From a virus (taxonomy: Duplodnaviria; Caudoviricetes), in IMG/VR virus record IMGVR_UViG_3300028591_000104, positions 1 through 64,000 of that record: a DNA stretch of 64,000 nt; one strand, given 5' to 3'. Positions within the stretch are counted from its first letter, which is position 1, and each line of letters opens with the position of its first letter. The position numbers and the translations under genes were made by a program. This document shows positions 1-64,000 of this stretch, in pieces. The notes under the pieces were generated by a model. It was not told the origin of the DNA. It searched no databases and was given only the letters and a program-made list of their open reading frames with translations.

Positions 1-22
1 GTACGCATACAGTGATAAGGGG

Positions 23-238
23 TTGTCGTATATCATCACGACAGACGGCAAGCGCAACAGAGCATACAAGGTATCAGACACAAGTAACAAAGGACTTGTG
101 TTGATGTCTTGGGCAGTATCAAGGGCAAGAATGAAGTTGCTTGCTGATAAGTTGGTCGATGTTGTCACCAATGGCAACGTTAAGCTCTTACGCGGCACAA
201 AGGGGCCGCAGACAATCAAGGTAGGAAGGGAGGCATAA
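23..238 (+). CDS. hypothetical protein (start uncertain, may begin before the window)
   Basis: ORF on the dominant strand, ends TAA, followed by an RBS-led small ORF. Confidence 0.45.
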   Translation: MSYIITTDGKRNRAYKVSDTSNKGLVLMSWAVSRARMKLLADKLVDVVTNGNVKLLRGTKGPQTIKVGREA

Positions 239-455
239 TACAATGAGTGTAGAATTCTTCAGAGAATACGGAAGGGACATGCTCGAACAGGGCATGTCCT
301 TATCCTACATAGCACACTATTTCGGTAATAATGTATACACATGGTACTATAACGAGTATACGCATAATCTCGAGGTATAAATATATGGGAACATTCATAG
401 CAATTTTGATAATAATAATTGTGGCTGTAGCCAACAGATAAAGGAGGATTTAAAA

Positions 456-791
456 ATGGAATTCAAAATTTGTGATACGATCGACGTTATCGCCTACGAT
501 ATAAGGGCAACATTTGAGCATCCGGACTATAGTTCAAAGCTCGTTTGGGGTACAATGTATTCCGATGATAAAGACAATTTCACGGCAACAGTTAGAACAT
601 TCCGTGAGTTGTGGAACAAGCATAATGCATACGGGCATTATCACGAGCTCGTGTTGGAAGTAATAACATACTTTGAGGTTGAAAACGAAGTTTTAAAACT
701 TACGTGGACTCTCAAAGGAAACGACCTCTTATCAGATGAGGAGCTGTATAATAGCGTAAGTAAAAAAGTGGAGAGCTTCAGGGGGGCATAA
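456..791 (+). CDS. hypothetical protein
   Basis: AAGGAGG RBS, ends TAA inside a GGGGGGC/GCCCCCC hairpin. Confidence 0.75.
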   Translation: MEFKICDTIDVIAYDIRATFEHPDYSSKLVWGTMYSDDKDNFTATVRTFRELWNKHNAYGHYHELVLEVITYFEVENEVLKLTWTLKGNDLLSDEELYNSVSKKVESFRGA

Positions 792-848
792 GCCCCCCAT
801 TTTTCAACTCATATATACTTTAATAATTCCAATAGGGAGGACAAAACA

Positions 849-1109
849 ATGAAAACTATAACAATCAAATCGGTAAATGAAATGTATCAGTGGGCAAAAG
901 GTGATTTGTTCGAGGCATACGACAAGCCCTCGATGCGCAAGATAAGCGCATGGCGTCGCATACAGGATAGAATGACGCATAGCGGCGGCAGAGACTTAGT
1001 AGTACGCAGTAGGAACTGCCACATATACACCGCGATGTGGAGAACAAATGACAGACTGTATATCGAATATCCCAATAGGACGGAAGAATTTGAGATAACG
1101 GGGGCATAG
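849..1109 (+). CDS. hypothetical protein (ends at TAG, apparently a true stop)
   Basis: GGGAGG RBS; the TAG sits in a GGGGGC/GCCCCC hairpin equivalent to the TAA hairpin of the previous gene. Confidence 0.7.
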   Translation: MKTITIKSVNEMYQWAKGDLFEAYDKPSMRKISAWRRIQDRMTHSGGRDLVVRSRNCHIYTAMWRTNDRLYIEYPNRTEEFEITGA

Positions 1110-1334
1110 CGCCCCCGATTTTAAATCTACATTTGCACAAATAATTCCTGGTCAGTTTGTGCAAATGTAGATTTTAAATTTTGTGCACTTGCACAAAGTT
1201 TTCATCTCGGCTTTGTGCAATATGTAGAAAATAAAGTTTGTGCACCTGCACAAATATGCGGCAGCCCGGTTGTGCAATATGCATAAAGGTGGATTGCCCC
1301 AGCGCGCCCGGGCCTCGCGCTGGGCTTTCTAAAA

Positions 1335-1348
1335 CGAACATACGTTCG
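1335..1348. promoter_or_regulatory. Gram-positive LexA (SOS/Cheo) box
   Basis: CGAAC-ATAC-GTTCG matches CGAAC-N4-GTTCG. Confidence 0.65.
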
Positions 1349-1403
1349 GAAAAAATTTACAATTTGTTCACAATTTGTTTACATATGGTTTATTCCCATA
1401 AAC

Positions 1404-1417
1404 CGAACGAATGTTCG
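1404..1417. promoter_or_regulatory. second Gram-positive LexA box
   Basis: CGAAC-GAAT-GTTCG. Confidence 0.65.
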
Positions 1418-1771
1418 TTTTTATCGAGTACCGGCCGATCAGGCCGGAAAATTATACCACAGTGCCGCCACAAAGTCAAGCACTTTTTTTCTACATTTTG
1501 CACAAATTTTCACACTCCCGATTTGTGCATTTTGTAGAATTTTTTCTTTTGTGCAAAATGTAGATTTTTTACTTTTTAATTTGTGCAAATGTAAAAACGA
1601 ACTTTTGTTTTTGTGCAAAATGTAGAAATTCACCCGTGATTTTTGTAATTATTTGGTGAAAATGTAGAAAAATTTGGGTATTGACAAACTCCGCCCCAAC
1701 CCTTATAATAGAGGCATGAGTTGAGGGGACGCCCGAAGCTCAAGAGATTACTTTTAGAGGAGGATTTAGAA

Positions 1772-2047
1772 ATGACAAGGACAGAATTTAAGGTATCAGT
1801 AGACAGAGCAAATAAGATTATTAACGCCATAGTCGAAGAAGGTGCTCACTTCTGCGTTAGTCATAGCAAATCTGGTGATTTGATTTTTGAATATAACAGC
1901 GGTGATATTGCTGTTACTTTGACAATTGACGCATACGGCGACCGCACCGTGGATTATTGGGACTATCGCACAAGCGGCGATATTTGGCGCACAATCAAAG
2001 TTAGCACGCGTTACAACTACGCATACTATATCAAAAGAGTTTTCTAA
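1772..2047 (+). CDS. hypothetical protein
   Basis: TTGACA-N17-TATAAT at 1681, GAGGAGG RBS; start moved to ATG 1772. Confidence 0.75.
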   Translation: MTRTEFKVSVDRANKIINAIVEEGAHFCVSHSKSGDLIFEYNSGDIAVTLTIDAYGDRTVDYWDYRTSGDIWRTIKVSTRYNYAYYIKRVF

Positions 2048-2113
2048 TCAAATAGTGCTGGGCGCCACTTAAAACCGCCTAAATATATCAAATTTTTTTG
2101 GAGGATTTTTAAG

Positions 2114-2410
2114 ATGTCTAAGTATTCAATTTATGGTTTCGAGGGTCTCAAGAACACAAAGGGCGCTAAGAATGAGTGGACATTCAAGGCAAGTGCTGAC
2201 ACGATAGAGGAAGCGGCTTGTATTGGTGAGAATATTGCCAATAAGTTGGGCGGCATCGCCACCAATAAGCGCCTAATAGCTTCAACGCTCAAGGAATATG
2301 GCGAATACCGCCACTTTCGCGGATATATCCGTAAGGCTTGGGGGCGCGACGGATTATTAATACTCCCCGCCGATAAGGCTTCCGAGGCCCTCGCGGCCTT
2401 GGGAGTCTGA
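2114..2410 (+). CDS. hypothetical protein
   Basis: GGAGG RBS, phage-like codon usage. Confidence 0.75.
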   Translation: MSKYSIYGFEGLKNTKGAKNEWTFKASADTIEEAACIGENIANKLGGIATNKRLIASTLKEYGEYRHFRGYIRKAWGRDGLLILPADKASEALAALGV

Positions 2411-2681
2411 GGACTTCCCCTCTTAAAATTCTACATATTGCACAAATTTTAAGTCAAAAATTTGTGCAATATGCCCATTGACTTTCGGCCCGCCCGCTGC
2501 CGGCCGCTACAAGGTCGCAGCGGGCGGTAAATTATACCACCTGACCGCCCAAAAGTCAAGAAGAATTTTATATACAAATTGCACAAAACTTTCTATCCCG
2601 AATTTGTGCAATTGCACAATTTACTTTTGCACCCGTAGGCGTTATACTATAGTTACAAAGATGAGAGAGGGGGACGGTACA

Positions 2682-3008
2682 ATGATTACTGCCACAACAA
2701 AGTTTACATTTAAGGATTTACTCGCGCTCGGAAATAATGACGGTGCTACGCTCCGCCACGGTAAGGCTATATCATATAAGTCCGGTTATCAGGTTGCAAC
2801 CGACGGCGTTGCATATGATAATGCACTCGCGGCTTTTGGTGCGATATGCCGTTTTGAAGGAAATTGCGGAATATGGCTTGAGAATGGTTTGTATTATATA
2901 GACAATTCTCACCGCGTCTCTACAAAACGTGAAGCCCTCGAAGTAGGACGCGCCTGCAATCAAATATCAGTCCTCAAGTGGTCTGATATGAGCCTGGTAT
3001 ATTGCTAA
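2682..3008 (+). CDS. hypothetical protein
   Basis: GAGGGGG RBS before ATG 2682; the longer ORF start runs through a repeat module. Confidence 0.7.
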   Translation: MITATTKFTFKDLLALGNNDGATLRHGKAISYKSGYQVATDGVAYDNALAAFGAICRFEGNCGIWLENGLYYIDNSHRVSTKREALEVGRACNQISVLKWSDMSLVYC

Positions 3009-3049
3009 TAGGGGTTGACAAACCTCAACCCTTATGATACAATATAGAT

Positions 3050-3345
3050 AACTTCTTAAGGGAAGTTGAGTTGAGTTTAGGAAAGGCGGTTACGCAAAAT
3101 GACAGAACCTTTTTAGAAAGACCCCGTGACACAACACGGCAATCAAAGGGATAGGGAAGTCGCGCTCCCTATCCAGAAGATAGCGGATAGTAGAAAGTTG
3201 AAAAGAGCGGGCGGGCGCTTACGCGTTGTCCTATACCTCCTCCAAAGTTCCTTGTTGTTACGCCCTCTCCTTTGAATTTTCTAATACCTCCTCCAAAATT
3301 AGTAAAACCGCCCTCTTTTTGTGTAGTCAGGGGCGGTTTTACTTT
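3050..3345 (+). ncRNA. candidate sRNA carrying repeated anti-Shine-Dalgarno motifs
   Basis: Promoter TTGACA(3015)-N17-TACAAT; no credible + ORF; TACCTCCTCCAAA at 3234 and 3285; hairpin terminator 3301-3343. Confidence 0.45.
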
Positions 3346-3715
3346 TGAGCCTCGCGCCGCCGGCCCTGGCGCGAGGCTTTTAGATTTAAGCACACCCTGG
3401 ACAATTTGTCAAGCAAAAAATTTCTACATTTTGCACAAATTTTGATCCCGAAATTTGTGCTTGACACCCACCGCTCCATGTGCTATAATCTTTACTGTTG
3501 GAGGTGAGAATTATGACATTTTTAGTTTACAATCATTTTACAGGTTTTATTTTTCTTACTGTAAATAAAGGTAGTAAAGAAGAAAATTACCGCTATGTAA
3601 ATTACTTTTACGGTTCGCATTTTATAAAAGTTCCAGACTTTTTTTCAAAATTCGCTTGACACCGCGCCCTACAAGTGGTATAATCTAAGTATCAAAGGTA
3701 AAGGAGATCCACATT

Positions 3716-4027
3716 ATGTTAACTACAAACCACCTTTCAGTTGACCGCATCGACCGCGTTCACGCAATCAAAGAGTTAATCGGATACGGCAAGCCCGTAA
3801 GAGGATTTAAGGTAGACCGCCATCATAGGAATGGCATGGAATACCACCTCGTAACTTCTACCGCCCTCATAATGATTTTTAACTTTAATTCCAAAAAGTT
3901 AATTACAGTTCTCGTGGCGCGCCCTAATCAGGTAAAGAGATATTATGAGGCGGCTGGTGAAACCGCTCCGCAGGAACTTTTAGATTTAGCATATGAGCAC
4001 TACAAGCTCGGATATAACAATTTATAA
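3716..4027 (+). CDS. hypothetical protein
   Basis: TTGACA/TATAAT promoter and AAGGAG RBS. Confidence 0.75.
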   Translation: MLTTNHLSVDRIDRVHAIKELIGYGKPVRGFKVDRHHRNGMEYHLVTSTALIMIFNFNSKKLITVLVARPNQVKRYYEAAGETAPQELLDLAYEHYKLGYNNL

Positions 4028-4334
4028 GGGGGTATCTGAAATGGCACATAAGAAAGTAAACGCGCACCGCGGACCGACCTGGCAGGGTTTATACACCCGC
4101 CGCACTAAAACCCTTGCGGAAAAGCGCGAGCAGGCAGACCGCAAGGCGAAGCAGAGGGGGTGGGACTGATAGGCTCGCCCTCGCGCGGCCGGGCGTCGCG
4201 CGAGGCATTTGCGTTGTAGCACAGATCCAGGATTTTGTCAAGCATTTTTTGAAATAAAACTACACAATAAAATCTCCCGTAATTTGTGCATTATGTCAGT
4301 GGTATTTAGAACCCGTAGGTGGTATACTTAAATC

Positions 4335-4760
4335 ATCAAAGGAAGGGCAGTGAGCCCACAGGGGTGCAGTAAGGAGCCTCGTTGTGAAAAGTCCTACCGC
4401 CGACACTGATAAGGCGTTATAATAGCAGAAACCCTTGGGACAGGGAAAAAACCCTTTGGTTTAGCGGTAATGGAACCCTACAAAAACCGCAGGTATGGTG
4501 CACCAGACCCCACCCGGCAGGACAAGCCGTTAAAGCAGTAACCTGCCTCTTACCGTTGTCTCGGTGGCACGGGAGAGGGACTAAATAACCGAGTAGGTCA
4601 AGCGCAAAGGTCGCCAAAGGGCAAAGCGACAGACCGAAACAGAGCCTCCTACAGACGAGATGGGAACCGTCCCTTACCCCTGTTGCCTCGCAGGCGGTGA
4701 GCAGTTATGGAGAGGTCAGCGCTGAACCCCTTACTGCGACGGCAGTAGGGGGTTTTTATT
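4335..4760 (+). ncRNA. candidate structured ncRNA (~420 nt)
   Basis: Extended -10 at 4320-4328; GC-rich with no RBS-led ORF; 4358-4374 pairs with 4672-4683; terminator 4726-4760. Confidence 0.5.
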
Positions 4761-5002
4761 TGAGCGGCGCGCTTTTGGACGAACCGCGCCGCAATATTGT
4801 ACCACATTCCTGTAGGAAAGTCAACCCCAAAAAATTCTACATTTTGCACAAATTTACCAATCCCAAAAGGCGAAAGTTTGTGCAGGTGCACAAAGACTCT
4901 GTAATGAAATGTTACAAACAGATTACAAAACGCAAAAAACTATTGCAATCACCTATAAATGTGCTATAATGTAATTACAAACAACAGAGGGGGACTTGAA
5001 AA

Positions 5003-5266
5003 ATGACTATCAATGAATTAGCAATCAACGCAACAAAGGCTATTAAGGCTATGCCCGAACTTTGCTATAGACACACTGTTCACATTTATGCGGATAGCCG
5101 TGATACTACAAAGGCACCTATGTGCATATATGCGGCAACGCCTGATGATATAGCAAGCCGTATAGAATACTTAGGCTTTAACAATGCCCTTGATTATGAG
5201 TATTCTATCTGTGAAGGTATGGGTGAATATATCCTCACCATAAAAAAAGGTGTTGACAAGGCATAA
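5003..5266 (+). CDS. hypothetical protein
   Basis: Promoter and GAGGGGG RBS. Confidence 0.7.
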   Translation: MTINELAINATKAIKAMPELCYRHTVHIYADSRDTTKAPMCIYAATPDDIASRIEYLGFNNALDYEYSICEGMGEYILTIKKGVDKA

Positions 5267-5314
5267 AAAGTATACTATAATGTAATTACAAATATAAGAG
5301 AGAGGTAAAGAACT

Positions 5315-5593
5315 ATGACACACGATACATTTCTTGAATTGTATAAGGCTACCGAGAAGAACGCTACCGATTTTATCGGACACATTGTAAACGGTCACAA
5401 CTATATGGTAAATTACTGCGGCGGCGGTATCTACACCCGCCATATGTGGGATAGTGATACGGGCGAAGTCTACAAGTATCAGATTATCACTCATATCGCT
5501 CCCGATAAATTGCTTATCAACGAATGGTGCGCCCTTGATGGTGACAAGGTGTATGTATGGTACGCCGACGACACAAAACTGATAGAGGAATGA
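5315..5593 (+). CDS. hypothetical protein
   Basis: Promoter and GAGGT RBS. Confidence 0.7.
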   Translation: MTHDTFLELYKATEKNATDFIGHIVNGHNYMVNYCGGGIYTRHMWDSDTGEVYKYQIITHIAPDKLLINEWCALDGDKVYVWYADDTKLIEE

Positions 5594-5745
5594 GGTGATA
5601 ATATGACAATGAAGTTTAAGAAAAGAACAATCACAATATGGTATGATTTGGAAAATGACAAGTATATCTCCGATTATGAGTACAACATCAAGCACCGTGG
5701 CAAGTTCTCAGCTATGAGATTTATACCAATAGTAAAGGAAGTGGG

Positions 5746-6180
5746 GTGAATATGATAATATGCGGTTATCAAGGGGTTGGTAAAAGCACATACTGCCGTA
5801 ACAACCCCGATACAACTATAGATTTAGATTCAAGCAACTTCAAAAAAATTAACGGTTGGGAAGATAACTATATCGACACAGCCCTCAACTACAAGGATAA
5901 AAAGGTTTTTATATCAGCTCACATCAATGTTATAAAAGCCTTGCGCAAGCGCAATATCCCTTTTACGATACTTGCGCCCATTATGACAAAAGAAGCCTGG
6001 CGGGCAAGACTTGAATTTAGGTATTTCAAAAACCCTACAATTCCAAATATGAAAGCCATTTATGACTTTTTACAGAATTTTGAGACTGATATGAGTTTTT
6101 ATCGCAAGTGCGAAAAAGAGGGAATACCTGTAAAATGGGTCACGGCTACAGTTGTAACCGACATCGGTAATCTAATTTAG
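5746..6180 (+). CDS. P-loop nucleotide-kinase-like protein
   Basis: N-terminal Walker A GYQGVGKS, then IDLDS; ends at TAG. Confidence 0.7.
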   Translation: MNMIICGYQGVGKSTYCRNNPDTTIDLDSSNFKKINGWEDNYIDTALNYKDKKVFISAHINVIKALRKRNIPFTILAPIMTKEAWRARLEFRYFKNPTIPNMKAIYDFLQNFETDMSFYRKCEKEGIPVKWVTATVVTDIGNLI

Positions 6181-6636
6181 AAATTTCTACACCTTGCACA
6201 AAAGCAAGGTGTATTTTTTTTACAAATTGTCTATTGACAAATGAGCCGCGCGCTGCCGGCCGCTTCATCATCGCAGCGCGCGGAATATTATACACCCCAG
6301 CCAGCCGAAAGTCAAGCACTTTTTTCTCGACATTTTGCACAAATTTCACCTTCCCAAAACCAGGAATTTTGTGTTGACAGCACAAAGAATGTGTGCTATA
6401 CTATAGATGTAAATAAGAAAGGGGGTAACACTTATGGCTACTACTGTACTGATACTCTACTACGACATGGAGAATGGAGTCTACTACTCCAAAGAAGAAT
6501 TCGAACGTTTGTTCGTCGGCACTCTTACTGATATGGAAATCGCTATGAGATTTATGCCTTTTGCAAGAAAAATGCTTGACACACCAATAGAGAAGTGATA
6601 TAATAAAGGTACAATAAAGAAAGGATGGTACACAAT

Positions 6637-6825
6637 ATGGAATGGTACTTCATTTTTGATTCAAACGACGGTGGTTTTGCGGTAATCGACACCGATAAGG
6701 AACGCGCCCTTGCTTTGGCACAGGACATATCTGAGTTTGACGGTAGTTGTAAACTCGTAGACGAATTCCCTGCTGACAATATGGGTGATGATAAGGTAGA
6801 CGCATACGGCTACGATGTATATTGA
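6637..6825 (+). CDS. small acidic hypothetical protein
   Basis: Promoter at 6576, purine-rich RBS. Confidence 0.6.
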   Translation: MEWYFIFDSNDGGFAVIDTDKERALALAQDISEFDGSCKLVDEFPADNMGDDKVDAYGYDVY

Positions 6826-6831
6826 AAGGAA

Positions 6832-7038
6832 GTGATAAATATGGAAGATAGAGCAACAAAGTTGTTAGAAAAGTGGACTGAAACATATGCTAATTTGCTT
6901 ATAGCAGGTATGCCAGAAGAAGATATAGTAGCAGGGCTTGTACTTACATTAAGGTATATCGCTAGCAGAAACCCCGAACTCTTTGAGGAATTGGCTACCA
7001 TAGCAAAGTTTGAAAATCTGTTAAATGAAATAGTATAA
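6832..7038 (+). CDS. hypothetical protein
   Basis: AAGGAAGTG RBS, coupled to the previous gene. Confidence 0.6.
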   Translation: MINMEDRATKLLEKWTETYANLLIAGMPEEDIVAGLVLTLRYIASRNPELFEELATIAKFENLLNEIV

Positions 7039-7158
7039 AGCCGCGGCAGGGCGGTCTATCCCCCGACAATGACCGCCCGCCCGCAAAATTAATACTTGAC
7101 AATCTAAAAAACTTATGCTATAATAAATATGTAAGGTAAAGAAAGGAAATACACCGCT

Positions 7159-7368
7159 ATGAATGATGAAACAAAAAAGGAATTACTCGAAGAACTCAAA
7201 AAAGAAATTGTTAAAAATATTAATCTTTATGCTGGCGATATGGTTGTGAGTGTTTTGGAACAAAACTATGAAATAGATGACGATAATTGGGAAGAATATG
7301 GAGATATTACATATGATATGCTCATTAACTTAAAAGATAAGATAGAAGAATTTATAAACCAAATATAA
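7159..7368 (+). CDS. small acidic hypothetical protein
   Basis: Promoter TTGACA/TATAAT and AAGGA RBS. Confidence 0.65.
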   Translation: MNDETKKELLEELKKEIVKNINLYAGDMVVSVLEQNYEIDDDNWEEYGDITYDMLINLKDKIEEFINQI

Positions 7369-7580
7369 TGTACCTCCTCTTTACCGAACCGACCTGGGAA
7401 TACCTCCGCCCAGGCCGGGTCGGCCGAAATATTATACCACACCAACTCCCAAAAGTCAAGTAGCAAATTGCACAAAAATTAAACAAAATCTTCATGCCCG
7501 ATTTGTGCATTTTGTCAATGGTAATTCCTCTCTTTTGGGGTTATACTATACTTGTAAATGAAAGAAAGGAAACAACGAGA

Positions 7581-7844
7581 ATGACAACAAAAGAAATGAT
7601 AAAAGAATACTCCCCTAAAGTTTTAGATTATGTTAATAATCTTGACGAATGGAAAACTGTAGGAGAGATTGCCTCTTGTTTTAACCTTAACATAATGGAA
7701 ATGTCAATGGTATTATCTAATCTAAATAATCAAAATTACATTCAGAAAAGAACCAACCCTCAAGGGGTTACAGTTTATGGTAATTTTCGCCTATCTGTCC
7801 CCACAAAATCAAAATCTTTTCTTGACAAATTGTTCAAAAGATGA
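7581..7844 (+). CDS. putative winged-helix DNA-binding protein
   Basis: VLDYV...TVGEIASCFNLNIMEMSMVLSNL pattern; RBS before ATG 7581. Confidence 0.55.
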   Translation: MTTKEMIKEYSPKVLDYVNNLDEWKTVGEIASCFNLNIMEMSMVLSNLNNQNYIQKRTNPQGVTVYGNFRLSVPTKSKSFLDKLFKR

Positions 7845-8198
7845 TATAATAAAAAAGGAAATGAGGAAAGGAAGTGCAGATTATGGATAACAAAACTATA
7901 ATTGAAGAACTTAATAAAAGATTTTTTGATGAGGCTGATTTTATCTATATTGATGAGTATGGAAGGGAAGGTTATACTCTCGGACTTACCCTTCATCAAA
8001 TCGAAGAAATAGTTAAAGATTTTTTTGAAAAAAACACTTGACAGACTAAAATCTCTATGGTATAATAAAAAAGGAAATGAGGAAAGACACCTCGACACCT
8101 TACAAAAAAAGTTAAAAAAACTACTTGACAAACTTGATAGCAAATGCTATAATATAAATAAAGGGTCGCAACCAATAGCGAGAAAGGAAGTGGCGAAT

Positions 8199-8549
8199 AT
8201 GGCTACAAAGATTACAAACAGAGAGAGATTTACAAAGATTGCTGAGGTTATCCCTGAGTATGCAGAGTGGGCAAATGCTCAGATTGCGGCTATGGATAAG
8301 CGCAACGAGAAGCGCAAGGGCGCTGAGAAGAAGCCTACAAAGGCTCAGTTGGAGTCCATCGCTCTCGAGCCTACGGTACTTGCGGCTGTCCCTGCTGAGG
8401 GCGTACAGGCTAAGGTTATCGCTGAGGCTGTCGGTATCTCCGTGCAGAAGGCTACGCCTATCCTCGGTAGACTTGTCGAGGCTGGCAAGGTCGCAAAGGT
8501 TAAGGGCAAGGGTGGAGTTATGCTCTACGCTCTCCCCGCTGAGGCGTAA
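8199..8549 (+). CDS. basic winged-helix protein, paralog 1 of 3
   Basis: TKIT-x-R...EKRK..KKPTKAQ...HTH, shared with 15973 and 26226; tandem promoters; high-expression codons. Confidence 0.75.
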   Translation: MATKITNRERFTKIAEVIPEYAEWANAQIAAMDKRNEKRKGAEKKPTKAQLESIALEPTVLAAVPAEGVQAKVIAEAVGISVQKATPILGRLVEAGKVAKVKGKGGVMLYALPAEA

Positions 8550-8633
8550 GAATTGAGGGGGGTAGCACCCCCTACCCCCCAAAATTCTTAAAAAATATAC
8601 TTGACAAACTAAAAAATAAATATTATAATTAAC

Positions 8634-8790
8634 TTGTGGATAAAGGTCAGGGTGGGAACCCCATAAAGAATTCCTTGAGCGTTCACAAGGACGAAAGGGT
8701 CAAGGGTGACTATACGATGAGCCAAAGGTTCGCCGTGGAAGTTAGCACCTCCCGAGTAGGGCGACCGGTGCCGGCTACCTTTATTCACAA
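8634..8790 (+). ncRNA. candidate sRNA closed by a 14-bp terminal stem
   Basis: Promoter at 8601; TTGTGGATAAAGGT pairs with ACCTTTATTCACAA. Confidence 0.5.
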
Positions 8791-8844
8791 ATTAATTATA
8801 ATATTTTACTTGACAACTTAAAAAATAAATGTTATAATTAACTT

Positions 8845-8996
8845 GTTAGAAAGGTTAAGAAAAGACAGAACAAAAAGTTCCTTGAGCTATTGGAGTAGCT
8901 ACCAACAACTCGGGCGAGGGGTAAACTTACCGCAGGTACTGTCTAAGCCATGGTTCTCGTAAGCGTTCCACCCCCTCTTTTCTTAACTTTTCTAAC
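8845..8996 (+). ncRNA. candidate sRNA closed by a 21-bp terminal stem
   Basis: Near-identical promoter at 8810; GTTAGAAAGGTTAAGAAAAGA pairs with TCTTTTCTTAACTTTTCTAAC; shares TTCCTTGAGC with the previous RNA. Confidence 0.5.
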
Positions 8997-9508
8997 TGTA
9001 CCTCCTCTTTTAGGGTTCATCGGGGTCTCCCTTCAAAAGCCCCGTACAATGCGGTTAAAAAATAAAAAAAGGCAAGAGTCCCTCCTTTTCCTGCCCTTTC
9101 TGGAGTTTTTGGGAAAATGTGCGCAGTTTTCCTGGAATCGGAAATTTCCCCTCTCGGGTCGCTCCCGAGGGGGATTTTTTTTATGCAATTTTTTTTGAAT
9201 TAGGAGTTGACAAATCTACGGCGGTGTGGTATAATCGCCGCGCGCCAAGGAACCTATGGCGCGGTTTATTGTATCACAGTTCCTCTGGGTTGTCAAGCAC
9301 TTTTTTGTAGATTTTTTGCACAAAACCAGGCTTCCCATTTTGTGCAACTTGTCAATGGTATTTTCCGCTCCTATCCTGTATACTTACTTATGTAAGAGGC
9401 CAGGAAAAACCGCTCAACACAAAGAAAAAAAAGTTGAAAAAACCTCTTGACAACCTACAGAAGCTATGCTATAATAAAGGTACTTAAAGAGAAAGGAAAA
9501 GAAAAACA

Positions 9509-10462
9509 ATGAAGATTAACGACAATGCAACAATTAAGAAGGCACAGGACGGAAAGATTTATTTTGCCGACGACACAACGAGAACGTCTGTTGTTGTTGA
9601 GCCTACAAGCCCTATTTATGATGATTGGCTTAACATTTATAATAAGTTTCGTTTAGCCGCAACATATGACCGCCCTGAAGTATATGCCAATATAGTTCTC
9701 CCTTCTGCTGAGACTTCTACTACTGATGAAGTTGAAGCCGTTGAAGAAACACCCGAAGTAAGAGTTATGCGTGGCTTGAAGAATATTATCAAGTTCTTTA
9801 GCGAATTTGAGTTTGAGCCTAATTACCGCTTTATCAACACGCTCGGTTTTAAGGTAGCAAAGGGCAAGGCTGCCGCAAGGGACTATATCGTCAATTACTT
9901 TTCACTTATGGATAATCAGTATAAGAATGAGATAAAGGCTAAAATTAAGTCGCAGGAATTTGATAATATCCTCAGTGATTTATCCGCTTCCCCTAAGCCT
10001 GAAAAGGTTATCAATAAGAGGTTTAAGGTATATTATGGCTCGGCGGGAACAGGTAAGACCACGTTGGCGCAGTCAGAAGCTGATAACCGTTGTATAGTAT
10101 GCAACGCCTCAATGCTTCCTGCCGACCTTATGGAAGATTTCTGCTTTGAAGATGGTAAGCCGTCATTTAAGCCTTCCGTATTGTGGGACTGTATGACAGA
10201 GGGTAAGCCGATTGTCCTTGACGAAATTAACCTTTTGCCTTTTGATAGCTTGCGCTTTTTGCAGGGTGTTCTCGACGGCAAGTCAGAGTTTGACTATAAG
10301 GGACGTAAGGTAGTAATTGCAGACGGTTTTCAGATTATCGGTACTATGAATCTCGCAATAGGTGGTATGGTATATGGACTGCCTGAGCCTCTTGTAGACA
10401 GATGTGCTGATATGAAGGAATTTAAGTTGACCGCTAATATGCTCAAGTCAGCTTTGGCTTAA
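9509..10462 (+). CDS. MoxR/CobS-like AAA+ ATPase (AAA_5)
   Basis: Walker A GSAGTGKT, Walker B IVLDEIN, IGTMN sensor, LVDR arginine finger. Confidence 0.85.
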   Translation: MKINDNATIKKAQDGKIYFADDTTRTSVVVEPTSPIYDDWLNIYNKFRLAATYDRPEVYANIVLPSAETSTTDEVEAVEETPEVRVMRGLKNIIKFFSEFEFEPNYRFINTLGFKVAKGKAAARDYIVNYFSLMDNQYKNEIKAKIKSQEFDNILSDLSASPKPEKVINKRFKVYYGSAGTGKTTLAQSEADNRCIVCNASMLPADLMEDFCFEDGKPSFKPSVLWDCMTEGKPIVLDEINLLPFDSLRFLQGVLDGKSEFDYKGRKVVIADGFQIIGTMNLAIGGMVYGLPEPLVDRCADMKEFKLTANMLKSALA

Positions 10463-10487
10463 TAAAAAGAAATGAGGTAAGTAGAAA

Positions 10488-11969
10488 ATGGAAGTAAATG
10501 TAAATATCGTAAGAGAACTCGTTAATCAGTTGCCTATTGGCTTATATGCAGAACGCCGTATCCCTTGCGAGCTTAGCCTTGACGCGGAAACATCATACTA
10601 TGATACAGTAAACGACAACATTGTTATTTCTTTTCCTATAGTTGCAAAGGGGCTGGAAAAAGCCCCCGAAGCAACTACCGGCTTTACAGAAGAGATAGCG
10701 GTACGTTCTATGTTATATCACGAGCTTAGTCACGTTATTTTAACTCCTAAGTTTTCATCAGATATATTTGAATATAGTTGGATGCCGTCTTTTGAAATCT
10801 TTAATATTTTTGAAGATGAGCGCATTGAAACATTACTCCATAACTACTACCTTGATGTAAATTTTAAGAAGCAGTTGTTCTACATTTGCGGCAAGCCTTC
10901 CGAAAATCCTACATCAGCGACAGAAGCATTTTTCAATATCGTAAGATTTAGGCAGAATTTATACGGACTTGCTGATGAAGTACAAAAAATAATTGATAGG
11001 TATAGTAATATAAATAGCTCGTATAGAGACGATTATTATGACAATGATGGTTGGCATAAATATCGTGTAGCTATTGACTATTTGAAGGATATTAAAAGAC
11101 TTTATGATGAAGTCCGTAAACATTTTAAGTCAGACTCTTCTGCTGCACCTTCTTTTAATTCTGATATTAAAAATGGTAGTGAGGGTGATAATAACGAAGA
11201 AGAAATGGAAGTTTCCGCAGAAGCCCTTAATAAACTTCTTGATGATATAAGCAAAAATAATACTGGTAGCGAAGTTATTAATGAAGCTATTGAAGCTACT
11301 TTTAATGATAGAATAGACAAAAAGGTTTATGAAACATTAAAAGCAACCATAATGCAGTTCAATCATAAGAACAATAGCGGAAACGGAATTAATGCTTATA
11401 GTGGTATTCTTAACCCCCGAAACGTAGGTCGTGAAGATTACAAGTACTTTGACAAGAAAACAGGAGTAAACGGAAATAATAAATTCGGTTCACTTCACCT
11501 CAATTTGATGTTGGACGATAGCGGGTCGTATAGTAATAACTGTCCCCCTACAAACAAGATTATTCAGGCTCTTATTGAGATTGAAAAAGAATATAAGAAT
11601 TTTACATTTGATGTTTACTTCGTTGCGGACAAATATCGTAAAGCTAAAACAAATAAAGAAAAATATATATTCGCCGATGGTGGAAATAGTTTAAGACCTG
11701 CTTTATTTGATTTAGTAAGAGAAGCGCAAAAGCCTAACACTTTTAACTACAATATTGTAATGTTTGACGGTTGGGCTTGTAGTGATGGTGGTGACATAAA
11801 AAACTTTGCCGCTTTTAACAGAAAAAATCTCACGATTATTTCTGATAATGATAATAAAACAGGTATCACTAAGTACTGCCCTGAAGCAAATAAAATCTTC
11901 ATTAATAACAAGTACCCCGAAAAAATTAGTGAAGAAGTAATTAAAGCCTTAGGTAAAGCGTTTAGATAA
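10488..11969 (+). CDS. CobT-like protein: HExxH domain plus vWA domain
   Basis: YHELSH, NIFEDERIE, MIDAS DDSGS and MFDG; directly follows the AAA ATPase. Confidence 0.8.
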   Translation: MEVNVNIVRELVNQLPIGLYAERRIPCELSLDAETSYYDTVNDNIVISFPIVAKGLEKAPEATTGFTEEIAVRSMLYHELSHVILTPKFSSDIFEYSWMPSFEIFNIFEDERIETLLHNYYLDVNFKKQLFYICGKPSENPTSATEAFFNIVRFRQNLYGLADEVQKIIDRYSNINSSYRDDYYDNDGWHKYRVAIDYLKDIKRLYDEVRKHFKSDSSAAPSFNSDIKNGSEGDNNEEEMEVSAEALNKLLDDISKNNTGSEVINEAIEATFNDRIDKKVYETLKATIMQFNHKNNSGNGINAYSGILNPRNVGREDYKYFDKKTGVNGNNKFGSLHLNLMLDDSGSYSNNCPPTNKIIQALIEIEKEYKNFTFDVYFVADKYRKAKTNKEKYIFADGGNSLRPALFDLVREAQKPNTFNYNIVMFDGWACSDGGDIKNFAAFNRKNLTIISDNDNKTGITKYCPEANKIFINNKYPEKISEEVIKALGKAFR

Positions 11970-12354
11970 AAAATGCTGGTGGAGAAATTCACCAGCTTTT
12001 TTTGTGCAAATTGACTATTGATAAACGTCTGGGAATATGATATAATAGCTGCGCGGCTGCGGACGCACCGCGCAGTTTTGTCAAGTAGCAAAGTGCACAA
12101 AATTTTTTCAAATTTTTTCTCAAATTTTGTGCAACTGCACAAAATCCCGAAACCAGGCGAATTGTACAAAGGCCGGGCATGATTTTTGTGCAACCTGCAC
12201 AATTGTATTTTATCCCCTCAAGACTTATAATAGTATTGTAAGTTAGTGATGAACCCGCCAACAGAAAAAAGAAAAAAGTTTGGAAAAGGGCTTGACAACT
12301 TGCGACCCCTATGCTATAATAATAGTATCAAAGATGAAAGGAAGGTACAAAACC

Positions 12355-13035
12355 TTGAGTAAGAAAATTGACCGCCGAAAGGCATACTATGTCGTACTTG
12401 ACACGGAGACTTGTAACTCTATTGAGGATAATATGGTCTATGACCTCGGCTTTGCTGTAGTTGACAAATATGGTAAAGTATATGAGAAGTTTTCATTCGT
12501 CATATATGATGTATATGTCGGTATGAAAGATGTTATGCAGACTGCTTATTATGCCGACAAATTACCTCAATATGAGATTGACCTTGCTAAAGGTACTCGT
12601 AAAATGGTATCTATCCTCACAGCAAGAAAGGTACTCCGTGATATATGCAAGAAATATCGGGTTCGCGCTATAATGGCGCATAATGCCGAGTTTGATAATA
12701 GGGCATTAAAGAGGACACTCCGCTATATCACCAAGAGTGAATACAAGTGGTTTTTGCCTTATGGTGTTGAGATATGGGACACAATGTTTATGGCAAAGGA
12801 TACAATCGGAAAATCCGCCCTTTATCCGCTTTGGTGTAAACAGAATGGTTTTATGACTAACCAGAACCCGCCTCGCCCGCAGTTAAAAGCGGAAATACTT
12901 TATCGCTATATGACAGGCAATAAGAGTTTTGTCGAAAGTCATACAGGTCTTGAAGATGTAATGATTGAAAAAGAGATTTTCAGTCGATGTATGTCATACC
13001 ATAAACCTATGAGGAAAAAGTTGTTCGAGGACTGA
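12355..13035 (+). CDS. DEDDh 3'-5' exonuclease
   Basis: VVLDTET, AHNAEFD, HTGLED motifs; TTG start after AAGGAAGG. Confidence 0.85.
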   Translation: MSKKIDRRKAYYVVLDTETCNSIEDNMVYDLGFAVVDKYGKVYEKFSFVIYDVYVGMKDVMQTAYYADKLPQYEIDLAKGTRKMVSILTARKVLRDICKKYRVRAIMAHNAEFDNRALKRTLRYITKSEYKWFLPYGVEIWDTMFMAKDTIGKSALYPLWCKQNGFMTNQNPPRPQLKAEILYRYMTGNKSFVESHTGLEDVMIEKEIFSRCMSYHKPMRKKLFED

Positions 13036-13103
13036 AAAAGTCCTTGACAACCCCCAATAGAGTGATATAATAAAAGTACAAAAAGAGAAAGGAAATTATA
13101 AAA

Positions 13104-13325
13104 ATGAATAATTTAGAAATAGCAAAGAAGATAATCAAAGAAAACTACAATGACGGTTGTTGTGGTATATTTAATACTCGCAATTGGGCAGGCGATAGAA
13201 TGACCAAGCTGTATAATGATGGTGAACTTGAAATTGATATTTGCTATGGCTATATGTATTTTGAAGTGTTTGGACTTACTGATAGTGAATTTAGACAGTT
13301 AGAAGATTTCTATGATTCACTATAA
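13104..13325 (+). CDS. hypothetical protein
   Basis: Promoter and RBS. Confidence 0.7.
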   Translation: MNNLEIAKKIIKENYNDGCCGIFNTRNWAGDRMTKLYNDGELEIDICYGYMYFEVFGLTDSEFRQLEDFYDSL

Positions 13326-13398
13326 GTAAAGCGGCTGGGCGGTTAATCCCCGTCCAATGACCGCCTTGCCGCAAATAAAAAGAAAGGAAATAATAAAA

Positions 13399-13632
13399 AT
13401 GAGAATAGTAGAATTAAAAGTTGCAGAAGTGGAATTTTGGGAATTACATGAGGGAGACGTTTTCAAGATTAAGTTCCCTTTTGACGAAGATGAAAAAACT
13501 TTAATGAAGTGTAAAGAAGAAAGTTCTATCAATGCTGTTGACCTTGAAACAGGAACTTTATATTATCTTGGTGGTGACGCTGGCTGTGAACTTGTTGACG
13601 CTACGTTGTCAATCAAGCCTAATTTAATTTGA
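13399..13632 (+). CDS. small beta-rich protein, paralog of 14620-14847
   Basis: L-x-x-GD-x-F ... A-x-x-L-x-x-G ... VD pattern shared with the paralog. Confidence 0.7.
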   Translation: MRIVELKVAEVEFWELHEGDVFKIKFPFDEDEKTLMKCKEESSINAVDLETGTLYYLGGDAGCELVDATLSIKPNLI

Positions 13633-13817
13633 CCGTAAGACCCACGCTCGGGTCGACCGGCCCGAAATATTATACCATACCTCCGCCGCAAAGTCAACCC
13701 CTAATTTCCAGGCAAACCGCACAAAATCTCCACTCCCAATTTGTGCAATCTGTACACTTGTAATCTCGTCTATTGGTGCTATAATATTATTGTAACAAAG
13801 AGAAAGGACAGAGCAAA

Positions 13818-14078
13818 ATGGAATACATTAAGAGATTTTTTAAGATTGAGGAAGCCTACAAGTTTGAAATGAATGACTTGCGTTGTGTCATTCAGATAAT
13901 TAATGTAGTATTGATTATGATTTTCGGACTTTCGATTTCGTGGTTCGGACTTGCCGTCGCACTTTGTGGTTTAATCAAAGATTTTATTACCGACCGCCAC
14001 ATCAACGGAATTTTAATGCACTTGTCAACTTGCGTATTAAACGGATATTTTCTTTACATTTTGTATTTTGGCACTTGA
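13818..14078 (+). CDS. small membrane protein
   Basis: Several hydrophobic segments, RBS. Confidence 0.65.
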   Translation: MEYIKRFFKIEEAYKFEMNDLRCVIQIINVVLIMIFGLSISWFGLAVALCGLIKDFITDRHINGILMHLSTCVLNGYFLYILYFGT

Positions 14079-14135
14079 CAAATAAACAAATAAATGCTAT
14101 AATTAAATTGTAAAAAAGAGAAAGGAAATACAGAA

Positions 14136-14564
14136 ATGAGAACATTTTGTTTTGACATGGACGGAACGATTGCAAATCTTTACGGAGTGAGTGGTTGGCT
14201 TGAAATGCTTATAGCCTCAGATAGCACCCCCTATGCAATAGCGAAGCCACTTGTAAATATGTCAAAGTTGGCAAGGCGCATACATAAGATGCAAGCGCAA
14301 GGGCATAGAGTTGAGATTATCTCGTGGCTGTCAAAAAGTGGTACGCCCGAATATAACAAGGAAGTCACCCTCGCAAAAATGAAGTGGTTGGCAAAGCACC
14401 TGCCCTCGGTAAACTTCGACGCGGTTCATATCGTACCTTATGGGACACCGAAATCAACAGTTACAAAATATGCGGATATACTGTTTGATGATGAGCAAAA
14501 AAACCTTGACGAATGGGGCGAAAATGCTTACACCCCCGACAAAATCTTCGAGATTATGGCTTGA
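14136..14564 (+). CDS. HAD-superfamily 5'(3')-deoxyribonucleotidase-like phosphatase
   Basis: FDMDGT motif I, KMKWL, LFDD motif IV. Confidence 0.8.
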   Translation: MRTFCFDMDGTIANLYGVSGWLEMLIASDSTPYAIAKPLVNMSKLARRIHKMQAQGHRVEIISWLSKSGTPEYNKEVTLAKMKWLAKHLPSVNFDAVHIVPYGTPKSTVTKYADILFDDEQKNLDEWGENAYTPDKIFEIMA

Positions 14565-14619
14565 CAAAAGCCTAATCTCGGAGTATAATAAAAGTATAAA
14601 AAAGAAAGGAAATAAAAAA

Positions 14620-14847
14620 ATGATTAAGGTTGTTAGTGAAACGAAAAATTCAACTGTTTGTATTAGTAACTTAAACATAGGTGATACTTTTATCCATAAC
14701 GAGGACTTGTTTATTATAAGTGATGACGCAATTCTTGGGGCATTGAACCTTAGTCATGGCGGAATGTATGATGAATTTGTTGATGGAGAAACTCAAGTTA
14801 TCCCCGTAGATATAGAAATTAAAGTAATAAGAAAGGAAGTGAAATAA
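14620..14847 (+). CDS. small beta-rich protein, paralog of 13399-13632
   Basis: Promoter, RBS, similarity to 13399. Confidence 0.7.
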   Translation: MIKVVSETKNSTVCISNLNIGDTFIHNEDLFIISDDAILGALNLSHGGMYDEFVDGETQVIPVDIEIKVIRKEVK

Positions 14848-14849
14848 AA

Positions 14850-15080
14850 ATGAAAGTAACAGCTTATTTTAATGTAGGGTTTGACGCTGAAGTACCCGAT
14901 GAAATTGTAGAAAAGGCACGTGGCATTTGTCTTATTGAAAAAACTGAATTGTTTGAAAAGATTAGTGACACTCCCGAATTTAAGCAGATTTTTAGCGGAA
15001 ATGTTGACGGTGAAATTACAGCTATTTACACCCCTGACAAGAATGACCCTTACTTTGAAGATATAATTTGGGAGGATTAA
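14850..15080 (+). CDS. hypothetical protein
   Basis: RBS, operon position. Confidence 0.65.
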   Translation: MKVTAYFNVGFDAEVPDEIVEKARGICLIEKTELFEKISDTPEFKQIFSGNVDGEITAIYTPDKNDPYFEDIIWED

Positions 15081-15083
15081 TAA

Positions 15084-15476
15084 ATGACAATAGGTTTTAT
15101 TATTATAGCAATTGTTGCCAGTGTATTTGTTATTGGTGTGGGTTTAATGATAAATATGTATTGTTCAGATACATGGTATCACCCTGTCGGATTAGTAATT
15201 ATTGGAATTATATTAGCCTGTTTTTGGGGTCTTGGTATCTTCTATTTTGGGTATACCGAAAGCGGTAAAAGGGCACTAAAAAGTCAAAATAGTGAACTTA
15301 ATGGCGGTATTGAACGAGAAGTCAATGTATATGATGTAGAAGGTGACCTTATTCAGTCCTATCGAGGAAAATTTGATATAGAATATGAAAATGAAAGAAT
15401 TTTGTTTGATGATGAAAATGGCAATCGTCACATCATTTACTTTAAGACTGGCACTATAATTGTAAATGAAATGTAA
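15084..15476 (+). CDS. membrane-anchored hypothetical protein
   Basis: Two N-terminal TM segments, GGAGG RBS. Confidence 0.7.
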   Translation: MTIGFIIIAIVASVFVIGVGLMINMYCSDTWYHPVGLVIIGIILACFWGLGIFYFGYTESGKRALKSQNSELNGGIEREVNVYDVEGDLIQSYRGKFDIEYENERILFDDENGNRHIIYFKTGTIIVNEM

Positions 15477-15972
15477 TTGTAGAGTTGCACAAATGTGCAA
15501 CTCTTTTTTTGTTTAAAATGACTATTGACAAATACCTGGACCTGTGGTATAATGTCCCGGCGCGATTGGGCGCCGTGCCGGGCATTTGCTTTGTCAAGTC
15601 CCCTAGGAAATTTTTGTGCAACTGCACAAACTTTTGCCCAGGCACCAGGATCCCATTTGTGCAAACTTCGATTGGCTCCCGGCCCGTGTCCATCGACCGG
15701 GCCGGAAAATTATACACCACCACCTTTCAAAAGTCAAGAGGAAATTTCAAAAAATTTGCACAAAAATTTTTTCTCCCAAAACTCATTTTTTGTGTTGACT
15801 TCACAACACTTTGGTGCTATAATTATAAATGTAAGAAGTGAGGAACAAGAAAACCTACTACGAAAAAAATAAAAAAAGTAGAAAAAAGGACTTGACAAAC
15901 TTCAAACAAGATGTTATAATAAAGATGTAAAAAGTAAGGGTTGCGACCTACGCAAGAAAGGAAGTGTTGACT

Positions 15973-16323
15973 ATGGCTAACACAAAGATTACTAAGAGAG
16001 ACGTTTTGAACAAGATTATCGCTAAGTGCGCTGATGATGATGTTATCGTCGCATATGCGAAGCACGAAATCGAGCTGATTGACGCTAAGAATGAGAAGCG
16101 CAAGAACGCTCCGAAGAAGCCGACTAAGGCACAGCTCGAAGCCGAGGCGCTGAAGCCTGAGGTATATGCCGCTCTCGGTGACGAACCGAAGTCCGCAAAG
16201 GATATTGCTGATGGTCTGGGTGTAACTTTCCAGAAGATTACGCCTATTCTCGTAGCCTTCGCTAATGAGGGTAAGGCTGAAAGCGTCACTGTAAAGGGTA
16301 AGAACCTTTACAAGAGGGCGTGA
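15973..16323 (+). CDS. basic winged-helix protein, paralog 2 of 3
   Basis: Clear similarity to 8199; same leader motif and tandem promoters. Confidence 0.75.
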   Translation: MANTKITKRDVLNKIIAKCADDDVIVAYAKHEIELIDAKNEKRKNAPKKPTKAQLEAEALKPEVYAALGDEPKSAKDIADGLGVTFQKITPILVAFANEGKAESVTVKGKNLYKRA

Positions 16324-16417
16324 GCCCTCATAGGGGATACCCCCTCGAAAGAGGGGGTTGACAACCCCGAACTTATATGGTATAATTGAGTTATCAAAAG
16401 TAAAGGAAGTGATAAAT

Positions 16418-16804
16418 ATGGCAAAAGAAAAGCGACACTATGCCACGGAAGAAGAGATTGCCGACCTTATGGCGAAGAACTCTTGGACAAGGGACGACGC
16501 TGAGTTTTACCTTATTGACAAGTATGATGAGGTTGTATTCCCCGATGAAACTGACGAGGTAATTGAAGAACATAAGCAGAACCTCAAGGTTGCAAATGTT
16601 TATGACAACAAAAAGGGTAAGCGCAAGGTAACACGCAAGCCCGACGAGGATAAACGCGAATTGATGTCAATGCTCGTAGAAACCTTTCAAAATTATGATG
16701 ATTTTAAGGTCGTTTCAGAAGAGGGCAAAATGAAGTTTGTATATAATAATCGTCATTTCACTTTAACCCTCACGTGGAACAGAAAAGAGGACAAAAATGG
16801 ATAA
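16418..16804 (+). CDS. hypothetical protein
   Basis: Promoter at 16358 and RBS before ATG 16418. Confidence 0.7.
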   Translation: MAKEKRHYATEEEIADLMAKNSWTRDDAEFYLIDKYDEVVFPDETDEVIEEHKQNLKVANVYDNKKGKRKVTRKPDEDKRELMSMLVETFQNYDDFKVVSEEGKMKFVYNNRHFTLTLTWNRKEDKNG

Positions 16805-17135
16805 AGAGTTCCTCTATGTCGGTCACTACACCGACACCAACGGCAATTATATCCTCAAGGTCGGTACTACAAACGACCTTGACCGCCGCAAGGCGGAACA
16901 TACAAGAAATTATCACAAGGCAAAAATCTACAAAATGCCAATAGAAGATAAATTTGAGTATGACTTTTTTATCCCTTTGTCTAAGTACAACACTTTGCGC
17001 TATGAGGATAAAACGCGCCAAAAGTGGATAGATGAAGCGGTCGGCGAGTTTGTGCGAAATGACAGATTTTTGTGCGAAAATAAACCCGAATTTGTGGAAA
17101 TTGTCATTCGCAAAACATACAGAATTCCCCTGTAA
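16797..17135 (+). CDS. GIY-YIG-superfamily nuclease-like protein
   Basis: LYVG...LKVGTTNDLDRRKAEH...E pattern. Confidence 0.6.
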   Translation: MDKEFLYVGHYTDTNGNYILKVGTTNDLDRRKAEHTRNYHKAKIYKMPIEDKFEYDFFIPLSKYNTLRYEDKTRQKWIDEAVGEFVRNDRFLCENKPEFVEIVIRKTYRIPL

Positions 17136-17353
17136 AGGGGAATTTTTTTGTGCATTTTTTTTGAAAAAAGTACTTGACAAATCCTGGAAAGTGTGGTATA
17201 ATTTTCGGGCCAAAGCGGCCAGCCTGCTCGTGCGCCGGTGTAAATTCTCCGTTTCAAAAAATAAAAAATTTTTCGAAAAATGCAAATTTATTATTGACTT
17301 TCCCGAAAATAAATGCTATAATTTATTTAGAAAAAGAAAGGAAGTGACACACA

Positions 17354-17830
17354 ATGAACAAAGATGTATCCGCTACGCTTGACCGCTTGACCGCAATTCT
17401 TAATGACTATTGCAAGCAATTTGACCTTACAGTATTTAATGATACAGACTTCGCATACTACCGCGATGGTTCAATCTCTTATGCTGTAGTAGTTACAGAG
17501 CGTTTTGATAGAATGTTCCTTGAATTTTGTGAAACAAATTTCCCACTAATTCACGCCCCGATTTTCCTTTGGTCTTTGTTCCACGAAATCGGTCACGCTA
17601 TGACTGATGATGAAATTAGCGACGAAGTCTATGATTTTTGTTTTAATATCAAAATTACACTCAACGCTGATGATGATGAGGACACAAAAACCTATTTTAA
17701 CCTGCCCGATGAATTTACGGCTACTGAATGGGGTTATTATTATATGCTTAATCACCCTGAGGAAGTGTCCGAATTATGGGATAAAATCCGCCCCTTAATT
17801 CAAAAATTACACTTGACAATCGAGGAATGA
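17354..17830 (+). CDS. HExxH zinc metallopeptidase-like protein (ImmA/IrrE-like)
   Basis: WSLFHEIGH...YF-x-LPDE-x-x-A-x-x-W. Confidence 0.7.
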   Translation: MNKDVSATLDRLTAILNDYCKQFDLTVFNDTDFAYYRDGSISYAVVVTERFDRMFLEFCETNFPLIHAPIFLWSLFHEIGHAMTDDEISDEVYDFCFNIKITLNADDDEDTKTYFNLPDEFTATEWGYYYMLNHPEEVSELWDKIRPLIQKLHLTIEE

Positions 17831-17875
17831 GGTGGTATAATTAAATTGTAAAAAGAAGAAAGGAAGTAAACCGCT

Positions 17876-18292
17876 ATGTCAGTTAAAAAGATAATCAAAA
17901 AGTTCTGCGCACCTTTTAACATCAAGGTGCGCAAGGCAGATGAGTGGGAAGCCTATGATGATGAGGTTCATTTCCCTTCAGACCCCGATAAATACTATAC
18001 CGAGGGTTTTATGGATACAATAAACCGAGTTTACCCCGACATTAAGGCAACCGAGTTTACTTGGTCTTTACTCCACGAAGTGGGACACGCGAAAACTTGG
18101 AACTTATTTACAAAAAAGGCGTGGCGCAAGTACAACGAAACCGCCCCCTACATTCACGATATAGAAATTTACTTCCGAGTACCACAGGAACGGGCGGCGA
18201 CCGATTGGGCGGCTGAGTACATCAGAAAGCACCCTAAGAAGATAGCAAAATTTGAAAAGGCTATAAAAAAAGAAATTGGAGAAATAAGATAG
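17876..18292 (+). CDS. HExxH zinc metallopeptidase-like protein, tandem paralog
   Basis: WSLLHEVGH...YFRVPQERAATDW; ends at TAG. Confidence 0.7.
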   Translation: MSVKKIIKKFCAPFNIKVRKADEWEAYDDEVHFPSDPDKYYTEGFMDTINRVYPDIKATEFTWSLLHEVGHAKTWNLFTKKAWRKYNETAPYIHDIEIYFRVPQERAATDWAAEYIRKHPKKIAKFEKAIKKEIGEIR

Positions 18293-18522
18293 AAAAGGGG
18301 TTGACAACCTCAACCCCCTATGTTATAATAAGAGTATAAAAGAAAGGAAGTGATAAAAATGGCAAAGTATAGAGTATGGGTATGTTTAGAGGCAGAGTAT
18401 AATGACATAGAAGCAGATAATGAAGAAGAGGCATTTATTGAGGCTTCTGACTGCGCGATGAGCGGTGGCGATTGGCAGTATAGAGTGGAAAAAATTGATG
18501 ATAATGAATGAGGTGATAAAAA

Positions 18523-18705
18523 ATGATGAAGTTTATACAGTTTAATGACGATGAAATGTTAAACATAGAATGTATTGAATGTATGTATCGTAATTATTTA
18601 GGCGGTACAACTGTTATAGGAAAAAGTGGTAGGGAGTACGTTACAGGGCTTACAATTGAAAAAGTAAAAGAATTGATAGAAAAGTTGGAGGCGAGCGCGA
18701 AATGA
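18523..18705 (+). CDS. hypothetical protein
   Basis: GAGGTG RBS. Confidence 0.6.
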   Translation: MMKFIQFNDDEMLNIECIECMYRNYLGGTTVIGKSGREYVTGLTIEKVKELIEKLEASAK

Positions 18706-18971
18706 AAGAGATTGTTTACATTGTCTATGAAGAGAATACCTATGGAGAAACAGGAATAACTTGCGCTTTTGGTTCTCTTGAGCGCGCAAAGTCTTACCTT
18801 AAAGGGCGCGCAGTGGTTTGGATAAGAGATAAAATCGCCCGCAAAGAAACATTGACCGACATCGATGAATTGACCGACCTTGACCTGGTGTCGAATGGTG
18901 ATATGGATTACTTCGTGCGGCTGGACGACTTGGGACTAACCTATTACCTACACCGAGAACCTGTGCTGTAA
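18702..18971 (+). CDS. hypothetical protein (family shared with 42311, 47243, 47710)
   Basis: VYIV...F-x-S-x-E-x-A motif; overlapping start/stop. Confidence 0.65.
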   Translation: MKEIVYIVYEENTYGETGITCAFGSLERAKSYLKGRAVVWIRDKIARKETLTDIDELTDLDLVSNGDMDYFVRLDDLGLTYYLHREPVL

Positions 18972-19490
18972 AGATTGTGCAAATGCACAATCTTTTTTTT
19001 ATGTTTAGGATTAAAATTTGTATAATCTGCCTATTGACAAATCGGCGGGCCGCTAGCAGTTGCCTGGGCCCGCTTTATTATACCACAAACCTATAGAAAT
19101 GTCAAGCCCAAAATCGTCGACAATGTGTACAAACTTTGACCTCCCGAATTGTGCAACCGGCCGGAGCCGCAGGTGTAGGCCGGCATTCCCCCGCCACACG
19201 ACCTACGCAATTTTCCGCACATATGCTCGCATATGGCTCACTTTTGCTCACTCCTGTAATGCGCTAGCATTACATATCGCCTCAACCCCTCCCAACTTGA
19301 CAACAAAAATTTTGCAAAAATCAAGTCATTTCCGGCCCATATGCGCCGATTTCGCCACATTTTTGACTTGATTTTACTAAAAATTTTCTTGTCAAATCAA
19401 AAATTATGCTTGGTCCACGCTAAATAATTATATATTTATAATTCTCAGATATAAAAAAACCCTTTTTTCGGAGGTTTTTGCATAAAAAAA

Positions 19491-19571
19491 TTGACTTTTA
19501 TTAAAAAATATGATATAATATAAGGGGAAATATAAATATAAATATATACCATATTTTTTAATAAAAGTCAA
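19491..19571. repeat. perfect 22-bp inverted repeat forming face-to-face promoter-like elements
   Basis: TTGACTTTTATTAAAAAATATG (19491) / CATATTTTTTAATAAAAGTCAA (19550). Confidence 0.8.
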
Positions 19572-20045
19572 ACCCCGGCGCAGAACCAGCTAGCCGCAAT
19601 TCTATAATTTTTCTTAAACTCCAGGAGCAGGAAAACCTATTTGATTTTTAAAGCTGTAGTAAGCTGTACGCCCATAAAATTTAATCGCGCGATTAGAACT
19701 TCATTCAAATAGAAAACCTATACGATTTGCCAATAGAAAAGAAAAAAGAAAGCCCCTACGGTACTACGCAGGGGATTATAGGATATCTTTCTATTTTATA
19801 ATTATATTATAACATAATTTTATTTAAAAATCAAATCATATATGTCCAATAGACGAAGATAAAAGGCCGGGGATCCAACAGTAGAAAGAATTAGAAGCGG
19901 CGGCCTTAGGTGTGTGGATGGGGATATGAGCTCAGACGAAAAACGAGAGAACGATAGCAATCAATGGTACTGCGCGGGGGCACCACCCCTTCCACATTTC
20001 TCATAATTCTCTTATATTCTTTCTTTCCTTTCTCTATCCCCTCTT

Positions 20046-20348
20046 TCAATACTTCGTCTACATTTCCTTTTCTTCTTTCTTCTTCCAATACTCCTTATGA
20101 CTTTTCTTATGTGCCTACACAGCAGCTTCTGCCGCATTAGCCACTTCATCACTTATCTTCATATCATTTAGTTTATCAGTAAATATATCTTTATACTTAT
20201 AATCACTTTGATTAATCAAAGCTTCTAACTACAACATACAAGCCTTCTAAAAATCTTTACCTTCTAAATACTCAAAAGGCTCAAAAAAATCCGAAGGAAT
20301 CTCCATATCTTCCCCATCATACCAATCATCTTCAATTCTTATCAACAT
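20046..20348 (-). CDS. hypothetical protein with 4 in-frame TAG codons
   Basis: AAGGAG RBS; 100-codon frame to TGA if TAG is sense (e.g. KDF*KACML*LEA). Confidence 0.6.
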
Positions 20349-20382
20349 ACCAAATCTCCTTTCTTACTAACTCGAGCGCGAC

Positions 20383-20434
20383 TCGTTCTAAACTACTAAC
20401 GAGGGACGAAGTCCCGAGTAGTAGTTTAGAACGA
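20383..20434. repeat. 16-bp inverted repeat/hairpin adjoining the iteron array
   Basis: TCGTTCTAAACTACTA / TAGTAGTTTAGAACGA. Confidence 0.8.
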
Positions 20435-20436
20435 AA

Positions 20437-20685
20437 GTTTTCATTAATGAAATTAATGAAAACTATATAGAGGTTTTCGTGTTTTCATTAAATTACTAAA
20501 ATTTTAATGAAATTAATGAAAACCTCGTATTAATAGTTTTCATTAAAACCATTAAAATTTTAATGAAAACCTATTGTTTTTTTAATGAAAACTTATGTAT
20601 AGTTTTCATTAAAAAATTTTCATTAATTTTCATTAACTCATTAAAATTTTAATGAAAACCTCTTAATGAAGGTTTTCATTAATTT
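20437..20685. repeat. iteron-like array (TTTTCATTAA/TTAATGAAAA), candidate replication origin
   Basis: More than 15 copies in both orientations in a very AT-rich tract; further copies at 21288-21320. Confidence 0.7.
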
Positions 20686-21083
20686 TCCCAGGTTGACTTG
20701 TGGCGATTTTTCCATCCCTTATTAGAATAAATTGTATTTGAACTATTAATTCCAAATTCTTTTGCAACTGTCCCCGCATTTGCATTAGGATGTTCCCGGC
20801 AATACAACCATACCTCCTATTCATCAGCAGCTTTAGGCCTACCCCCGAATTTTCCTTTCTCTGCTGCTTCTTCTGTTTTTTCCATTACTTTACCTACCCT
20901 AGGTAAAACTACCCTTAAAGCCATCCTTACCCCCGGTTCAGAAAAACTTTCTGGATCTTGTGGTTCATAATATGCATGGCGCACTATAGCCCCACATATC
21001 TGATCAATTTGTTCTGGAGGCAACTCTTTGATATATGGATCAATCCAATCCTTATAAAATGCAATTCTGTTAACTTCTGCCAT
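20679..21083 (-). CDS. replication-initiator-like protein (DUF6291-like N-terminus plus C-terminal HTH), TAG at 20817-20819 read through
   Basis: FYKDW...GKFGGRPK N-terminus; read-through adds NAGTVAKEFGINSSNTIY HTH and ends at TAA. Confidence 0.6.
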
Positions 21084-21264
21084 TTCTTCCGACCTCCTTT
21101 GTTACATGTAAGAAGGCCTCCTCAAATTCATCTGTCCACTCAAATGCCCAACATTTAAATCCTTTGATGGTTGGGTGCGGCAATTCTTTGATAGGAAACT
21201 ATCCCTACTCCATTAGCCTCCATACGACTTTGCGAGAGTAGCAGATCTTCTACTTTTGTTTCAT
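21070..21264 (-). CDS. small DUF5659-like protein with 3 in-frame TAG codons
   Basis: AAGGAG RBS; MKQK*KICYS...LME*G*FPI..LPHP..GFKCWAFE; stop overlaps the start of the next gene. Confidence 0.6.
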
Positions 21265-21336
21265 GTTCCGTATTTCTCCTTTGTTAGGTTTTCATTAAGT
21301 TTTCATTAAAATTTTAATGAATTGTAACATTTTGTT

Positions 21337-21498
21337 TCATTCTTCATTGGGTTCAAGTGAATCTAAATAATTTTTTATAGCTGTCCTAATAAGCCAGCTT
21401 AATGAAACATCATTTTCTTCTGACAATTTTTTAAGGGTTTGAAATACTTCGGGGTCCAACTGACAAGTTACCCCCACTTTTTTAGTTTTTTTGGACAT
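21337..21498 (-). CDS. ribbon-helix-helix (CopG/Arc-like) regulator, 53 aa
   Basis: AGGAGG RBS; VGVTCQLDPEVFQTLKKLSEENDVSLSWLIRTAIKNYL. Confidence 0.75.
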   Translation of the reverse strand: MSKKTKKVGVTCQLDPEVFQTLKKLSEENDVSLSWLIRTAIKNYLDSLEPNEE

Positions 21499-21623
21499 AT
21501 TAACCTCCTATTCATTCTTATTCACTTATAATGAAAATCACTCGTTTTAAATTACAAATTTTTGACCAATGCGGCAAGATGGTCATACGTCGCCCATTGA
21601 CCAGTATAAAAAAAGGAAGTTTT

Positions 21624-21857
21624 TTAACTTCCTTCTTTGTTATACAATTCTATAACTGCAACAGCTTGTGGACCACGCATACATTCTGGAAATTCAACTC
21701 TTTTAATTAGATATTCTCCATAAATATGCACGGTATAAAAACTAAGTTCACTTAAAGTTCCTTTATAAATATGAACAGGTGCTCCTTCTACCTTTATCAC
21801 TATTTTATCATCTATAAAAAATGGATTAGCATCCAAAAATTGTCTTAAACTCATCAT
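21624..21857 (-). CDS. hypothetical protein
   Basis: Coupled to the upstream minus-strand gene. Confidence 0.55.
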   Translation of the reverse strand: MMSLRQFLDANPFFIDDKIVIKVEGAPVHIYKGTLSELSFYTVHIYGEYLIKRVEFPECMRGPQAVAVIELYNKEGS

Positions 21858-22210
21858 CTTGGTATCTGACCTCCTGCGCCCCAGCCGGTTCTTCCCTGTC
21901 CATTAACCGAATGGCCGCATAATGGACAATTAACATCGCTATCCGCCAACGCTGTACCACAGTTCGCGCACCTCGTCAAGAACAGGTGGCCGCATCCCAT
22001 ACACCTTTCTGCGAAAGCATAATTTTTCATGCCGCAGTTACCACAGGTCTTCCCGAAAAGCTGAAGATACCCCCCAACAATTCCAAGACCAATAGTAAGA
22101 ATGAGAAACAGAGTAGGGATATAATGCGGTAACTTATTACTTAAAATAATACAGAAAATAAGAATTATAAAACTTATTCCTGCACCTAATAAAAATAAAT
22201 TAGTAAACAT
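21854..22210 (-). CDS. membrane protein with double zinc ribbon
   Basis: Two TM segments and four CxxC pairs. Confidence 0.7.
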   Translation of the reverse strand: MFTNLFLLGAGISFIILIFCIILSNKLPHYIPTLFLILTIGLGIVGGYLQLFGKTCGNCGMKNYAFAERCMGCGHLFLTRCANCGTALADSDVNCPLCGHSVNGQGRTGWGAGGQIPR

Positions 22211-22353
22211 ATATAATCTCCTTTATATTTTCTTTTTCCATATAAATATTATAACAAAAATTTTCTTATTTTTCAACTAAGTGGCCGGGCAATATTCGCT
22301 TTTATAAAAAAATTATAATATAATATATCTAGAAAAATAAAGGAGAAATAAAA

Positions 22354-22563
22354 ATGGATTTAGATGATTTAATGTATAATGCTCTTAAAAGAGAAATAGA
22401 TTTTAAACGATTTGCTGAAGCTAATAGAGGAACCAAAGAAGGTCAAATTTATAAAGAACTTGCTGAGGAACAGAATCAACTTTATGGAATCCTTAAGGAA
22501 TATAAAGAATTAAGAGCAGAGTCATCAAGAAACTCTCGAGGATATTGGGGAGAATATGGCTAA
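22354..22563 (+). CDS. hypothetical protein
   Basis: AT-rich promoter, AAGGAG RBS. Confidence 0.7.
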   Translation: MDLDDLMYNALKREIDFKRFAEANRGTKEGQIYKELAEEQNQLYGILKEYKELRAESSRNSRGYWGEYG

Positions 22564-22642
22564 GGTAAAACCTTAGCCATATTTGAATTTTTATAAAAAA
22601 TATGATATAATATATATGTAAAAAATAAAAGGAAAAAATAAC

Positions 22643-23104
22643 ATGAATAAGTACGAAAAGTTAAAGAATTTTATACTTAATGATACAATTAATGGAGATT
22701 ATAAATCAAGTGCTATTGAAGATTTATATTGTTCAAACCGCAACCGAGATATAGAGGTAGCATTACTTACTGGACGTGAAGGAACAGATGAATTTAGTTG
22801 TAATTATGATTCTATCGTTTGTGTTTATTATGATAATGGTTTAAAGATTATAAGTAATCTTAAGCCAGGCAAATGCTATCATTTTAATCGTTTTGTTTTT
22901 AACACTTTCTTAAACTATATGGAATTTAGCGATGTAATTCGAAATGATGGTAAAGTTACTATTAAGGAAATAGTTGATTTAGTAAATTCTTACTTTGGCG
23001 CAGATTTGATAAATTATGAGACTTATGATATAAATTATAATTTTGAAAATGATTATGTAGTACAAATTTTATTTAACTCAAGAGGTAATTTAAAAGATGA
23101 ATAA
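22643..23104 (+). CDS. hypothetical protein
   Basis: Promoter and RBS. Confidence 0.7.
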   Translation: MNKYEKLKNFILNDTINGDYKSSAIEDLYCSNRNRDIEVALLTGREGTDEFSCNYDSIVCVYYDNGLKIISNLKPGKCYHFNRFVFNTFLNYMEFSDVIRNDGKVTIKEIVDLVNSYFGADLINYETYDINYNFENDYVVQILFNSRGNLKDE

Positions 23105-23651
23105 GAAACATGCTTTAGGTTTTGATAAAGGATATATTTATCTCTTTAAAGGAAGTCAGGAGATGTATGATGACTGGTTTAAAGAGAGTATTTGTCGTTA
23201 CCATGGAACCTTCGGATGGTATCTTGCTTCAGAAGATGAGGATAAGTTGATTTCTATTCCTGTTGGTTTAGAGATGATAAAGCTAAACTATGACCAGGTT
23301 TTCGTAGATGAAAATCAGTTAAAGCCAATAGCAGAAATAGAAGCAGCAGTATTTGCTTTAATCTACGGCAATTCCGCTAGTTCTTTTGTCGGTACTATTG
23401 GTCAGAGATTGCCTCTTGTTTTAAAATGCACTTACGCAAAAAAGACTGAGGGTAACTATGGTTCTCAGACATTCCACATGTTTGAGGACAAAGATGGAAA
23501 TGTATATACTTGGTCAACAGCTGCTAAAACATTAGAAGTAGGAAAGATTTATGGATGTAGAGCAACTGTTAAGGACCACAAGATTTATAAGGGACAGAAA
23601 CAGACAGTTTTAACACGAGCTATGCAATTTGAAGAAAAGGAGAATTTCTAA
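23097..23651 (+). CDS. hypothetical protein with possible C-terminal OB-fold
   Basis: FVGTIGQR...FEDKDGNVYTW...ATVKDH..YKGQKQTVLTR. Confidence 0.65.
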   Translation: MNKKHALGFDKGYIYLFKGSQEMYDDWFKESICRYHGTFGWYLASEDEDKLISIPVGLEMIKLNYDQVFVDENQLKPIAEIEAAVFALIYGNSASSFVGTIGQRLPLVLKCTYAKKTEGNYGSQTFHMFEDKDGNVYTWSTAAKTLEVGKIYGCRATVKDHKIYKGQKQTVLTRAMQFEEKENF

Positions 23652-23652
23652 G

Positions 23653-23832
23653 ATGAAATGTTTTTATTGCGGCCGGGAGCTTCGTGTACTACACAACGAC
23701 GACGGTATGGTGATGCTCAAATGCGGCTATCCGCGCTGTAAACTTCAGCCAGAATCTGATTGGGAGCCCGATCTCGCTCTGGCAGAAGCAGACATTGAGA
23801 TGGTTAAAAAGTCAATGAAAGGTGGTAAATAA
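23653..23832 (+). CDS. small Zn-finger protein
   Basis: CxxC...Cx4C; ATG 23653. Confidence 0.55.
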   Translation: MKCFYCGRELRVLHNDDGMVMLKCGYPRCKLQPESDWEPDLALAEADIEMVKKSMKGGK

Positions 23833-24027
23833 TATGTCTATTTTTAGGAGAAAGAAAAAGTTTTATTTTTACTATCCCGAAGTTGGAAAAGTTTTTATCA
23901 TAAAAGCTCGTGATGAATCAGAGGCTTGTTGGAAGATGATGCATGTTTCAATTAAACCTTATATATATAGTTATTGGGAAATTATAACAGAAGAAGAATA
24001 TAATAATTTGAAAGGAAAACAATTATA

Positions 24028-24222
24028 ATGAATTATTTTTTAGCTACTCTTTTGGCAGTAGGTTTGGTTGTTATGGGCTTTATTGGAGGCGCATGGTATG
24101 CACTTCGGAGGTTTAAACATATTGAAGTCAAGCTACCTGATGATGTTTCTGATGAAGAAATGCAACGTATTGCAAAAGACTTAGTCGACAGAATGAATAA
24201 TTTAAATAAGAGGGATGAGTAA
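24028..24222 (+). CDS. small membrane protein
   Basis: N-terminal TM helix. Confidence 0.6.
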   Translation: MNYFLATLLAVGLVVMGFIGGAWYALRRFKHIEVKLPDDVSDEEMQRIAKDLVDRMNNLNKRDE

Positions 24223-24298
24223 TCGTCTCTCTTTAATTGTTTTTAATTATTTTTTTTGATATAATATATATGTAAAAAAATTAAGGAAGTAATTAAAT

Positions 24299-25966
24299 AT
24301 GCTGATTAGAAAATTGACACAAAAAGAAATAGATACAATTACATCTTATCGTAAGGAGTTTGGCGATTATACTAATGCGTATAATGCAGGTCCTTTTATG
24401 CCTACTGAGAAGTGGCTTTCAACCTGGGAACAGGGAAAAGAGGAAGAAATAGGTAATATCTTTGGAGGAGAACTCTATATAGAATTTCCTGTTGAAATAC
24501 AGGCTACTAGAAAAATACTCGAAGCTGAAATAGATAAGTATGAATTGTGTGGCCACCCTTTTTATAGTTGTTTAACAGATTTTATAAGTTATAAGTATAA
24601 GTTTGGTGGCAGACTTTCCCGTTATACTGTTTTAAGTTATTTAACTTCTACTTCTGCACTTATTGACAAGGTGTATAATCATTGCGAAAATATAGAGTTT
24701 AAATATAAGACTGAAGCTGGAGAAGATAAAGTTCTTGTAGTTACAAAAGGTATGAGACTTACTAAGATTTACTCTAAGCTCAATAAGATTTACAAACTCG
24801 TAAGTCCTGAAGTATATGAGGATTTTAGACGTAAGTATAGTCTTATCTTTAATCAGGAGAAGATAAAGGGAACTTATGTTCTTTCTATTCGTCCTTTTGA
24901 TTATATGACGATGAGTGATAATGACTATGGTTGGTCAAGCTGTATGAATTGGATGAATGGTGGTTGTTTCCGTCGTGGGACCATTGAGATGATGACTTCT
25001 CCTTGCGTAGTAGTAGGATATTTGAAAGGTGAAAAGCCTATGAAGGAATGGCCCGAAATTGACAATAAGAAGTGGCGTTGTCTGTTTGTTGTTAAGCCTA
25101 CAGTTATTACTTCTGTTAAGAATTATCCTTACTACAATGATGAATTGACTACTTTTGGTGTTAAGAAGCTAAAGGAGCTTGCTGAGAAAAATCTTGGCTA
25201 TAAGTATAACGATACAATGGGAATTAATGAAGATGATGAAAGCTTCATACCTTTTTATTATGATGAAGATAAGAAGCGTTGGTATGGTTTTTCTTTCCAT
25301 ACGAATTTTATGTATCGTGACTTTGGTACTACTGATTCTTATAATCATTATTTTGTAAGTACTGATGAAGATAACGCTATTATAGAAGAATTTAAGAAAA
25401 TGAAGTATAGACAGCATATTTCATATAACTATAGTGGTACTTATATCTGTTCTATTTGCGGCAAGGTTGAGACGCCAGATGATTATGAAGATACTGAAGG
25501 ACTTAATTTGTGCTGCCTGGAATGCAGTGGTAGTACGACCTGTCAGAGATGCGGCCGCATCATCTATTCAAACGACGATATGTATAGTACTATAGATTAT
25601 GATTGTGTTTGCAGCTGCTGTATTGAGGATTATGAATTTGTAGAGTATCTCGATACTTACGCCCCGTATGATTCGGTCTACGAATATAGACTTGCTATTC
25701 CTACAGAAGACGGTTTCTGGTGTTCTTCTTTGAAAGTGGAAGCTGTTGATGACGACTTTGAGGAATTTAAGCATTATACCGGAGCTGATGCTTATGAAAC
25801 CCTTGAAGCAGATGATTGGGGAAGAGATTATCTTGTAGTTGACCTTGAAAAGTTAATCAATAATTGGAGTGAGATTGAAAGATATATTTATAATTGTCCG
25901 AGAAATGTTAATGCTCATAACATTGAAGATTACTTTATAAAGTATAGAAGAGAGCTGCGGTTTTGA
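24299..25966 (+). CDS. large conserved-looking phage protein with Cys-rich C-terminal region
   Basis: 555 aa ORF, MTMSDN..WSSCM motif, several CxxC. Confidence 0.8.
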   Translation: MLIRKLTQKEIDTITSYRKEFGDYTNAYNAGPFMPTEKWLSTWEQGKEEEIGNIFGGELYIEFPVEIQATRKILEAEIDKYELCGHPFYSCLTDFISYKYKFGGRLSRYTVLSYLTSTSALIDKVYNHCENIEFKYKTEAGEDKVLVVTKGMRLTKIYSKLNKIYKLVSPEVYEDFRRKYSLIFNQEKIKGTYVLSIRPFDYMTMSDNDYGWSSCMNWMNGGCFRRGTIEMMTSPCVVVGYLKGEKPMKEWPEIDNKKWRCLFVVKPTVITSVKNYPYYNDELTTFGVKKLKELAEKNLGYKYNDTMGINEDDESFIPFYYDEDKKRWYGFSFHTNFMYRDFGTTDSYNHYFVSTDEDNAIIEEFKKMKYRQHISYNYSGTYICSICGKVETPDDYEDTEGLNLCCLECSGSTTCQRCGRIIYSNDDMYSTIDYDCVCSCCIEDYEFVEYLDTYAPYDSVYEYRLAIPTEDGFWCSSLKVEAVDDDFEEFKHYTGADAYETLEADDWGRDYLVVDLEKLINNWSEIERYIYNCPRNVNAHNIEDYFIKYRRELRF

Positions 25967-26225
25967 AAAAATCTACGGTTCTTAGCACCAACGATTTGAA
26001 AAATTAAAAAATTTAGTGTATAATATAAGTGTAAAAAGTGAGGGAAATACAAAAAACTTCTTTCACTTTTGATACACTAAATGAAGAATTTGAAAAGCAC
26101 AAACTTGAAAAATTAAAAAATTTAGTGTATAATATAAATATAAAAGATAAGGAAAGAAAATCCAAATCTTAAAGAACCAAACAGTCAAAGTAAAAAGAAA
26201 AAATTATTAAAGGAGAAAAAAGACT

Positions 26226-26600
26226 ATGACTAAGAAGATTACAGCAAGAGAGAACTATGTAGCAATCGCAGATTTCGTAAAGGCAAACGGTGGTGATGAG
26301 GCTTGGGTAGATTTCCTCAAGGCACAGGTAGAGAAGCTCGATGCTAAGGCAGCTAAGGCTAAGGAGAAGAGAGCTGAGAAGGCTGCTGAGCCCGACCCTT
26401 ATATCGAGGCTATCGCAGGTGCTATCGGTGATGAGCCTATCACAGCTGACGAAATCGTTGCTAAGCTCGGTATTGAGGACCTTACAAAGAATAAGGTAAC
26501 TGCTCGTATCGGTAAGATTGAGGGTATCGAGAAGGTCGACATCAAGGTCGAGAACGCTGAGGGCAAGACTGTTAAGAGAGTTGCTTATAAGCGCGCCTGA
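26226..26600 (+). CDS. basic winged-helix protein, paralog 3 of 3
   Basis: KKITARE...; tandem promoters at 25995 and 26104; high-expression codons. Confidence 0.75.
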   Translation: MTKKITARENYVAIADFVKANGGDEAWVDFLKAQVEKLDAKAAKAKEKRAEKAAEPDPYIEAIAGAIGDEPITADEIVAKLGIEDLTKNKVTARIGKIEGIEKVDIKVENAEGKTVKRVAYKRA

Positions 26601-26669
26601 TGGTGACTTCATCACCATCTAAATTGGAGACCAGTGAGGTACTGAAAATCCGTATAAAAGGGCAAGACT

Positions 26670-26702
26670 AAAGAGGGAGTGTCGAAAGACACTCCTTTTT
26701 TG
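26670..26702 (+). terminator. intrinsic terminator
   Basis: GGAGTGTC-GAAA-GACACTCC followed by a T-run. Confidence 0.75.
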
Positions 26703-26768
26703 ATTTCTAAAAAATTTTATGATATAATACTTATGTAAATAAAATAAAAAATGGAGGTGTATGCCCGA

Positions 26769-27569
26769 ATGAAATATTGTTTACACGCTTAGGTAGATAG
26801 AGAATATCTTGATAAAGCTGATGAACTTAAGGTAATATGGGAAAAAAGAGATATTATCCCTGAGATCTTTGAGCAGTATCCAGGCAAAGATGTTATTTTA
26901 GAGTGCTTTGAACAAGAACTCCAAGAGAAAGATATAGAAGATTTAAAAATCTTCAAGGGACTAAGTAGAGGACATTTTAGAGTTTGTTGCGCTAATTGGA
27001 AGCTATTTAGAGATTTGGATATTCCTTATTATGTAGGATACCCTATAACCGATGCCTTTACTTTAAATGGATTATTGCGCGCGGGGGTCACGGACGTCGT
27101 CATAGCTGGGCCATTGTTGTTCGACTTAGAAGGGATATGGAAAACCTTGGGAGATGATGCTGATGTGCAATTTAGGGTAATGCCTAATGTCGCGTACACA
27201 GACGGCTTGCCGCACGAAAATGGAGTAGTTGGTTCCTGGATTAGACCTGAAGATGTTGAAGCTTATGGTAATCTTTTTGACGTAATTGAATTTGAAGATA
27301 CAAGAGATAAGGTAAGAGAACAGGCTTTATACAGAATATATGCAGAAGATAAAAAGTGGTTGGGTCAGCTTAAAGATTTGATTACTAATTTAGACTATTC
27401 AGGAGATAATGCTTACATACCTGTTGGAATGTCATTACATAGGATCGATTGTCATCAGAGATGCCTCACAGGTAGTAATTGTCGTATATGTTATAGAATG
27501 TTAGATTTAGCAAATGAAAAAGTGTATAATAAAATAACGGAGCAAAAGAAAAATAATGAACAGATTTAA
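26769..27569 (+). CDS. hypothetical protein, TAG at 26790-26792 read through
   Basis: GGAGGTG RBS; open and in frame with the 27015 ORF apart from one TAG. Confidence 0.75.
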
Positions 27570-28506
27570 TCGCGAAGAATATTCAATGTATAAAAAGATA
27601 CTTGGATTCACTCAGCCAACCTTGCTAAAAGCTATGAAGCTATTTCTAGAAAAATATTATACTAAAGTATTAGCTACAAAAGATTTTGTTATTGCTTTTG
27701 GTGATATTCCTATAGCATTATGCGCGCATCTAGATACGGTGTTTTATACCCCGCCAAAAAACATTTTTTATGATAAAGAAAGTGGAGTAATTTGGTCTCC
27801 TGAAGGATGCGGGCACGATGATAGAGCCGGTGTTTATATGATAATGAAGATAATCCAGGCTGGTTACAGACCGAATGTTATCTTTACAACTGATGAAGAA
27901 ATTGGTTGTAAAGGAGCAGATAAGCTTTGTAATTATGCAAATCCTTTTGAAGATTTGCAGTATATTATTCAGCTTGACCGCCGTGGAATAGATGATTGCG
28001 TATTTTATTATGGAGATAATCAAAAGTTTATAAAGTATGTAGAATCTTTTGGTTTCAGAGAGGCTAAAGGAAGCTTTACTGATATTGTATTTTTATGTCC
28101 TACTTGGGAAGTATGCGGAGTAAATCTATCTATTGGTTATGAAAATGAACATACTTGTATGGAGTATTTAGATGTAGGCGTTTTTTATAATACAATGAAT
28201 AAGGTTATTAAGATGCTAGAGAACCCACCAATAGAGAAGTTTGAATATACAGAAAAACCTGTTAAGTTAGTTAAGAATTTAAAACTTGGAAACAAGTGTG
28301 AGAAATGCGGCCAGACGGTCTATGAACCGTCCGAAGACCTGTTCCCTGTAAAATATAAGGGTGGAAAAAGAAATATTTGTATAGAATGTATGATGGGCGG
28401 AGTAAATTGGTGTATTAATTGTAATGAAGCATTTGAAACCACTAACCCAGATGCAGTTTTATGTGATGAATGTGAAAGAAGTATGAGAGAGGGAGGTCAA
28501 GGCTAA
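27556..28506 (+). CDS. M28-family zinc aminopeptidase-like protein with C-terminal Zn ribbons
   Basis: AHLDTV, GHDDRAG, TDEEIG, QLDRRG, NEH motifs. Confidence 0.85.
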   Translation: MNRFNREEYSMYKKILGFTQPTLLKAMKLFLEKYYTKVLATKDFVIAFGDIPIALCAHLDTVFYTPPKNIFYDKESGVIWSPEGCGHDDRAGVYMIMKIIQAGYRPNVIFTTDEEIGCKGADKLCNYANPFEDLQYIIQLDRRGIDDCVFYYGDNQKFIKYVESFGFREAKGSFTDIVFLCPTWEVCGVNLSIGYENEHTCMEYLDVGVFYNTMNKVIKMLENPPIEKFEYTEKPVKLVKNLKLGNKCEKCGQTVYEPSEDLFPVKYKGGKRNICIECMMGGVNWCINCNEAFETTNPDAVLCDECERSMREGGQG

Positions 28507-28712
28507 TGAATCATTATTTAATAATTTTGAAACATGGTACTAAGATTTTAGTCAAAGCAGATAAATTTTATATTGCTTCTGATGCTATGTAGTTTTGTAA
28601 TGAGCTTACTGAAGAACTTATAGCCTATTTTAAAACAGAAGAAATAGTAGGTTGTACTAAAATCAATATAGAAGAACTTGATGACATATTAAATTTTTTG
28701 GAAGGAGACTGA
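28506..28712 (+). CDS. small protein with in-frame TAG at 28590
   Basis: GGAGG RBS; TAATG and TGATG coupling at both ends only if TAG is sense. Confidence 0.7.
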
Positions 28713-29032
28713 TGACTATGCCGAGAGGTACAACAGCCAAAGAGAAGGTTGAGAGTAAGATTAAGGAAGCGTTTGGTGCTGATTTTGTGGGGGTGTATGA
28801 TCGTAAAATTTATGTATGGGCAGATGATGGTGGAGAGCGGGTGCAGATTGCCATTTCTATGACCTGTCCCAAAACTATGGTAGGAACTGTAGATCTTACT
28901 GCTGCGGCAGGAGGTGGTCACGATTTCTCGGACCCTGAGGTTGTTGTCGCTCCAACGACCAGCCAGCCCGCAGAGATTACAGAAGAAGAACAGAAGAATA
29001 TTGAGGATTTGATCGCTGCTCTTGGTTTATAA
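28712..29032 (+). CDS. hypothetical protein
   Basis: RBS, high-expression codon usage. Confidence 0.75.
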   Translation: MTMPRGTTAKEKVESKIKEAFGADFVGVYDRKIYVWADDGGERVQIAISMTCPKTMVGTVDLTAAAGGGHDFSDPEVVVAPTTSQPAEITEEEQKNIEDLIAALGL

Positions 29033-29043
29033 GGAGAATTAAA

Positions 29044-29337
29044 ATGGCAAAGATTATACCTATTAGTAAATTAAGAGAAATAAGAGCAAGAGAAGATGAA
29101 TGTACTAAAAATCGAATTATTGATGAAATAAATGTAGAAATTCGTAGAGCTCTTCGAATCAGAAATCCAGAAATAACTTATATATTTGACATTTATCCAC
29201 ATTTAATAAATGTAGTTGAAGAAGAGTTAACATCAGCAGGATATGACGTAGAAGAATGTATACAACGTTCACCTCATGATGATAAAATTCTATATCATTT
29301 TTTAAAGATTTCTGGTTGGGATGGTTTTGATTTTTAA
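29044..29337 (+). CDS. hypothetical protein
   Basis: AAGGAG RBS. Confidence 0.65.
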   Translation: MAKIIPISKLREIRAREDECTKNRIIDEINVEIRRALRIRNPEITYIFDIYPHLINVVEEELTSAGYDVEECIQRSPHDDKILYHFLKISGWDGFDF

Positions 29338-29552
29338 GAAATTTTTTGATATAATATATATATAAGAAATGAGAAAGAAAGTCTTTAGAGTTTGTGGCTT
29401 TCTTTCGCTCTTATAACAACTGAATATTTATTTTGCTTTATTTTAGTGATATGGGATATTACTAAAAGTCAGGAAAGACTATAAAACAAACAAACCAAAT
29501 ATTGGGCGCGCCACCGCCCGTTGGTGAAAGTCCATAAAGGTGGCACTGTTAT

Positions 29553-29837
29553 CCCCCGGTACCAGAATTGGCATATGGACCGGACTTTAAGGCGTACCAA
29601 GAGCACTAATAAGGGAAACCTATTAAGTGAATGATGGCTAATTCGGCGAAACTCTCAAGTAGACAACGCCGAGCTAAATCGGATTAACCGTAAATGTGTA
29701 GAGACTATATACCATCCGCCTAAATCTTAATGACATGGCGAAGACATAGTCCAGACCACAACACTTAGGTGGCTATGGCGACATAGTGTGGCAAGAAAAT
29801 CCGGGGTTTTCGGGTTCGACTCCCGAGCGGGGGACCA
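29553..29837 (+). tRNA. tRNA-Leu(UAA) interrupted by a group I intron; short variable loop
   Basis: Exons 29553-29587 and 29796-29837 give CCGGA-CTTAAAA-TCCGG, a T-arm and ACCA. Confidence 0.85.
29588..29795 (+). ncRNA. group I self-splicing intron without ORF
   Basis: Inserted after U of the UAA anticodon, ends in G; P/Q/R/S-like AATTCGGCGAAA, AACGCCGAGC, TGTAGAGACTA, AAGACATAGTCC. Confidence 0.85.
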
Positions 29838-30086
29838 TAGGGCAAGAGAAGAAAATAAGAGTGGGACACTAGGAGGACTAACTCCCTGGACCATTGGTCT
29901 TAAAATAAAGTGTGCAACCCCAGATGTGCCCAGTCGGTTTTCCCAACAGCGACTTTAAATAAGTGTTGGGCGTATATACGATAACCCCTAGAAGAGTAGC
30001 CGGTGTGGGTGAAAACTAGGGGTTTTTTGTTTTTTATAAAAAAATATGATATAATATATATAAGAAAATAGAAAGGAAGAAAAAAG

Positions 30087-30950
30087 ATGGAGAGCAAATT
30101 ATTTAAAGTAGGATGTGACAACTGCGGTGCGGAGTATCGCATTAATTCTCGTGGTGAAATGAATTGTCCTTTTTGCGGCTCTAAGATTTATCTTAATGAC
30201 AAAGACTTTGAAGAGTATCTCAAAGTAAGAGATGAGATGCTTACTAAAGACTGTATTAACAATGATTTAGTTAATACCGATGGAGATGTTTTGGGAATTT
30301 GGCATGGAGAATCGTCAAAGTTTTTTACATCTAAGCATGGTAGAACAATAACCATTAAATATTTTTTCTCTCCTGAAGAAGATGTTTATATTGGCAAAGA
30401 AAAAATAATTTATATTTTAGATAAAAATATTTTCAAACCTGTTGAGGATTTGCTTTTCCCCTCTGCCGATATAAAAAATTTACAGAAGTATTTTCCTACT
30501 ATTGTTAATAAAGTAGACTTAGATGATGGGAGAGTTTTAATCGCACTTGATAAACCAGAGAATGTATATCCGCTGTCTATGTTTAATAACTTAGATGCTA
30601 AGCAGGTAGCTTGGATGATTTCCCGCATGGAAAATCTTGGTTGCGTTTTTGAGTTTAATGAAATTGGTTTTAAAAAGGTAGATATAAATGATTTCTACAT
30701 TAATCCTAAAACGCATGAACTTTATTTCTTGGGAAAGAACTGGAACACTTTTGCGAAAGTTCCAACCAAGAGATACTTAGAAGATATAAGAAAGGTTGCG
30801 GCAGAGGTAGTTAATGACTCCACGGTACCTGAGCTTTGCCGCGAATTTTTGAACACAGCCCCCGAAGCCGATGCTTATTTGGACTTTCACAAGTGGGATA
30901 ATGTGATAGAAAATGGATTTAATGGACATAACTTTCATAAATTTGTTTAA
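30087..30950 (+). CDS. Zn-ribbon plus degenerate protein-kinase-like domain protein
   Basis: CDNC/CPFC; AWMISRMENL..FEFNEI..INPKTHEL pattern. Confidence 0.55.
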   Translation: MESKLFKVGCDNCGAEYRINSRGEMNCPFCGSKIYLNDKDFEEYLKVRDEMLTKDCINNDLVNTDGDVLGIWHGESSKFFTSKHGRTITIKYFFSPEEDVYIGKEKIIYILDKNIFKPVEDLLFPSADIKNLQKYFPTIVNKVDLDDGRVLIALDKPENVYPLSMFNNLDAKQVAWMISRMENLGCVFEFNEIGFKKVDINDFYINPKTHELYFLGKNWNTFAKVPTKRYLEDIRKVAAEVVNDSTVPELCREFLNTAPEADAYLDFHKWDNVIENGFNGHNFHKFV

Positions 30951-31013
30951 TTGTTTTTTAAAATAAAAAGTGTTATAATATATTTATAAAAATAAAGAAA
31001 GGAAAAATAAATT

Positions 31014-31892
31014 ATGGGATGCGGAAGCTATACAGCACATGATTGGGATAAGTTGAAAACATCGAGAGGTATTACTAATAGCTCTAATGAAAGAGAGCTT
31101 TTTACGAATCGTACACTTTTGGATAAGTTTAATCCTTACTATATTAATGTAAGAGAGTCGAGAGATAATGATGAGCACCCTAATTCTACACCAATTGCTA
31201 TTGGACTTGATGTTACGGGTTCTATGGGTTATCTTCCTGCGGAAATTATTAAGAATGGACTCAATGAATTGATGAAGAAGTTGTATGCTTCTCAGGTAAT
31301 TCCTGACCCGCAGCTTATGTTTGCAGCTTGCGGTGACTATTGTGATGATGCTCCTCTTCAGATTACACAGTTTGAATCGGATATTCGTATTGCAGAACAG
31401 CTGATGGAACTCTATCTTGAAGGTGGCGGCTGGGGCAATGGCGGTGAGGATTATCAGTTGTTCTGGTACTTCCTCGGTAAGCATACTGATACCGACTCGA
31501 TGAAGAAGAGAAACAAGAAGGGTTATGCCTTTACTATTGGCGATGAACCTGTGCATAAAGTGATTCATAGAGAAACTTTTAAGAAAGTATTTAATGAGAT
31601 TCATCCTACTATGGATACAGCCGAAGCACAGGCAATTTGTGAAGAGAAGTATAATCTTTTCCATATTAATATAATTAATTGGTATGGTAGCACACATGAA
31701 GTTGTTCCTGGTAAGACTATTCAGATAGACAGAAATGAAGTTACTTACTTGCCTGAGATTATTCTTACAGTTATTTGTAAGATTGAAGGAGTTAACCCGA
31801 CAGAAATCCTTGGTGACCTGGATAAGAATGTAGAAAAAATCGTAAATAGAGCAATAAAAGATATAAACTTTGGAGAAAATATTGAGATATGA
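31014..31892 (+). CDS. vWA-domain protein
   Basis: MIDAS LDVTGSM, GGGWGNGGE, FTIGDE. Confidence 0.8.
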   Translation: MGCGSYTAHDWDKLKTSRGITNSSNERELFTNRTLLDKFNPYYINVRESRDNDEHPNSTPIAIGLDVTGSMGYLPAEIIKNGLNELMKKLYASQVIPDPQLMFAACGDYCDDAPLQITQFESDIRIAEQLMELYLEGGGWGNGGEDYQLFWYFLGKHTDTDSMKKRNKKGYAFTIGDEPVHKVIHRETFKKVFNEIHPTMDTAEAQAICEEKYNLFHINIINWYGSTHEVVPGKTIQIDRNEVTYLPEIILTVICKIEGVNPTEILGDLDKNVEKIVNRAIKDINFGENIEI

Positions 31893-33007
31893 ACATAGCA
31901 GTAATCGGAGCTAATTTTGGTGATGAAGGTAAGGGACTTGCGGTAAACTATTTTACCAAAGAGGGAAAGAATCTGGTTGTGCGCCACAATGGTGGCGCGC
32001 AGTCAGGTCATACCGTAGAAGTGGGAGACAAGAGATTTGTATTTCACGAGCTTGGCTCCGGTTCTTTTAATGACGCTGCTACCTATTGGGATGTTACTTA
32101 TCATCCTGACCTTTATGTTTTTAATAAGGAATTTGATGATTTTTATAATCTCACCAAAAAACATGCAAAGATTTATTGCCACAAAGATACTAAGATTACT
32201 ATAATTGATGATGTTTTTCTTAACTGCTTCAAAGAAACACAGAAGAAGGCAGGAAGCTGCGGTATGGGTATTTGGGAGTGCGTCTGCCGCAACAATGCTG
32301 GATATGGTCTTACAATCCAGGAGGTAAAAGACCTTTCTGTAAGAGAATTATATCATAAGTTGCTTTTCATCAGAACTAATTATACTTTAAAGAGATTAAA
32401 CTATCTTAGAGGAAAGTTTGGAAACAATGAATTTTCTGAAAAGATGAATGATGCTGTATTGTTATATAACTATGCAGTAGCTATTAAGTATAATGTTGAT
32501 TATATAGAGACAATAGAAGCACCTCATTTCCTTTTTGATAAGTTTGATAATGTTATCTTTGAGAATGGTCAGGGGTTGCTCTTAGATGGAGATTATGATG
32601 TAGTTCATGGTACTCCTTCTAAAACAGGTTTGTATAATGTAGTAAATAGCCTCGCGGCCGCCGGTAGAAAACTCGACGAAGCAGTTTATGTTACAAGAAC
32701 TTACTTAACCAGACATGGTAGGGGTGACTTTGTAGTAGAATGTGATAATCTGATTAAAGATGATACAAATATTTATAACGAATGGCAGGAAGGTATTCGT
32801 TATGGGAGATTTGACTCTTTGGATAACCTTAAAGCAAGAGTCAATGAGGATTGCAAGGTAGTTAAACCTCATTTGTTAATTACTCATGCGAATGTTACCG
32901 ACGGTAAAATGCTAACCGCAACCGGAGCAGAAGATATTAAGAATTTAGACTTTGAGAAAATTTATATTTCAGATAACAAGTTTACTGTAAATAAAGTGAT
33001 TGTTTAA
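31889..33007 (+). CDS. purA: adenylosuccinate synthetase-like protein (PurA type, not PurZ)
   Basis: GANFGDEGKG, GGAQSGHT, GSCGMG, FENGQG, TRHG. Confidence 0.8.
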   Translation: MNIAVIGANFGDEGKGLAVNYFTKEGKNLVVRHNGGAQSGHTVEVGDKRFVFHELGSGSFNDAATYWDVTYHPDLYVFNKEFDDFYNLTKKHAKIYCHKDTKITIIDDVFLNCFKETQKKAGSCGMGIWECVCRNNAGYGLTIQEVKDLSVRELYHKLLFIRTNYTLKRLNYLRGKFGNNEFSEKMNDAVLLYNYAVAIKYNVDYIETIEAPHFLFDKFDNVIFENGQGLLLDGDYDVVHGTPSKTGLYNVVNSLAAAGRKLDEAVYVTRTYLTRHGRGDFVVECDNLIKDDTNIYNEWQEGIRYGRFDSLDNLKARVNEDCKVVKPHLLITHANVTDGKMLTATGAEDIKNLDFEKIYISDNKFTVNKVIV

Positions 33008-33086
33008 AAGCAATCACTTTATTGTTTTTTATAAAAAAATATATTATAATATTTATAGAAAATAAGAGAAAAGGAAGTGATAAACT

Positions 33087-33326
33087 ATGCAGTTTTTTGA
33101 ATATTATGTTCTCTACTGGGACGACTTGTCAGAAGAAAATACAGTAGCAAAAGGAATAGTTTTTGCTACTGGCATTACAGAGGCTTATCAGAAGTTAATA
33201 GATTTCTTTGGCGGAGAAAATGAAGATAATATTATAAAGCTTCATATTGATGGGATTGAAAATTTTGAAGGTATAGTACAGACAGAAATTAGAAAGGCAA
33301 AGACAGGAGAAAGGGATAAAGTATAA
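33087..33326 (+). CDS. hypothetical protein, paralog of 42987-43193
   Basis: GI..A....A..KL..FFG motif shared. Confidence 0.65.
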   Translation: MQFFEYYVLYWDDLSEENTVAKGIVFATGITEAYQKLIDFFGGENEDNIIKLHIDGIENFEGIVQTEIRKAKTGERDKV

Positions 33327-33520
33327 TGGAAAGATGGGAACATGATGCATTTCTTGGTTATATGGCTGAGGAATTTCAGAGGTCAACTTTGAGTGGAATA
33401 GTTAATGATATTGAAAATGATATTATCTTCAATGGTTTTGATGAAGATGATGTTGTTGAGAAGTACGGCCCCAGGATTGGCGAAGAAAATGCAAGAAAAA
33501 TTTTTGGTCAACTTAGTTAA
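33326..33520 (+). CDS. hypothetical protein
   Basis: TAATG coupling. Confidence 0.55.
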   Translation: MERWEHDAFLGYMAEEFQRSTLSGIVNDIENDIIFNGFDEDDVVEKYGPRIGEENARKIFGQLS

Positions 33521-33570
33521 ATCGTATTATCCTTTTTTGGATAATACATAACAAAGAAGGAGTAATAATA

Positions 33571-33789
33571 ATGATAAGACTTTATATAAATGAAGGTTAT
33601 GATACTAAGAATAAGCAACTTATTGGGGAGTTTTCTACTAATCGGGAAGTAGCAATAGCTAAGGCGCAGTGGCTGGAAGAGAATGGATTAAAGAGAGCAC
33701 CTTTTTCTCGCTGTTGGCAGACATCTGATGGTGAAATATTTGAAGATTTTGGCTCGTGGCGTTGGTTCTTCATTACAAAAGAGGTATAA
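33571..33789 (+). CDS. hypothetical protein
   Basis: AAGGAG RBS. Confidence 0.65.
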   Translation: MIRLYINEGYDTKNKQLIGEFSTNREVAIAKAQWLEENGLKRAPFSRCWQTSDGEIFEDFGSWRWFFITKEV

Positions 33790-33851
33790 TTCGCTTTTTT
33801 AAAATTTTTATGTTATAATATTTATGTAAAAAAGATAAGGAAGTGATAAAA

Positions 33852-34076
33852 ATGAAGTTGAAGAAAATAATGAAGATACTCCCTGAATGGGAAACAATTA
33901 GAGTCTGGGGTAATGATGAGAAGGAATATCTTTATCATGGTCTTGTTAGAGATTTGCCCAAGAGGCTAGAAAATCTGAAGATGACCACTAACTCTGAAGG
34001 TAACTCTTACTTCGATATTAGATATAATTGCTCTGATGTTGAAGACCATGTTGCAATCTTTGTTGAAGAGGAGTAA
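33852..34076 (+). CDS. hypothetical protein
   Basis: Promoter and RBS. Confidence 0.65.
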   Translation: MKLKKIMKILPEWETIRVWGNDEKEYLYHGLVRDLPKRLENLKMTTNSEGNSYFDIRYNCSDVEDHVAIFVEEE

Positions 34077-34587
34077 AAATGAAGACTTTAATGATAAATG
34101 GACAAGAAATAAAAGTTGTCTATCCAGAAGAGGTAGATAAGTTTCTTACTCCAGAAGATAAGGAAATGGACGCGCGCTGCCGTGCCGCCGTGGAAGAAGC
34201 TATCAGAAAAAATGAGTTTTTTAATAGCTTAAATAAAAAGAAGAACATAAATTGAATTATAAAAAATTTTATGTTATAATATATATGTAAGAAAGTGAGG
34301 GAAGAAAAAACCAATACCTTTCTAGTCCTTCTATCAAGATTCTAAAGGTCGTGGACGATAAATAAGCCAGCATCTTGGACTCGTCTATTCCAGTAATAAC
34401 TTCATTTGCGAGTATAAATAATTTATGAAGATTACTCTTTTAGAGATGGGTTGGCGCAGTATGTAGGTGTACGCAGTATAAATCCTTAACATAAAAGCTC
34501 TACGGCGTTAAGGTACCTCTGCATAATGATTACCCGTAGCAAGAGGTGGACAGATATCCACAACTCTTCCCCATCTTTTTTAAGTAT

Positions 34588-34661
34588 GTGGGTATCGTAT
34601 AACGGTAGTACTACAGTCTTCCAAACTGTAAGTGAGGGTTCAATCCCCTCTACTCACTCCA
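34588..34661 (+). tRNA. tRNA-Gly(UCC)
   Basis: Cloverleaf, loop CT-TCC-AA, U73, CCA. Confidence 0.9.
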
Positions 34662-34755
34662 TTAGAGACGTTTATTTAGAAGGGTTTTCATTTGCGTCTT
34701 TAAATAATTTATGAAACTCTTTCCCAAACTCCGAGAGCTAACGGCTAACACTTAG

Positions 34756-35142
34756 GGTGGTCTTAAGGCGGGACAGGTTGAGTTAGCAGGAGTATAATTA
34801 CCCGAAGTTAAAAACATCATAGGCAAGATGGACTCAAATCAACCGGTTAATGGTTTGAGAGATCTCCACCTGAAGGACCAGGTCTAGGCAGACAGTATTG
34901 CCCTAGATACAACAGTACCCGATTGCATGCCCGAATTTCGACCATAGTGTGGGAGTCGTAGAACGGAGTGAAGCTGAAGGTTTTTAGCGATTTTAGTTTA
35001 ATGGTTGTTATGAGGCTAGAAAGCAGCATCAGGGTAGCTGTAGGCAGGTAGACGAAAGTGATAGCCTTTAACCGATTACAAATAACGGGAAGTCTCAAAT
35101 GAGATTGGGGTTCAATTCCCCCTAGCCTTGTAAGAGCCATTA
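34756..35142 (+). ncRNA. candidate large structured RNA ending in a tRNA-like T-arm/acceptor domain (35009-35132)
   Basis: TATGAGGCTAG/CTAGCCTTGTA stem, TCTCA-AA-TGAGA hairpin, GGGG-TTCAATT-CCCC. Confidence 0.5.
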
Positions 35143-35203
35143 AACCCCCTCGGTGGTCTGTAACCGGGGTGTGCGGTAAACGTAAGGTTTAAGGCTTTTA
35201 TAT

Positions 35204-35278
35204 GGCGCGTTGGACAACCGGTCAAGTCACCACCCCTTCACGGTGGAGAAAAGGGTTCAACTCCCTTACGCGCTACCA
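35204..35278 (+). tRNA. tRNA-Glu(UUC), C33
   Basis: Cloverleaf, loop CC-TTC-AC, CCA. Confidence 0.85.
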
Positions 35279-35359
35279 CGAACCTACGAAGAATGAAAAA
35301 GATTTAATTCGCTTTTTATAAAAATTTATATTATAATATATATGTAAAAAGTGAGAAAT

Positions 35360-35434
35360 GCCTATCTAGTTCAATGGCAGAATGCGACACCCTTAATGTC
35401 GGAGATATGGGTTCGACCCCCATGGTAGGTACCA
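35360..35434 (+). tRNA. tRNA-Lys(CUU), C33
   Basis: Cloverleaf, loop CC-CTT-AA, CCA. Confidence 0.8.
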
Positions 35435-35439
35435 AATAT

Positions 35440-35514
35440 GGCGAATTAGTTTAATTAGTAAAACGAGAGATTTGTAACCTTTTGACCTCGGAGCATAACC
35501 GGGATTCGCCTCCA
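35440..35514 (+). tRNA. tRNA-Thr(UGU), atypical T-loop
   Basis: Loop TT-TGT-AA, T-loop AGCATAA, CCA. Confidence 0.7.
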
Positions 35515-35561
35515 CCTCCCCTTTGCGGCTTTCAGGAGGTTAAACTAAAGTCGCTTGATAT

Positions 35562-35635
35562 TCCCCTGTCATTTAAAGGTAGGATAGGTGACTGTTAATC
35601 ATTCAATGGAGGTTCGATTCCTCCCGGGGGAGCCA
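35562..35635 (+). tRNA. tRNA-Asn(GUU)
   Basis: Loop CT-GTT-AA, G73, CCA. Confidence 0.9.
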
Positions 35636-35755
35636 AGGAAGTGACGATTAAATAATGCAGAAAAGGAATAAGTCCTTTGTATAGACAGTGGAAAATTCCA
35701 TCGTCTTAGTTATCAGTTCAGATGCCGTAGGTCGCGGTGCATTAGCTGACTTTAT

Positions 35756-35829
35756 GTGGATATAGTATAGTGGCAGTACGCCTGCTTGCCAAGCAGGGAG
35801 CACGGGTTCAATGCCCGTTATCCACTCCA
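35756..35829 (+). tRNA. tRNA-Gly(GCC)
   Basis: Loop TT-GCC-AA, U73, CCA. Confidence 0.9.
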
Positions 35830-35833
35830 ATAT

Positions 35834-35908
35834 ATCAGTATAGTGCTAGTGGTAACACAGCGGTCTCCAAAACCGAAATCGGGGGTTCGATTCCTCCTGC
35901 TGGTGCCA
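35834..35908 (+). tRNA. tRNA-Trp(CCA)
   Basis: Loop CT-CCA-AA, G73, CCA. Confidence 0.85.
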
Positions 35909-36086
35909 GCCCAAAGTAGCTTATGGGTTCAAGTGTTTTAGAGGTTTCGACTTACAACCTCTTGGGTGAAGGAGTTAATAACTGTTGCTACGCAGAAAAA
36001 CGCTCCCGACTTATACATGAGGTTTGTATCTTTGAACTATTGGCAATAGTCGTTAAACTGAGGCAAAGGGAAAGATACTATTATAT

Positions 36087-36161
36087 GGCTCTATGGTATA
36101 ATGGCTATTATGACGGATTGTCTCTCCGTAGATCGGGGTTCAATTCCCCGTAGAGTCGCCA
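36087..36161 (+). tRNA. tRNA-Asp(GUC)
   Basis: Loop TT-GTC-TC, G73, CCA. Confidence 0.85.
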
Positions 36162-36164
36162 CAC

Positions 36165-36239
36165 GCCCCTATCGTCTAGTGAATAGGACACGACTCTTCT
36201 AAAGTCGTAACCTAGGTTTAAATCCTAGTGGGGGTGCCA
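36165..36239 (+). tRNA. tRNA-Arg(UCU)
   Basis: Loop CT-TCT-AA, CCA. Confidence 0.9.
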
Positions 36240-36366
36240 AAGAAGGATTAGTTCGTTCTGGTTCGTACTAATTTAAATGATAGACCAACGGAAGACAATA
36301 AGGGACCCTTTAACCATGTCTTGACGCTTGAACCTTCTATATTTTATAAAAGAGCAGGTACAATTT

Positions 36367-36771
36367 ATGTTAATAGAAAACAATAAACAAAAAGGAAATG
36401 CTGGATTGGCATTAGGAATAGCTTAGTTTGGTGCTAATGGTTATACAGTTTCTTTACCTCTTAATGATACTCAATGGTATGATTTTATTGTTGAAAAAGA
36501 TGGTATTTTTCAAACTGTTCAATGTAAGTTTACTGACTCTAAAGATAATAGAATTAGTTTAAGATCTACTGGAGGAACTAATGGTAAAGTATATGACAGA
36601 GTAATTGATCATCCAATAGATTTGTTATTTTGTTCTAATGCAAATAATATGTGGGTTATTCCAATGGAAGAATTAAGATTACAAGGAAATGTTAGTTCTA
36701 TAGCTTTAAGAACAGAATTAAATTCTAATAATCAAGGTTTTGAAACTTGTAAATATTTAGTAAAAATTTAA
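36367..36771 (+). CDS. PD-(D/E)XK homing endonuclease (I-Ssp6803I-like), TAG at 36424
   Basis: KGNAG..GIA*FGANGYTVSLPLND..WYD..VQCK; absent from the ORF track because of the TAG. Confidence 0.8.
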
Positions 36772-36774
36772 AAT

Positions 36775-36860
36775 GGAAGAGTAAACCGTAATTGGTAGCG
36801 GGCGTGGCTGTAGACCACGTGTCAGTGACTCTGGGGGTTCAAGTCCCTCCTCTTCCACCA
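36775..36860 (+). tRNA. tRNA-Tyr(GUA)
   Basis: Loop CT-GTA-GA, long variable arm, G1-C72, A73, CCA. Confidence 0.85.
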
Positions 36861-36865
36861 TTTAT

Positions 36866-37418
36866 CGAAGCATCTTCTAATGGTTAGGAAACTTGTCTGA
36901 TTTGAAGAATTAATCATTAATTTTAAACTATGTTAAATACAAAACAGCGTGGAAACATAACAGAATTACAATGTATGTTAGCATTTTTAAAATTAGGATA
37001 CAATGTATTAACTCCTTAGGGTGATTGCGAACGATATGATTTTGTAGTAGATATAAAAGGTAATTTTTATAGAATACAAGTTAAATCGGCGAATGCAAAC
37101 CACCTAGAAGAAGGATATATAGTATTTAATACTTCTAATAAAACTACTAGGGGAGGAACTTTTGTTCGTCATCCATACACAAAAGATGAAATTGATTATT
37201 TCGCAACATTTTTTAATGAGCAATGTTATTTAGTACCAGTGAATGAATGTAGTATTTTTGAAAAAAGATTACGATTTACTCCTCCAAAAAATGGACATAC
37301 TAAAGGAATAACATTTGCTACTGAATATGAATTAGAAAAGGTGGTGAAAAAAATAATTAATGAATAACATCTTTGAATCAAGCAAGTAATGGTAGTTCGA
37401 TTCTATCTGCTTCGACCA
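36866..37418 (+). tRNA. split tRNA-Ile(GAU): exons 36866-36901 and 37380-37418 with a 478-nt insertion
   Basis: Joined halves give CGAAGCA/TGCTTCG acceptor, CTTGT-CTGATAA-GCAAG anticodon arm, T-arm and ACCA. Confidence 0.8.
36930..37367 (+). CDS. PD-(D/E)XK homing endonuclease inside the tRNA-Ile insertion, TAG at 37017
   Basis: KQRGNITE..LGYNVLTP*GDCERYDFVVD..RIQVKS..EIDYF. Confidence 0.85.
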
Positions 37419-37640
37419 ATGCTCTGGCGCTAGGTCTAAGAGGATAAATTATTTATCTAGCTAACTGCGGGGAAGGAAGTTAAACCGACGAAGAGACTGC
37501 GAGGGTTTACTAGGTCGCGTTGAGGCAGTAATGCCAATAGTGGGTAAGCACCAGGGATGGAAACGCAGAGAGTTCCGAAAAACCTAGTTTTTATTTAGTT
37601 CCTAACCAAATATCCAGAGTATTTTCTTAACAGCCCGTCT

Positions 37641-37969
37641 GGAGGCGTAGGTTATTGAAAGCACCGCAGTGGATTGACGCTGCTAAGACCAGACAGCTGG
37701 CGAATGAGTATTCCTGAATTGCCAGGAAGGTGTGCACCGCACTGGGCCTGCGGGTCCACCCACCTCATACTTGCGGGAGATATAAATGAGACAGAGGGAA
37801 CTCCAGTGATAGATTCGCTGCGCGCGGAGGTTGTGCTCCGCTGAGGGAAGTAGGCCCCTGACACAAGCACTGACCAAGGTAGTAACAGTCCTTGGTAAAC
37901 TGGCAAGCCGATATGCGTCCAGTGCTTTTAATCTCAAAGTGAGAGCGTGGTTCGAGTCCACCTACCTCC
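37641..37969 (+). ncRNA. candidate large structured RNA related to the 35009-35132 element
   Basis: GGAGGCGTAGG/CCTACCTCC closing stem, GAAAGCA, TCTCA-AAG-TGAGA, GTGG-TTCGAGT-CCAC; may extend upstream to about 37420. Confidence 0.55.
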
Positions 37970-38011
37970 CTTAACCGGGGGGTGCAGGTGCAATACCTTT
38001 GAGATTATTAT

Positions 38012-38095
38012 ACCCGAGTGGTGGAAGTGGTAGACACGCTAGTCTTAGAATCTAGTGCCTTGTGCGTAAGAGTTCGAATCTCTTCTTGGGTACCA
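38012..38095 (+). tRNA. tRNA-Leu(UAG)
   Basis: Loop CT-TAG-AA, variable arm, A73, CCA. Confidence 0.9.
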
Positions 38096-38102
38096 TTTAT
38101 AT

Positions 38103-38178
38103 TGGAGGCTACCCAAGCGGTTATGGGGCTGTTCTTATAAAGCAGTTGCGGTGAGTTCGACTCTCACGCCTCCGACCA
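38103..38178 (+). tRNA. tRNA-Ile(UAU)
   Basis: Loop CT-TAT-AA, A73, CCA. Confidence 0.8.
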
Positions 38179-38331
38179 CGCTCATATTGATGAGCCTAAA
38201 ATAGGAATTTATGGGGATTGTCAAGTCAATCGGGATTTAATGGCAAAACTTTATTTGCTCGTAACTGTAGAGGTCATTGGTCCCAAGCATAGGAGCACCT
38301 AAATTAGAAGATTACAACTTACTATTAAAAT

Positions 38332-38407
38332 GCTTAGATAGCTCAGTAGGTAGAGCGAGGGACTGAAAATCCCTGCGTCAGTGGTTCAATTCCGCTTCTA
38401 AGCACCA
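38332..38407 (+). tRNA. tRNA-Phe(GAA)
   Basis: Canonical cloverleaf. Confidence 0.92.
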
Positions 38408-38415
38408 ATTATTAT

Positions 38416-38494
38416 GGGGATTGGGACTGCTTGGAGTGGTCACCTGCCTTGCAAGCAGGATAGCAGACGGGGTCGGTGCCCGTAATCTCCACCA
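38416..38494 (+). tRNA. tRNA-Ala(UGC)
   Basis: Loop CT-TGC-AA, G3-U70, atypical T-loop. Confidence 0.8.
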
Positions 38495-38497
38495 TAT

Positions 38498-38571
38498 GCC
38501 CGGTTAGTTTAATAGGAGAATCCCTCTCTTACAAAGAGGAGGAGAAGGAGCGTAACCTTCACTGGGTACCA
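38498..38571 (+). tRNA. tRNA-Val(UAC), atypical T-loop
   Basis: Loop CT-TAC-AA, T-loop AGCGTAA, CCA. Confidence 0.8.
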
Positions 38572-38574
38572 TAT

Positions 38575-38651
38575 GTCTGGCTGATGGAATTGGTATACGT
38601 ACTCGGCTCAAACCCGAGGTTATCTGGGTTCGAATCCCAGGCTAGACACCA
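38575..38651 (+). tRNA. tRNA-Leu(CAA) lacking the long variable arm
   Basis: Loop CT-CAA-AC, 5-nt variable loop, A73, CCA. Confidence 0.85.
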
Positions 38652-38657
38652 TTATAT

Positions 38658-38732
38658 GCTCGCATAGGCTAATGGAGAGACCTCCTGGCTACGAACCAGG
38701 CAGTGAAGGTTCGAGTCCTTCTGTGAGTACCA
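38658..38732 (+). tRNA. tRNA-Arg(ACG)
   Basis: Loop CT-ACG-AA, CCA. Confidence 0.88.
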
Positions 38733-38736
38733 ATAT

Positions 38737-38896
38737 CATCGGTGGCGGAATAGGTAGACGCTATTGGCTTGGGAAGTAGATTATGTCTGAGGCTCACTGC
38801 CTCCTCAGTGCAGACCGAGATGAAGATGTATTCATATCTGCACGGGCTGAAGATTGAAAACGCATAGTTATGTAAGGTGCAAATCCTTACCCGATG
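38737..38896 (+). ncRNA. tRNA-like RNA with expanded anticodon region, copy 1
   Basis: CATCGG-TGGCGGAATAGGTAGACGC...GTAAGG-TGCAAAT-CCTTAC-CCGATG followed by a T-run. Confidence 0.65.
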
Positions 38897-38981
38897 TTTT
38901 TATAAAAAAATTAAATTTATAGGCTTAGGTAAGAGGACCTTGTAAGTAGTTGATAGTGGAACAATAACCTAATTTTAATAT

Positions 38982-39351
38982 GGGGGTGTAATAGGTTTCG
39001 ACAGGGTTAAAAAGTTTAGATAAGCGAACAGAGGATTCTCGTTGTGCCTCTATAAAAAACGAGAACTTTTAAATATAATCGCTAATGATTACGCTTTAGC
39101 AGCCTGATAATGCTGCCGTTTACTTTATTTAATCTGTAAGATAAGGTAAATGTACGGTTTCAGACCTTGATTATTAGAGGTGAAATAATCAAAACTTATT
39201 TTAGTGGTTCGGCTAAGATATTTTATTCAGAACTCCTTGATTATTAATTTGCCAATAGAGGAATAATTAAAGGATAAATAAATATTGGCTATGTTCGTAG
39301 AAAGTCTAAGGTTTTTAGTTTTGGACAGGGGTTCGACTCCCCTCACTTCCA
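38982..39351 (+). ncRNA. ssrA: tmRNA, tag (A)ANDYALAA
   Basis: GGGGGTG..TTCGAC 5' end, G3-U70, 3' T-arm, tag ORF ending YALAA-TGA-TAA. Confidence 0.92.
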
Positions 39352-39514
39352 ATCTGACATAACAAAACCCTCCACGTGGGGTCAGATGGGCAACATATTA
39401 TTTATGGCTAATTTTGTTAAATTTTATAATTGAGTTCGAAGAATGAACTCTGACCCACAAAATTCATTGGTCAATTTTTTATAATTTATCTATTAAATTT
39501 TTGAAGTATAATAA

Positions 39515-39591
39515 GAGGGTATAACTCAGTTGGCTAGAGTAACGGTCTTTTAAACCGTAGGTCGTGGGTTCAAGTCCCACTACCCTCACCA
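39515..39591 (+). tRNA. tRNA-Lys(UUU)
   Basis: Canonical cloverleaf flanked by an 11-bp inverted repeat. Confidence 0.92.
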
Positions 39592-39616
39592 AAATATACT
39601 TCAAAGGAGATAGATT

Positions 39617-40357
39617 ATGAATAGTAAAAACAAAGGTAATATTGGAGAATCTCAAGCTTTAGCTGAATTTACGAAAAGAGGAATACAAGTTTCTATTCCT
39701 TTTGGAGATAATGCTAGATATGATTTAATAGCAGACTTCAACGGAAAATTAAATAAAATTCAAGTAAAATAGTGTAATCAACAAATAGTAAATGGTTCTA
39801 TTAGTTGTCCTTGTGCTAGTAGTACAAATCATACTACAAATAAGCATTATGATACTTATAAAAATGATATTGATTATTTTGTATTTTATTTAGTTGAATG
39901 GGATGACATTATTATTGTTCCTATTGAAGAAATAGGAGATAAAAAAGCAATCTGTTTTAGAAAATCAATACCTGTTTCGAGTCAAAATTATCATTTAGTA
40001 CAAGATTATACTTTTTCTAAATTTTTTGATGATAAAAAAGAAGAAATAGAAGAAAATCCAATTATTGCTCTAAAAAAAATTACAGATAAAAAGAATTATT
40101 GTATAGATTGTAACACTCCCATTACTAAAGGGGCTGTAAGATGTATGAGCTGTGCCGCAAAATTGCGACCTAGGAAAGTTGAAAGACCGACAAGAGAAGA
40201 ATTAAAACAGTTAATTCGTCATGTTCCATTTGTCAAATTAGCTGAACAATATGGAGTAAGTGATAAAGCAATAGCAAAATGGTGTATAGCAGAAAATTTA
40301 CCATCTAGAAAAAAAGATATTTTACTTTACTCTGATGAAGAATGGGATAAAATTTAA
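39617..40357 (+). CDS. PD-(D/E)XK homing endonuclease with C-terminal Zn finger and HTH, TAG at 39770
   Basis: AAGGAG RBS; KGNIGE..VSIPFGDNARYD..KIQVK*C; in frame with the 40145 ORF. Confidence 0.82.
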
Positions 40358-40461
40358 CTTTTTATAGCCTTCCAAATGGAAGGCTATAATTATAAAAATA
40401 ATTGTTTTTTAAAAAAATAAATGATATAATATATATAGAAAATAAAAAGAAGGTGATGTTA

Positions 40462-41223
40462 ATGATTTTCGTAACTGGAGATACACACGGAACAATTGAT
40501 TTAGATAAAGTTACTACTTATTTAAATAACTCTCCAAAAGCATCAAAGATAGATTATCTTATCGTTTTGGGAGATTTTGGTGCATGTTTTTATGGTAAGC
40601 CAGAGCCGGGAACTAAGTGGCATTATGTATTAGAGGCTAGAGGTTTACTTGATGCAGATGAAAAGACTTTAGATAAGTGGAAGAGTTTCCCCTGGACTAC
40701 TCTTTTTATTGATGGCAACCACGAAAATCATAATGTTCTTGATAGCTATCCGGTTAGTGAGTGGAATGGTGGTAAGGTTCACTTCCTCGCAGATAATGTA
40801 ATTCACCTTATGCGTGGTCAGGTCTTTACTATTGAAGGTAAAACTTTCTTCACTATGGGAGGAGCAGAATCTACTGATAGAATATATAGGATAGAAAATC
40901 AAACTTGGTGGGCAAGAGAAATGCCATCTGACCAAGAGTATAAAGAAGCTGTAGCCAATCTTGAAAAAAATGATTTTAAGGTAGACTATATTCTTACTCA
41001 TTGCGCACCCGAGGGTTACATCTATCGTAACTCAGTTTATGTTTATAATAGAAGTCCAAATCGACTAGTTAATTTCTTTTATCATTTGTTAGATGGTATG
41101 GAAATTGAGTTTAAACACTGGTATTTTGGTCATTACCATGGCGATGAAGACATTTGCGGATTTGGAGAAGAAGAACCTCGGTTCCATTTAAGATACAGAA
41201 GAATAGAAGAGATAAAGGAGTAA
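40462..41223 (+). CDS. calcineurin-like metallophosphoesterase
   Basis: GDTHG, LGDFG, GNHE, LTH, GHYH. Confidence 0.9.
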   Translation: MIFVTGDTHGTIDLDKVTTYLNNSPKASKIDYLIVLGDFGACFYGKPEPGTKWHYVLEARGLLDADEKTLDKWKSFPWTTLFIDGNHENHNVLDSYPVSEWNGGKVHFLADNVIHLMRGQVFTIEGKTFFTMGGAESTDRIYRIENQTWWAREMPSDQEYKEAVANLEKNDFKVDYILTHCAPEGYIYRNSVYVYNRSPNRLVNFFYHLLDGMEIEFKHWYFGHYHGDEDICGFGEEEPRFHLRYRRIEEIKE

Positions 41224-41227
41224 TATA

Positions 41228-41590
41228 ATGCGTAGAGTTTACGATGATAGTAAGTATAATGAAGTGGCGGCAGTGGTCAATGGAGTGATTCAAACCATTA
41301 ATCCTAATCAAGTATCTGAATATAGTTGGGGTACCAATAGAGCAAATGGTAGTCTTATTCGTAATGAAATCTTAAATAAGACAAGTTATATTAAGTTTGG
41401 TCGTAACGTAAATAATACAGGTATTGGTAATAATGCTTGCTATGAACTAATTTATACGGGTAACGACCAAGAAGAACAGATAGTAGGATTGTTCCATTGT
41501 ACTGATGATATGTATGGTGGACAGTGTTGCTGGGTAAGTGATATTGATGGCGGCAGATGCACTAAGGGTAGAACCATAAGACCAAGATGA
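41228..41590 (+). CDS. hypothetical protein
   Basis: AAGGAG RBS. Confidence 0.7.
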   Translation: MRRVYDDSKYNEVAAVVNGVIQTINPNQVSEYSWGTNRANGSLIRNEILNKTSYIKFGRNVNNTGIGNNACYELIYTGNDQEEQIVGLFHCTDDMYGGQCCWVSDIDGGRCTKGRTIRPR

Positions 41591-42093
41591 TTAAAGTATA
41601 TACAAGTTATTTTTACCAGATTAGGAATATGCGGCCGGAGGACCTTGCGTTCTCCACGGCACTTGGAGACCCCGCGTGGTACCATGACTTCACAAATGAT
41701 AAACAGTATAAGTTTATAGACAAAAGGGGAGTTTTGAATGGGTTACGGGCAGAACCTTTCTGCCCACGACTAGAGTTGCGGCCGGAGGCTCAGTGCCGGG
41801 GAACGACCGGCTGTCCGCATCTCCTATCTAATTTACCTTGGTATTGTGATTTCCTATTGGAATATGAAAAGAAACTTAAACTCCTCAATCCGCAGGAGAT
41901 AGAACAACGATTTCTCCGAGTAGGAGAATCTTGGCAAAACTTTAATAACAAAGAAATGGATATTACTTATATCCTATTGGTACACGAAGCTCCGAACAAC
42001 CCTTGTAGTGAAAGAGTTATGTTACGACGCTGGTTAAAAGAGAACGGCTTTGGAGGTGAAGAATGGCAAAAGGAAACATCCATAAAAAAATGA
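41587..42093 (+). CDS. DUF488-like protein
   Basis: YTSYF..P-x-WY..LVHEAPNNPCSER..L..W. Confidence 0.6.
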   Translation: MIKVYTSYFYQIRNMRPEDLAFSTALGDPAWYHDFTNDKQYKFIDKRGVLNGLRAEPFCPRLELRPEAQCRGTTGCPHLLSNLPWYCDFLLEYEKKLKLLNPQEIEQRFLRVGESWQNFNNKEMDITYILLVHEAPNNPCSERVMLRRWLKENGFGGEEWQKETSIKK

Positions 42094-42310
42094 CTTATGA
42101 AGATAAGTTTGACCGTCACTATGCCTGTTGGGTGAAGAATAACCGCAAGGCCTGGCACTTTTGGAAGAGACGAACTCGTAAACAGTTTAGAATACTCCAA
42201 AAAGAAGAAATAAAGAAAGTATTAAGTGAAGAAGAATCCTAATCTTTTCTTGTTTTTTTAAAAATTTTATGTTATAATATATATGTAAAAAAGATAAGGG
42301 AGTAGATATT

Positions 42311-42598
42311 ATGAAGAAAGTTTATGTGCTTACAATGAGTAAAGACACAGTTGTTTGTGTAGCTGATTCTCTTAAAGTAATAGAAGATTATCTTAAATTT
42401 GACTGTAAGTCGATGGGTACAATTAGTACAGATTTGTTTCAGTACAATTATGAAGATGATTTTAATGGATTTTTAATTTATCAAGTTAGGGCTTTTAATA
42501 AAAATAGTAACAAGTTTACTGACTTTTTTGATTATAAACTTCATGTCGGTTTCATGAATGTTGTAGACCCTACGGAATTAGATTATACGCCTTATTAA
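42311..42598 (+). CDS. hypothetical protein
   Basis: Promoter and RBS. Confidence 0.65.
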   Translation: MKKVYVLTMSKDTVVCVADSLKVIEDYLKFDCKSMGTISTDLFQYNYEDDFNGFLIYQVRAFNKNSNKFTDFFDYKLHVGFMNVVDPTELDYTPY

Positions 42599-42606
42599 AT
42601 TAAGTC

Positions 42607-42697
42607 CGGGCGGTATGCAAGTGGTCAAAGTACGCGGACTCTAACTCCGATGCCAGTAGCTAAGGCTTCGCAGGTTCGAATCCTGCCCGCCCGACCA
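42607..42697 (+). tRNA. amber suppressor tRNA (CUA) with a tRNA-Tyr-like body
   Basis: Loop CT-CTA-AC (CTA at 42641-42643), GCGGA/TCCG stem, AAGTGGTCAAA D-loop, variable arm ending TTC, C1-G72, A73, CCA. Confidence 0.92.
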
Positions 42698-42700
42698 TAT

Positions 42701-42775
42701 GCTACTGAACCTCGTCGGCCGGGGGAGGCGCCGCAACCGCCTCGTTAGTTGGTTCGACTCCAACCGGTAGCTCCA
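42701..42775 (+). tRNA. tRNA-Cys(GCA), C33
   Basis: Loop CC-GCA-AC, U73, CCA. Confidence 0.8.
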
Positions 42776-42986
42776 TAGAAGTGAGAATTAAATTATGCGT
42801 TAAAGGATAGCCTTTGGATTGACTGGGACTCCACGCTCATAGGAGGTAGAGTAGCAGTCATTAGTTAACAGTTTCGATGCCGAGCGCAGGGTGCATAAGC
42901 TGTCTTTTTAAAACTAACCACATCTTGTTTTATTAAAAATTTTATGTTATAATATATATGTAAAAAAGAGAAAGGAAAAGAAATAA

Positions 42987-43193
42987 ATGCTTTTTAAGTA
43001 TGTGATACAATATGAACTTGATGGTACTATTGGAATAGAAAATGGTATCATTGGAGCATCTAGCTGGAAAACTGCTTGTGAGCGTCTTATTCAGTACTTT
43101 GGTGAAGAGCATATTGTAGAAATCAAAAGCATTTATGAATTAGAAAATCCTTTATGTGATGGAGACCTTAAAGATATTTTTGAAAAGGAGTGA
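42987..43193 (+). CDS. hypothetical protein, paralog of 33087
   Basis: Promoter, RBS, similarity. Confidence 0.65.
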   Translation: MLFKYVIQYELDGTIGIENGIIGASSWKTACERLIQYFGEEHIVEIKSIYELENPLCDGDLKDIFEKE

Positions 43194-43639
43194 TGATTAT
43201 GTCAAGTTATGTGTGCTTTTATGTTGAGAAGAATGGTGTTTATATTCCTCTGACAGATTACAGCAGAAGCAATCCTATGTATCAGGCAGCTGAATATAAG
43301 GTTCCTTATGAGGATGGTGTAAAGCTTGACGAGAAGGTTTATCACGCCATCAAAGAAGAGTTTGAGGAAATGATTGCTCGTTACGAGAAGAGCCTTAAAA
43401 GATATGAGCATGACATTGAGTTCACTCGTAAGGTAGAAGGTATTACTCTTAAAGAGAAACTTGATGCAGTAGAAGAGTATAACTCTTTTATTGAGGAAGT
43501 AAGTGAGGAACTTGAGATGGCTAAGGCTCAGCTTAATCATCTTAACTTTATGTATCACAATATAGTTAAGTGGAATTGCGGAGAAAATAATGTTTGGGTT
43601 GGAATTGAATGGAATCCAAACTATAAGGAAGAGGATTAA
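43190..43639 (+). CDS. hypothetical coiled-coil protein
   Basis: AAGGAG RBS. Confidence 0.75.
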   Translation: MMIMSSYVCFYVEKNGVYIPLTDYSRSNPMYQAAEYKVPYEDGVKLDEKVYHAIKEEFEEMIARYEKSLKRYEHDIEFTRKVEGITLKEKLDAVEEYNSFIEEVSEELEMAKAQLNHLNFMYHNIVKWNCGENNVWVGIEWNPNYKEED

Positions 43640-43820
43640 TTGAAAATTTAAAAATTTTATGTTATAATATATATATAAAAGATTGGGTATTACTGAGAGC
43701 TGGGTCACACCCTGGGTAGCGGCGGTCCCGCAAGGAAAGAAGTTGGTTGTCCAACCCTTCGCTGCGAATGTAAGATTCTCCTATAATACTCCCTATGGGC
43801 AACACATAGGTTTTTTAAAT

Positions 43821-43894
43821 GACGCGGGGGTCTGAAAGTACGACACTACCCTCTCAAGGTAGAGAATCCAGGGCAGTACTGGGGCGCGCCACCA
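43821..43894 (+). tRNA. degenerate tRNA-Glu(CUC)
   Basis: CTACC-CTCTCAA-GGTAG arm and ACCA; acceptor and T-arm imperfect. Confidence 0.55.
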
Positions 43895-44157
43895 ATGGAG
43901 GTTCACATCCTTTCCTCAAGCCAGCAAAGGGATGCGGGCTTTACCACCGTAATAATGGTAAACGCTAGGTATTGGCGAGATGATACCTCCCGACGCCGTT
44001 CTGGGATAGAGTGCCATGGCTCAGCTATTGAGGATTGATAGCGGTATGTTTGTCAAGATTTACGACCTTAACACAAGTCTTGGGTAGGCTCTTAACCTAA
44101 GAGAGCAGGAGCAGTCCTCCCCTGTGAGCTGGTGGTGCGGCATGGACATTTTAATAT

Positions 44158-44232
44158 ACCGGGGAGGGTGTTGGTTCCCAAACGAGTCTCATAAACTCGG
44201 TCACGACAGTTCAATTCTGTTCCCCGGAACCA
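44158..44232 (+). tRNA. tRNA with CAU anticodon (Met/fMet-like, 1-72 mismatch)
   Basis: CGAGT-CTCATAA-ACTCG, T-arm, ACCA. Confidence 0.75.
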
Positions 44233-44355
44233 AATGCATCATAGGGAAAGTTTCGTAACCCCTATGTAAAAACCTGAGGATAAGGTCTTAAGCGAAACGA
44301 AACCGTTTAAGAATAGTGTAGGTCTGTAGTCCAGGTGTAGAGGCAGACGAAAAAG

Positions 44356-44427
44356 CGGGATATGGTCTAGAGGGCTAAGACGCCGGCGCGGAGCCGGAGA
44401 CGTGAGGTTCGAATCCCACTATTCTGC
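44356..44427 (+). tRNA. atypical tRNA-Pro(CGG) or tRNA pseudogene
   Basis: C1-G72 acceptor, loop CG-CGG-AG, bulged T-stem, no encoded CCA. Confidence 0.5.
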
Positions 44428-44487
44428 AATTATTGTTTTCTAAGAAGTCTCCGGCTTATAAATTCCGCTACACATTTTTTAATAAAA

Positions 44488-44718
44488 ACGACACATGCAG
44501 CAATTTTTACATGATTGATAATCAGAGAAACCGCTCATTTCTTTTTATGTCGTGTCGTGTATTTAAACCGAAAGACCCTTACAGCAACTTATTTAGGAAA
44601 ATTATTAAATTTAGCTGGATAATGTTCACAAACAGGGTCTTGTATTTTTTAGAAAGACGCACTCAGCAACTCTTGAAAATGTCTGCAATTTGGTATGTTG
44701 ATGAAAAAACGCGTCTTG
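44488..44718 (+). repeat. three tandem small structured RNA units (7-bp stem, N3-CAGCAA, variable loop, stem, G)
   Basis: Units 44488-44559, 44572-44642, 44654-44718 with compensatory stem changes. Confidence 0.75.
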
Positions 44719-44735
44719 GAAAGGAGAAAAAGGAT

Positions 44736-46277
44736 ATGGATTTTTATGGTATGATGAAGAATGGTGCAACTCAGAGAACAGAGAATGGGGCAGTAGGTTA
44801 CGTGACCTCCAAGTCCGCCCTTGTCGATCTTAACTTTGCTACTGGGTCTATGCGTAATATGTCTGAGGACGAAATCGTTGATAGATTCTGGAATGCTTGG
44901 AACGAGGACCAGGTTCTAGCTTTGCGTTGGCTTTTCTTCGCAAGAGATATTCGTAATGGTGGTATGGGAGAGCGTAGAACTTTCCGTACTATTCTTGGGG
45001 ATTTAGTCTACAATGATATAATCCCTTCTGATAAGTATTTCTCTCTCTATAAGTTGATTGAAAAGTATGGAAGGCTTGATGACTTTATCAATCTTATTGA
45101 TATTGTCACAGGTGAGCAGAAGGAAGCTCTTGTTGAGGTTCTTTCTATGGGTCTTGCAGCTGATACTGTAGCTATGCTTCAGAAGAAGCCTGTTACTCTG
45201 TTGGCTAAATGGATGCCCTCTATCAATACTTCCTCAAAGGAAACAAAAGCTCGTGCTGCTAAGTTAGCTCAGGCTTTCCATATCACACATAGAGAGTATC
45301 GTATGATGTTGTCTAAGCTTCGTGCTTATATTGACGTAACTGAAGTTAGAGCTTCGGCTAATGATTGGGATAAGATTGACTATTCAAAGGTTCCTTCTTA
45401 TGCTAATATTAGATTTGCTAATGCTTTCTTGAAGCATGACCAGGAGAGAAGAGAAAAGTATCTTGAATCCTTGAAGAAGGGCGAGACTAAGATTAACGCT
45501 GGAACTTTGTTCCCTTATAACATTGTTCATAAATATGGTGGTCATTATTTCTGGTCACGCATTTCTTCTGTAGATGATACTCTTGAGCAGCTTTGGAAGG
45601 CTTTGCCTGACTATGAACTTAGAAATACTCTTGTAGTAGCTGATGGTTCTGGTTCAATGAGAACTCGAATTAGTGGCGGTTCTGAAGTGACTGCTCTTGA
45701 AGTAGCTAACTCTATTGCCATCTATGCTTCAGAGCACAATGAAGGTGTATTTGCGGATAAGTACATTACATTCTCAGGACACCCTGAGTTTGTAGAGTTC
45801 AGACGCCAAGACACTCTTCACAAGAAGCTTAATAAGGCTTATGAACACGATGAGTGCGCAAACACCAACATCGAGGCCGTATTTGAGCTTATCCTTCATA
45901 CAGCAGTACACAACAATGTACCTGCCAATGAGATGCCTGAGAGAATCCTTATTATCTCTGATATGGAGTTCGACGATGCAACTCATGGCAAAGGTTGGTG
46001 GGATAATGGAAACTGGAAGGCTCCTGATAAGGCGCTTTTCGAGGAAATCGCTGAAGCATATGCCGATAGAGGATATAAGCTTCCTAAGCTCGTATTCTGG
46101 AACGTATGCTCTAGAACTAACACAATCCCCGTACAGGAGAATGAGTTAGGTGTAGCACTCGTATCCGGTTTCTCACCCGCTATCTTTGATATGGTGATGA
46201 GCGATGAAGTAGACCCCTATAAGATCCTCGTAGCTAAGCTTGAGGGTTATAAGGATGCTGATAAGCTCCTTAATTAA
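44736..46277 (+). CDS. DUF2828-family (TROVE/Ro60-like plus vWA) protein
   Basis: TENGA, ARDIR..GMGER, YGR-x-DD, AKWMPS, YSKVPS, MIDAS DGSGSM, SDMEFD; AAGGAG RBS before ATG 44736. Confidence 0.85.
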   Translation: MDFYGMMKNGATQRTENGAVGYVTSKSALVDLNFATGSMRNMSEDEIVDRFWNAWNEDQVLALRWLFFARDIRNGGMGERRTFRTILGDLVYNDIIPSDKYFSLYKLIEKYGRLDDFINLIDIVTGEQKEALVEVLSMGLAADTVAMLQKKPVTLLAKWMPSINTSSKETKARAAKLAQAFHITHREYRMMLSKLRAYIDVTEVRASANDWDKIDYSKVPSYANIRFANAFLKHDQERREKYLESLKKGETKINAGTLFPYNIVHKYGGHYFWSRISSVDDTLEQLWKALPDYELRNTLVVADGSGSMRTRISGGSEVTALEVANSIAIYASEHNEGVFADKYITFSGHPEFVEFRRQDTLHKKLNKAYEHDECANTNIEAVFELILHTAVHNNVPANEMPERILIISDMEFDDATHGKGWWDNGNWKAPDKALFEEIAEAYADRGYKLPKLVFWNVCSRTNTIPVQENELGVALVSGFSPAIFDMVMSDEVDPYKILVAKLEGYKDADKLLN

Positions 46278-46344
46278 AATCAAAAAAGACTTACTCAAGG
46301 GAAGTCTCCTTGAAAGAGGTTCTAAACCCTTGAACATAATATAC

Positions 46345-46435
46345 GGACAGATACCCAAGTCTGGTTGAAGGGGACGGTTTGCTAAATCGTTAGGTCGGAG
46401 ACGGCGCGTGGGTTCGAAGCCCACTCTGTCCGCCA
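46345..46435 (+). tRNA. tRNA-Ser(GCU)
   Basis: Loop TT-GCT-AA, long variable arm, G73. Confidence 0.9.
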
Positions 46436-46442
46436 ATAGCAT

Positions 46443-46518
46443 GTGGTTGCTGGTGTAACGGCTAACACGACGGTCCGTGGCACCGTTGATCTCAGTTCGA
46501 TTCTGAGGCTTCCACCCA
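46443..46518 (+). tRNA. tRNA-His(GUG), C33
   Basis: G-1/C73, loop CC-GTG-GC; two acceptor mismatches. Confidence 0.8.
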
Positions 46519-46523
46519 AATAA

Positions 46524-46594
46524 CCGGGTGTCGTATAAAGGTAGTATTCGAGTTTTGGGTACTTGAGGTAGAGGTTCGATTCCTCTCACTCGGA
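46524..46594 (+). tRNA. tRNA-Pro(UGG)
   Basis: C1-G72, A73, loop TT-TGG-GT; CCA not encoded. Confidence 0.82.
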
Positions 46595-46655
46595 GGTTGT
46601 CAAAGAAGATTACCTGCACGTGGTGACAACTGCTTTTACTAAAAATCTTCAATAA

Positions 46656-46745
46656 GCTGAGGTGCCGAAGTGGACATAACGGCGTAGACTTGAAATCTTC
46701 TGTGACCGCAAGGTCCCGTGGGTTCGAATCCCACCCTCAGTGCCA
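46656..46745 (+). tRNA. tRNA-Ser(UGA)
   Basis: Loop CT-TGA-AA, long variable arm, G73, CCA. Confidence 0.88.
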
Positions 46746-46814
46746 ACCTCTCCAATAGAGAGGAATATTTTATAGAAAGGCGTAAGATTAGGATAAACGC
46801 CGAAGGAGGAAATT

Positions 46815-47102
46815 ATGAAGTACTTTAGTACAGAAACAAAGAAGGTTTATGACACGGTAGAAGAGCTTGAGGCTGCTGAAAAAAAGGCGCTTGAAGTTAA
46901 GGATGCCCGTAAGGTCGAAGCAGAAAAGGTTGAAAAGGCTTATACTGCTATGAAGGAAGCCAAGAAGGCTTACGAAGTAGCAACTCATGATTACCAAAAG
47001 GCATTGAGTGAGTTTTGCGATAAGTATGGTACTTATAAGACTGCACTGCGGCCGGGGGAGATGTTCGACATAGACCCATTCTTTAAGTTTTTTTACTTCT
47101 AA
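46815..47102 (+). CDS. hypothetical coiled-coil protein
   Basis: AAGGAGG RBS, high-expression codons. Confidence 0.75.
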   Translation: MKYFSTETKKVYDTVEELEAAEKKALEVKDARKVEAEKVEKAYTAMKEAKKAYEVATHDYQKALSEFCDKYGTYKTALRPGEMFDIDPFFKFFYF

Positions 47103-47242
47103 ATTCCATGCGGCCGGCCGGTTAATGCACTATGCACGAGCGGCTTGCCGCATCTTTTTATTTAACTTGTTTTTTATAAATTTTTATGATATAATATATA
47201 TGTAAAAAATAAAGGAAATAAATAAAAAAGGAAGTGATAATT

Positions 47243-47479
47243 ATGAAAGTATTTACAGTTTGGGAATGTGATGATTTAGTAGGAGTTTTTGATTCTTTAG
47301 AAAAAGCAAAAGATTGTATTGTAAAAATACTGATTCATGACGGCTGGAAAGAAGAAGAGATAGATTTTAATAACTTTGAAGATGATTCTACAGAATATTT
47401 TTCAAGAAGTTATCCTAAGCTTGATTTCGGGATATATGAATATGTATTGAATGGGATAAGACCATATTGGTTAAAATAA
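47243..47479 (+). CDS. hypothetical protein (VGVFDSLEKA family)
   Basis: Promoter and RBS; paralog of 47710. Confidence 0.65.
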   Translation: MKVFTVWECDDLVGVFDSLEKAKDCIVKILIHDGWKEEEIDFNNFEDDSTEYFSRSYPKLDFGIYEYVLNGIRPYWLK

Positions 47480-47510
47480 TATATATGTAAATAAAAAGGA
47501 AGTGATAACT

Positions 47511-47705
47511 ATGAAAGTTTTTAAAGTATTTACGAAAAATATGATGTCTGACTATTGGAAAATGACTATTTTGGCGCATGACTATACTGAAGCTATAAAT
47601 ATAGCTTTAGAGCATTGTAAAGAAAAAGACATTACCACAATCATAGACCTTACGGAAGATGCAGAACCGAGAATAATATGTCACGAAGATTATAAGTGGG
47701 GTTAA
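47511..47705 (+). CDS. hypothetical protein
   Basis: Leader duplicated from the previous gene (AAAAAGGAAGTGATAAxTATGAAAGT). Confidence 0.6.
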   Translation: MKVFKVFTKNMMSDYWKMTILAHDYTEAINIALEHCKEKDITTIIDLTEDAEPRIICHEDYKWG

Positions 47706-47709
47706 TTAA

Positions 47710-47952
47710 ATGAATATTTATGTAGTAACTGAAGATTTGTGCCCTCTTGGAGTATTTAATTCTATTGAAGCAGCTAATAATTATATTCTTAACCTTATAA
47801 GAGTAAGAGAAAAAGTATTGGATGTAACAATTTCTAAGGATTATATGGATTACAATGATGACCCTTATGTTCTTAGACATTATCTTGATAATTTTGCAGA
47901 TTATTATATTCGCCCTTTTATTCTTAATAAGCAAGATTTGGAAGAAGCATAA
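47710..47952 (+). CDS. hypothetical protein (LGVFNSIEAA family)
   Basis: Similar to 47243. Confidence 0.6.
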   Translation: MNIYVVTEDLCPLGVFNSIEAANNYILNLIRVREKVLDVTISKDYMDYNDDPYVLRHYLDNFADYYIRPFILNKQDLEEA

Positions 47953-47955
47953 TAA

Positions 47956-48031
47956 TGAGGACTAGCATAATTGGCAGTGCAACGGTTTCTGGTACCGTGG
48001 GTTCTGGGTTCAAATCCCAGGTCCTCATCCA
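47956..48031 (+). tRNA. tRNA-Gln(CUG)
   Basis: U1-A72, loop TT-CTG-GT, CCA. Confidence 0.88.
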
Positions 48032-48134
48032 TACCAACAACTGAGGGGAAGCCTACCGTCTGGGAGGAAAAATTCTCAGAGGATGAAACCTTAGAAAAGC
48101 AAGACGCGGAAAGTAGGTTGTTGGTTTTTAATAT

Positions 48135-48219
48135 TGGGGGGTGTCCGAGTGGTTAATGGAGCCAGGCTTTGACCCTGGTAGCTTAGCTTTCGTGGGTTCG
48201 AATCCCACCCCCTCAGCCA
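48135..48219 (+). tRNA. tRNA-Gln(UUG) with an unusual long variable arm
   Basis: U1-A72, G73, loop CT-TTG-AC, variable arm TAGCTTAGCTTTC. Confidence 0.85.
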
Positions 48220-48270
48220 GAGCCTTCGGGCGTGATCGTATCATAGATACCTGCGAGGCCTATGATCTAA

Positions 48271-48458
48271 CATCGGTGGCGGAATAGACATAAGGTTTGG
48301 CGCACAACGGAATCTTATGTGATAGTAGACGCAAGCTGGAATGTGCAGGCTCCATTGAGAGTGCAAAGGTTCAAGTGAAAGGCTTGATGAGGTTGGCAGA
48401 GTAACCGACACACGACATTTGGCTAACTGCTATGTAAGGTGCAAATCCTTACCCGATG
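48271..48458 (+). ncRNA. tRNA-like RNA with expanded anticodon region, copy 2
   Basis: Same ends as 38737-38896, different interior, extra hairpin in the D-loop. Confidence 0.65.
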
Positions 48459-48624
48459 TTTTTATTAAAATACCTACTGACTTGGCAAAATCCAAGTCTT
48501 AATATATAGGTTTCCGGTGGACGCACCAATAGCTACTAGGAAGTAGGATTAATGGAGTCCATCTTTTAAAGAGTAGGTTCTAATCGTATGTGGAACCTTT
48601 TGGGCATTGAGCCACACTATTAGC

Positions 48625-48656
48625 AAAAGGAAGTCAGTGATGGCTTCCTTTTTTTA
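48625..48656 (+). terminator. intrinsic terminator ending the tRNA region
   Basis: AAGGAAGTCA/TGGCTTCCTT followed by a T-run. Confidence 0.7.
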
Positions 48657-48744
48657 TGCATTTGTAAAAACAACGAACCGAACTGCCGAGCGCAGAGGGC
48701 TTAGAAGATCGTCTCCCGAAACCAAATGGCCCTAGGTATTTTTA

Positions 48745-48790
48745 TGGGCAAAAGTAAGAAATTTATAATATCTTTTTTTTATTATAAATA
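48745..48790 (+). promoter_or_regulatory. putative phage late-promoter motif TGGKCAAAA...TATAAATA
   Basis: Repeated at 52112, 39467 and on the minus strand at 21569. Confidence 0.5.
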
Positions 48791-48833
48791 AAGGTATGTT
48801 CCTTAAAAATTAAATAAGAAAGGAGATAAAGGA

Positions 48834-51800
48834 ATGGCAACAGTTGACAATAGAAGTATTACAACTAATATGGAAGAAATATTCCTCTTACAGTCCATGG
48901 ATGGCGGCGGCTCGGGTAGTGGCGGTGGATTTAACGGTAAATATTTAGCCATTGAAGCTGCCTTAAATCAGCAATTCGGTGAACCATCTATATCAATGGG
49001 TACTAAAAGCTATGCTGCTAAATATGGAAGTATTGTAGTTGGTACTGACAGCAAATCTGGTGAATATAACACTATTACTTTTGGTAATAATAATGTAAAT
49101 ACTAGTTATGAAAGTTTAGTATTGGGTAATAGTAATGAAATACATATGACCTATCCAGCTAGACCAGAAATAGCAGGTCTTATAGTAGGTGGGCATAATA
49201 ATAAACTTTATCCTATATTGTATGATAGTAATTATAATCGAATTACTATTGAAGGAGTTGTTCCTGTTTATTATTTTGAAGGTTCTTTTTATGAAAGTTT
49301 GGATTATGTAAATCCAACCACCCCTGAGAATAATAAAATTTATGTTGATTTATTATCTGATACTGATAATAGATATTTATATTATAATGATGAGCTTTTT
49401 AGTTTTCAAGCATTGAAAAATTTAGGTTGGATAATTCCTGATACTAGTATTTTAGGTATTATTTCTGGTGAGAATAATGTATATAGAATAGGCAGCAATA
49501 ATGATTGGGCCTGTGTTTATAGTTTTGGAGATGCAAATAAAATAATTAATGAATTTAATGATAATCTTCATTTTATAGCAGGGCAAGATAACGAAATAAG
49601 TGTTGTAACTAACAAGGATAAAAATCATAATATTCCAGACTCAGAGAGTACATTAGTTGCTTTTGGTAGCCGAAATAAAATAGATTTACAAGTTAATTCT
49701 AAAGCAGGTAGTCAACTTTATTTATTAGGCTATAATAATGAATTTTCCAATGAAAATATAACTTCTAAGTTTGATAGTACTGATGTTAATTTTATATGTG
49801 GGGAAGGAAATAAACTTTTAATAAGAGATCAATATAATGATAAGAATAATATAACTGTTGAAAATAATATTATTTTTGGTAGAGGCAATAAATTAGAGTT
49901 TAGTAATTATAACTATATCTATGGACTTAATGGATATAGTAATATTGTCTTAGGTGAAAATAATAAAATTTTTGGACGTGACGCTCATAGTGGCACTAAT
50001 ACCAATCGAAATATAATTATAGGTCAAGATAATAAAATTGGTGGTAATGAATATGATGTAGAAGAAAGAAAATGTGATTCTTTACATCAAAATTATATCT
50101 TTGGTAATGATATAGAATTATCAACTACAGGAGATTTAAAAGATAATGTTTATCTTGGTAAATCTCATGGATTAACATATAATCCTTCTGTAATTAATAA
50201 CGTTATTGGTGGAAATCAAGTATTTTTTAAAGGTTCTAAATAGTGTAGTGATAATTTATTAGTTGGACCTAATTCAAGTAGTTTAATAGTTAGTGGTTCT
50301 GGTAATTTAGGCTTAGGAAAAAATTCAATTTATGGAAATAATTGCGTTGTTGTAGGCGAAGATAATACGATTAAAGCTAATATTAGAAATATCGGAGAAT
50401 ATTATTCAGGTAGTATTTATAATGAAGGTGATTTTTGTTATTATAATGATATTCTTTATATTTGTAAAAGTAATAATGTAACCGGTCCTTTTAATATGCA
50501 AAATTGGTAGGAACCTGAATTAGGTAACTATTCATATATTTTTGGTAGAAGGAATGGTGTAAATGGTGATTATAGTATTGTGATTGGAGAACTCAATGCA
50601 GTAACTGGTGATTATAATGTTGTATTTGGAAAAAATAATACTATTACTAAAAATTATAATGCAGCATTTGGTCATGACAATTCTATGAATGGTTCTTATA
50701 ATAGCTTAACTTTTGGAGAACAAAATATAATACAATCAAGTGATAGTTTTGTCGGAGGATATTATGGAAAATCGACAGGCACAACTGGTTTTTGTTTTAG
50801 CGGTTTAGGTACTACCCCCGAGGAATTTTATGGTGTAGATTTAATTTATTATTTTCCAGAAGCGGATGAAATAACAGATGAGCGCATTATTTTTAATACA
50901 GCTAAATCCGTAACTAAAATTACAATTAAATTAAATTATACTACTAAAACTATAGAAGCTTTAAAACGTGTAAGCGCAGCTGCTATTTACGCTAGTAATT
51001 TACAAAGTGGATTTGGTTAGTATGATTTAAATAATCCTGATGGGCCTCAAGTAGGAGGTACTAGTTTTGGAGTTGATCCTAGTCAACAAGATTTATTAAT
51101 AAGTTTAGAAAATCCAGAGCTTACATTAAATCTTAGTTCACCCATATCTATGCCTGCAAATAGATTTATTAAAAGAAGTGAAATATCAGGATGGACCTCA
51201 GCATGTGTCGGTTATGGTCCTAATATTCAATCTTCTGATAAATCACAAGTATTAAAAACGGGTGGAGTAGCTATAGGTACTGGTGTAATAGCTAATGGTA
51301 TGTGTCAAACTGTTATAGGCAGAGGTAATATATCAGATTCAGATAGTTTATTTATTATAGGTAACGGTAGAATTACACCAGCTTATGATGCAAACCATAA
51401 TCCTTATAGTGATACTTTAGATAGGTCTAATGCACTTACTGTAGACTGGGATGGTAACCAAGTACTTGCGGGCAAGCTTACTGTCGGCACGCAACCTACG
51501 GCCGCGAATGATGTAACCACTAAAACATATGTTGATACAGCAGATGCAGCTATATCAGCCGAAATTGAAACTCCTATAACTGGACTTAAAGCACGCATGA
51601 CAACAGCCGAAGGCGCGATTTCAGATCTCGAAACAACAGTTGGAGATAGCACATCAGGCTTAGTTAAAGATGTAAATGATTTACAAACTGAAGTAGAAGC
51701 TTCTACTACTGGATTAATAGATAGAACTACTAATCTTGAAACAACTGTAGGTGATAGTAATAGTGGTTTAGTACATGATGTAGACGACCTTGAAGATCGC

Positions 51801-52070
51801 GTAACTACACTTGAACAAGCACCCCTTCCTACTGTATCACTTTCTCAAACCAATACAACAATTACTGGTTTGTCACAAGGAGATACTGATATAACATTAC
51901 CTTCTGGATATACTGATAATAGTATTGTAGATATTTATATAGATAGATTGCATTATTGTAATATTTTAGATTTCACAATTAATCAAGGTATTGCTTCTTT
52001 CTCTACTTCTCCAATAGCAACAGGAAATGAATTAGTTCAAGTTAGTATAACAAATGTTAATATATCTTAA
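48834..52070 (+). CDS. tail fibre/adhesin-like protein (1078 aa); TAG at 50241, 50508 and 51018 read through
   Basis: Three track ORFs share one frame, separated only by TAG; continuous G-x-x-N beta-repeats, YadA-like C-terminal part and coiled coil. Confidence 0.82.
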
Positions 52071-52076
52071 TAATTT

Positions 52077-52110
52077 AAGGGACTAGATTTATATCTAGTC
52101 CCTATTTTTT
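52077..52110 (+). terminator. intrinsic terminator
   Basis: AGGGACTAGAT/ATCTAGTCCCT followed by a T-run. Confidence 0.75.
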
Positions 52111-52188
52111 ATTGGGCAAAATATTATAATTTTATATACCTTTTTTTCAATATAAATAGGTAAAATATTTTAAAGGAGGTAACAAATA

Positions 52189-54327
52189 ATGGCAATAATT
52201 ATAGCATCCAATAGTGGAAAGAAACATTATGCTTTACAGCACTATATCTGTGATACTAATGAAGATATTGTAGATTTACCCATAGATAATGTATGGGTAG
52301 GTAGTACAGCTTTTGTAATTGATAGTGGTGAAACATATATGTTTAATTCCCAAAAGGAATGGATAAAAATCGCGGCCGAGGGTGGCGGCGGGGGAGGAAC
52401 CGGCATGGCCGCAACTATTCAAGTAGGAGAAGTGCATACAGGTGAACCGGGATCTCAAGTAACTATCGAGAATAGCGGCACTTCATCTGCCGCCGTATTT
52501 GATTTCTCTATCCCTCGTGGAGAACCATTTCAAATCAAGAAAATTTATGATAGCTACACAGATATGAATAATGATTATTCTGGTACTGATGTAAAAGTAG
52601 GTGAGATTGTTTGTGTAACTAATGGAAGTAATGAAAAAGAATTATGGATTAAGGGTAATACTCAGTATGAGTTCTTTACAAGCCTTGAAAATGTAACAGT
52701 AGTCAAAGGTGAAGATGGCGCTAAAGGTTCTAAGGGTGATAAGGGTGACAAAGGTGACCCTTTCCTTTATGTAGATTTTACAGAAGAACAGTTAGAAGAA
52801 TTAACTGGCCCTGGCATTACCAATATTGAATTAGATGCACAAGGTAGATTAATTATTACAATTGCTACTGGTGATTCATATACCGTTGATTTTGGTGATA
52901 TATGGATGCGTAAAGTTAATCCAGTGGGTACTGGTTCAATGTCAATGAACAGAAAAGCAGAAACCACAATTGGTATAAATTCTGCTACTTTTGGAAAAGA
53001 TTGTGAAGCTTCTGGAGACTATTCCTTTGCAGAAGGTGAAGAAACAATAGCAGCTGGTAGAGCGTCTCATGCAGAAGGACATAATACTTATGCTGGTCCG
53101 TTTGACAGCCATGCAGAAGGATGCACTACAAGAGCAGAAGGACATTATTCTCATTCAGAAGGACATTTAACAAAAGCCAAAGGTGAAGCTGCGCATGCTG
53201 AAGGCTCTGAATCAGAGGCAATTGGACATTATTCACATGCAGAAGGCAGAAAAACTAAAACTACAGATATTAGTACTCATGCAGAGGGAGAAGAAACTCA
53301 GGCAACAGCTCCATATGCTCACGCAGAAGGTCATAAAACTTTGGCATCCGGTTCAAACTCTCATGCTGAAGGAGAAAATACAATTTCTTCACATGATTGC
53401 GCACATGCTGAAGGTAGTAATACTCAGGTTACAGGCCCATATTCTCATGCAGAAGGTTATTATACAATAGCTTCTGGTAACTCACAACACGTAAGTGGTA
53501 AATATAATATTTCTGATAATAATAATACATATGCAGAGATTGTTGGAGGCGGTAGCGCCGCTAATGCGCGAGTTAATATCCGTACTCTTGATTGGTCTGG
53601 TAACGCTAAATTAGCAGGTAAATTAACTGTAGGAACAAATCCGGTTAATAATATGGATGTTGCTACAAAGGTATATGTAGATAATGCCGCTAGTGCTTTA
53701 ATAAATGATATAACTCCATCTGCCAATAATACATATAGTAGTGAAAAAATAGAGGCTTTAATTAATCCTCCCACTTTAGATAAAGTTAAATATATTAAAG
53801 TAGTAATTAATAGTATACAAGGCAGTGATGCAAACTTAGTTTTAAGAACTCCTATATACTTACAAAACGGTACTACTGGAGAAACTTATACATTTGCTGG
53901 TTCAGAAACTTTCATAGGCTCTGATGGAACTAATTGGTTTGATTTCCTTACTACAGATGGTAATGAATTTTATTTACCTGGAATATCTTCTAAATTACCT
54001 TATTCTATTACTTTAACTTCTTTAACCGATATAAACATAGCTCAATATAATGAATTTTATTTTCGTAATGCTTCTTATGAATCAGCTTCTCCACGCGCTT
54101 GTGATTTATATGTTTCCTTAGATGGAGAAACATGGATTCAAGTTTCTACTAATAACGATATAGGTTATAATGGTGGTTATAATAAAGTTAAGGTTGGAGA
54201 GATGCATGCGGCACCGCCTCAGGAACTCCCTCAACCAACTATAGCTGATGCGGGTAAAATATTAACAGTTAATTCATCTGGCATTATCGTGTGGGCTGAT
54301 TTAAACGCTAATAATACACAATATTAA
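52189..54327 (+). CDS. tail fibre-like protein with collagen-like and YadA-head (SHAEG) repeats
   Basis: GxKGDKGDKGD stretch and a long run of 14-aa (S/A)HAEG repeats. Confidence 0.85.
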   Translation: MAIIIASNSGKKHYALQHYICDTNEDIVDLPIDNVWVGSTAFVIDSGETYMFNSQKEWIKIAAEGGGGGGTGMAATIQVGEVHTGEPGSQVTIENSGTSSAAVFDFSIPRGEPFQIKKIYDSYTDMNNDYSGTDVKVGEIVCVTNGSNEKELWIKGNTQYEFFTSLENVTVVKGEDGAKGSKGDKGDKGDPFLYVDFTEEQLEELTGPGITNIELDAQGRLIITIATGDSYTVDFGDIWMRKVNPVGTGSMSMNRKAETTIGINSATFGKDCEASGDYSFAEGEETIAAGRASHAEGHNTYAGPFDSHAEGCTTRAEGHYSHSEGHLTKAKGEAAHAEGSESEAIGHYSHAEGRKTKTTDISTHAEGEETQATAPYAHAEGHKTLASGSNSHAEGENTISSHDCAHAEGSNTQVTGPYSHAEGYYTIASGNSQHVSGKYNISDNNNTYAEIVGGGSAANARVNIRTLDWSGNAKLAGKLTVGTNPVNNMDVATKVYVDNAASALINDITPSANNTYSSEKIEALINPPTLDKVKYIKVVINSIQGSDANLVLRTPIYLQNGTTGETYTFAGSETFIGSDGTNWFDFLTTDGNEFYLPGISSKLPYSITLTSLTDINIAQYNEFYFRNASYESASPRACDLYVSLDGETWIQVSTNNDIGYNGGYNKVKVGEMHAAPPQELPQPTIADAGKILTVNSSGIIVWADLNANNTQY

Positions 54328-54341
54328 GGAGGTAAATAATA

Positions 54342-55088
54342 ATGGCAAATAAATTATATGATGAAACCTCCATTCAAAATATTGCTAATGCAATAAGAAG
54401 TAAAAATGGCTCATCTGACTCATATACTGTGGGTCAGATGGCACAAGCCATTACTGACTTACCTACTGGAGGAGAAAGTGATATTACTTGGGATAGAGAA
54501 CTTGTTGATGAATGGGACTTTACAGAATCACTTATATCTAAAAACCATAATAAATCATTCGTAATTGATGGCGCGGACATAACACGCACTTCTGAGGGTA
54601 TATATTTCGGAACTAATTCAACCGATCAAACCGTATATAGTCCCGATCTTCACGAACTACCCGTCACTGATTGGAGCAAGATTGACATAGAATTAGAAGT
54701 TGAGGCAGTGGGGTCTACTCAGTCTATGAGGGCGTTATTCAGTGTGTGGTCATCCGTCAAAAATGCTTATAGTCTCGGGTTGCAGTTTGCCGGGCTTGCT
54801 GACGGCTTCAAATGGATAAATACCACTTATGTAACACCGCCCGCGAACTTCACCAACATAGAAAGCGCGGCGCGTCAACTGTGTCTTAATCTGGAGACTG
54901 GTAACCTTTATACGCACGGTATTTTTATAACAGGTCTCTTTACTTTTGGTGGTCTGTTTGCTGACGCTATGGCTGACACTGAGCATAATAGATTCTATCT
55001 CGGAACAAATGCCGGGTGGGTTGGCAATCCGGGAAGCTATAAATTTAAGAAATTGAGAATTTATAAACATATCACAGAGGAGGTATAA
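54342..55088 (+). CDS. putative virion/tail-associated protein
   Basis: IANAIRSK..MAQAI N-terminal motif also present inside the next gene. Confidence 0.7.
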   Translation: MANKLYDETSIQNIANAIRSKNGSSDSYTVGQMAQAITDLPTGGESDITWDRELVDEWDFTESLISKNHNKSFVIDGADITRTSEGIYFGTNSTDQTVYSPDLHELPVTDWSKIDIELEVEAVGSTQSMRALFSVWSSVKNAYSLGLQFAGLADGFKWINTTYVTPPANFTNIESAARQLCLNLETGNLYTHGIFITGLFTFGGLFADAMADTEHNRFYLGTNAGWVGNPGSYKFKKLRIYKHITEEV

Positions 55089-55092
55089 ATAA

Positions 55093-56229
55093 ATGAGTGT
55101 TAGAATTGGAAAATCTGGCGACCATGTCCAATAGGGAACAGTGATTTATACCGCCGATAATGAGAGCGATATACAATCTCTCCCTACGACATGCACACCA
55201 GGTAGTACTTGTTTTTGTATTGAAACAAGTACTACTTATATATTAAATAATAAAGGTGAATGGAAAGTTAAGTCAACAGCGGGCGGAGGTGGTGAAGCTC
55301 GTGCTTACCCTTCGGCTGATGGACGTTCTTTTCCATTGAGTAATGATAATGTAACTTTTACTACTTCAAGTGAAAATTATAATGATATTGCTAAAGCAAT
55401 TAATCAAAGAGCTGGTACAACAAATACCTATAGTCCCGGACAAATGGCTAGTGCTATTACAAATATACCTATTCCCACATATCAACAGAAATCTGTAACA
55501 CCTGATTTCAGCGGTGGAAATGTTGATGTAACAGCAGATAGTGGTTATGATGCTTTAAGCTCCGTTGTTGTTTAGAAGGACAGCAATCTTGTCGCAGGTA
55601 ACATTAAGAAGGATGTTACTGTGCATGGGATTACAGGTACGTTTGCTGGCGGTAGTGACCAATCAGGAGCAATAGTAGATAGAAGCATTGTTGAATATGA
55701 AAACAACACGATTACGAACGTAGCACAGTATGTTTTTTATATCAGTAATTCCCTAAAAAAGTTCAAATCAAATAGTGTTACAAATATTGGTGAAAGTGCT
55801 TTTTATCAGAATTCAAAATTATCAGAAGTTGATTTACCAAATCTTATACATTTGGGAAATTCTGCTTTTTTTAGTTGTAGTTCATTGAAACAAGTTATTT
55901 TTCCAAAAGTTACAAGTATAGGTGGTAATTGCTTTTATAATTGTCAAAATTTACAAACAGTTGATTTATCGGAAATTACATCTTTTGGTAGTAGTTGTTT
56001 TTATAATTGTAAAAAATTTAAAACTTTAATATTAAGAAATAATGAAGTCGTTCCATTAGGAAGCGTCGGCATATTTAATTTATCGGCATTTGCAAGTAAC
56101 GGAACAGGCGGTACGTTATATGTACCACAGGCATTAATTGCTAGCTATCAGGCTACCAATGCCTGGTCAACGATTCTTGGCTATCCCAACAACCAGATCA
56201 AGGCGATTGAAGGCAGTATTTACGAGTGA
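55093..56229 (+). CDS. BspA-type leucine-rich-repeat virion protein; TAG at 55132 and 55573 read through
   Basis: GGAGG RBS; ORFs 55141 and 55621 in one frame; IG-x-x-AF-x-x-C-x-x-L repeats; N-terminus paralogous to 52189. Confidence 0.82.
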
Positions 56230-56363
56230 AGTATTTGTTAATATCAAGATTACAAAAATCATGATTGTTCTTAAATAAAGGGATGATTTTATATCGTCCC
56301 TTTATTTGCTTTCTAAAAAAATTTATATTATAATATAAATATAAAAAATAGGAGATAAAATAT

Positions 56364-57140
56364 ATGAGCTATAAAGATTGTGATATAGTCTATATCCTAA
56401 AAGATGGTATAGACCCGGCAGAATTAACATAGTCATTAAGAAGTGTAGATAAAAATTTTCCTCATAGAAAAGTATGGTTTGTGGGGGCACAACCAGAAGG
56501 TTTAACCCCTGACCTCAGGCTGCCGCACAAGCAATCTGGCTCTAATAAGTGGGAAAGAGTCTGCTCTTCTTATCTTAAAATTTGTAATAATCCTACCATA
56601 AGTGAGAATTTTTTCTTATTTAATGATGACTTTTTTGTACTTAAAAGAATTGATAGAGACGATGAGTTTATTAATTTTGTAGACGGAACTCTAGAGAACA
56701 GGGTGAAAAAATTAAATAATAATTTGAATGGAAGTTCAACTTATTCAAAAAAATTGGCTGATTTATCAATTTATTTAAAGATGAAGAATTTAGACACAAT
56801 GAATTTTGCTTTACATTTACCCTTTTTATATAATAAATCTTTAATTAAGAAAACTCTTAATGAATTTCCTAATAGTCCTATGTTTAGATCGGCTTATGGG
56901 AATTTAAATGATGTTCCTTATAGATCTCATAAAGATATAAAAATTTATGATAGAGTAACAATTCCAGGTGAAGATTGGGATTATGTCTCAACTACAGAGG
57001 AAACTTTTGCTAAAGGAAAAGTAGGAGAATATATCAGAAACCTTTTCCCAGAACCAAGTAGATTTGAACCTGGTTATTATGAGGCTAAAACTAAGGAGTT
57101 ATAGACGGAAGAAGGTGAAGAAAGATACCATGTACTTTAA
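56364..57140 (+). CDS. Stealth-family-like hexose-phosphate transferase; TAG at 56430 (and probably 57102) read through
   Basis: DIVY..ELT*SLRSV..KVWFVG..SENFFLFNDDFF resembles Stealth CR1/CR2 motifs; AGGAG RBS. Confidence 0.72.
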
Positions 57141-57441
57141 TTTAAGAGTTAATAATAAATATATGTTATAGGCAGTTGAAGATAAAAATGGAGATGGAGA
57201 TTATTATATTGCTTATCCATTAGAAGAAGATATAAAATTAATTGCCCAATAGGAAGAAAGAAATACAGTTATAGAAGGTATTCCTACTGATACTAATACA
57301 TCTTTTAGAAAATTCTATGGACGTTTTTATGATGTAAAAATTAATGAATACGGCGGAATTAGTTTTAGAATTAAATCTGCTGTCGAATCAGTACATATAA
57401 GTCCTAATGGAGAAATAGAAGTAGAATGGAATTATTATTAA
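57130..57441 (+). CDS. hypothetical protein with 2 in-frame TAG codons
   Basis: Fills the gap exactly if TAG 57169 and 57250 are sense; ends TAA. Confidence 0.6.
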
Positions 57442-57587
57442 AAAAGGAGATAAAATTATGACAGAGAAAGAGTTGCGCGCGGCCGCTATCGAGAATCGCA
57501 TAGGCGTCCTTTCCGCGAGGAAAAAGGACAATGGAAGAATTATTAAGAAGCTCCAAAGACAGATTAGGGCGTTGAGAAAGTAATTAC

Positions 57588-57620
57588 AAAGACCTAGATA
57601 ATAAATCTAGGTCTTTTTTT
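57588..57620 (+). terminator. intrinsic terminator
   Basis: AAAGACCTAGAT/ATCTAGGTCTTT followed by a T-run. Confidence 0.75.
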
Positions 57621-57681
57621 GTTTTTTAGAAAAAAATATGTTATAATTAATTATAAGAAAATAGAAAGTAGGTGATAAAAT

Positions 57682-57867
57682 ATGATGTTGATTAAAGTAT
57701 CCTTTGCCGTAACTTTATTCTTATTTGCGATTTTTGTTATACTAATATTCTTTGGAGAGATTGGTGTAAAGAGATTGGCAAAGAGTCTTGATGTTCTTTA
57801 TTTCATTGGCTCATTCTTTGGCTTTATGCTTTTGGCTATTACTTTATGGGGGGTTTTTAGTTTATGA
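57682..57867 (+). CDS. small membrane protein
   Basis: Two TM segments. Confidence 0.6.
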   Translation: MMLIKVSFAVTLFLFAIFVILIFFGEIGVKRLAKSLDVLYFIGSFFGFMLLAITLWGVFSL

Positions 57868-58121
57868 AATATGTAACTCATAGATTTTTTTGCCCTCGAT
57901 GCGGCGAGGAGACTCTGCCCGTGGTCAGAAGCACTAGTAAGTTGCGCGAGAGAGGTCACTTAAAGAAATTATATTGTTATCACTGTAATATGACCTTAAA
58001 TATGGTAGAGTGCAGAGATGAGTTTGAGGTAAGAGCATTTAAAGAAGCATTTTTAGCTGGTGATTTAGCTGAAATAGTAGATGAAAGTGAGATAATTGAT
58101 TGGAATGGGAAAAATAATTAA
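57864..58121 (+). CDS. Zn-ribbon protein
   Basis: CPRC...HLKKLYCYHC. Confidence 0.7.
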   Translation: MKYVTHRFFCPRCGEETLPVVRSTSKLRERGHLKKLYCYHCNMTLNMVECRDEFEVRAFKEAFLAGDLAEIVDESEIIDWNGKNN

Positions 58122-58602
58122 TATAATGATAGGACTACCTGGATGCGGCAAGTCAACTTACTGTAAGAAGATAAAGGAAGAATGGAATAACATAGCTTAT
58201 ATTTCTCGTGACGAGGTAAGATTGGAAATCTTAGGACCGAACGAGCCATTCTTCGCTAAGGAAACAATAGTTTATAATACTTTTATAGACAGAATAAACC
58301 AGGCATTAGCTTCTGATGTTAATGAGATTTACATAGATGCTACTCACATCAACTCTTCTTCCAGATTAAAGCTGTTGAGAAGATTAAACCTTAAGGGTGA
58401 TGAAGAGATTTGCTATTACATCTTTGATGTACCTTTGCAAGAGTGTATGCGCAGAAACCGTTTGCGTACAGGAGTCGCAAGAGTACCAGATAGCGCGATT
58501 CGTGACATGAACGCCCGCGCGCAGTTTTTTATAACAGATGCGGAAACTAGAAGTTTTAATCCTGTTGCTTATATGGTAGATTATAAAGGAGAAATAGAAT
58601 AA
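58105..58602 (+). CDS. polynucleotide-kinase-like P-loop protein (AAA_33)
   Basis: GLPGCGKS, SRDEVR, IDATH, RRNRLR lid. Confidence 0.82.
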   Translation: MGKIINIMIGLPGCGKSTYCKKIKEEWNNIAYISRDEVRLEILGPNEPFFAKETIVYNTFIDRINQALASDVNEIYIDATHINSSSRLKLLRRLNLKGDEEICYYIFDVPLQECMRRNRLRTGVARVPDSAIRDMNARAQFFITDAETRSFNPVAYMVDYKGEIE

Positions 58603-58604
58603 TT

Positions 58605-58796
58605 ATGGCAGAAAAATTAACAATTATATGTATGTATCTTTTAAGCTTTTTGATTGGTATGGCAATAGGCATAATAATTATAAGTTTTGTTTATCGCGGA
58701 AGTAAATTTTGCCCTGAGTGTGGACATCATTATGAAACTAAAGTAGAATATTGCCCTATTGATGGAACAGAGCTAAAGGAGGTCACTAATTCATGA
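58605..58796 (+). CDS. membrane-anchored Zn-ribbon protein
   Basis: TM segment plus CPEC/CPID. Confidence 0.6.
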   Translation: MAEKLTIICMYLLSFLIGMAIGIIIISFVYRGSKFCPECGHHYETKVEYCPIDGTELKEVTNS

Positions 58797-59044
58797 AAAA
58801 AATTAAAATGAAATCAATAAAAGAAGATAAACTTTTTACAGAAATGATATGTATCAATCCTATGCCTGCAAATTGTTGCGAATGTCCTTTTTATTATATG
58901 CCATACCCAGAAGATGAGGGTACATGGTATGAAGATTGGGATTGTTATCTTGGTGGTATAAAAAGTAATTGGGGTATTGCATTAGAACGTTCAAAACACT
59001 GTCCTTTAAATTTATTAGAAAGGTGTGAAAAGAATGAAAAATAA
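58793..59044 (+). CDS. small Cys-rich protein
   Basis: MPANCCECPF..CPL. Confidence 0.6.
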   Translation: MKKIKMKSIKEDKLFTEMICINPMPANCCECPFYYMPYPEDEGTWYEDWDCYLGGIKSNWGIALERSKHCPLNLLERCEKNEK

Positions 59045-59434
59045 TGAATTAATTGAATGTTTAAAGATACTCAAAAAAGGTGTTAAGGCTACTGGTATAA
59101 ATACTACGATTATAGAGGGTGTTAATGCTGGTAGCGTTGTTTGGGTTCTAGATGAAGCAATAGAAGAAGTAAAAAGACATACTCTTGGCTGCCATATTTG
59201 TGTTAATCAAAACTCTAAAAGCAAAGAAGTATGCGGAGAGTGCGAATTTTTAAAGGGGACAAAGAATGAATAACTTAGATTTATATTTCCCACATACTCA
59301 ATATTATGCAGAGGATTGCATTATAATCCCTATAAGTCAAATAACAAACTTTGACGTTACAATAACTTCTATGAGCGCCGATGAAATTCCTAACGCAGAA
59401 ATGACATTAACTGTTGTTGGGAGAAGGAGGAATA

Positions 59435-59755
59435 ATGACACTTGATGAAGCTATAAAGCATTGCGAGGAAAAGGCTAACGAAATACGATGGCAAGCTTTA
59501 AAAGAAAGAATGGATATTGAAGGAATCGCAGAGTGTGAAACTTGTGCAGAAGAACATGAGCAGTTAGCAGAGTGGTTGAAGGAACTAAAAGGCTTGCGAC
59601 TTCTTGTGAATTGGGCAGTTGATTGTAATTTTGGATATGATAATATACCTGATTTGTATGAAAGATACGCAGACGAAATAAAAGATATGAGCTATACCGA
59701 AGGACTTGTTTATATCGCTACAAAGCAAGCTAATCAAAATGAGCCATTAAAGTAA
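59435..59755 (+). CDS. hypothetical prophage-type protein
   Basis: MTLDEAIKHCEE..CAEEHEQLAEWLKEL; AAGGAGG RBS. Confidence 0.7.
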   Translation: MTLDEAIKHCEEKANEIRWQALKERMDIEGIAECETCAEEHEQLAEWLKELKGLRLLVNWAVDCNFGYDNIPDLYERYADEIKDMSYTEGLVYIATKQANQNEPLK

Positions 59756-59768
59756 AGGAGACAGAAGA

Positions 59769-59972
59769 ATGATTATTCCAAGACATAAAATATGTGATAT
59801 TTGTGGTAAAAAAGTAGGAATTAATAATAGATATTTCATTATTAAAAGTAAAAACATCCTTAATGATTATGCAGGAAGTTTCCACGACAATAAAAATTAT
59901 GATATATGTATAGATTGTATGCAGGAATTCGCAACTTATCTTCATACCAAATTAAAAGGAGATAAAGAATGA
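59769..59972 (+). CDS. small Zn-finger protein
   Basis: CDICG..DICIDC. Confidence 0.65.
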   Translation: MIIPRHKICDICGKKVGINNRYFIIKSKNILNDYAGSFHDNKNYDICIDCMQEFATYLHTKLKGDKE

Positions 59973-60119
59973 CGGTTGAAATAACATTGACTGATATAAT
60001 TTGCCGCTATATTGCAGGTATTAGTGTTATTCTTTGTATTATTCTATATTTCTATGATAAGCACAAAATGACTAAATGGCTAAAGGAAAATTTAAAAGAT
60101 AGGAATAGTAAGGAGGTAA

Positions 60120-60497
60120 ATGATGCTGACACTTGAAGAAGATATTTTGTATTGTAAGGAAAAAGCGAAAATATGTAGAGAATTAGCAATACTTTATAAA
60201 GATGAGGCATTGCTACGAACAACATACTATAAAAACGAAGGAGAATATCTCCAGTTTGAGTCATACTTGAAAGAATTAAAGCGTTTGAGAGAATCTGAAA
60301 GACCAAAGGGTGAGTGGGTAGTAAAAGGTCAAGATATATATTGTTCTGTATGCAATCAAGAAAGTGCTTACAATGAATTTGGTGCAAGCAAATTTTCTAA
60401 TTTTTGTCCTAGCTGTGGTGCAGATATGAGAAAGCCACAAACACAGAAATTTGCTGATACTGATACTGCTTATGGCGGTTTGGCTTCTGCAACATAA
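60120..60497 (+). CDS. Zn-ribbon prophage-type protein
   Basis: RPKGEW..CSVC..FCPSCGADMR. Confidence 0.7.
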   Translation: MMLTLEEDILYCKEKAKICRELAILYKDEALLRTTYYKNEGEYLQFESYLKELKRLRESERPKGEWVVKGQDIYCSVCNQESAYNEFGASKFSNFCPSCGADMRKPQTQKFADTDTAYGGLASAT

Positions 60498-60512
60498 GAA
60501 AGGCGGTGCGGA

Positions 60513-60713
60513 ATGAAAAAATCGGTAGAGGAAATCAATGAAAGATTGATAGGTGAATATATCAGTAAGGTTAGATGTTGTGATGAGTGTTTTGCTTCTG
60601 TATATTGCACAGTAAATGGACTAAGAAAAAGCCGTGTGCCACAGGGATATTGTGTAAAAAATATAAAAAGATATTTTAGTGATAATGCAAGACAACAGAA
60701 AGGCGGTGAATAA
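60513..60713 (+). CDS. small Cys-rich protein
   Basis: RBS, operon position. Confidence 0.55.
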   Translation: MKKSVEEINERLIGEYISKVRCCDECFASVYCTVNGLRKSRVPQGYCVKNIKRYFSDNARQQKGGE

Positions 60714-60715
60714 GA

Positions 60716-60907
60716 ATGAGTGATGAATTAAAATCTTGTCCGTTTTGTGGTAGTAGTGCAACAGTATGGTATCGTATGGGCCACATAGCGACTGTTGTAT
60801 GTAACAACGAATATTGCGGTTGTATCTATGGAGATAATATGTCTCTAACAGATAAAGAAGCTGTTAAATTGTGGAATAGGCGGTCTTACAATGAAGGGGG
60901 TGAATGA
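60716..60907 (+). CDS. Lar-like restriction alleviation protein
   Basis: ELKSCPFCG..AVKLWNRR. Confidence 0.7.
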   Translation: MSDELKSCPFCGSSATVWYRMGHIATVVCNNEYCGCIYGDNMSLTDKEAVKLWNRRSYNEGGE

Positions 60908-61302
60908 GAATGACAAATAAAGAAATTATTAAATATTTAATTGCACCAGTTGCAACAAGTACAGAGCCAAGTGCTGAATACTTGAAACAGAAAGAAGCCT
61001 ATGACCTTGCTATCAAGGCTCTTGAAGAACAAAGACCAAAAGGCATGTGGATACACAGACGAGTTATTGCAAAAAATAGGTCATTTGATATGGTAGTATG
61101 CTCTAACTGCTGGGAAGAGTTTAGCTGGGATGCTGAAACAGGAGTATCTATGGACAATTATGAGACTTGTCCAAATTGTGCCGCAGATATGAGAGAAAAT
61201 AATAATGTATCCTCAAAATACAATTCTAGTATCAACACTAGTATGGAAGATATTATGTCAAATCCTGAACTCTACAAGCATTGGATAGAAATTTCTAGAT
61301 AA
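60904..61302 (+). CDS. Zn-ribbon prophage-type protein
   Basis: RPKGMW..CSNC..CPNCAADMR. Confidence 0.7.
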   Translation: MRMTNKEIIKYLIAPVATSTEPSAEYLKQKEAYDLAIKALEEQRPKGMWIHRRVIAKNRSFDMVVCSNCWEEFSWDAETGVSMDNYETCPNCAADMRENNNVSSKYNSSINTSMEDIMSNPELYKHWIEISR

Positions 61303-61315
61303 AAAGGAGAAAAAA

Positions 61316-61513
61316 ATGGAAAATTATAATTTTGCGCAACAGGGTTGGCAATGCCCCTTATGTAAGAGAGTGTATTCCCCATCTACTCCATGTTGTTTTT
61401 ATTGCGGAGCGGAGGGCATGGCTAAGAGTGTAACAACTACAACTTTGGATATTGGCATTTATCCATTAGAAGAAGAAGATAATACCTCGAGTATGAAAGG
61501 AGAAGAGGAATGA
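61316..61513 (+). CDS. small Zn-finger protein
   Basis: QGWQCPLCKRVYSP..CFYC. Confidence 0.65.
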   Translation: MENYNFAQQGWQCPLCKRVYSPSTPCCFYCGAEGMAKSVTTTTLDIGIYPLEEEDNTSSMKGEEE

Positions 61514-61725
61514 TACCTATTGAATTTTATTGGTGCGAAGAAACACCTACATTAGATGATGTAAAGTTTGCCTATGAACGAGTAAGGCAAGGTGTGGTTG
61601 TAATGATTAAATGGTGGGTAAGGTATAGTGGCCACTATGAAAAAATAGTTACACCTGAAACTATAAAAGATATGGATGAAATTACTTATTTCAATGAAAT
61701 AATTCCACATTGTTATGGTGTATAA
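61510..61725 (+). CDS. hypothetical protein
   Basis: ATGA coupling. Confidence 0.6.
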   Translation: MIPIEFYWCEETPTLDDVKFAYERVRQGVVVMIKWWVRYSGHYEKIVTPETIKDMDEITYFNEIIPHCYGV

Positions 61726-61907
61726 AAGGTAAGCAAACAATTACCTTGTCCATATTGTAAAGACAGGAGTGATGAAAATAGTGCTGAATGATGGAACAGA
61801 GATTCCTGTTAGTATTTATATTGATTATATAACAAGATAGCCAATCGCACAAGAAGATTGGGATTTGATACTTAAGGAATGGGAAAAGGAAATAAAGGAG
61901 ACAAATA

Positions 61908-62447
61908 ATGAGAACGATTGATGCAGATGAATTTAAGCATACAATCTCAAGTGGTATGTGTACGGATAGTATTACATTTTCTATTCTATTGGGAATGATG
62001 AATGGTAACACTAATCTTGATGAAACTACTAATAAAATAGTTCGTGAACATATTAAAGAGGTAAATAGGCTTATTGACAATGCCCCAACAGTTGAATCAA
62101 AAAGACTACGAGGCAAGTGGATAGAAAGAGAAGATATGGACTATCTTGATGAAAATAAAGTAATTCATAAACACTTTGAATGTAACAAATGCGGACTTAT
62201 TCATGATTTTATTGATGGACATACATCACAATATAACTTTTGCCCTAATTGTGGTGCAGATATAAGAGGTGAAGAAAGAATGAAAGAAATATTAGATGTA
62301 ATTCATAAGACAATATATCAATTCTTTGATGTATGTGGAGACGATGAAGAAGTACCTATGTCCGACAAGGACAAACTTCTGTTAGAGGTTAATAAGGCAA
62401 TTTGCAATAATCTAAAGGCATTACAGCAAGATGAAGGAGAAAGGTAG
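61908..62447 (+). CDS. Zn-ribbon prophage-type protein
   Basis: MRTIDAD..NAPTV..GKW..FCPNCGA. Confidence 0.7.
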   Translation: MRTIDADEFKHTISSGMCTDSITFSILLGMMNGNTNLDETTNKIVREHIKEVNRLIDNAPTVESKRLRGKWIEREDMDYLDENKVIHKHFECNKCGLIHDFIDGHTSQYNFCPNCGADIRGEERMKEILDVIHKTIYQFFDVCGDDEEVPMSDKDKLLLEVNKAICNNLKALQQDEGER

Positions 62448-62448
62448 A

Positions 62449-62757
62449 ATGAGACCAATTGATGCTGACGCTTTACAAAAGGTAATAGAAGAAGTTTATT
62501 TTAGTGATAAATGGCTCGATTTTAGAGTCAACTATGGATCAAATGGTGTAAGAGATGTAATATTAGATCTCGTAACCAATGCTCCTCCCATACCTAAAGA
62601 AAAACCAAGCAAAAATAAAATACGACACGGAAAGACGTTATACAAAGTACAGATTAAAGATAAAACTTACTGTTGTGGAGATAAACTATTACGTATAGTA
62701 TCTGCTATTCTTCATGTAATAGAATTAGGATTTATTATTTATCTGTTTATGAGGTGA
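62449..62757 (+). CDS. prophage-type protein with C-terminal TM segment
   Basis: MRPIDADAL..NAP. Confidence 0.6.
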   Translation: MRPIDADALQKVIEEVYFSDKWLDFRVNYGSNGVRDVILDLVTNAPPIPKEKPSKNKIRHGKTLYKVQIKDKTYCCGDKLLRIVSAILHVIELGFIIYLFMR

Positions 62758-62945
62758 GAGAATGAGCAGACAAGATGATTTATGGACAAAAGACCCGATG
62801 CCAATATGGAAGAAAATACTAATTGTTACTTTTATTCTCTTCATCGCTTGGGTCATTGGAGTAAAGATAGAATACGCAGATAAGCCTATGAGCGAAGTGC
62901 CATACTGGGTTATTTGGTTTACATAAGAATAAAAGGAGATAAAAA

Positions 62946-63170
62946 ATGCACAATAAAAATAAGAAATATTACGCTTTTAGCAGACCAAACCAGATGATAG
63001 GACATAGATTTACAGATGATGTTGCTCTGTGCAAAGCTACATCGTTTAGACAGGCAAAGAAAATATTCAGCAAGTATTATGCTGATATTAAAGACAATGA
63101 AATCATGCTAATTAGTGGGATGCTCAATAACGGTGTGTATGGTGATGTTATAATTCTCACTGATTATTAA
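62946..63170 (+). CDS. hypothetical protein
   Basis: AAGGAG RBS. Confidence 0.65.
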   Translation: MHNKNKKYYAFSRPNQMIGHRFTDDVALCKATSFRQAKKIFSKYYADIKDNEIMLISGMLNNGVYGDVIILTDY

Positions 63171-63186
63171 AAAAGAAGGTGATATA

Positions 63187-63378
63187 ATGGCAAATATAAG
63201 ATGTATGTTAGGATTTCATAAATATACAGAATTTTATAAACGGTATCGAGTGATCGGCCCCGATCAATGGTATAGTCACGTTAAAACTTGTAAGATTTGT
63301 GGCAAGTCAGAATCTGAATTTGTTAAAATACCCACAATATTAGCAAGAGAATTTGAAAGAGATAATAATGTGATTTAA
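63187..63378 (+). CDS. small Zn-binding protein (C-x-x-G-x-HKY family)
   Basis: Similar to 63576-63776. Confidence 0.6.
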   Translation: MANIRCMLGFHKYTEFYKRYRVIGPDQWYSHVKTCKICGKSESEFVKIPTILAREFERDNNVI

Positions 63379-63575
63379 AGAGGGACAAAATAATAGTGAT
63401 AACAACTATAATAGAAGAAATGTTTAAAGGAAATTTTTCTTTTCTTATATTAGTTGTAGGTATTTTACAGCTAATAGTTATGAAATAAAAAGTCCTTTAT
63501 AATAGGACTTTTTTGTATTTTATAAAAAATTATGATATAATATAAATATATATAAATAGGAAGGTAAATTTTAAG

Positions 63576-63776
63576 ATGCACAAACTTGTTTGTAAGATAA
63601 GTGGTGGCCATAAATACGAAGATAAAAATTTAAAATGTACTTATGATGTGACTACCAATACTTATATTTTTTATAATTATTGTGTAAAATGCGGAGAAAG
63701 AATTGAATTTAGTGAACCAGCAAAAACCTTCCTCTCTGATTTTGATAAAGCTTTAAGGGAGTTGTTTCAAAAATGA
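63576..63776 (+). CDS. small Zn-binding protein (C-x3-GHKY family)
   Basis: Promoter and RBS. Confidence 0.6.
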   Translation: MHKLVCKISGGHKYEDKNLKCTYDVTTNTYIFYNYCVKCGERIEFSEPAKTFLSDFDKALRELFQK

Positions 63777-63864
63777 TATACGTGTAAAATAAAAGGTCAA
63801 AATCATGAAACCCGTATCATAAAATTTTTATTATATATGTAATAATAAAAAGGAGGATAAATAT

Positions 63865-64000
63865 ATGGGTTATATTTATAAAATTACAAACAATATCAAT
63901 AGAAATATTTAGATAGGACAAACAAATATTTCTGTAGAAGAAAGATTTAAGGCTCATTGCTATTGTTCATTTAATCATAGGCAAACAAAAGGAAAAGATG
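63865..64000 (+). CDS. GIY-YIG endonuclease (5' part, runs off the window); TAG at 63910 in the YIG motif
   Basis: AAGGAGG RBS; MGYIYKITNNINRNI*IGQT...ERFKAH. Confidence 0.85.

Follow-up and report, generated by a model that had tools for sequence, protein, structure and literature searches.

TAG-bearing genes in the first 64 kb

The window analysed here covers the opening 64,000 nucleotides of a phage genome of 150,486 bp. Distant kin of the phage are Enterococcus phage EF1 and phAss-1, the latter a user of TAG for glutamine that shares with it 39% identity in TerL and 44% in the capsid protein. The genes and tRNAs of the window that bear on the meaning of TAG are these:

5746..6180, plus strand: early-block gene ending at TAG 6178-6180
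20046-20348, minus strand: leftward gene with four TAGs
20679-21083, minus strand: leftward gene with one TAG
21070-21264, minus strand: leftward gene with three TAGs
26769..27569, plus strand: gene of unknown function, TAG 26790
28506..28712, plus strand: small gene, TAG 28590
36367..36771, plus strand: PD-(D/E)XK endonuclease gene, TAG 36424 (Pfam E-value 4.6e-15)
36775..36860, plus strand: ordinary phage tRNA-Tyr(GUA), from tRNA detection and similarity comparison
36930..37367, plus strand: PD-(D/E)XK endonuclease gene, TAG 37017 (Pfam E-value 1.4e-32)
39617..40357, plus strand: PD-(D/E)XK (PDDEXK_5) endonuclease gene, TAG 39770 (Pfam E-value 9.7e-29 across the TAG)
42607..42697, plus strand: suppressor tRNA with anticodon CUA (ARAGORN; 44.1 bits with the Rfam tRNA model)
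48834..52070, plus strand: tail-fibre-like gene of 1078 aa, TAGs 50241, 50508 and 51018
55093..56229, plus strand: LRR (BspA-type) fibre-like gene, TAGs 55132 and 55573
56364..57140, plus strand: Stealth-like protein gene, TAGs 56430 and 57102
57130..57441, plus strand: small gene, TAGs 57169 and 57250
57846..58121, plus strand: small gene, TAG 57858
63865..64000, plus strand, continuing to 64512: GIY-YIG endonuclease gene, TAG 63910

The initial annotation had listed thirteen of these as genes led by a ribosome-binding site and broken only by TAG. All thirteen exist as described, starting with ATG, containing no in-frame stop other than TAG and running to TAA, TGA or the window end. A clear ribosome-binding site, of AGGAG type, was found in only ten of them, being weak or absent at 36367, 36930 and 57130. 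The TAG positions quoted there (36424, 37017, 39770, 55132, 56430 and 63910) proved exact. One TAG-bearing gene, 57846-58121, lay beyond that list.

Several of these TAGs fall in columns where homologues agree. TAG 63910 lies within the YIG motif, and its column has Tyr in 23/23 homologue alignments (6/6 under a strict filter), as had been argued from the motif alone. The corresponding argument from the Stealth-like protein is equally well supported: the column of TAG 56430 has Tyr in 113 of 117 homologues and the score against Pfam Stealth_CR2 is highest with Tyr at the TAG (29.9 bits, versus 24.5 with Gln). At TAG 57102 the residues are Tyr (54) and Phe (6). A few Gln residues appear in the Stealth-like columns and, where traced (P0001), came from a public gene call rendering TAG as Gln. 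In the small gene at 57846..58121, the codon at 57858 is TAC in the 99% identical protein of the closest relative, L256. TAG 55132, for which Tyr had been inferred from a paralogue, faces another TAG in L256 and L258, and TAT in L257, which uses the standard code.

Elsewhere the columns are less informative. The three arguments originally drawn from PD-(D/E)XK motifs are weak, the columns being variable (Phe/Leu, Ala/Glu, Phe/Ser): homologues do not fix the residue at 39770, they show Phe, Met, Val or Leu at 37017 and, although Tyr is present in three of four at 36424, the alignments there are weak. For the three leftward genes and those at 26769 and 28506 the ribosome-binding sites and frames were confirmed, the 26769 gene lacking an informative homologue; the frame at 57130..57441 was also confirmed, and at the corresponding place in L256 a gene of equal length (103 aa) has been called.

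The fibre-like genes supply four TAGs in the window that depart from Tyr, facing Trp, Met or Gln. The counterpart of 48834..52070 in L256 (79% identity) is one continuous gene and has TGG, ATG and TGG at 50241, 50508 and 51018, respectively, while TAG 55573 stands opposite genuine CAG or CAA codons in L258 and L257. These four exceptions had not been noticed in the initial annotation.

TAG as a sense codon across the genome

In-frame TAGs occur far beyond chance in this genome, and TAG is shown to be used as a sense codon. As had been proposed as a check, coding density was compared under code 11 and with TAG read as sense: greedy ORF cover of the whole genome rises from 0.802 to 0.907, the control values being 0.826 with TGA as sense and 0.875 with TAA as sense. 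Between 100 and 150 kb, cover per 10 kb increases from 0.75-0.90 to 0.94-0.99 when TAG is read through. The gain in this late region exceeds that for TGA or TAA as sense, and for TAA no specific gain was seen there. ORFs of 3087, 1493 and 1092 aa hold six, six and three TAGs, respectively, without other internal stops. The NrdD protein matches PDB entry 8p23 across residues 2-737 with four TAGs inside the alignment, and alignments of TerL, portal-region and tail genes likewise continue across TAGs.

There are more than 100 sense TAGs in the phage, at a frequency of 2-4 per 1000 codons or some 3.5-7% of tyrosine-type codons. They are densest between 103 and 148 kb, in the leftward structural module, of whose 31 genes 20 contain them. 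Other carriers are genes for replication and nucleotide metabolism (NrdD, RecJ, ligase), homing-endonuclease genes and, within the window, the fibre-like genes. The predominant stop codon is TAA, which ends 116 of the 163 genes on the dominant strand.

The residue inserted at TAG and the suppressor tRNA

Genome-wide, Tyr is the majority residue of relatives at 22 of the 27 informative TAG columns and Gln at none, which bears out the initial reading of TAG as tyrosine and not glutamine; the majority residues of the other five are Phe, Val, Leu, Glu and Ser. Within those alignments the conservation of Tyr itself is 0.73. The log-likelihood is -27.9 for Tyr and -68.0 for the runner-up, Phe, with Gln outside the top six. 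In NrdD, compared with relatives at 55-86% identity, TAG codon 168 faces Tyr in 14 of 15, the remaining one having TAG, and codon 409 faces Tyr in 14 of 14; at codon 417 relatives show Tyr (9) and Phe (3).

Nucleotide comparison with five close relatives, contigs from different samples, points the same way. The TAGs of the phage stand opposite TAT 16 times, TAG 15, TAC six and TGG twice (n=45), those of the relatives opposite phage TAT 29 times, TAG 15 and TAC five. Among 597 Gln codons in this comparison, TAG was never found opposite CAA or CAG. Counted together, exchanges of TAG number 56 with TAT/TAC, three with TGG and none with CAR; TAG swaps with TAT and TAC much as a synonymous codon does. 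In the absence of peptide or expression evidence, we nevertheless consider it highly probable that amber TAG has been reassigned to tyrosine, with TAA and TGA still acting as stops.

The phage also encodes a tRNA with anticodon CUA, and its resemblance to tRNA-Tyr is shown by comparison. It measures 91 nt and has the long variable arm of class II tRNAs, together with C1-G72, A73, U35 and an encoded CCA. In a set of 574 phage tRNAs, of which just 16 are Tyr, its five nearest neighbours are without exception tRNA-Tyr(GUA). These neighbours come from other phages, the phage's own tRNA-Tyr(GUA) at 36775..36860 not being closely similar. Two of the five, phage genes of L032 and L083, share C1-G72. 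Bacterial tRNA-Tyr usually has G1-C72, C1-G72 being the archaeal and eukaryotic identity pair; the suppressor lacks G1-C72, which counts against the Tyr reading. Suppressor tRNAs of the relatives were sought for comparison and none was recovered, nor was a theta ribozyme detected adjoining the suppressor gene. The initial annotation made no mention of this tRNA.

E. coli supF (tyrT su3+) is a tRNA-Tyr amber suppressor with anticodon CUA, which reads UAG as Tyr and is charged by the ordinary TyrRS. We read the phage tRNA, from its sequence features, as a tRNA-Tyr-like natural counterpart of supF. The two share a tRNA-Tyr-type body, anticodon CUA, U35, A73 and a long variable arm. Unlike supF, the phage tRNA is naturally fixed in the coding system of a phage, where it serves over 100 sense TAGs; its first pair is C1-G72 rather than G1-C72, and its charging with Tyr is inferred.

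Among other readings, the one with most in its favour is that TAG is decoded ambiguously, mostly as Tyr and appreciably also as Gln and/or Trp, through a mischarged CUA tRNA or a second decoder, the phage tolerating the mixture. Four fibre-gene TAGs stand opposite Trp, Met or Gln, amber suppressor tRNAs, supF mutants included, are easily mischarged by GlnRS via the CUA anticodon, and sister lineages use TAG for Gln and for Trp. However, Tyr occupies the deeply conserved TAG columns uniformly, Trp and Gln never, and the exchanges among close relatives (56 with TAT/TAC against three with TGG and none with CAR) show the same preference. C1-G72 and A73, both present in the suppressor, are moreover unfavourable for GlnRS and TrpRS. 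With TAG coding for Tyr, the exceptions are more simply seen as missense changes, TGG to TAG and CAG to TAG being single transitions, in fast-evolving receptor-binding genes, and we regard ambiguous decoding as improbable. Straightforward use of genetic code 15, with TAG as glutamine as in phAss-1, Lak and crAss-like phages, is less probable still and already contradicted by the present data, in so far as sequence comparisons can decide. Related phages do use TAG for Gln (phAss-1, PMC10607447; L009-L011, L090, L100 and L102), public gene calls render the TAGs of the clade as Gln, and TAG 55573 is opposite Gln. Yet Gln is the majority in 0/27 informative columns and 0/597 Gln codons face TAG in close relatives, while the tRNA is not tRNA-Gln-like: it has A73, C1-G72 and a long variable arm, and its nearest neighbours are tRNA-Tyr.

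Equally hard to sustain is the proposal that TAG stands for Phe or Trp, aromatic like Tyr, or that a non-standard residue (for instance pyrrolysine or modified Tyr) is inserted at Tyr-like sites. ARAGORN does label the tRNA 'Pyl', a label resting on the anticodon alone, and a few columns have Phe or Trp, but the likelihood over TAG columns is worse than that for Tyr by 40 log units for Phe and 59 for Trp. For pyrrolysine, no PylS was found in the genome (the search matched 13 of the 14 control genomes, the family cut-off being exceeded in one of them). tRNA-Pyl is compact and without a long variable arm, unlike the 91-nt tRNA found here. That the TAGs are assembly errors, which had been named at the outset as a possible refutation, or mutations inactivating the genes of a genome in decay, is the least credible reading. 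Nothing beyond the mere presence of in-frame stops speaks for it, and it is already contradicted: genes are interrupted by TAG only, never by TAA or TGA, TAGs stand in the same columns of at least five contigs that come from different samples and were assembled separately (L007, L008, L094, L256 and L258), and a dedicated tRNA(CUA) is encoded.

The early region, related codes and sister clades

The genome's first sense TAGs are those of the leftward genes at 20046..21264. By ORF inspection no convincing sense TAG was found before 20 kb, all TAGs there lying either close to the end of an ORF or upstream of a more likely start. For one gene, 5746..6180, homologues were used to test termination: their C-termini fall within four residues of the TAG position in 91 of 94 and within one residue in 70, showing by alignment that TAG 6178-6180 sits at the natural stop position of this family. 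The first ~20 kb thus seems to retain the standard code with TAG as terminator, although the homologue test covers this gene only. These TAG stops are a further feature absent from the initial annotation.

The lack of convincing sense TAGs in this region, together with its TAG terminator, leads us to infer a switch in time, such as has been proposed for other recoded phages; the timing itself is an inference. Early genes would be translated in the code of the host, and TAG-bearing genes would be completed only after build-up of the suppressor, the phage's own tRNA(CUA) at 42607-42697, which would decode TAG in presumed competition with host release factor 1. Searches of the phage genome revealed no member of the TyrRS/TrpRS family and no release-factor domain; charging by the host tyrosyl-tRNA synthetase is inferred from the absence of a phage-encoded one.

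Phage-encoded CUA suppressor tRNAs are common, though not universal, in amber-recoded phages, and suppressors of tRNA-Gln type have a weak 1-72 pair and G73. The gut phages known to recode TAG to Gln (code 15) include Lak, crAss-like, Garnet/Topaz and phAss-1 (Borges et al., bioRxiv 10.1101/2021.08.26.457843; Peters et al., PMC9523058; Babkin et al., PMC10607447). Like them, the present phage uses amber as sense with enrichment in structural and late genes, and has its own tRNA(CUA), an early standard-code block and no dedicated synthetase. It differs in the amino acid, here Tyr, and in its suppressor, which is tRNA-Tyr-like with a long variable arm and not tRNA-Gln-like. The suspicion that such a code is unusual for phages agrees with the literature searched: Borges et al. 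saw only TAG to Gln and TGA to Trp in phages whose code is unlike that of the host (bioRxiv 10.1101/2021.08.26.457843), and in the published surveys searched only Gln is reported for TAG in recoded phages. The theta-ribozyme study of Kienbeck et al. 2024 predicted Tyr isotypes for 1.1% and Trp isotypes for 19.4% of 180 phage tRNA(Sup) genes (PMC10879173). It used the tRNAscan isotype score only, without analysis of TAG columns, and its authors favoured code 15, but these isotypes hint at amber meanings other than Gln among gut phages.

Outside phages, NCBI code 29 (the Mesodinium nuclear code) assigns TAA and TAG to Tyr, and other eukaryotic stop-to-Tyr codes exist. As in code 29, a TAR-box stop one step from TAY is here read as Tyr. 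In contrast to it, the phage reassigns TAG only, TAA mostly terminating genes, and the system is viral, tRNA-borne and limited to part of the genome.

In sister lineages TAG stands for Gln or for Trp, meanings likewise not remarked on in the initial annotation. We lean, by a little more than an even chance, towards a broader picture in which one family of large Bacillota-type siphophages holds three amber meanings in three sister clades: Tyr in this phage and its closest relatives, Gln in a second clade and Trp in a third. TAG to Tyr would then be an undescribed phage code, carried by a supF-like tRNA of natural origin whose acceptor end, C1-G72, is unusual, applied to the non-early part of the genome only and perhaps serving as a timing switch. 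If so, genes swapped between clades would be mistranslated, which could bar recombination, and inter-clade exchange might explain the fibre-gene TAGs aligned with Trp or Gln. A shift in amber meaning between such close clades would make the group a natural model for the evolution of codon reassignment and for the question whether incompatible codes restrict gene exchange. A TAG to Tyr lineage would also mean that the host synthetases open to co-option by phages are wider in range than Borges et al. proposed. The natural tRNA(CUA) of the phage, which combines C1-G72 with a long variable arm, is a candidate component for the engineering of genetic codes.

There are consequences for annotation too. 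Stop recoding in phages is now treated as two cases, TAG to Gln and TGA to Trp, the only ones on offer in gene callers such as prodigal-gv and Mgcod, and standard pipelines would silently mistranslate both the Tyr and the Trp clades as code 15. Current annotations would then carry the wrong residue at every TAG, and public calls do show Gln where homologues conserve Tyr.

Translation through in-frame TAG codons

The 150,486-bp IMG/VR phage record, of which the window forms the first 64 kb, is estimated by CheckV to be 93% complete. Enterococcus phages H1 and EF1 share 47% identity with it in the large terminase, Geobacillus virus E3 46% and the human gut phage phAss-1 39%. No GenBank phage exceeds around 52% identity in terminase or capsid protein. 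Among the window genes is one for an adenylosuccinate synthetase homologue:

31889-33007, + strand, adenylosuccinate synthetase homologue (Pfam PF00709, E 1.3e-30)

This gene also matches a PHROG labelled '2-aminooxy adenylosuccinate synthetase'. We take its product to be a PurZ-like enzyme; if so, the DNA may contain 2-aminoadenine (Z-base).

The initial annotation listed 13 window genes broken only by TAG. Each does start with ATG, contains no other in-frame stop and ends at TAA, TGA or the window edge, and the TAG coordinates quoted are exact. A ribosome-binding site had been claimed for all of them; ten have a clear AGGAG-type site but those at 36367, 36930 and 57130 have a weak site or none. 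Coding density, comparison of which under the two codes had been proposed as a check, rises when TAG is read as sense: greedy ORF cover of the whole genome climbs from 0.802 under the standard code to 0.907, and between 100 and 150 kb from 0.75-0.90 to 0.94-0.99. Treating TGA or TAA as sense gives 0.826 and 0.875, respectively, without a comparable gain in the late region. Long ORFs of 3087, 1493 and 1092 residues, containing six, six and three TAGs, have no further internal stops. The alignment of NrdD, the anaerobic ribonucleotide reductase, with PDB entry 8p23 extends over residues 2-737 and crosses four TAGs. The gain in ORF cover, the long TAG-bearing ORFs and the homology extending through TAG positions therefore confirm that these codons are translated. 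Assembly error can be excluded since TAG columns are common to separate assemblies.

The residue at TAG positions

IMG/VR supplied related DNA from the neighbourhoods of the capsid, terminase and NrdD genes, on which all TAG-bearing proteins were placed by tblastn. Columns were considered informative where ungapped and with at least 5 of 12 neighbouring residues identical. The tabulation, another check suggested at the outset, is dominated by tyrosine, the majority residue at 22 of 27 columns; Phe, Val, Leu, Glu and Ser account for one each and Gln for none. As the conservation of Tyr codons in those alignments is 0.73, this is the number expected of a Tyr codon. Scored against a Tyr substitution profile, the TAG profile has a log-likelihood of -27.9, compared with -68.0 for the runner-up, Phe. 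In the NrdD alignments, relatives 55-86% identical have Tyr opposite TAG codon 168 in 14 of 15 cases and TAG in the other, and Tyr opposite codon 409 in all 14; opposite codon 417, nine have Tyr and three Phe.

Codon-level comparison with L006, L007, L008, L094 and L256, five close relatives that derive from different samples, leads to the same reading. Opposite our TAGs (45 pairs) are found TAT (16), TAG (15), TAC (6) and TGG (2); conversely, the relatives' TAGs face our TAT (29), TAG (15) and TAC (5). Of the 597 CAA or CAG codons in these comparisons, none was opposite TAG. TAG thus exchanges with TAT and TAC, never with CAA or CAG, and so behaves like a synonymous codon, the third for Tyr. 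The initial proposal that TAG encodes tyrosine rather than glutamine is accordingly supported.

Some sources were less informative. PDB homologues of NrdD were too distant, having Tyr, Trp, His and Glu at the relevant columns. When ten residues were tried at the NrdD TAGs, Tyr gave the highest Pfam NRDD score, but all ten lay within 1.7 bits, too close to be informative. The DUF7788/VWA gene adjoining the tRNA cluster has 71 related loci, at no more than 50% identity, which added almost nothing for the window TAGs, and no relatives of the fibre gene at 111209-114487 were found in IMG/VR.

Individual window genes on which the proposal had rested fared differently. For the Stealth-like gene (56364-57140; 585 homologues), the assignment of Tyr to TAG 56430 is borne out by 113 of 117 homologues; TAG 57102 faces Tyr in 54 and Phe in six. 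With the Pfam Stealth_CR2 model, Tyr at the TAGs gives the highest score (29.9 bits versus 24.5 for Gln), still below the family cut-off of 39.4. The GIY-YIG reading of TAG 63910 as Tyr holds in 23 of 23 homologue alignments, and TAG 57858 is TAC in a protein 99% identical. TAG 55132, also read as Tyr, is TAT in a standard-code homologue (locus L257) and TAG in loci L256 and L258. The three PD-(D/E)XK examples, however, must be set aside as uninformative because their columns vary.

Glutamine does occur at the Stealth-like TAG columns in public data. It was traced in P0001 (locus L256), a public protein 93% identical, whose gene call agrees with the underlying DNA only when Gln is inserted at TAG; the same is true of P0179 (locus L258) and of an ENA contig in ERZ27256846. 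A public pipeline has applied code 15 to the Tyr clade, at positions where the conserved residue is Tyr, so that TAG in this clade is mistranslated as Gln. In the literature, the only departures from the host code observed in phages were TAG to Gln and TGA to Trp (Borges et al., bioRxiv 10.1101/2021.08.26.457843), and the Mgcod models cover only TGA to Trp, TAG to Gln and TAA to Tyr. The only hint of TAG to Tyr in phages that we found is a Tyr isotype scored for 1.1% of 180 phage suppressor tRNAs; the authors left these cases aside, favouring code 15 (Kienbeck et al. 2024, PMC10879173). Otherwise, our search for TAG-to-tyrosine recoding returned only papers on eukaryotes, mitochondria and giant viruses, but subscription journals lay mostly outside it and a prior description is not excluded. 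With that proviso, the data support TAG to Tyr as a new amino-acid assignment within the known amber recoding of phages.

Amber meaning along the genome and among relatives

Sense TAGs are rare, with 1.8-4.0 in every 1000 codons, and make up 3.5-7.4% of TAT, TAC and TAG together; off-frame TAG reaches 17-33 per 1000 in the same regions. They are most frequent in the leftward structural module, being present in 20 of its 31 genes. Before 20 kb, where GC content (0.36-0.44) is higher than in the rest of the window (0.30-0.42), all TAGs lie near the end of an ORF or upstream of a likelier start. The TAG ending gene 5746-6180 falls within four residues of the C-terminus in 91 of 94 homologues, so that in this block TAG continues to serve as a stop. 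Genes 849-1124, 1238-1579 and 17876-18304 have a TAG 4-14 codons ahead of the next TAA or TGA, probably a real stop with a back-up behind it. A standard-code early block followed by recoded late genes resembles the TAG-to-Gln and TGA-to-Trp phages of Borges et al. A temporal switch like that of other recoded phages may be inferred here too, on the strength of one early gene compared with homologues.

In a reverse test, our residues were tallied opposite each relative's TAG. Tyr prevails for L006 (8/11), L007 (8/13), L008 (10/15) and L094 (9/14); Gln for L009 (22/41), L010 (10/12), L011 (22/41), L090 (6/9), L100 (9/13) and L102 (4/8); and Trp for L012 (6/9) and L013 (10/15). By column, the majorities are Tyr 24/38, Gln 20/41 and 16/28, and Trp 14/20. 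phAss-1 has been reported to read TAG as Gln (PMC10607447). Four structural proteins, concatenated, yield a tree in which the Tyr clade is sister to the Gln and Trp clades combined, with relevant supports of 0.97-1.0. Judged from sequence alone, this suggests that amber meaning differs between sister clades, in which case it would have changed at least twice within the group. The lineage of L012 (IMGVR_UViG_3300021387_000303) and L013 (3300028048_000052), to which L095 and L098 also belong, appears to read TAG as tryptophan. No tRNA(CUA) was found among the 12 tRNAs of a complete 175-kb genome of this type (G001), where the only Trp tRNA is tRNA-Trp(CCA). The 188-kb parent genome of L011 encodes a 91-nt tRNA(CUA) whose extra arm is unusually long and which has G73 and an A1xC72 mismatch.

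In the fibre-like genes, four TAGs are not opposite Tyr. Compared with its closest relative, gene 48834-52070 has TAGs 50241 and 51018 facing TGG and 50508 facing ATG, and one TAG of the relative faces our TGG; in gene 55093-56229, TAG 55573 is opposite genuine CAG or CAA in two homologues. A search with this leucine-rich repeat (LRR) protein against 1.84 billion representatives was dominated by giant LRR proteins, the only useful matches being P0179 and P0262. Since TGG to TAG and CAG to TAG are single transitions, which with TAG as Tyr produce Trp-to-Tyr or Gln-to-Tyr missense rather than nonsense changes, the simplest account is missense substitution in fast-evolving receptor-binding genes. 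It remains possible that these segments were imported from sister lineages in which TAG means Trp or Gln, or that decoding of TAG is to some extent ambiguous.

The suppressor tRNA

ARAGORN and Rfam both identify a candidate decoder, the sole CUA tRNA found:

42607-42697, + strand, tRNA with anticodon CUA

This 91-nt molecule has a long variable arm, A73 as discriminator base and an encoded CCA, and its acceptor stem of seven pairs opens with C1-G72. Among 574 other phage-contig tRNAs, 16 of them tRNA-Tyr, its nearest five are all tRNA-Tyr(GUA). TyrRS recognizes its tRNA mainly through A73 and U35, and G34 to C34 is the change that creates the E. coli suppressor supF. The chief oddity is C1-G72, atypical of bacterial tRNA-Tyr and common to two of those five. 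As no member of the TyrRS/TrpRS family was found in the phage genome, charging by the host TyrRS is inferred, without aminoacylation data. Nor did the genome yield a release-factor domain or PylS; a phage-encoded TyrRS or release factor was rejected on these grounds, as was pyrrolysine as the meaning of TAG.

The counterpart of this tRNA was not recovered from any relative by pattern or neighbour-gene searches. Its exact anticodon-arm and variable-arm pattern had no matches in viral or metagenome contigs, the neighbouring Metallophos gene retrieved no useful relatives, and two matches to a 3'-half pattern in bacterial genomes were not tRNAs. A 145-kb ENA contig carries genes identical to those beside our suppressor. 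Relaxing the pattern brought up 53 tRNA(CUA) genes, all of other kinds. The most similar (L178:8018-8108, - strand) is also 91 nt, with C1-G72, A73 and a long arm; its 436-kb huge phage contig (IMGVR_UViG_3300028840_001395) gains no ORF cover with TAG as sense, local cover increasing instead with TGA.

ARAGORN finds 26 tRNA genes and one tmRNA within the window. Several features deserve mention:

42701-42775, + strand, cloverleaf 3 bases past the suppressor, called tRNA-Cys(GCA) by ARAGORN; C33 rather than U33, missed by the Rfam tRNA model
44356-44427, + strand, tRNA found by Rfam and missed by ARAGORN
48135-48219, + strand, 85-nt tRNA with anticodon UUG (Gln), U1-A72, G73 and a long variable arm
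38982-39421, + strand, phage tmRNA (tag peptide ANDYALAA) followed directly by an HDV-like ribozyme match

The acceptor end of the third is Gln-like, its long variable arm being unusual for tRNA-Gln. The HDV-like match (RF02682, 41.6 bits, slightly below the cut-off of 44) is reminiscent of theta ribozymes, which process the 3' ends of tRNAs; no theta ribozyme was detected adjoining the suppressor. Finally, tRNA(CUA) genes of 88-91 nt with a U1-A72 body and a common inserted arm bearing the motif CTCTGAAGG are found in many IMG/VR phages (L153, L226, L235, L236, L164, L212, L193, L146 and others), in what looks like a recurring family of long-armed amber suppressors.

Follow-up and report, generated by a model that had tools for sequence, protein, structure and literature searches.

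How can a homing endonuclease gene sit inside the anticodon loop of a tRNA gene when no self-splicing intron surrounds it? To our knowledge, homing endonuclease genes that lie within other genes are otherwise always housed in self-splicing elements. In the phage locus studied here, a tRNA-Ile(GAU) gene is split by little more than the reading frame of such a nuclease. An earlier note, made from the sequence alone, proposed either an intron spliced by proteins or a homing element whose terminal stem preserves processing of the tRNA operon. We find that the element is real, mobile, ribozyme-free and widespread, and that its ends form a selected RNA rod with the anticodon. The homing part of the proposal is supported. 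No ligated junction was seen, and a homing element with an RNA-processing stem is no less probable than a new type of intron.

Results

A tRNA-Ile(GAU) gene split by a nuclease gene

The window, that is the whole 64-kb stretch analysed, is the beginning of a 150,486-bp IMG/VR phage record that is 93% complete; a look-up of sequencing runs traced the phage to sheep gut samples. The split gene, its insert and the two further nuclease genes described below lie on the plus strand. The 5' half of the tRNA-Ile(GAU) gene (36866-36901) comprises the acceptor strand cgaagca, the D arm, the anticodon stem strand cttgt (36892-36896) and the first part of the anticodon loop, with C32 at 36897, U33 at 36898 and the anticodon GAT at 36899-36901. 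The 3' half (37380-37418) resumes with A37, A38, gcaag and the variable loop, followed by the T arm (ggtag-ttcgatt-ctatc), the acceptor strand tgcttcg, A73 and CCA. Between them, at tRNA positions 36/37, lies an insert of 478 nt (36902-37379) in which an ORF takes up 438 nt, leaving 40 nt non-coding; the earlier note had described this arrangement correctly to the base.

Joined in silico, the exons are called by ARAGORN as a 75-nt tRNA-Ile(gat), whose cloverleaf score is 30/30 (21/21 stem pairs and 9/9 conserved bases scored). An insertion-free allele would read cttgtctgataagcaag, with the joined junction ACTTGTCTGATAAGCAAGTAATGG. The phage has a cluster of 26 tRNA genes and a tmRNA, and the split gene is its sole Ile(GAU): the earlier note had seen no second copy in the window, and none was found either there or in the whole 150-kb genome. 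The tmRNA (38982-39351, 131.6 bits) encodes the tag ANDYALAA. At 44356-44427, Rfam recognizes a tRNA (42 bits) that ARAGORN does not call and that has an odd anticodon loop without U33.

The ORF of the insert (36930-37367; 145 codons and TAA) contains one in-frame TAG, at 37017-37019, read as sense. Its product matches Pfam PDDEXK_5 with E=2e-32 (112 bits against a cut-off of 26) and I-Ssp6803I (PDB 2OST) with E=1e-13. The AlphaFold model (pLDDT 91.5) superposes on 2OST with a TM score of 0.79. After 2OST, its nearest folds are those of Hjc Holliday-junction resolvases and EcoRV, all of them DNA enzymes, and EndA is not among them. The catalytic D...(E/Q)xK motif is retained, with D37, Q50 and K52 invariant. 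By sequence and by fold, the ORF belongs to the PDDEXK_5, or I-Ssp6803I-type, homing endonucleases, and its cleavage of the insertion-free gene is a prediction from that kinship.

TAG is a sense codon in this phage. Reading through it lifts ORF coverage from 0.77 to 0.89, and the longest frame grows from 1293 to 3110 aa; across the whole genome, 72 of the 120 frames of at least 150 aa contain it. A tRNA with a CUA anticodon is found at 42607-42697 (91 nt, long variable arm, C1-G72, A73). Its nearest relative among the tRNAs of the genome is the tRNA-Gln(UUG) at 48135-48219, which is 85 nt long and also has a long variable arm, unusual for tRNA-Gln. The TAG of the nuclease aligns with Tyr in its closest relatives and with Tyr or Phe across the family; the residue inserted may be Gln, Tyr or another.

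Two free-standing paralogs of the nuclease lie nearby, each with one in-frame TAG at a position that differs between the two. The first (36328-36771) ends 4 nt before a tRNA-Tyr gene; the second (39617-40357) starts 26 nt after tRNA-Lys(UUU) and has a C-terminal extension (...SDKAIAKWC...YSDEEW) that recurs in the long inserts L010 and L012. More distant relatives, those of Pectobacterium phage My1, Salmonella phage PM10, Synechococcus phage Sf-FR1 and haloarchaeal virus HSTV-4, are likewise neighbours of tRNA genes; these free-standing PDDEXK_5 genes lie in spacers and leave the tRNA whole, unlike the insert described here, which lies inside the anticodon loop. The earlier note had stated that nucleases of this type normally reside in group I introns of tRNA genes. 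This does not hold for the family, most of whose members are beside tRNA genes, or inside them without a ribozyme.

The insert belongs to a family found in phage tRNA genes

Scans of viral contigs yielded 8 loci with a protein query and 75 loci with an alignment query. We placed the junctions independently of the rod described below: all candidate pairs of cut points were joined, those in which ARAGORN did not recognize a tRNA whose anticodon lies at the joint were discarded, and from the rest we took the one most similar to intact tRNAs with that anticodon. The outcome is 34 non-identical split tRNA genes, which represent 8 anticodons (ACG, GAT, GGT, GTT, TAC, TGC, TGT and TTT). All 34 are split at 36/37, and their inserts are mostly 462-488 nt long. 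The intron mode of ARAGORN was rejected for this purpose, since the insertion-free alleles presented below fix the junction at 36/37: it sets the joint off by one base, and reports Asn members as Asp(gtc) and one Thr member as Ser(tga).

Compared with 606 intact tRNAs, the split ones are equally well formed and show no decay of the exons. Positions 32 and 38 do not drift towards a closed pair (pairable in 5/34 split genes vs 25/179), and the native 32/38 mismatch is kept although one mutation could close it. There is no excess of spare tRNA copies either, with 5/34 for split genes vs 45/443 for ordinary ones.

One member looks dead. L041 (7925-8510) has an Asn-type body with the anticodon GCT, an A.A mismatch in its anticodon stem and, like L026 and L027, a T loop without TTC. 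Its rod is nonetheless intact, and the change in the anticodon converts a G.U of the rod to G-C. The complete genome of L041 gives no RtcB, Rnl1 or PF09414 match. Judged from these letters, the rod appears to persist without tRNA function.

No ribozyme core and no bulge-helix-bulge

One known home of this nuclease family is the group I intron in tRNA-fMet of Synechocystis PCC 6803, 655 nt long, which has a self-splicing core and a 150-aa ORF encoding I-Ssp6803I (PMC1995217); the enzyme is a tetramer, resembles Hjc and recognizes a 23-bp pseudo-palindromic target (PMC3384342). The present insert has the same type of nuclease and also lies in the anticodon loop of a tRNA gene. It differs in its size, 478 nt of which 438 are ORF, in lacking a core, in ending in C and in having a rod that pairs with the anticodon.

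With cmscan over 36700-38050, the insert has no match even at E<=10 to any Rfam family, group I, group II and small ribozymes included, and none of 8-12 related insert loci matches group I or II at E<=0.01. The group I core (P3-P9, RF00028) is not detected in the insert. Group I introns end in G and follow a 5' exon whose final U pairs with G in P1. The insert ends in C, in line with the earlier note, which had seen that the last base is not G; across the family, the final base is the complement of anticodon base 34, and the last letter of the 5' exon is C in the Ala and Val members and G in the Arg member. The 40 nt of non-coding sequence compare with some 200 nt or more of structured non-coding RNA in a group I intron. 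No RNA core is concealed in the ORF either, as its synonymous sites vary freely: dS is 0.6-1.1, close to saturation, with dN/dS of 0.24-0.40, the pattern of a sequence under selection as a protein. As for group II introns, there is no Rfam match to domains V/VI, and the ORF encodes a PD-(D/E)XK nuclease, not a reverse transcriptase-maturase. The earlier view that no group I or II core is present therefore stands.

The same is true of its failure to fit a bulge-helix-bulge, because both junctions lie within a continuous helix. Protein-spliced tRNA introns of archaea and eukaryotes are cut by EndA or Sen enzymes and sealed by RtcB or Trl1; they typically lie at 37/38, where two 3-nt bulges flank a 4-bp helix. 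Like them, the phage insert is an anticodon-loop insertion that pairs with the anticodon and has no ribozyme; it differs by its position at 36/37, its uninterrupted helix and the absence of EndA from the phage. EndA (PF01974) gave no match in the phage nor in bacterial control genomes; among 14 control genomes, the matches are confined to four archaea. RNase III was not found in the phage.

The ends of the insert form an RNA rod with the anticodon

The 5' strand of the rod (36898-36908) consists of U33, the anticodon and insert bases 1-7 (ttgaaga, 36902-36908); its 3' strand (37370-37380) consists of tctttga (37370-37376), atc (37377-37379) and A37 (37380). T33 pairs with A37, GAT (36899-36901) with atc, and ttgaaga with tctttga including two G.U pairs. 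In this way the last three insert bases prolong a 7-bp helix into an uninterrupted one of 11 bp, anticodon and U33-A37 included. Beyond a 1x2 internal loop, a second helix joins TTAATCATTAATT (36910-36922, 8 nt before the start codon) to AATTAATGAATAA (37355-37367, over the last four codons and the stop), with 12/13 positions paired. The cofolding energy of the two ends is -23.7 kcal/mol, compared with -7.8 +/- 2.3 for shuffled sequences, and the same rod appears in the minimum-energy fold of the whole 554 nt. The extensive pairing that the earlier note saw prolonging the anticodon stem is thus borne out.

Among 28 distinct rods of the family, 89.9% of the first 11 positions pair in register, vs 40-48% when one strand is slid by 1-3 bases, and most positions show 4-6 pair types. 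The last three bases of the insert fully complement their own anticodon in 7 of the 8 anticodon classes, but in only 5 of 56 cross-combinations; the stem covaries with the anticodon over 8 anticodons, a check that the earlier note had suggested for related phages. The G.U pairs number 43 and the A.C mismatches 4, so that the rod must be selected on the sense strand, that is as RNA and not as a DNA cruciform. In two members, one anticodon position is mismatched: L020 (tRNA-Ile) retains the 'agc' end typical of tRNA-Asn inserts, and L053 (tRNA-Thr GGT) the 'aca' end of tRNA-Thr(TGT) inserts. To judge by their sequence, the ends of both point to an origin in other tRNA genes.

The rod is also roughly symmetric about anticodon base 35, over 8 positions on each side. 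A weak pair at insert base 2 mirrors 32.38, and an A.A at insert base 8 mirrors 26.44; A faces A at insert base 8 in 18-20 of the 28 members. In the Asn subgroup, conserved CUGAC and CUGAUGU motifs face each other. We considered a kink-turn there and rejected it, as the required order of the bulge and the G.A pairs is not matched. A mimic of the T arm within the insert was also considered and is not present in this insert.

Could the rod itself be the catalyst? In such a scheme, the rod with its internal loops would be a small RNA able to cleave or splice itself; it would cut both junctions, and an RtcB-like ligase or the reverse reaction would join the exons. The conservation of the rod and of the A/A internal loop at insert base 8 across tRNA hosts speaks for it, as do the opposed motifs of the Asn subgroup. 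These motifs are missing from the Ile subgroup, however, and no Rfam ribozyme matches at E<=10; moreover, nearly all rod positions covary freely, which leaves few fixed bases for an active site. We consider a catalytic rod very unlikely.

The inserts move between genomes and tRNA alleles

Enterococcus phage EFP01 is the only cultured phage with an insert in the loop, in its tRNA-Asn(GUU) gene. About 30 other Schiekvirus genomes have flanks 94-98% identical to those of EFP01 and an intact tRNA-Asn, the kind of insertion-free allele that the earlier note had proposed to look for. At the place of ctgtt-[463 nt]-aaccagt in EFP01, EFDG1 and phiSHEF16 have actggctgttaaccagt, which sets the junction at 36/37.

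A second comparison is that of L021 (7927-8513) with L023 (7928-8511): their inserts are 99% identical and their flanks 95%, compared with 73% for the tRNA-Asn exons, in which changes in the acceptor, anticodon and T stems compensate one another. Identity of the exons is limited to 8 nt and 5 nt beside the junctions. Near-identical inserts in such exons mean that the insert entered different alleles recently; the exons are either mosaic tRNA alleles or the outcome of fast, structure-preserving change around the homing site. Compared in this way, the sequences indicate that the insert moves between phage genomes and between tRNA alleles. Recent transfer also makes the integrity of the exons, the 32.38 mismatch and the lack of spare copies uninformative on splicing.

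Mobility raises the question of whether the element is excised from DNA. Its inverted ends could extrude as a hairpin or cruciform that mimics the target, upon which the nuclease would restore the tRNA gene in some genomes. Two observations favour this: the closest structural relatives of the nuclease after 2OST are Holliday-junction resolvases (PMC3384342), and one contig from a DNA run joins 36901 to 37383. That contig reads ATT for aag and has 24 letters on one side of the joint; given three differing letters and so short an arm, it is probably the insertion-free allele of a relative and not an excision product. A cruciform, besides, needs both strands, whereas the count of 43 G.U to 4 A.C indicates that only the sense strand forms the rod. 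Excision at the DNA level is thus extremely improbable.

We also set aside two explanations that derive the geometry of the ends from DNA cleavage. Bonocora and Shub reportedly described in 2001 cuts on either side of the anticodon that leave 3-nt 3' ends. If the inverted ends had been made by such 3-nt overhangs of the nuclease, the predicted junction sequences would match, which they do not, and the G.U excess is strand-specific. Nor do we count the 3-nt stagger of the junctions as a trace of the DNA cut, as it follows automatically from insertion at 36/37 and a bulge-free stem.

RNA libraries and RNA ligases

Two contigs from sheep gut RNA libraries of two studies match the locus without mismatch, over 36892-37796 and 36881-37496. 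Both cross the insert, the 3' junction and downstream sequence unspliced. They reach the 5' junction with just 10 and 21 exon letters, below our 31-letter rule. In one library with an unspliced contig, the 640 nt upstream are uncovered. This is a weak hint that the RNA is unspliced and starts near the 5' end of the tRNA. No contig joining the exons (ACUUGUCUGAU|AAGCAAGU) occurs in three RNA libraries, for which only Logan contigs were used; a 75-nt tRNA would not assemble there, and as contigs cannot show a mature, modified tRNA of this size, the missing spliced form is not evidence against splicing.

Just 3' of the split tRNA, the stretch 37620-37970 is GC-rich and without ORF, as is 35009-35132. 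In one sheep-gut RNA library, no other RNA of the region comes near it in abundance (depth 117-185 vs 5-15 for the insert). Its end consists of a hairpin resembling a T arm and a segment complementary to its 5' end, and it has no Rfam match; in relatives, a tRNA sits directly before 37662. It may be a ROOL/GOLLD-like phage RNA. Elsewhere in the family, ROOL RNAs (RF03087, 265-280 bits) accompany two split genes: one is found beside the tRNA-Ala of L009 (831-1423), and in EFP01 (L004, 3934-4520) one follows the tRNA-Asn at a distance of about 460 nt.

The search for ligases and splicing endonucleases, outlined in the earlier note, succeeded in part: outside the window, the phage encodes an Rnl1-type (364 aa) and an Rnl2-type (307 aa) ligase in tandem, while RtcB, EndA and RNase III are absent from it. 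EFP01 has an RtcB-type ligase (KY549443.1, 140344-141453; PF01139, 198 bits). Of 31 insert-bearing contigs, 4 have RtcB; of 18 with a free-standing nuclease gene only, none does. At least one of RtcB, Rnl1 and PF09414 is found in 13 of 17 complete insert-bearing genomes vs 4 of 6 complete genomes with only a free-standing nuclease, and so ligases and inserts are not associated; in four complete insert-bearing genomes, no ligase match exceeds the cut-off.

Discussion

We now propose, at roughly even chances, that the insert is a selfish cassette that is not spliced and whose mRNA uses the tRNA halves and the rod as a scaffold or as a signal for processing. It is a mobile PDDEXK_5 homing-endonuclease element lodged at the usual target of its family, the anticodon loop of a tRNA gene, and its ends prolong the anticodon stem into a closed rod of some 30 bp. 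The rod would serve the cassette and not the tRNA, letting the tRNA halves fold into a tRNA-like body. RNase P and 3'-end enzymes could then trim the chimeric RNA from the transcript of the tRNA operon, the nuclease mRNA being kept as a protected, giant 'anticodon loop'. The stop codon precedes the 3' strand of the rod by 2 nt, and the last codons are themselves part of the second helix; translation and formation of the rod would thus be mutually exclusive. Host RNase III may also cut the rod. While the insert is present, the only tRNA-Ile(GAU) of the phage would be switched off.

A comparable design exists by engineering: Ponchon and Dardel in 2007 reportedly placed foreign RNA on an extended anticodon arm, where it was processed and stabilized like a tRNA. 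Those scaffolds are artificial; by analogy, the phage insert would be a natural one, a selfish element carrying an mRNA.

The identity of the nuclease, the absence of a ribozyme and the mobility all fit an unspliced cassette. So do the sense-strand RNA rod that accompanies the dead-looking tRNA of L041, in a genome without RNA ligase, the unbroken RNA contigs over the 3' junction and the insert ends of L020 and L053, which suit other anticodons. Against it, the one split gene, beside 26 other tRNA genes, is the only Ile(GAU) gene, tandem Rnl1- and Rnl2-type ligases are encoded here and RtcB in EFP01, and the split tRNAs are well formed, keep their 32/38 mismatch and are not backed up by spares. 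The trimming by RNase P/Z and the stability of the chimeric RNA are steps that we infer, and a homing endonuclease inside a gene would here, for once, do without a self-splicing element.

Several of these objections also belong to the case for protein-dependent splicing, which we regard as unlikely, if to be taken seriously. An endonuclease would cut both strands of the rod at the junctions, 3 nt apart with 3' overhangs, and an RNA ligase would seal the exons into a functional tRNA-Ile. The cuts could be made by the enzyme that the insert encodes or by one of the host, and the ligase could be the phage Rnl1 or Rnl2, or an RtcB of phage or host. The full pairing of the anticodon in 7 of 8 classes, as opposed to 5 of 56 cross-pairings, is in favour, as is the rough symmetry about base 35, expected of the substrate of a dimeric enzyme. 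To these are added the ligases, tandem Rnl1/Rnl2 here, RtcB in EFP01 and one or another in 13 of 17 complete genomes; the sole Ile(GAU) gene in a set of 27 genes; and the absence of 32/38 drift and of excess spare tRNAs.

Yet no spliced form was seen, and we know of no bacterial or phage enzyme that makes cuts staggered by 3 nt in an RNA helix that is paired throughout. The stagger, being a consequence of insertion at 36/37 and of a bulge-free stem, is not independent evidence for such an enzyme. The fold neighbours of the nuclease are DNA enzymes with no EndA among them, ligases are about as common in the controls (4/6), and four complete insert-bearing genomes have none over the cut-off. Recent transfer accounts for the intact exons, and L041 keeps its rod with a tRNA that looks dead. 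We accordingly doubt, giving it a real minority chance, that the inserts form a new class of phage-tRNA introns without ribozyme or bulge-helix-bulge, cut by a protein at a symmetric rod and sealed by a ligase.

We know of nothing in bacteria or phages that resembles SOS splicing, a parallel to such a mechanism. In that process, the paired inverted ends of a DNA transposon in animal mRNAs trigger excision and ligation by RTCB (PMC12779559). As in the phage family, the inverted ends of a mobile element pair in RNA; SOS splicing differs in being eukaryotic and imprecise and in acting on mRNAs (PMC12779559).

We found no published description of the insert family beyond the 'enigmatic' tRNA introns of Lak megaphages, which are short, one of them tRNA-like, present or absent among variants, and unclassifiable by Rfam (Devoto et al. 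2019, PMC6784885). They too interrupt tRNA genes of gut phages in which TAG is a sense codon. No nuclease ORF was reported for them, nor any rod pairing with the anticodon (PMC6784885), which sets them apart from the family described here.

In dozens of phage tRNA genes, the family breaks the expectation that a homing endonuclease gene is housed in a self-splicing intron or intein, and its members share a conserved RNA structure that changes with the anticodon. Should the inserts not be spliced, this is a selfish gene that turns off phage tRNAs and borrows the tRNA fold for its own mRNA. If they are spliced, they would be the first protein-dependent introns of bacteria or their viruses, and, with proteins doing the splicing, phage RNA ligases would gain a housekeeping role beyond the repair of tRNAs that host defences have cut. 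EFP01, cultured, with many insertion-free siblings and an RtcB of its own, makes the question of splicing testable at the bench.

Follow-up and report, generated by a model that had tools for sequence, protein, structure and literature searches.

The classical bacterial suppressor that inserts tyrosine at amber codons, Escherichia coli supF (su3+), is a class II tRNA-Tyr in which the anticodon GUA has been changed to CUA and which is charged by the tyrosyl-tRNA synthetase (TyrRS) of the cell. The searchable literature on recoded phages treats TAG as a glutamine codon (10.1101/2021.08.26.457843, PMC9523058, PMC10607447, 10.1101/2022.06.29.495998), while a Tyr isotype was predicted by Kienbeck et al. 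2024 for 2 of 180 (1.1%) phage tRNA-Sup genes (PMC10879173). The bacterial TyrRS/tRNA-Tyr pairs that have been studied use G1-C72 as the first acceptor pair and do not cross-react with systems built on C1-G72 (PMC1934993, PMC9976931). The remaining bacterial identity elements are A73, G34/U35 and the variable arm (PMC9976931, PMC6310243), and C34, the residue found in every CUA anticodon, reduces tyrosylation in the systems tested, the decrease being 36-fold for the apicoplast enzyme (PMC6310243). The bacterial-type TyrRSs of human mitochondria and of the Plasmodium apicoplast, however, charge G1-C72 and C1-G72 variants alike (PMC6310243, PMC9976931).

Here we describe a phage that appears to use a Tyr-type amber suppressor with the C1-G72 pair. 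Its genome, a single linear virus contig of 150,486 bp with 35% GC, is rated 93% complete by CheckV, and sheep and goat gut sequencing runs contain sequence of the phage. The window, by which is meant the whole stretch of DNA analysed, comprises the first 64 kb of the contig. ARAGORN identified 26 tRNAs and one tmRNA, all within 34.5-48.2 kb of the window, and no further tRNA in the rest of the genome, and the tRNA listed in Table 1 as the suppressor is the only one in the whole genome to contain a CUA loop. An earlier note on this DNA had reported a CUA tRNA with C1-G72, A73 and a class II arm; this tRNA is real, as it is called by ARAGORN and matches the Rfam tRNA model RF00005 (44.1 bits, E 2.6e-8). 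It is 91 nt long, encodes its CCA end and, in the ARAGORN drawing, has a 7-bp acceptor stem (CGGGCGG/CCGCCCG). A 3-bp D stem carries the D loop AAGTGGTCAAA; the variable arm of 19 nt has its own stem and ends in TTC, and the T arm is canonical (GCAGG-TTCGAAT-CCTGC). The anticodon loop, CUCUAAC, contains C38 where A38 is usual and sits on a stem of four Watson-Crick pairs and a G27.A43 mismatch; either C38 or the mismatch could lower the efficiency of the suppressor. With respect to the features of class II tRNA-Tyr, the molecule has the long variable arm with a stem, A73 and U35-A36, but carries C34 in place of G34 and C1-G72 in place of G1-C72. It shares C1-G72 and A73 with archaeal and eukaryotic tRNA-Tyr but not their short variable loop (class I shape). 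The ordinary tRNA-Tyr(GUA) with G1-C72, and the U1-A72 pair of both tRNA-Gln genes of the phage, are present as the note had stated. Its warning that C1 begins some other tRNAs as well holds for a single case in the genome, the tRNA-Pro(UGG) at 46524, in which C1-G72 is the bacterial norm; there is no further C1-G72 tRNA.

Table 1. Positions, strands and supporting details of the features discussed (coordinates are those of the window).
Feature	Position	Strand	Details
Ordinary tRNA-Tyr(GUA)	36775..36860	+	G1-C72, A73; ARAGORN; Rfam 33 bits
SigmaA-type promoter-like repeat before the ORF and tRNAs	42249..42285	+	-35 TTGTTT 42250-42255; TG-extended -10 TATAAT 42273-42278
95-aa ORF	42311..42598	+	With RBS; ends 9 nt upstream of the suppressor
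Tyr-type amber suppressor tRNA(CUA)	42607..42697	+	ARAGORN; Rfam tRNA model; consensus cloverleaf; tRNA-Tyr(GUA) neighbours
tRNA-Cys(GCA)	42701..42775	+	3 nt 3' of the suppressor; ARAGORN; no Rfam tRNA match above threshold
Second copy of the promoter-like repeat	42924..42960	+	Closes the unit and opens the next
Client gene, 1078-aa ORF	48834..52070	+	3 in-frame TAGs read through
Client gene, 378-aa BspA-type LRR protein	55093..56229	+	2 in-frame TAGs

TAG behaves as a sense codon throughout the genome. When it is read through, the largest ORF measures 3111 aa rather than 1294 aa, and intact genes are regained for the portal, TerL, NrdD, tail proteins and a sigma-factor-like protein; a crude gene call with TAA and TGA as stops yields a coding density of 90%. 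Plausible gene sets contain ~120 in-frame TAGs, to which the two blocks on the plus strand contribute 38 and 28 and the structural block on the minus strand 56. As all three gene blocks contain in-frame TAGs, the recoding spans early and late genes. Essential genes of the phage thus contain a stop codon in frame for which the phage encodes a decoding tRNA, the combination that defines stop-codon recoding by a suppressor tRNA. The sigma-factor-like gene (phrog_5767), on the minus strand at genome positions 146028-147107 (L005:14028-15104), contains four in-frame TAGs, and thus production of a phage transcription factor may depend on the suppressor.

The identity of the inserted amino acid was addressed by comparison with homologous proteins and genes. 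The four in-frame TAGs of NrdD (genome 97499-99781) were aligned with its 120 best homologues, many of which are from related phages and hence are not independent; the corresponding columns contain Tyr in 119, 119 and 117 of the 120, and in the fourth 65 have Tyr and 44 Phe. The few Gln residues in the closest NrdD homologues are themselves TAG codons translated under code 15, in entries (P0007, P0001) in which TAG is rendered as Gln. At the codon level the phage was compared with the two relatives that these entries represent, L116 and L117, over seven clearly real genes. TAGs in the window face TAT (10), TAC (1), TAG (9), TTT (1), AAC (1), AAT (1) and ATA (1) in the relatives, and TAGs in the relatives face TAT (19), TAC (2), TTC (1) and TTT (1) in the window. 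Tyr codons thus account for 32 of the 38 exchanges between TAG and a sense codon, the others being Phe (3), Asn (2) and Ile (1) codons; none of the 38 involves CAG, TTG, TCG, TGG, AAG or GAG, which are the other single-step neighbours of TAG, nor do CCN, CTN or TCN codons ever occur. When the comparison is made from the Tyr codons of the window, TAG ranks third among their counterparts (21 of 304). Two further alignments point in the same direction: the TAG of a GIY-YIG gene corresponds to Tyr in all ten homologues, and, at 25 TAG sites aligned with the distant Enterococcus phage H1, Tyr is found at 8, Phe at 2, Trp at 1 and Gln at none. A related phage, L118, served as a control. In its NrdD (L118:2001-4310), which is 72% identical to that of the phage studied here, TAGs lie at Gln/Glu-type columns, one of which contains Gln in 107 of 120 homologues, demonstrating that the column test distinguishes a Tyr code from a Gln code. 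Code 15 (TAG=Gln) therefore describes L118 and not this phage, and related phages appear to differ in the meaning of TAG, which is Gln for some and Tyr for others. Taken together, the NrdD columns, the codon exchanges, the GIY-YIG and H1 alignments and the L118 control lend good support, at the level of sequence comparison, to the view that TAG is read as Tyr in this phage and its closest relatives. The proposal in the earlier note that TAG=Tyr is upheld by these alignments and exchanges and by the Tyr-type body of the tRNA.

It could be argued that the suppressor is nevertheless charged with a different amino acid, be it Pro, Gln or Leu/Ser. C1-G72/A73 is the acceptor signature of bacterial tRNA-Pro, the only other tRNA in this genome to start with that pair, and G72 and A73 are determinants of bacterial ProRS (PMC9976931). 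Amber suppressors are prone to mischarging by GlnRS, and the class II shape is common to Leu and Ser tRNAs, some of the latter being among the ten nearest neighbours of the suppressor. It should be emphasized, however, that ProRS also needs G35 and G36, that bacterial tRNAs recognized by SerRS have G73 and that GlnRS prefers U1-A72/G73 (all PMC9976931). Furthermore, the suppressor resembles tRNA-Tyr in its D loop and variable arm, and the amber codons occupy near-invariant Tyr columns and exchange with TAT and TAC, never with CAG, CCN, TTG/CTN or TCN. Charging with any of these other amino acids is thus highly improbable.

The body of the tRNA is of the Tyr type. Within a comparison set of 116 unique class II tRNAs from fetched phage loci, the closest sequences to the suppressor are phage tRNA-Tyr(GUA) genes (63, 59 and 58% identity), and this kinship extends to its Tyr-type D loop and variable arm (TGCC...GGCTTC). 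The acceptor stem of the tRNA-Tyr of L056, GGGGTGG/CCGCCCC, differs from that of the suppressor only at position 5 and in the orientation of the first pair. The 3' half of the suppressor resembles Firmicutes tRNA-Pro; an origin from tRNA-Pro was discarded in view of this closely matching acceptor stem of a phage tRNA-Tyr. Variants of the suppressor are present in other samples. In one sheep sample the variable arm has lost 5 nt to reach 14 nt, the usual length of this arm in tRNA-Tyr, and a G.U pair in the D stem has become G-C, while a goat-gut variant differs in the D loop alone; the acceptor stem is unchanged in both. The conserved acceptor stem, the improved D stem and the 14-nt arm of these variants indicate that the tRNA is under selection.

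Searches for the same allele elsewhere, from which the record of the phage itself was excluded and in which absence therefore has little weight, returned unrelated sequences. An exact-pattern scan of IMG/VR matched suppressors of class I and a 3' fragment that is tRNA-like; scans of JGI metagenomes either were empty or yielded a Gln-like suppressor and an unrelated class II suppressor with A73, and a scan of GTDB genomes gave one match, in an Actinomycetota genome, where ARAGORN makes no tRNA call. The pattern of the alleles of sibling contigs, described below, retrieved an unrelated GC-rich contig only. Searches for related loci found none with TerL and, with the neighbouring DUF2828 gene, identified relatives of no more than 50% identity that lack a Tyr-type suppressor. 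The class-II-length CUA tRNAs of IMG/VR that have a canonical T loop are mostly Gln-like (typically U1-A72, G73) with an added variable arm, and ~3 are of the A73 type. The phage itself contains a tRNA-Gln(UUG) of 85 nt with a long variable arm (window 48135-48219), the body of which is like that of most of these IMG/VR suppressors.

The suppressor is part of a small unit that comprises a promoter, the 95-aa ORF, the suppressor itself and a tRNA-Cys, the two copies of a promoter-like repeat at its ends lying within a 71-nt direct repeat (42239-42309 versus 42914-42984, 86% identical). The promoter-like repeat consists of TTG... (TTGTTT in the 71-nt repeat), a 17-nt spacer and TG-n-TATAAT followed by an RBS. 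The genome contains it 11 times, in each case on the plus strand (window 26699-47202 and genome 84836); it is found also in sibling contigs and is deeply covered in sheep and goat runs. Contigs from other sheep and goat runs join both copies of the repeat, which fits an exchange of whole units, whereas gaps in the coverage of the unit in some runs are uninformative. The 95-aa ORF has no Pfam or PHROG match; a gene of 93-98 aa is called at the corresponding position in the sibling loci, and a stretch of the window that overlaps the ORF (42255-42503) is 71% identical to the DNA of L108. The tRNA-Cys, which is presumably co-transcribed with the suppressor, is unusual: it contains C33 rather than the near-universal U33, its anticodon stem has 6 bp, its GC content is 65% against 35% for the genome, and its best Rfam match is tRNA-Sec (25.6 bits). 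One contig of an RNA library has its first base at 42287, which offers a weak hint of transcription only, as such contigs may contain DNA and thus do not prove expression. Further downstream, at window 44356-44427 and directly upstream of a DUF2828/TROVE-like gene, the Rfam tRNA model finds a match of 42.4 bits that ARAGORN does not call and in which a 5-nt loop replaces the anticodon loop.

The sibling contigs L108/L120, L109 and L121/L122 have flanks that are 88-97% identical to the window, yet for the region 42.33-42.92 kb blastn finds no counterpart in either L108 or L109; the suppressor unit (promoter, 95-aa ORF, suppressor and tRNA-Cys) is diverged or replaced relative to the siblings. 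At the same place, just 5' of a tRNA-Cys, the siblings carry three other Tyr-type CUA alleles (L108:3391-3477, L109:3421-3507, L121:990-1075), all of which have G1-C72 and A73, and the order suppressor then tRNA-Cys is kept in all sibling loci. The tRNA-Cys of L121, which has the normal loop CTGCAAA, is related to that of the window, and as the latter is nearer to it than to those of L108 and L109, the suppressor unit is a mosaic. The T loops of the sibling suppressors, GUCGGCA or GGCAGCA, lack equivalents of T54 or A58. As a result of these aberrant T loops ARAGORN misses the sibling suppressors, which will thus be overlooked in routine annotation. When the window and sibling suppressors are folded jointly they form a cloverleaf with compensatory changes in 15 of 24 pairs; at pair 1-72 four of the sequences have G-C, and that of the window alone has C-G. 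The tmRNA of the phage (window 38982-39351; tag peptide ANDYALAA) is found with 97.6% DNA identity in L109.

With respect to charging, the earlier note had suggested that the C1-G72 tRNA may need a TyrRS encoded by the phage, with which it would form a natural orthogonal pair. The literature on which this idea drew, setting bacterial G1-C72 against C1-G72 systems, had been rendered correctly (PMC1934993, PMC9976931). An orthogonal pair could be envisaged if a dedicated archaeal/eukaryotic-type TyrRS were encoded on the unsequenced part of the phage, the genome of which is rated 93% complete only, or in an unusual host. C1-G72 together with A73 is indeed the Tyr acceptor identity of archaea and eukaryotes (PMC1934993), and the acceptor stem is unchanged in the variants from other samples. 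CPR bacteria, moreover, combine a C1-G72 tRNA-Tyr that has a variable arm with an archaeal-type TyrRS (PMC5370408), leaving a small chance of a host enzyme of this kind. A six-frame search of the 93%-complete genome with PF00579, however, gave no candidate TyrRS at E<=1, although the same search detected TyrRS in 14 of 14 control genomes, archaea included. Nor did four other phage contigs (12-69% complete) with a C1-G72 tRNA-Tyr(GUA) contain a PF00579 match. The genome contains no RF-1 or PCRF domain, and no phage release factor or known RF1 inhibitor was found in it. In addition, siblings with near-identical flanks use G1-C72 suppressors with the same TAG=Tyr code, and the tRNA-Tyr(GUA) of the phage itself has G1-C72. 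The relatives of its TerL, which are from Enterococcus phages H1 and EF1, Geobacillus virus E3, phAss-1 and Bacillus phages, point to an ordinary Firmicutes host. The notion of a phage-encoded TyrRS therefore finds no support in the genome, and the orthogonal pair as a whole is improbable.

The flipped first pair is not confined to the suppressor. Among 19 unique class II tRNA-Tyr(GUA) genes of other phages, three have C1-G72/A73 (loci L101:9441-9525, L050:4151-4235, L042:1933-2017 and L035:6110-6197), which also argues against the pair being the mark of an orthogonal system. The tRNA-Tyr(GUA) genes of L101 and L045, which are 78% alike, differ in the 1-72 flip. This independent recurrence may suggest that the flip is adaptive, enabling the suppressor and some phage tRNA-Tyr to evade a host factor that inspects the acceptor end (such as an anti-phage tRNA toxin or nuclease), or tuning charging or suppression, while the host TyrRS still charges the tRNA. 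The replacement of the unit relative to the siblings, which suggests turnover of alleles, is consistent with such a role, and anti-phage toxins that inspect the acceptor stem exist (PMC11559606). The recurrence could equally mean, however, that the host TyrRS is indifferent to pair 1-72, and the suppressor tRNA is not linked to any gene of defence or counter-defence; we consider an adaptive flip unlikely. A broader proposition is that C1-G72 is functional in one of two ways, in that it either defines a class of phage tRNA-Tyr, sense tRNAs as well as suppressors, requiring a rumen-Firmicutes TyrRS of non-canonical 1-72 specificity or permits escape from a host factor that recognizes G1-C72. This we regard as doubtful. 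Were such a non-canonical TyrRS to exist, the suppressor would be partly insulated from host translation, providing a natural, tunable and near-orthogonal form of Tyr amber suppression.

We propose that the tRNA is the phage's own Tyr-inserting amber suppressor and that it is probably charged by a bacterial-type TyrRS of the host that tolerates C1-G72. It should be emphasized that charging by an ordinary host TyrRS is not guaranteed, as the bacterial pairs studied do not cross-react with C1-G72 systems. In the proposed mechanism, a host-type sigmaA extended -10 promoter (the first repeat copy in Table 1) would drive transcription of the 95-aa ORF, the suppressor and the tRNA-Cys. RNase P and 3' processing would then release the suppressor, in which CCA is already encoded. 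C34 and C1-G72 notwithstanding, the host TyrRS would recognize the tRNA by A73, U35/A36 and its long variable arm. The class II tRNA-Tyr body, with CUA replacing GUA, would decode TAG as Tyr, such that the suppressor would compete with RF1 at ~120 TAG codons, which would be read as Tyr in early and structural genes while TAA and TGA stay stops. The C1-G72 pair would represent a flip that is specific to one lineage and affects a single allele of the suppressor common to the clade, and would not imply a private synthetase.

No earlier description of a phage that recodes TAG to Tyr was found in the searchable literature beyond the isotype prediction of PMC10879173. This study extends our understanding of alternative genetic codes in phages by indicating that amber reassignment is not tied to Gln, since within a set of related NrdD genes TAG appears to be Tyr in one lineage and Gln in another. 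There is also a practical consequence. Gene callers and databases translate TAG-recoded phages with code 15, and close relatives of this phage are stored with Gln at TAG sites where homologues have Tyr; their proteins are thus systematically mistranslated, the near-invariant tyrosines of NrdD included. The C1-G72 allele, in turn, offers a natural experiment on how strictly bacterial TyrRSs inspect the first acceptor pair, which bears on the design of orthogonal Tyr pairs.

Several described systems resemble the one reported here in part. Similar to the gut phages that use code 15 (Lak, crAss-like phages and phAss-1, among others), the phage encodes a tRNA(CUA) in a large tRNA cluster and has many TAGs in essential genes; in both cases there is no phage synthetase and standard decoding is presumed for the host, and TerL shows kinship with phAss-1 and Enterococcus phages EF1 and H1. 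In contrast with the code 15 phages, which insert Gln by means of a tRNA-Gln, the phage inserts Tyr and the body of its suppressor is a class II tRNA-Tyr; its TAGs are in early genes (NrdD and a DHH-family gene) as well as late genes. Furthermore, no Rfam match to a theta (HDV-like) ribozyme lies behind the suppressor, which is followed after 3 nt by the tRNA-Cys. The phage tRNA-Sup genes of Kienbeck et al. include Tyr-like suppressors, but these are ribozyme-linked and their isotype is a prediction without codon-level evidence (PMC10879173). The Mesodinium nuclear code 29 shares TAG=Tyr, but is eukaryotic and reassigns TAA too. Archaeal and eukaryotic tRNA-Tyr, and the orthogonal pair of M. 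jannaschii TyrRS and tRNA(CUA), have C1-G72 and A73, with CUA in the engineered version, but lack the long variable arm and rely on an archaeal-type TyrRS, whereas here the arm is present and no TyrRS was found. The tRNA-Tyr of CPR bacteria combines C1-G72, A73 and a long variable arm as the suppressor does, but has GUA and an archaeal-type TyrRS (PMC5370408), whereas the phage is a relative of Firmicutes phages and its siblings use G1-C72. In its anticodon the suppressor can be compared with supF, as both carry the same GUA to CUA change in a bacterial class II tRNA-Tyr. The difference is that supF, with G1-C72 and A38, is a laboratory mutant, whereas the tRNA described here, with C1-G72 and C38, belongs to a natural, genome-wide recoding.
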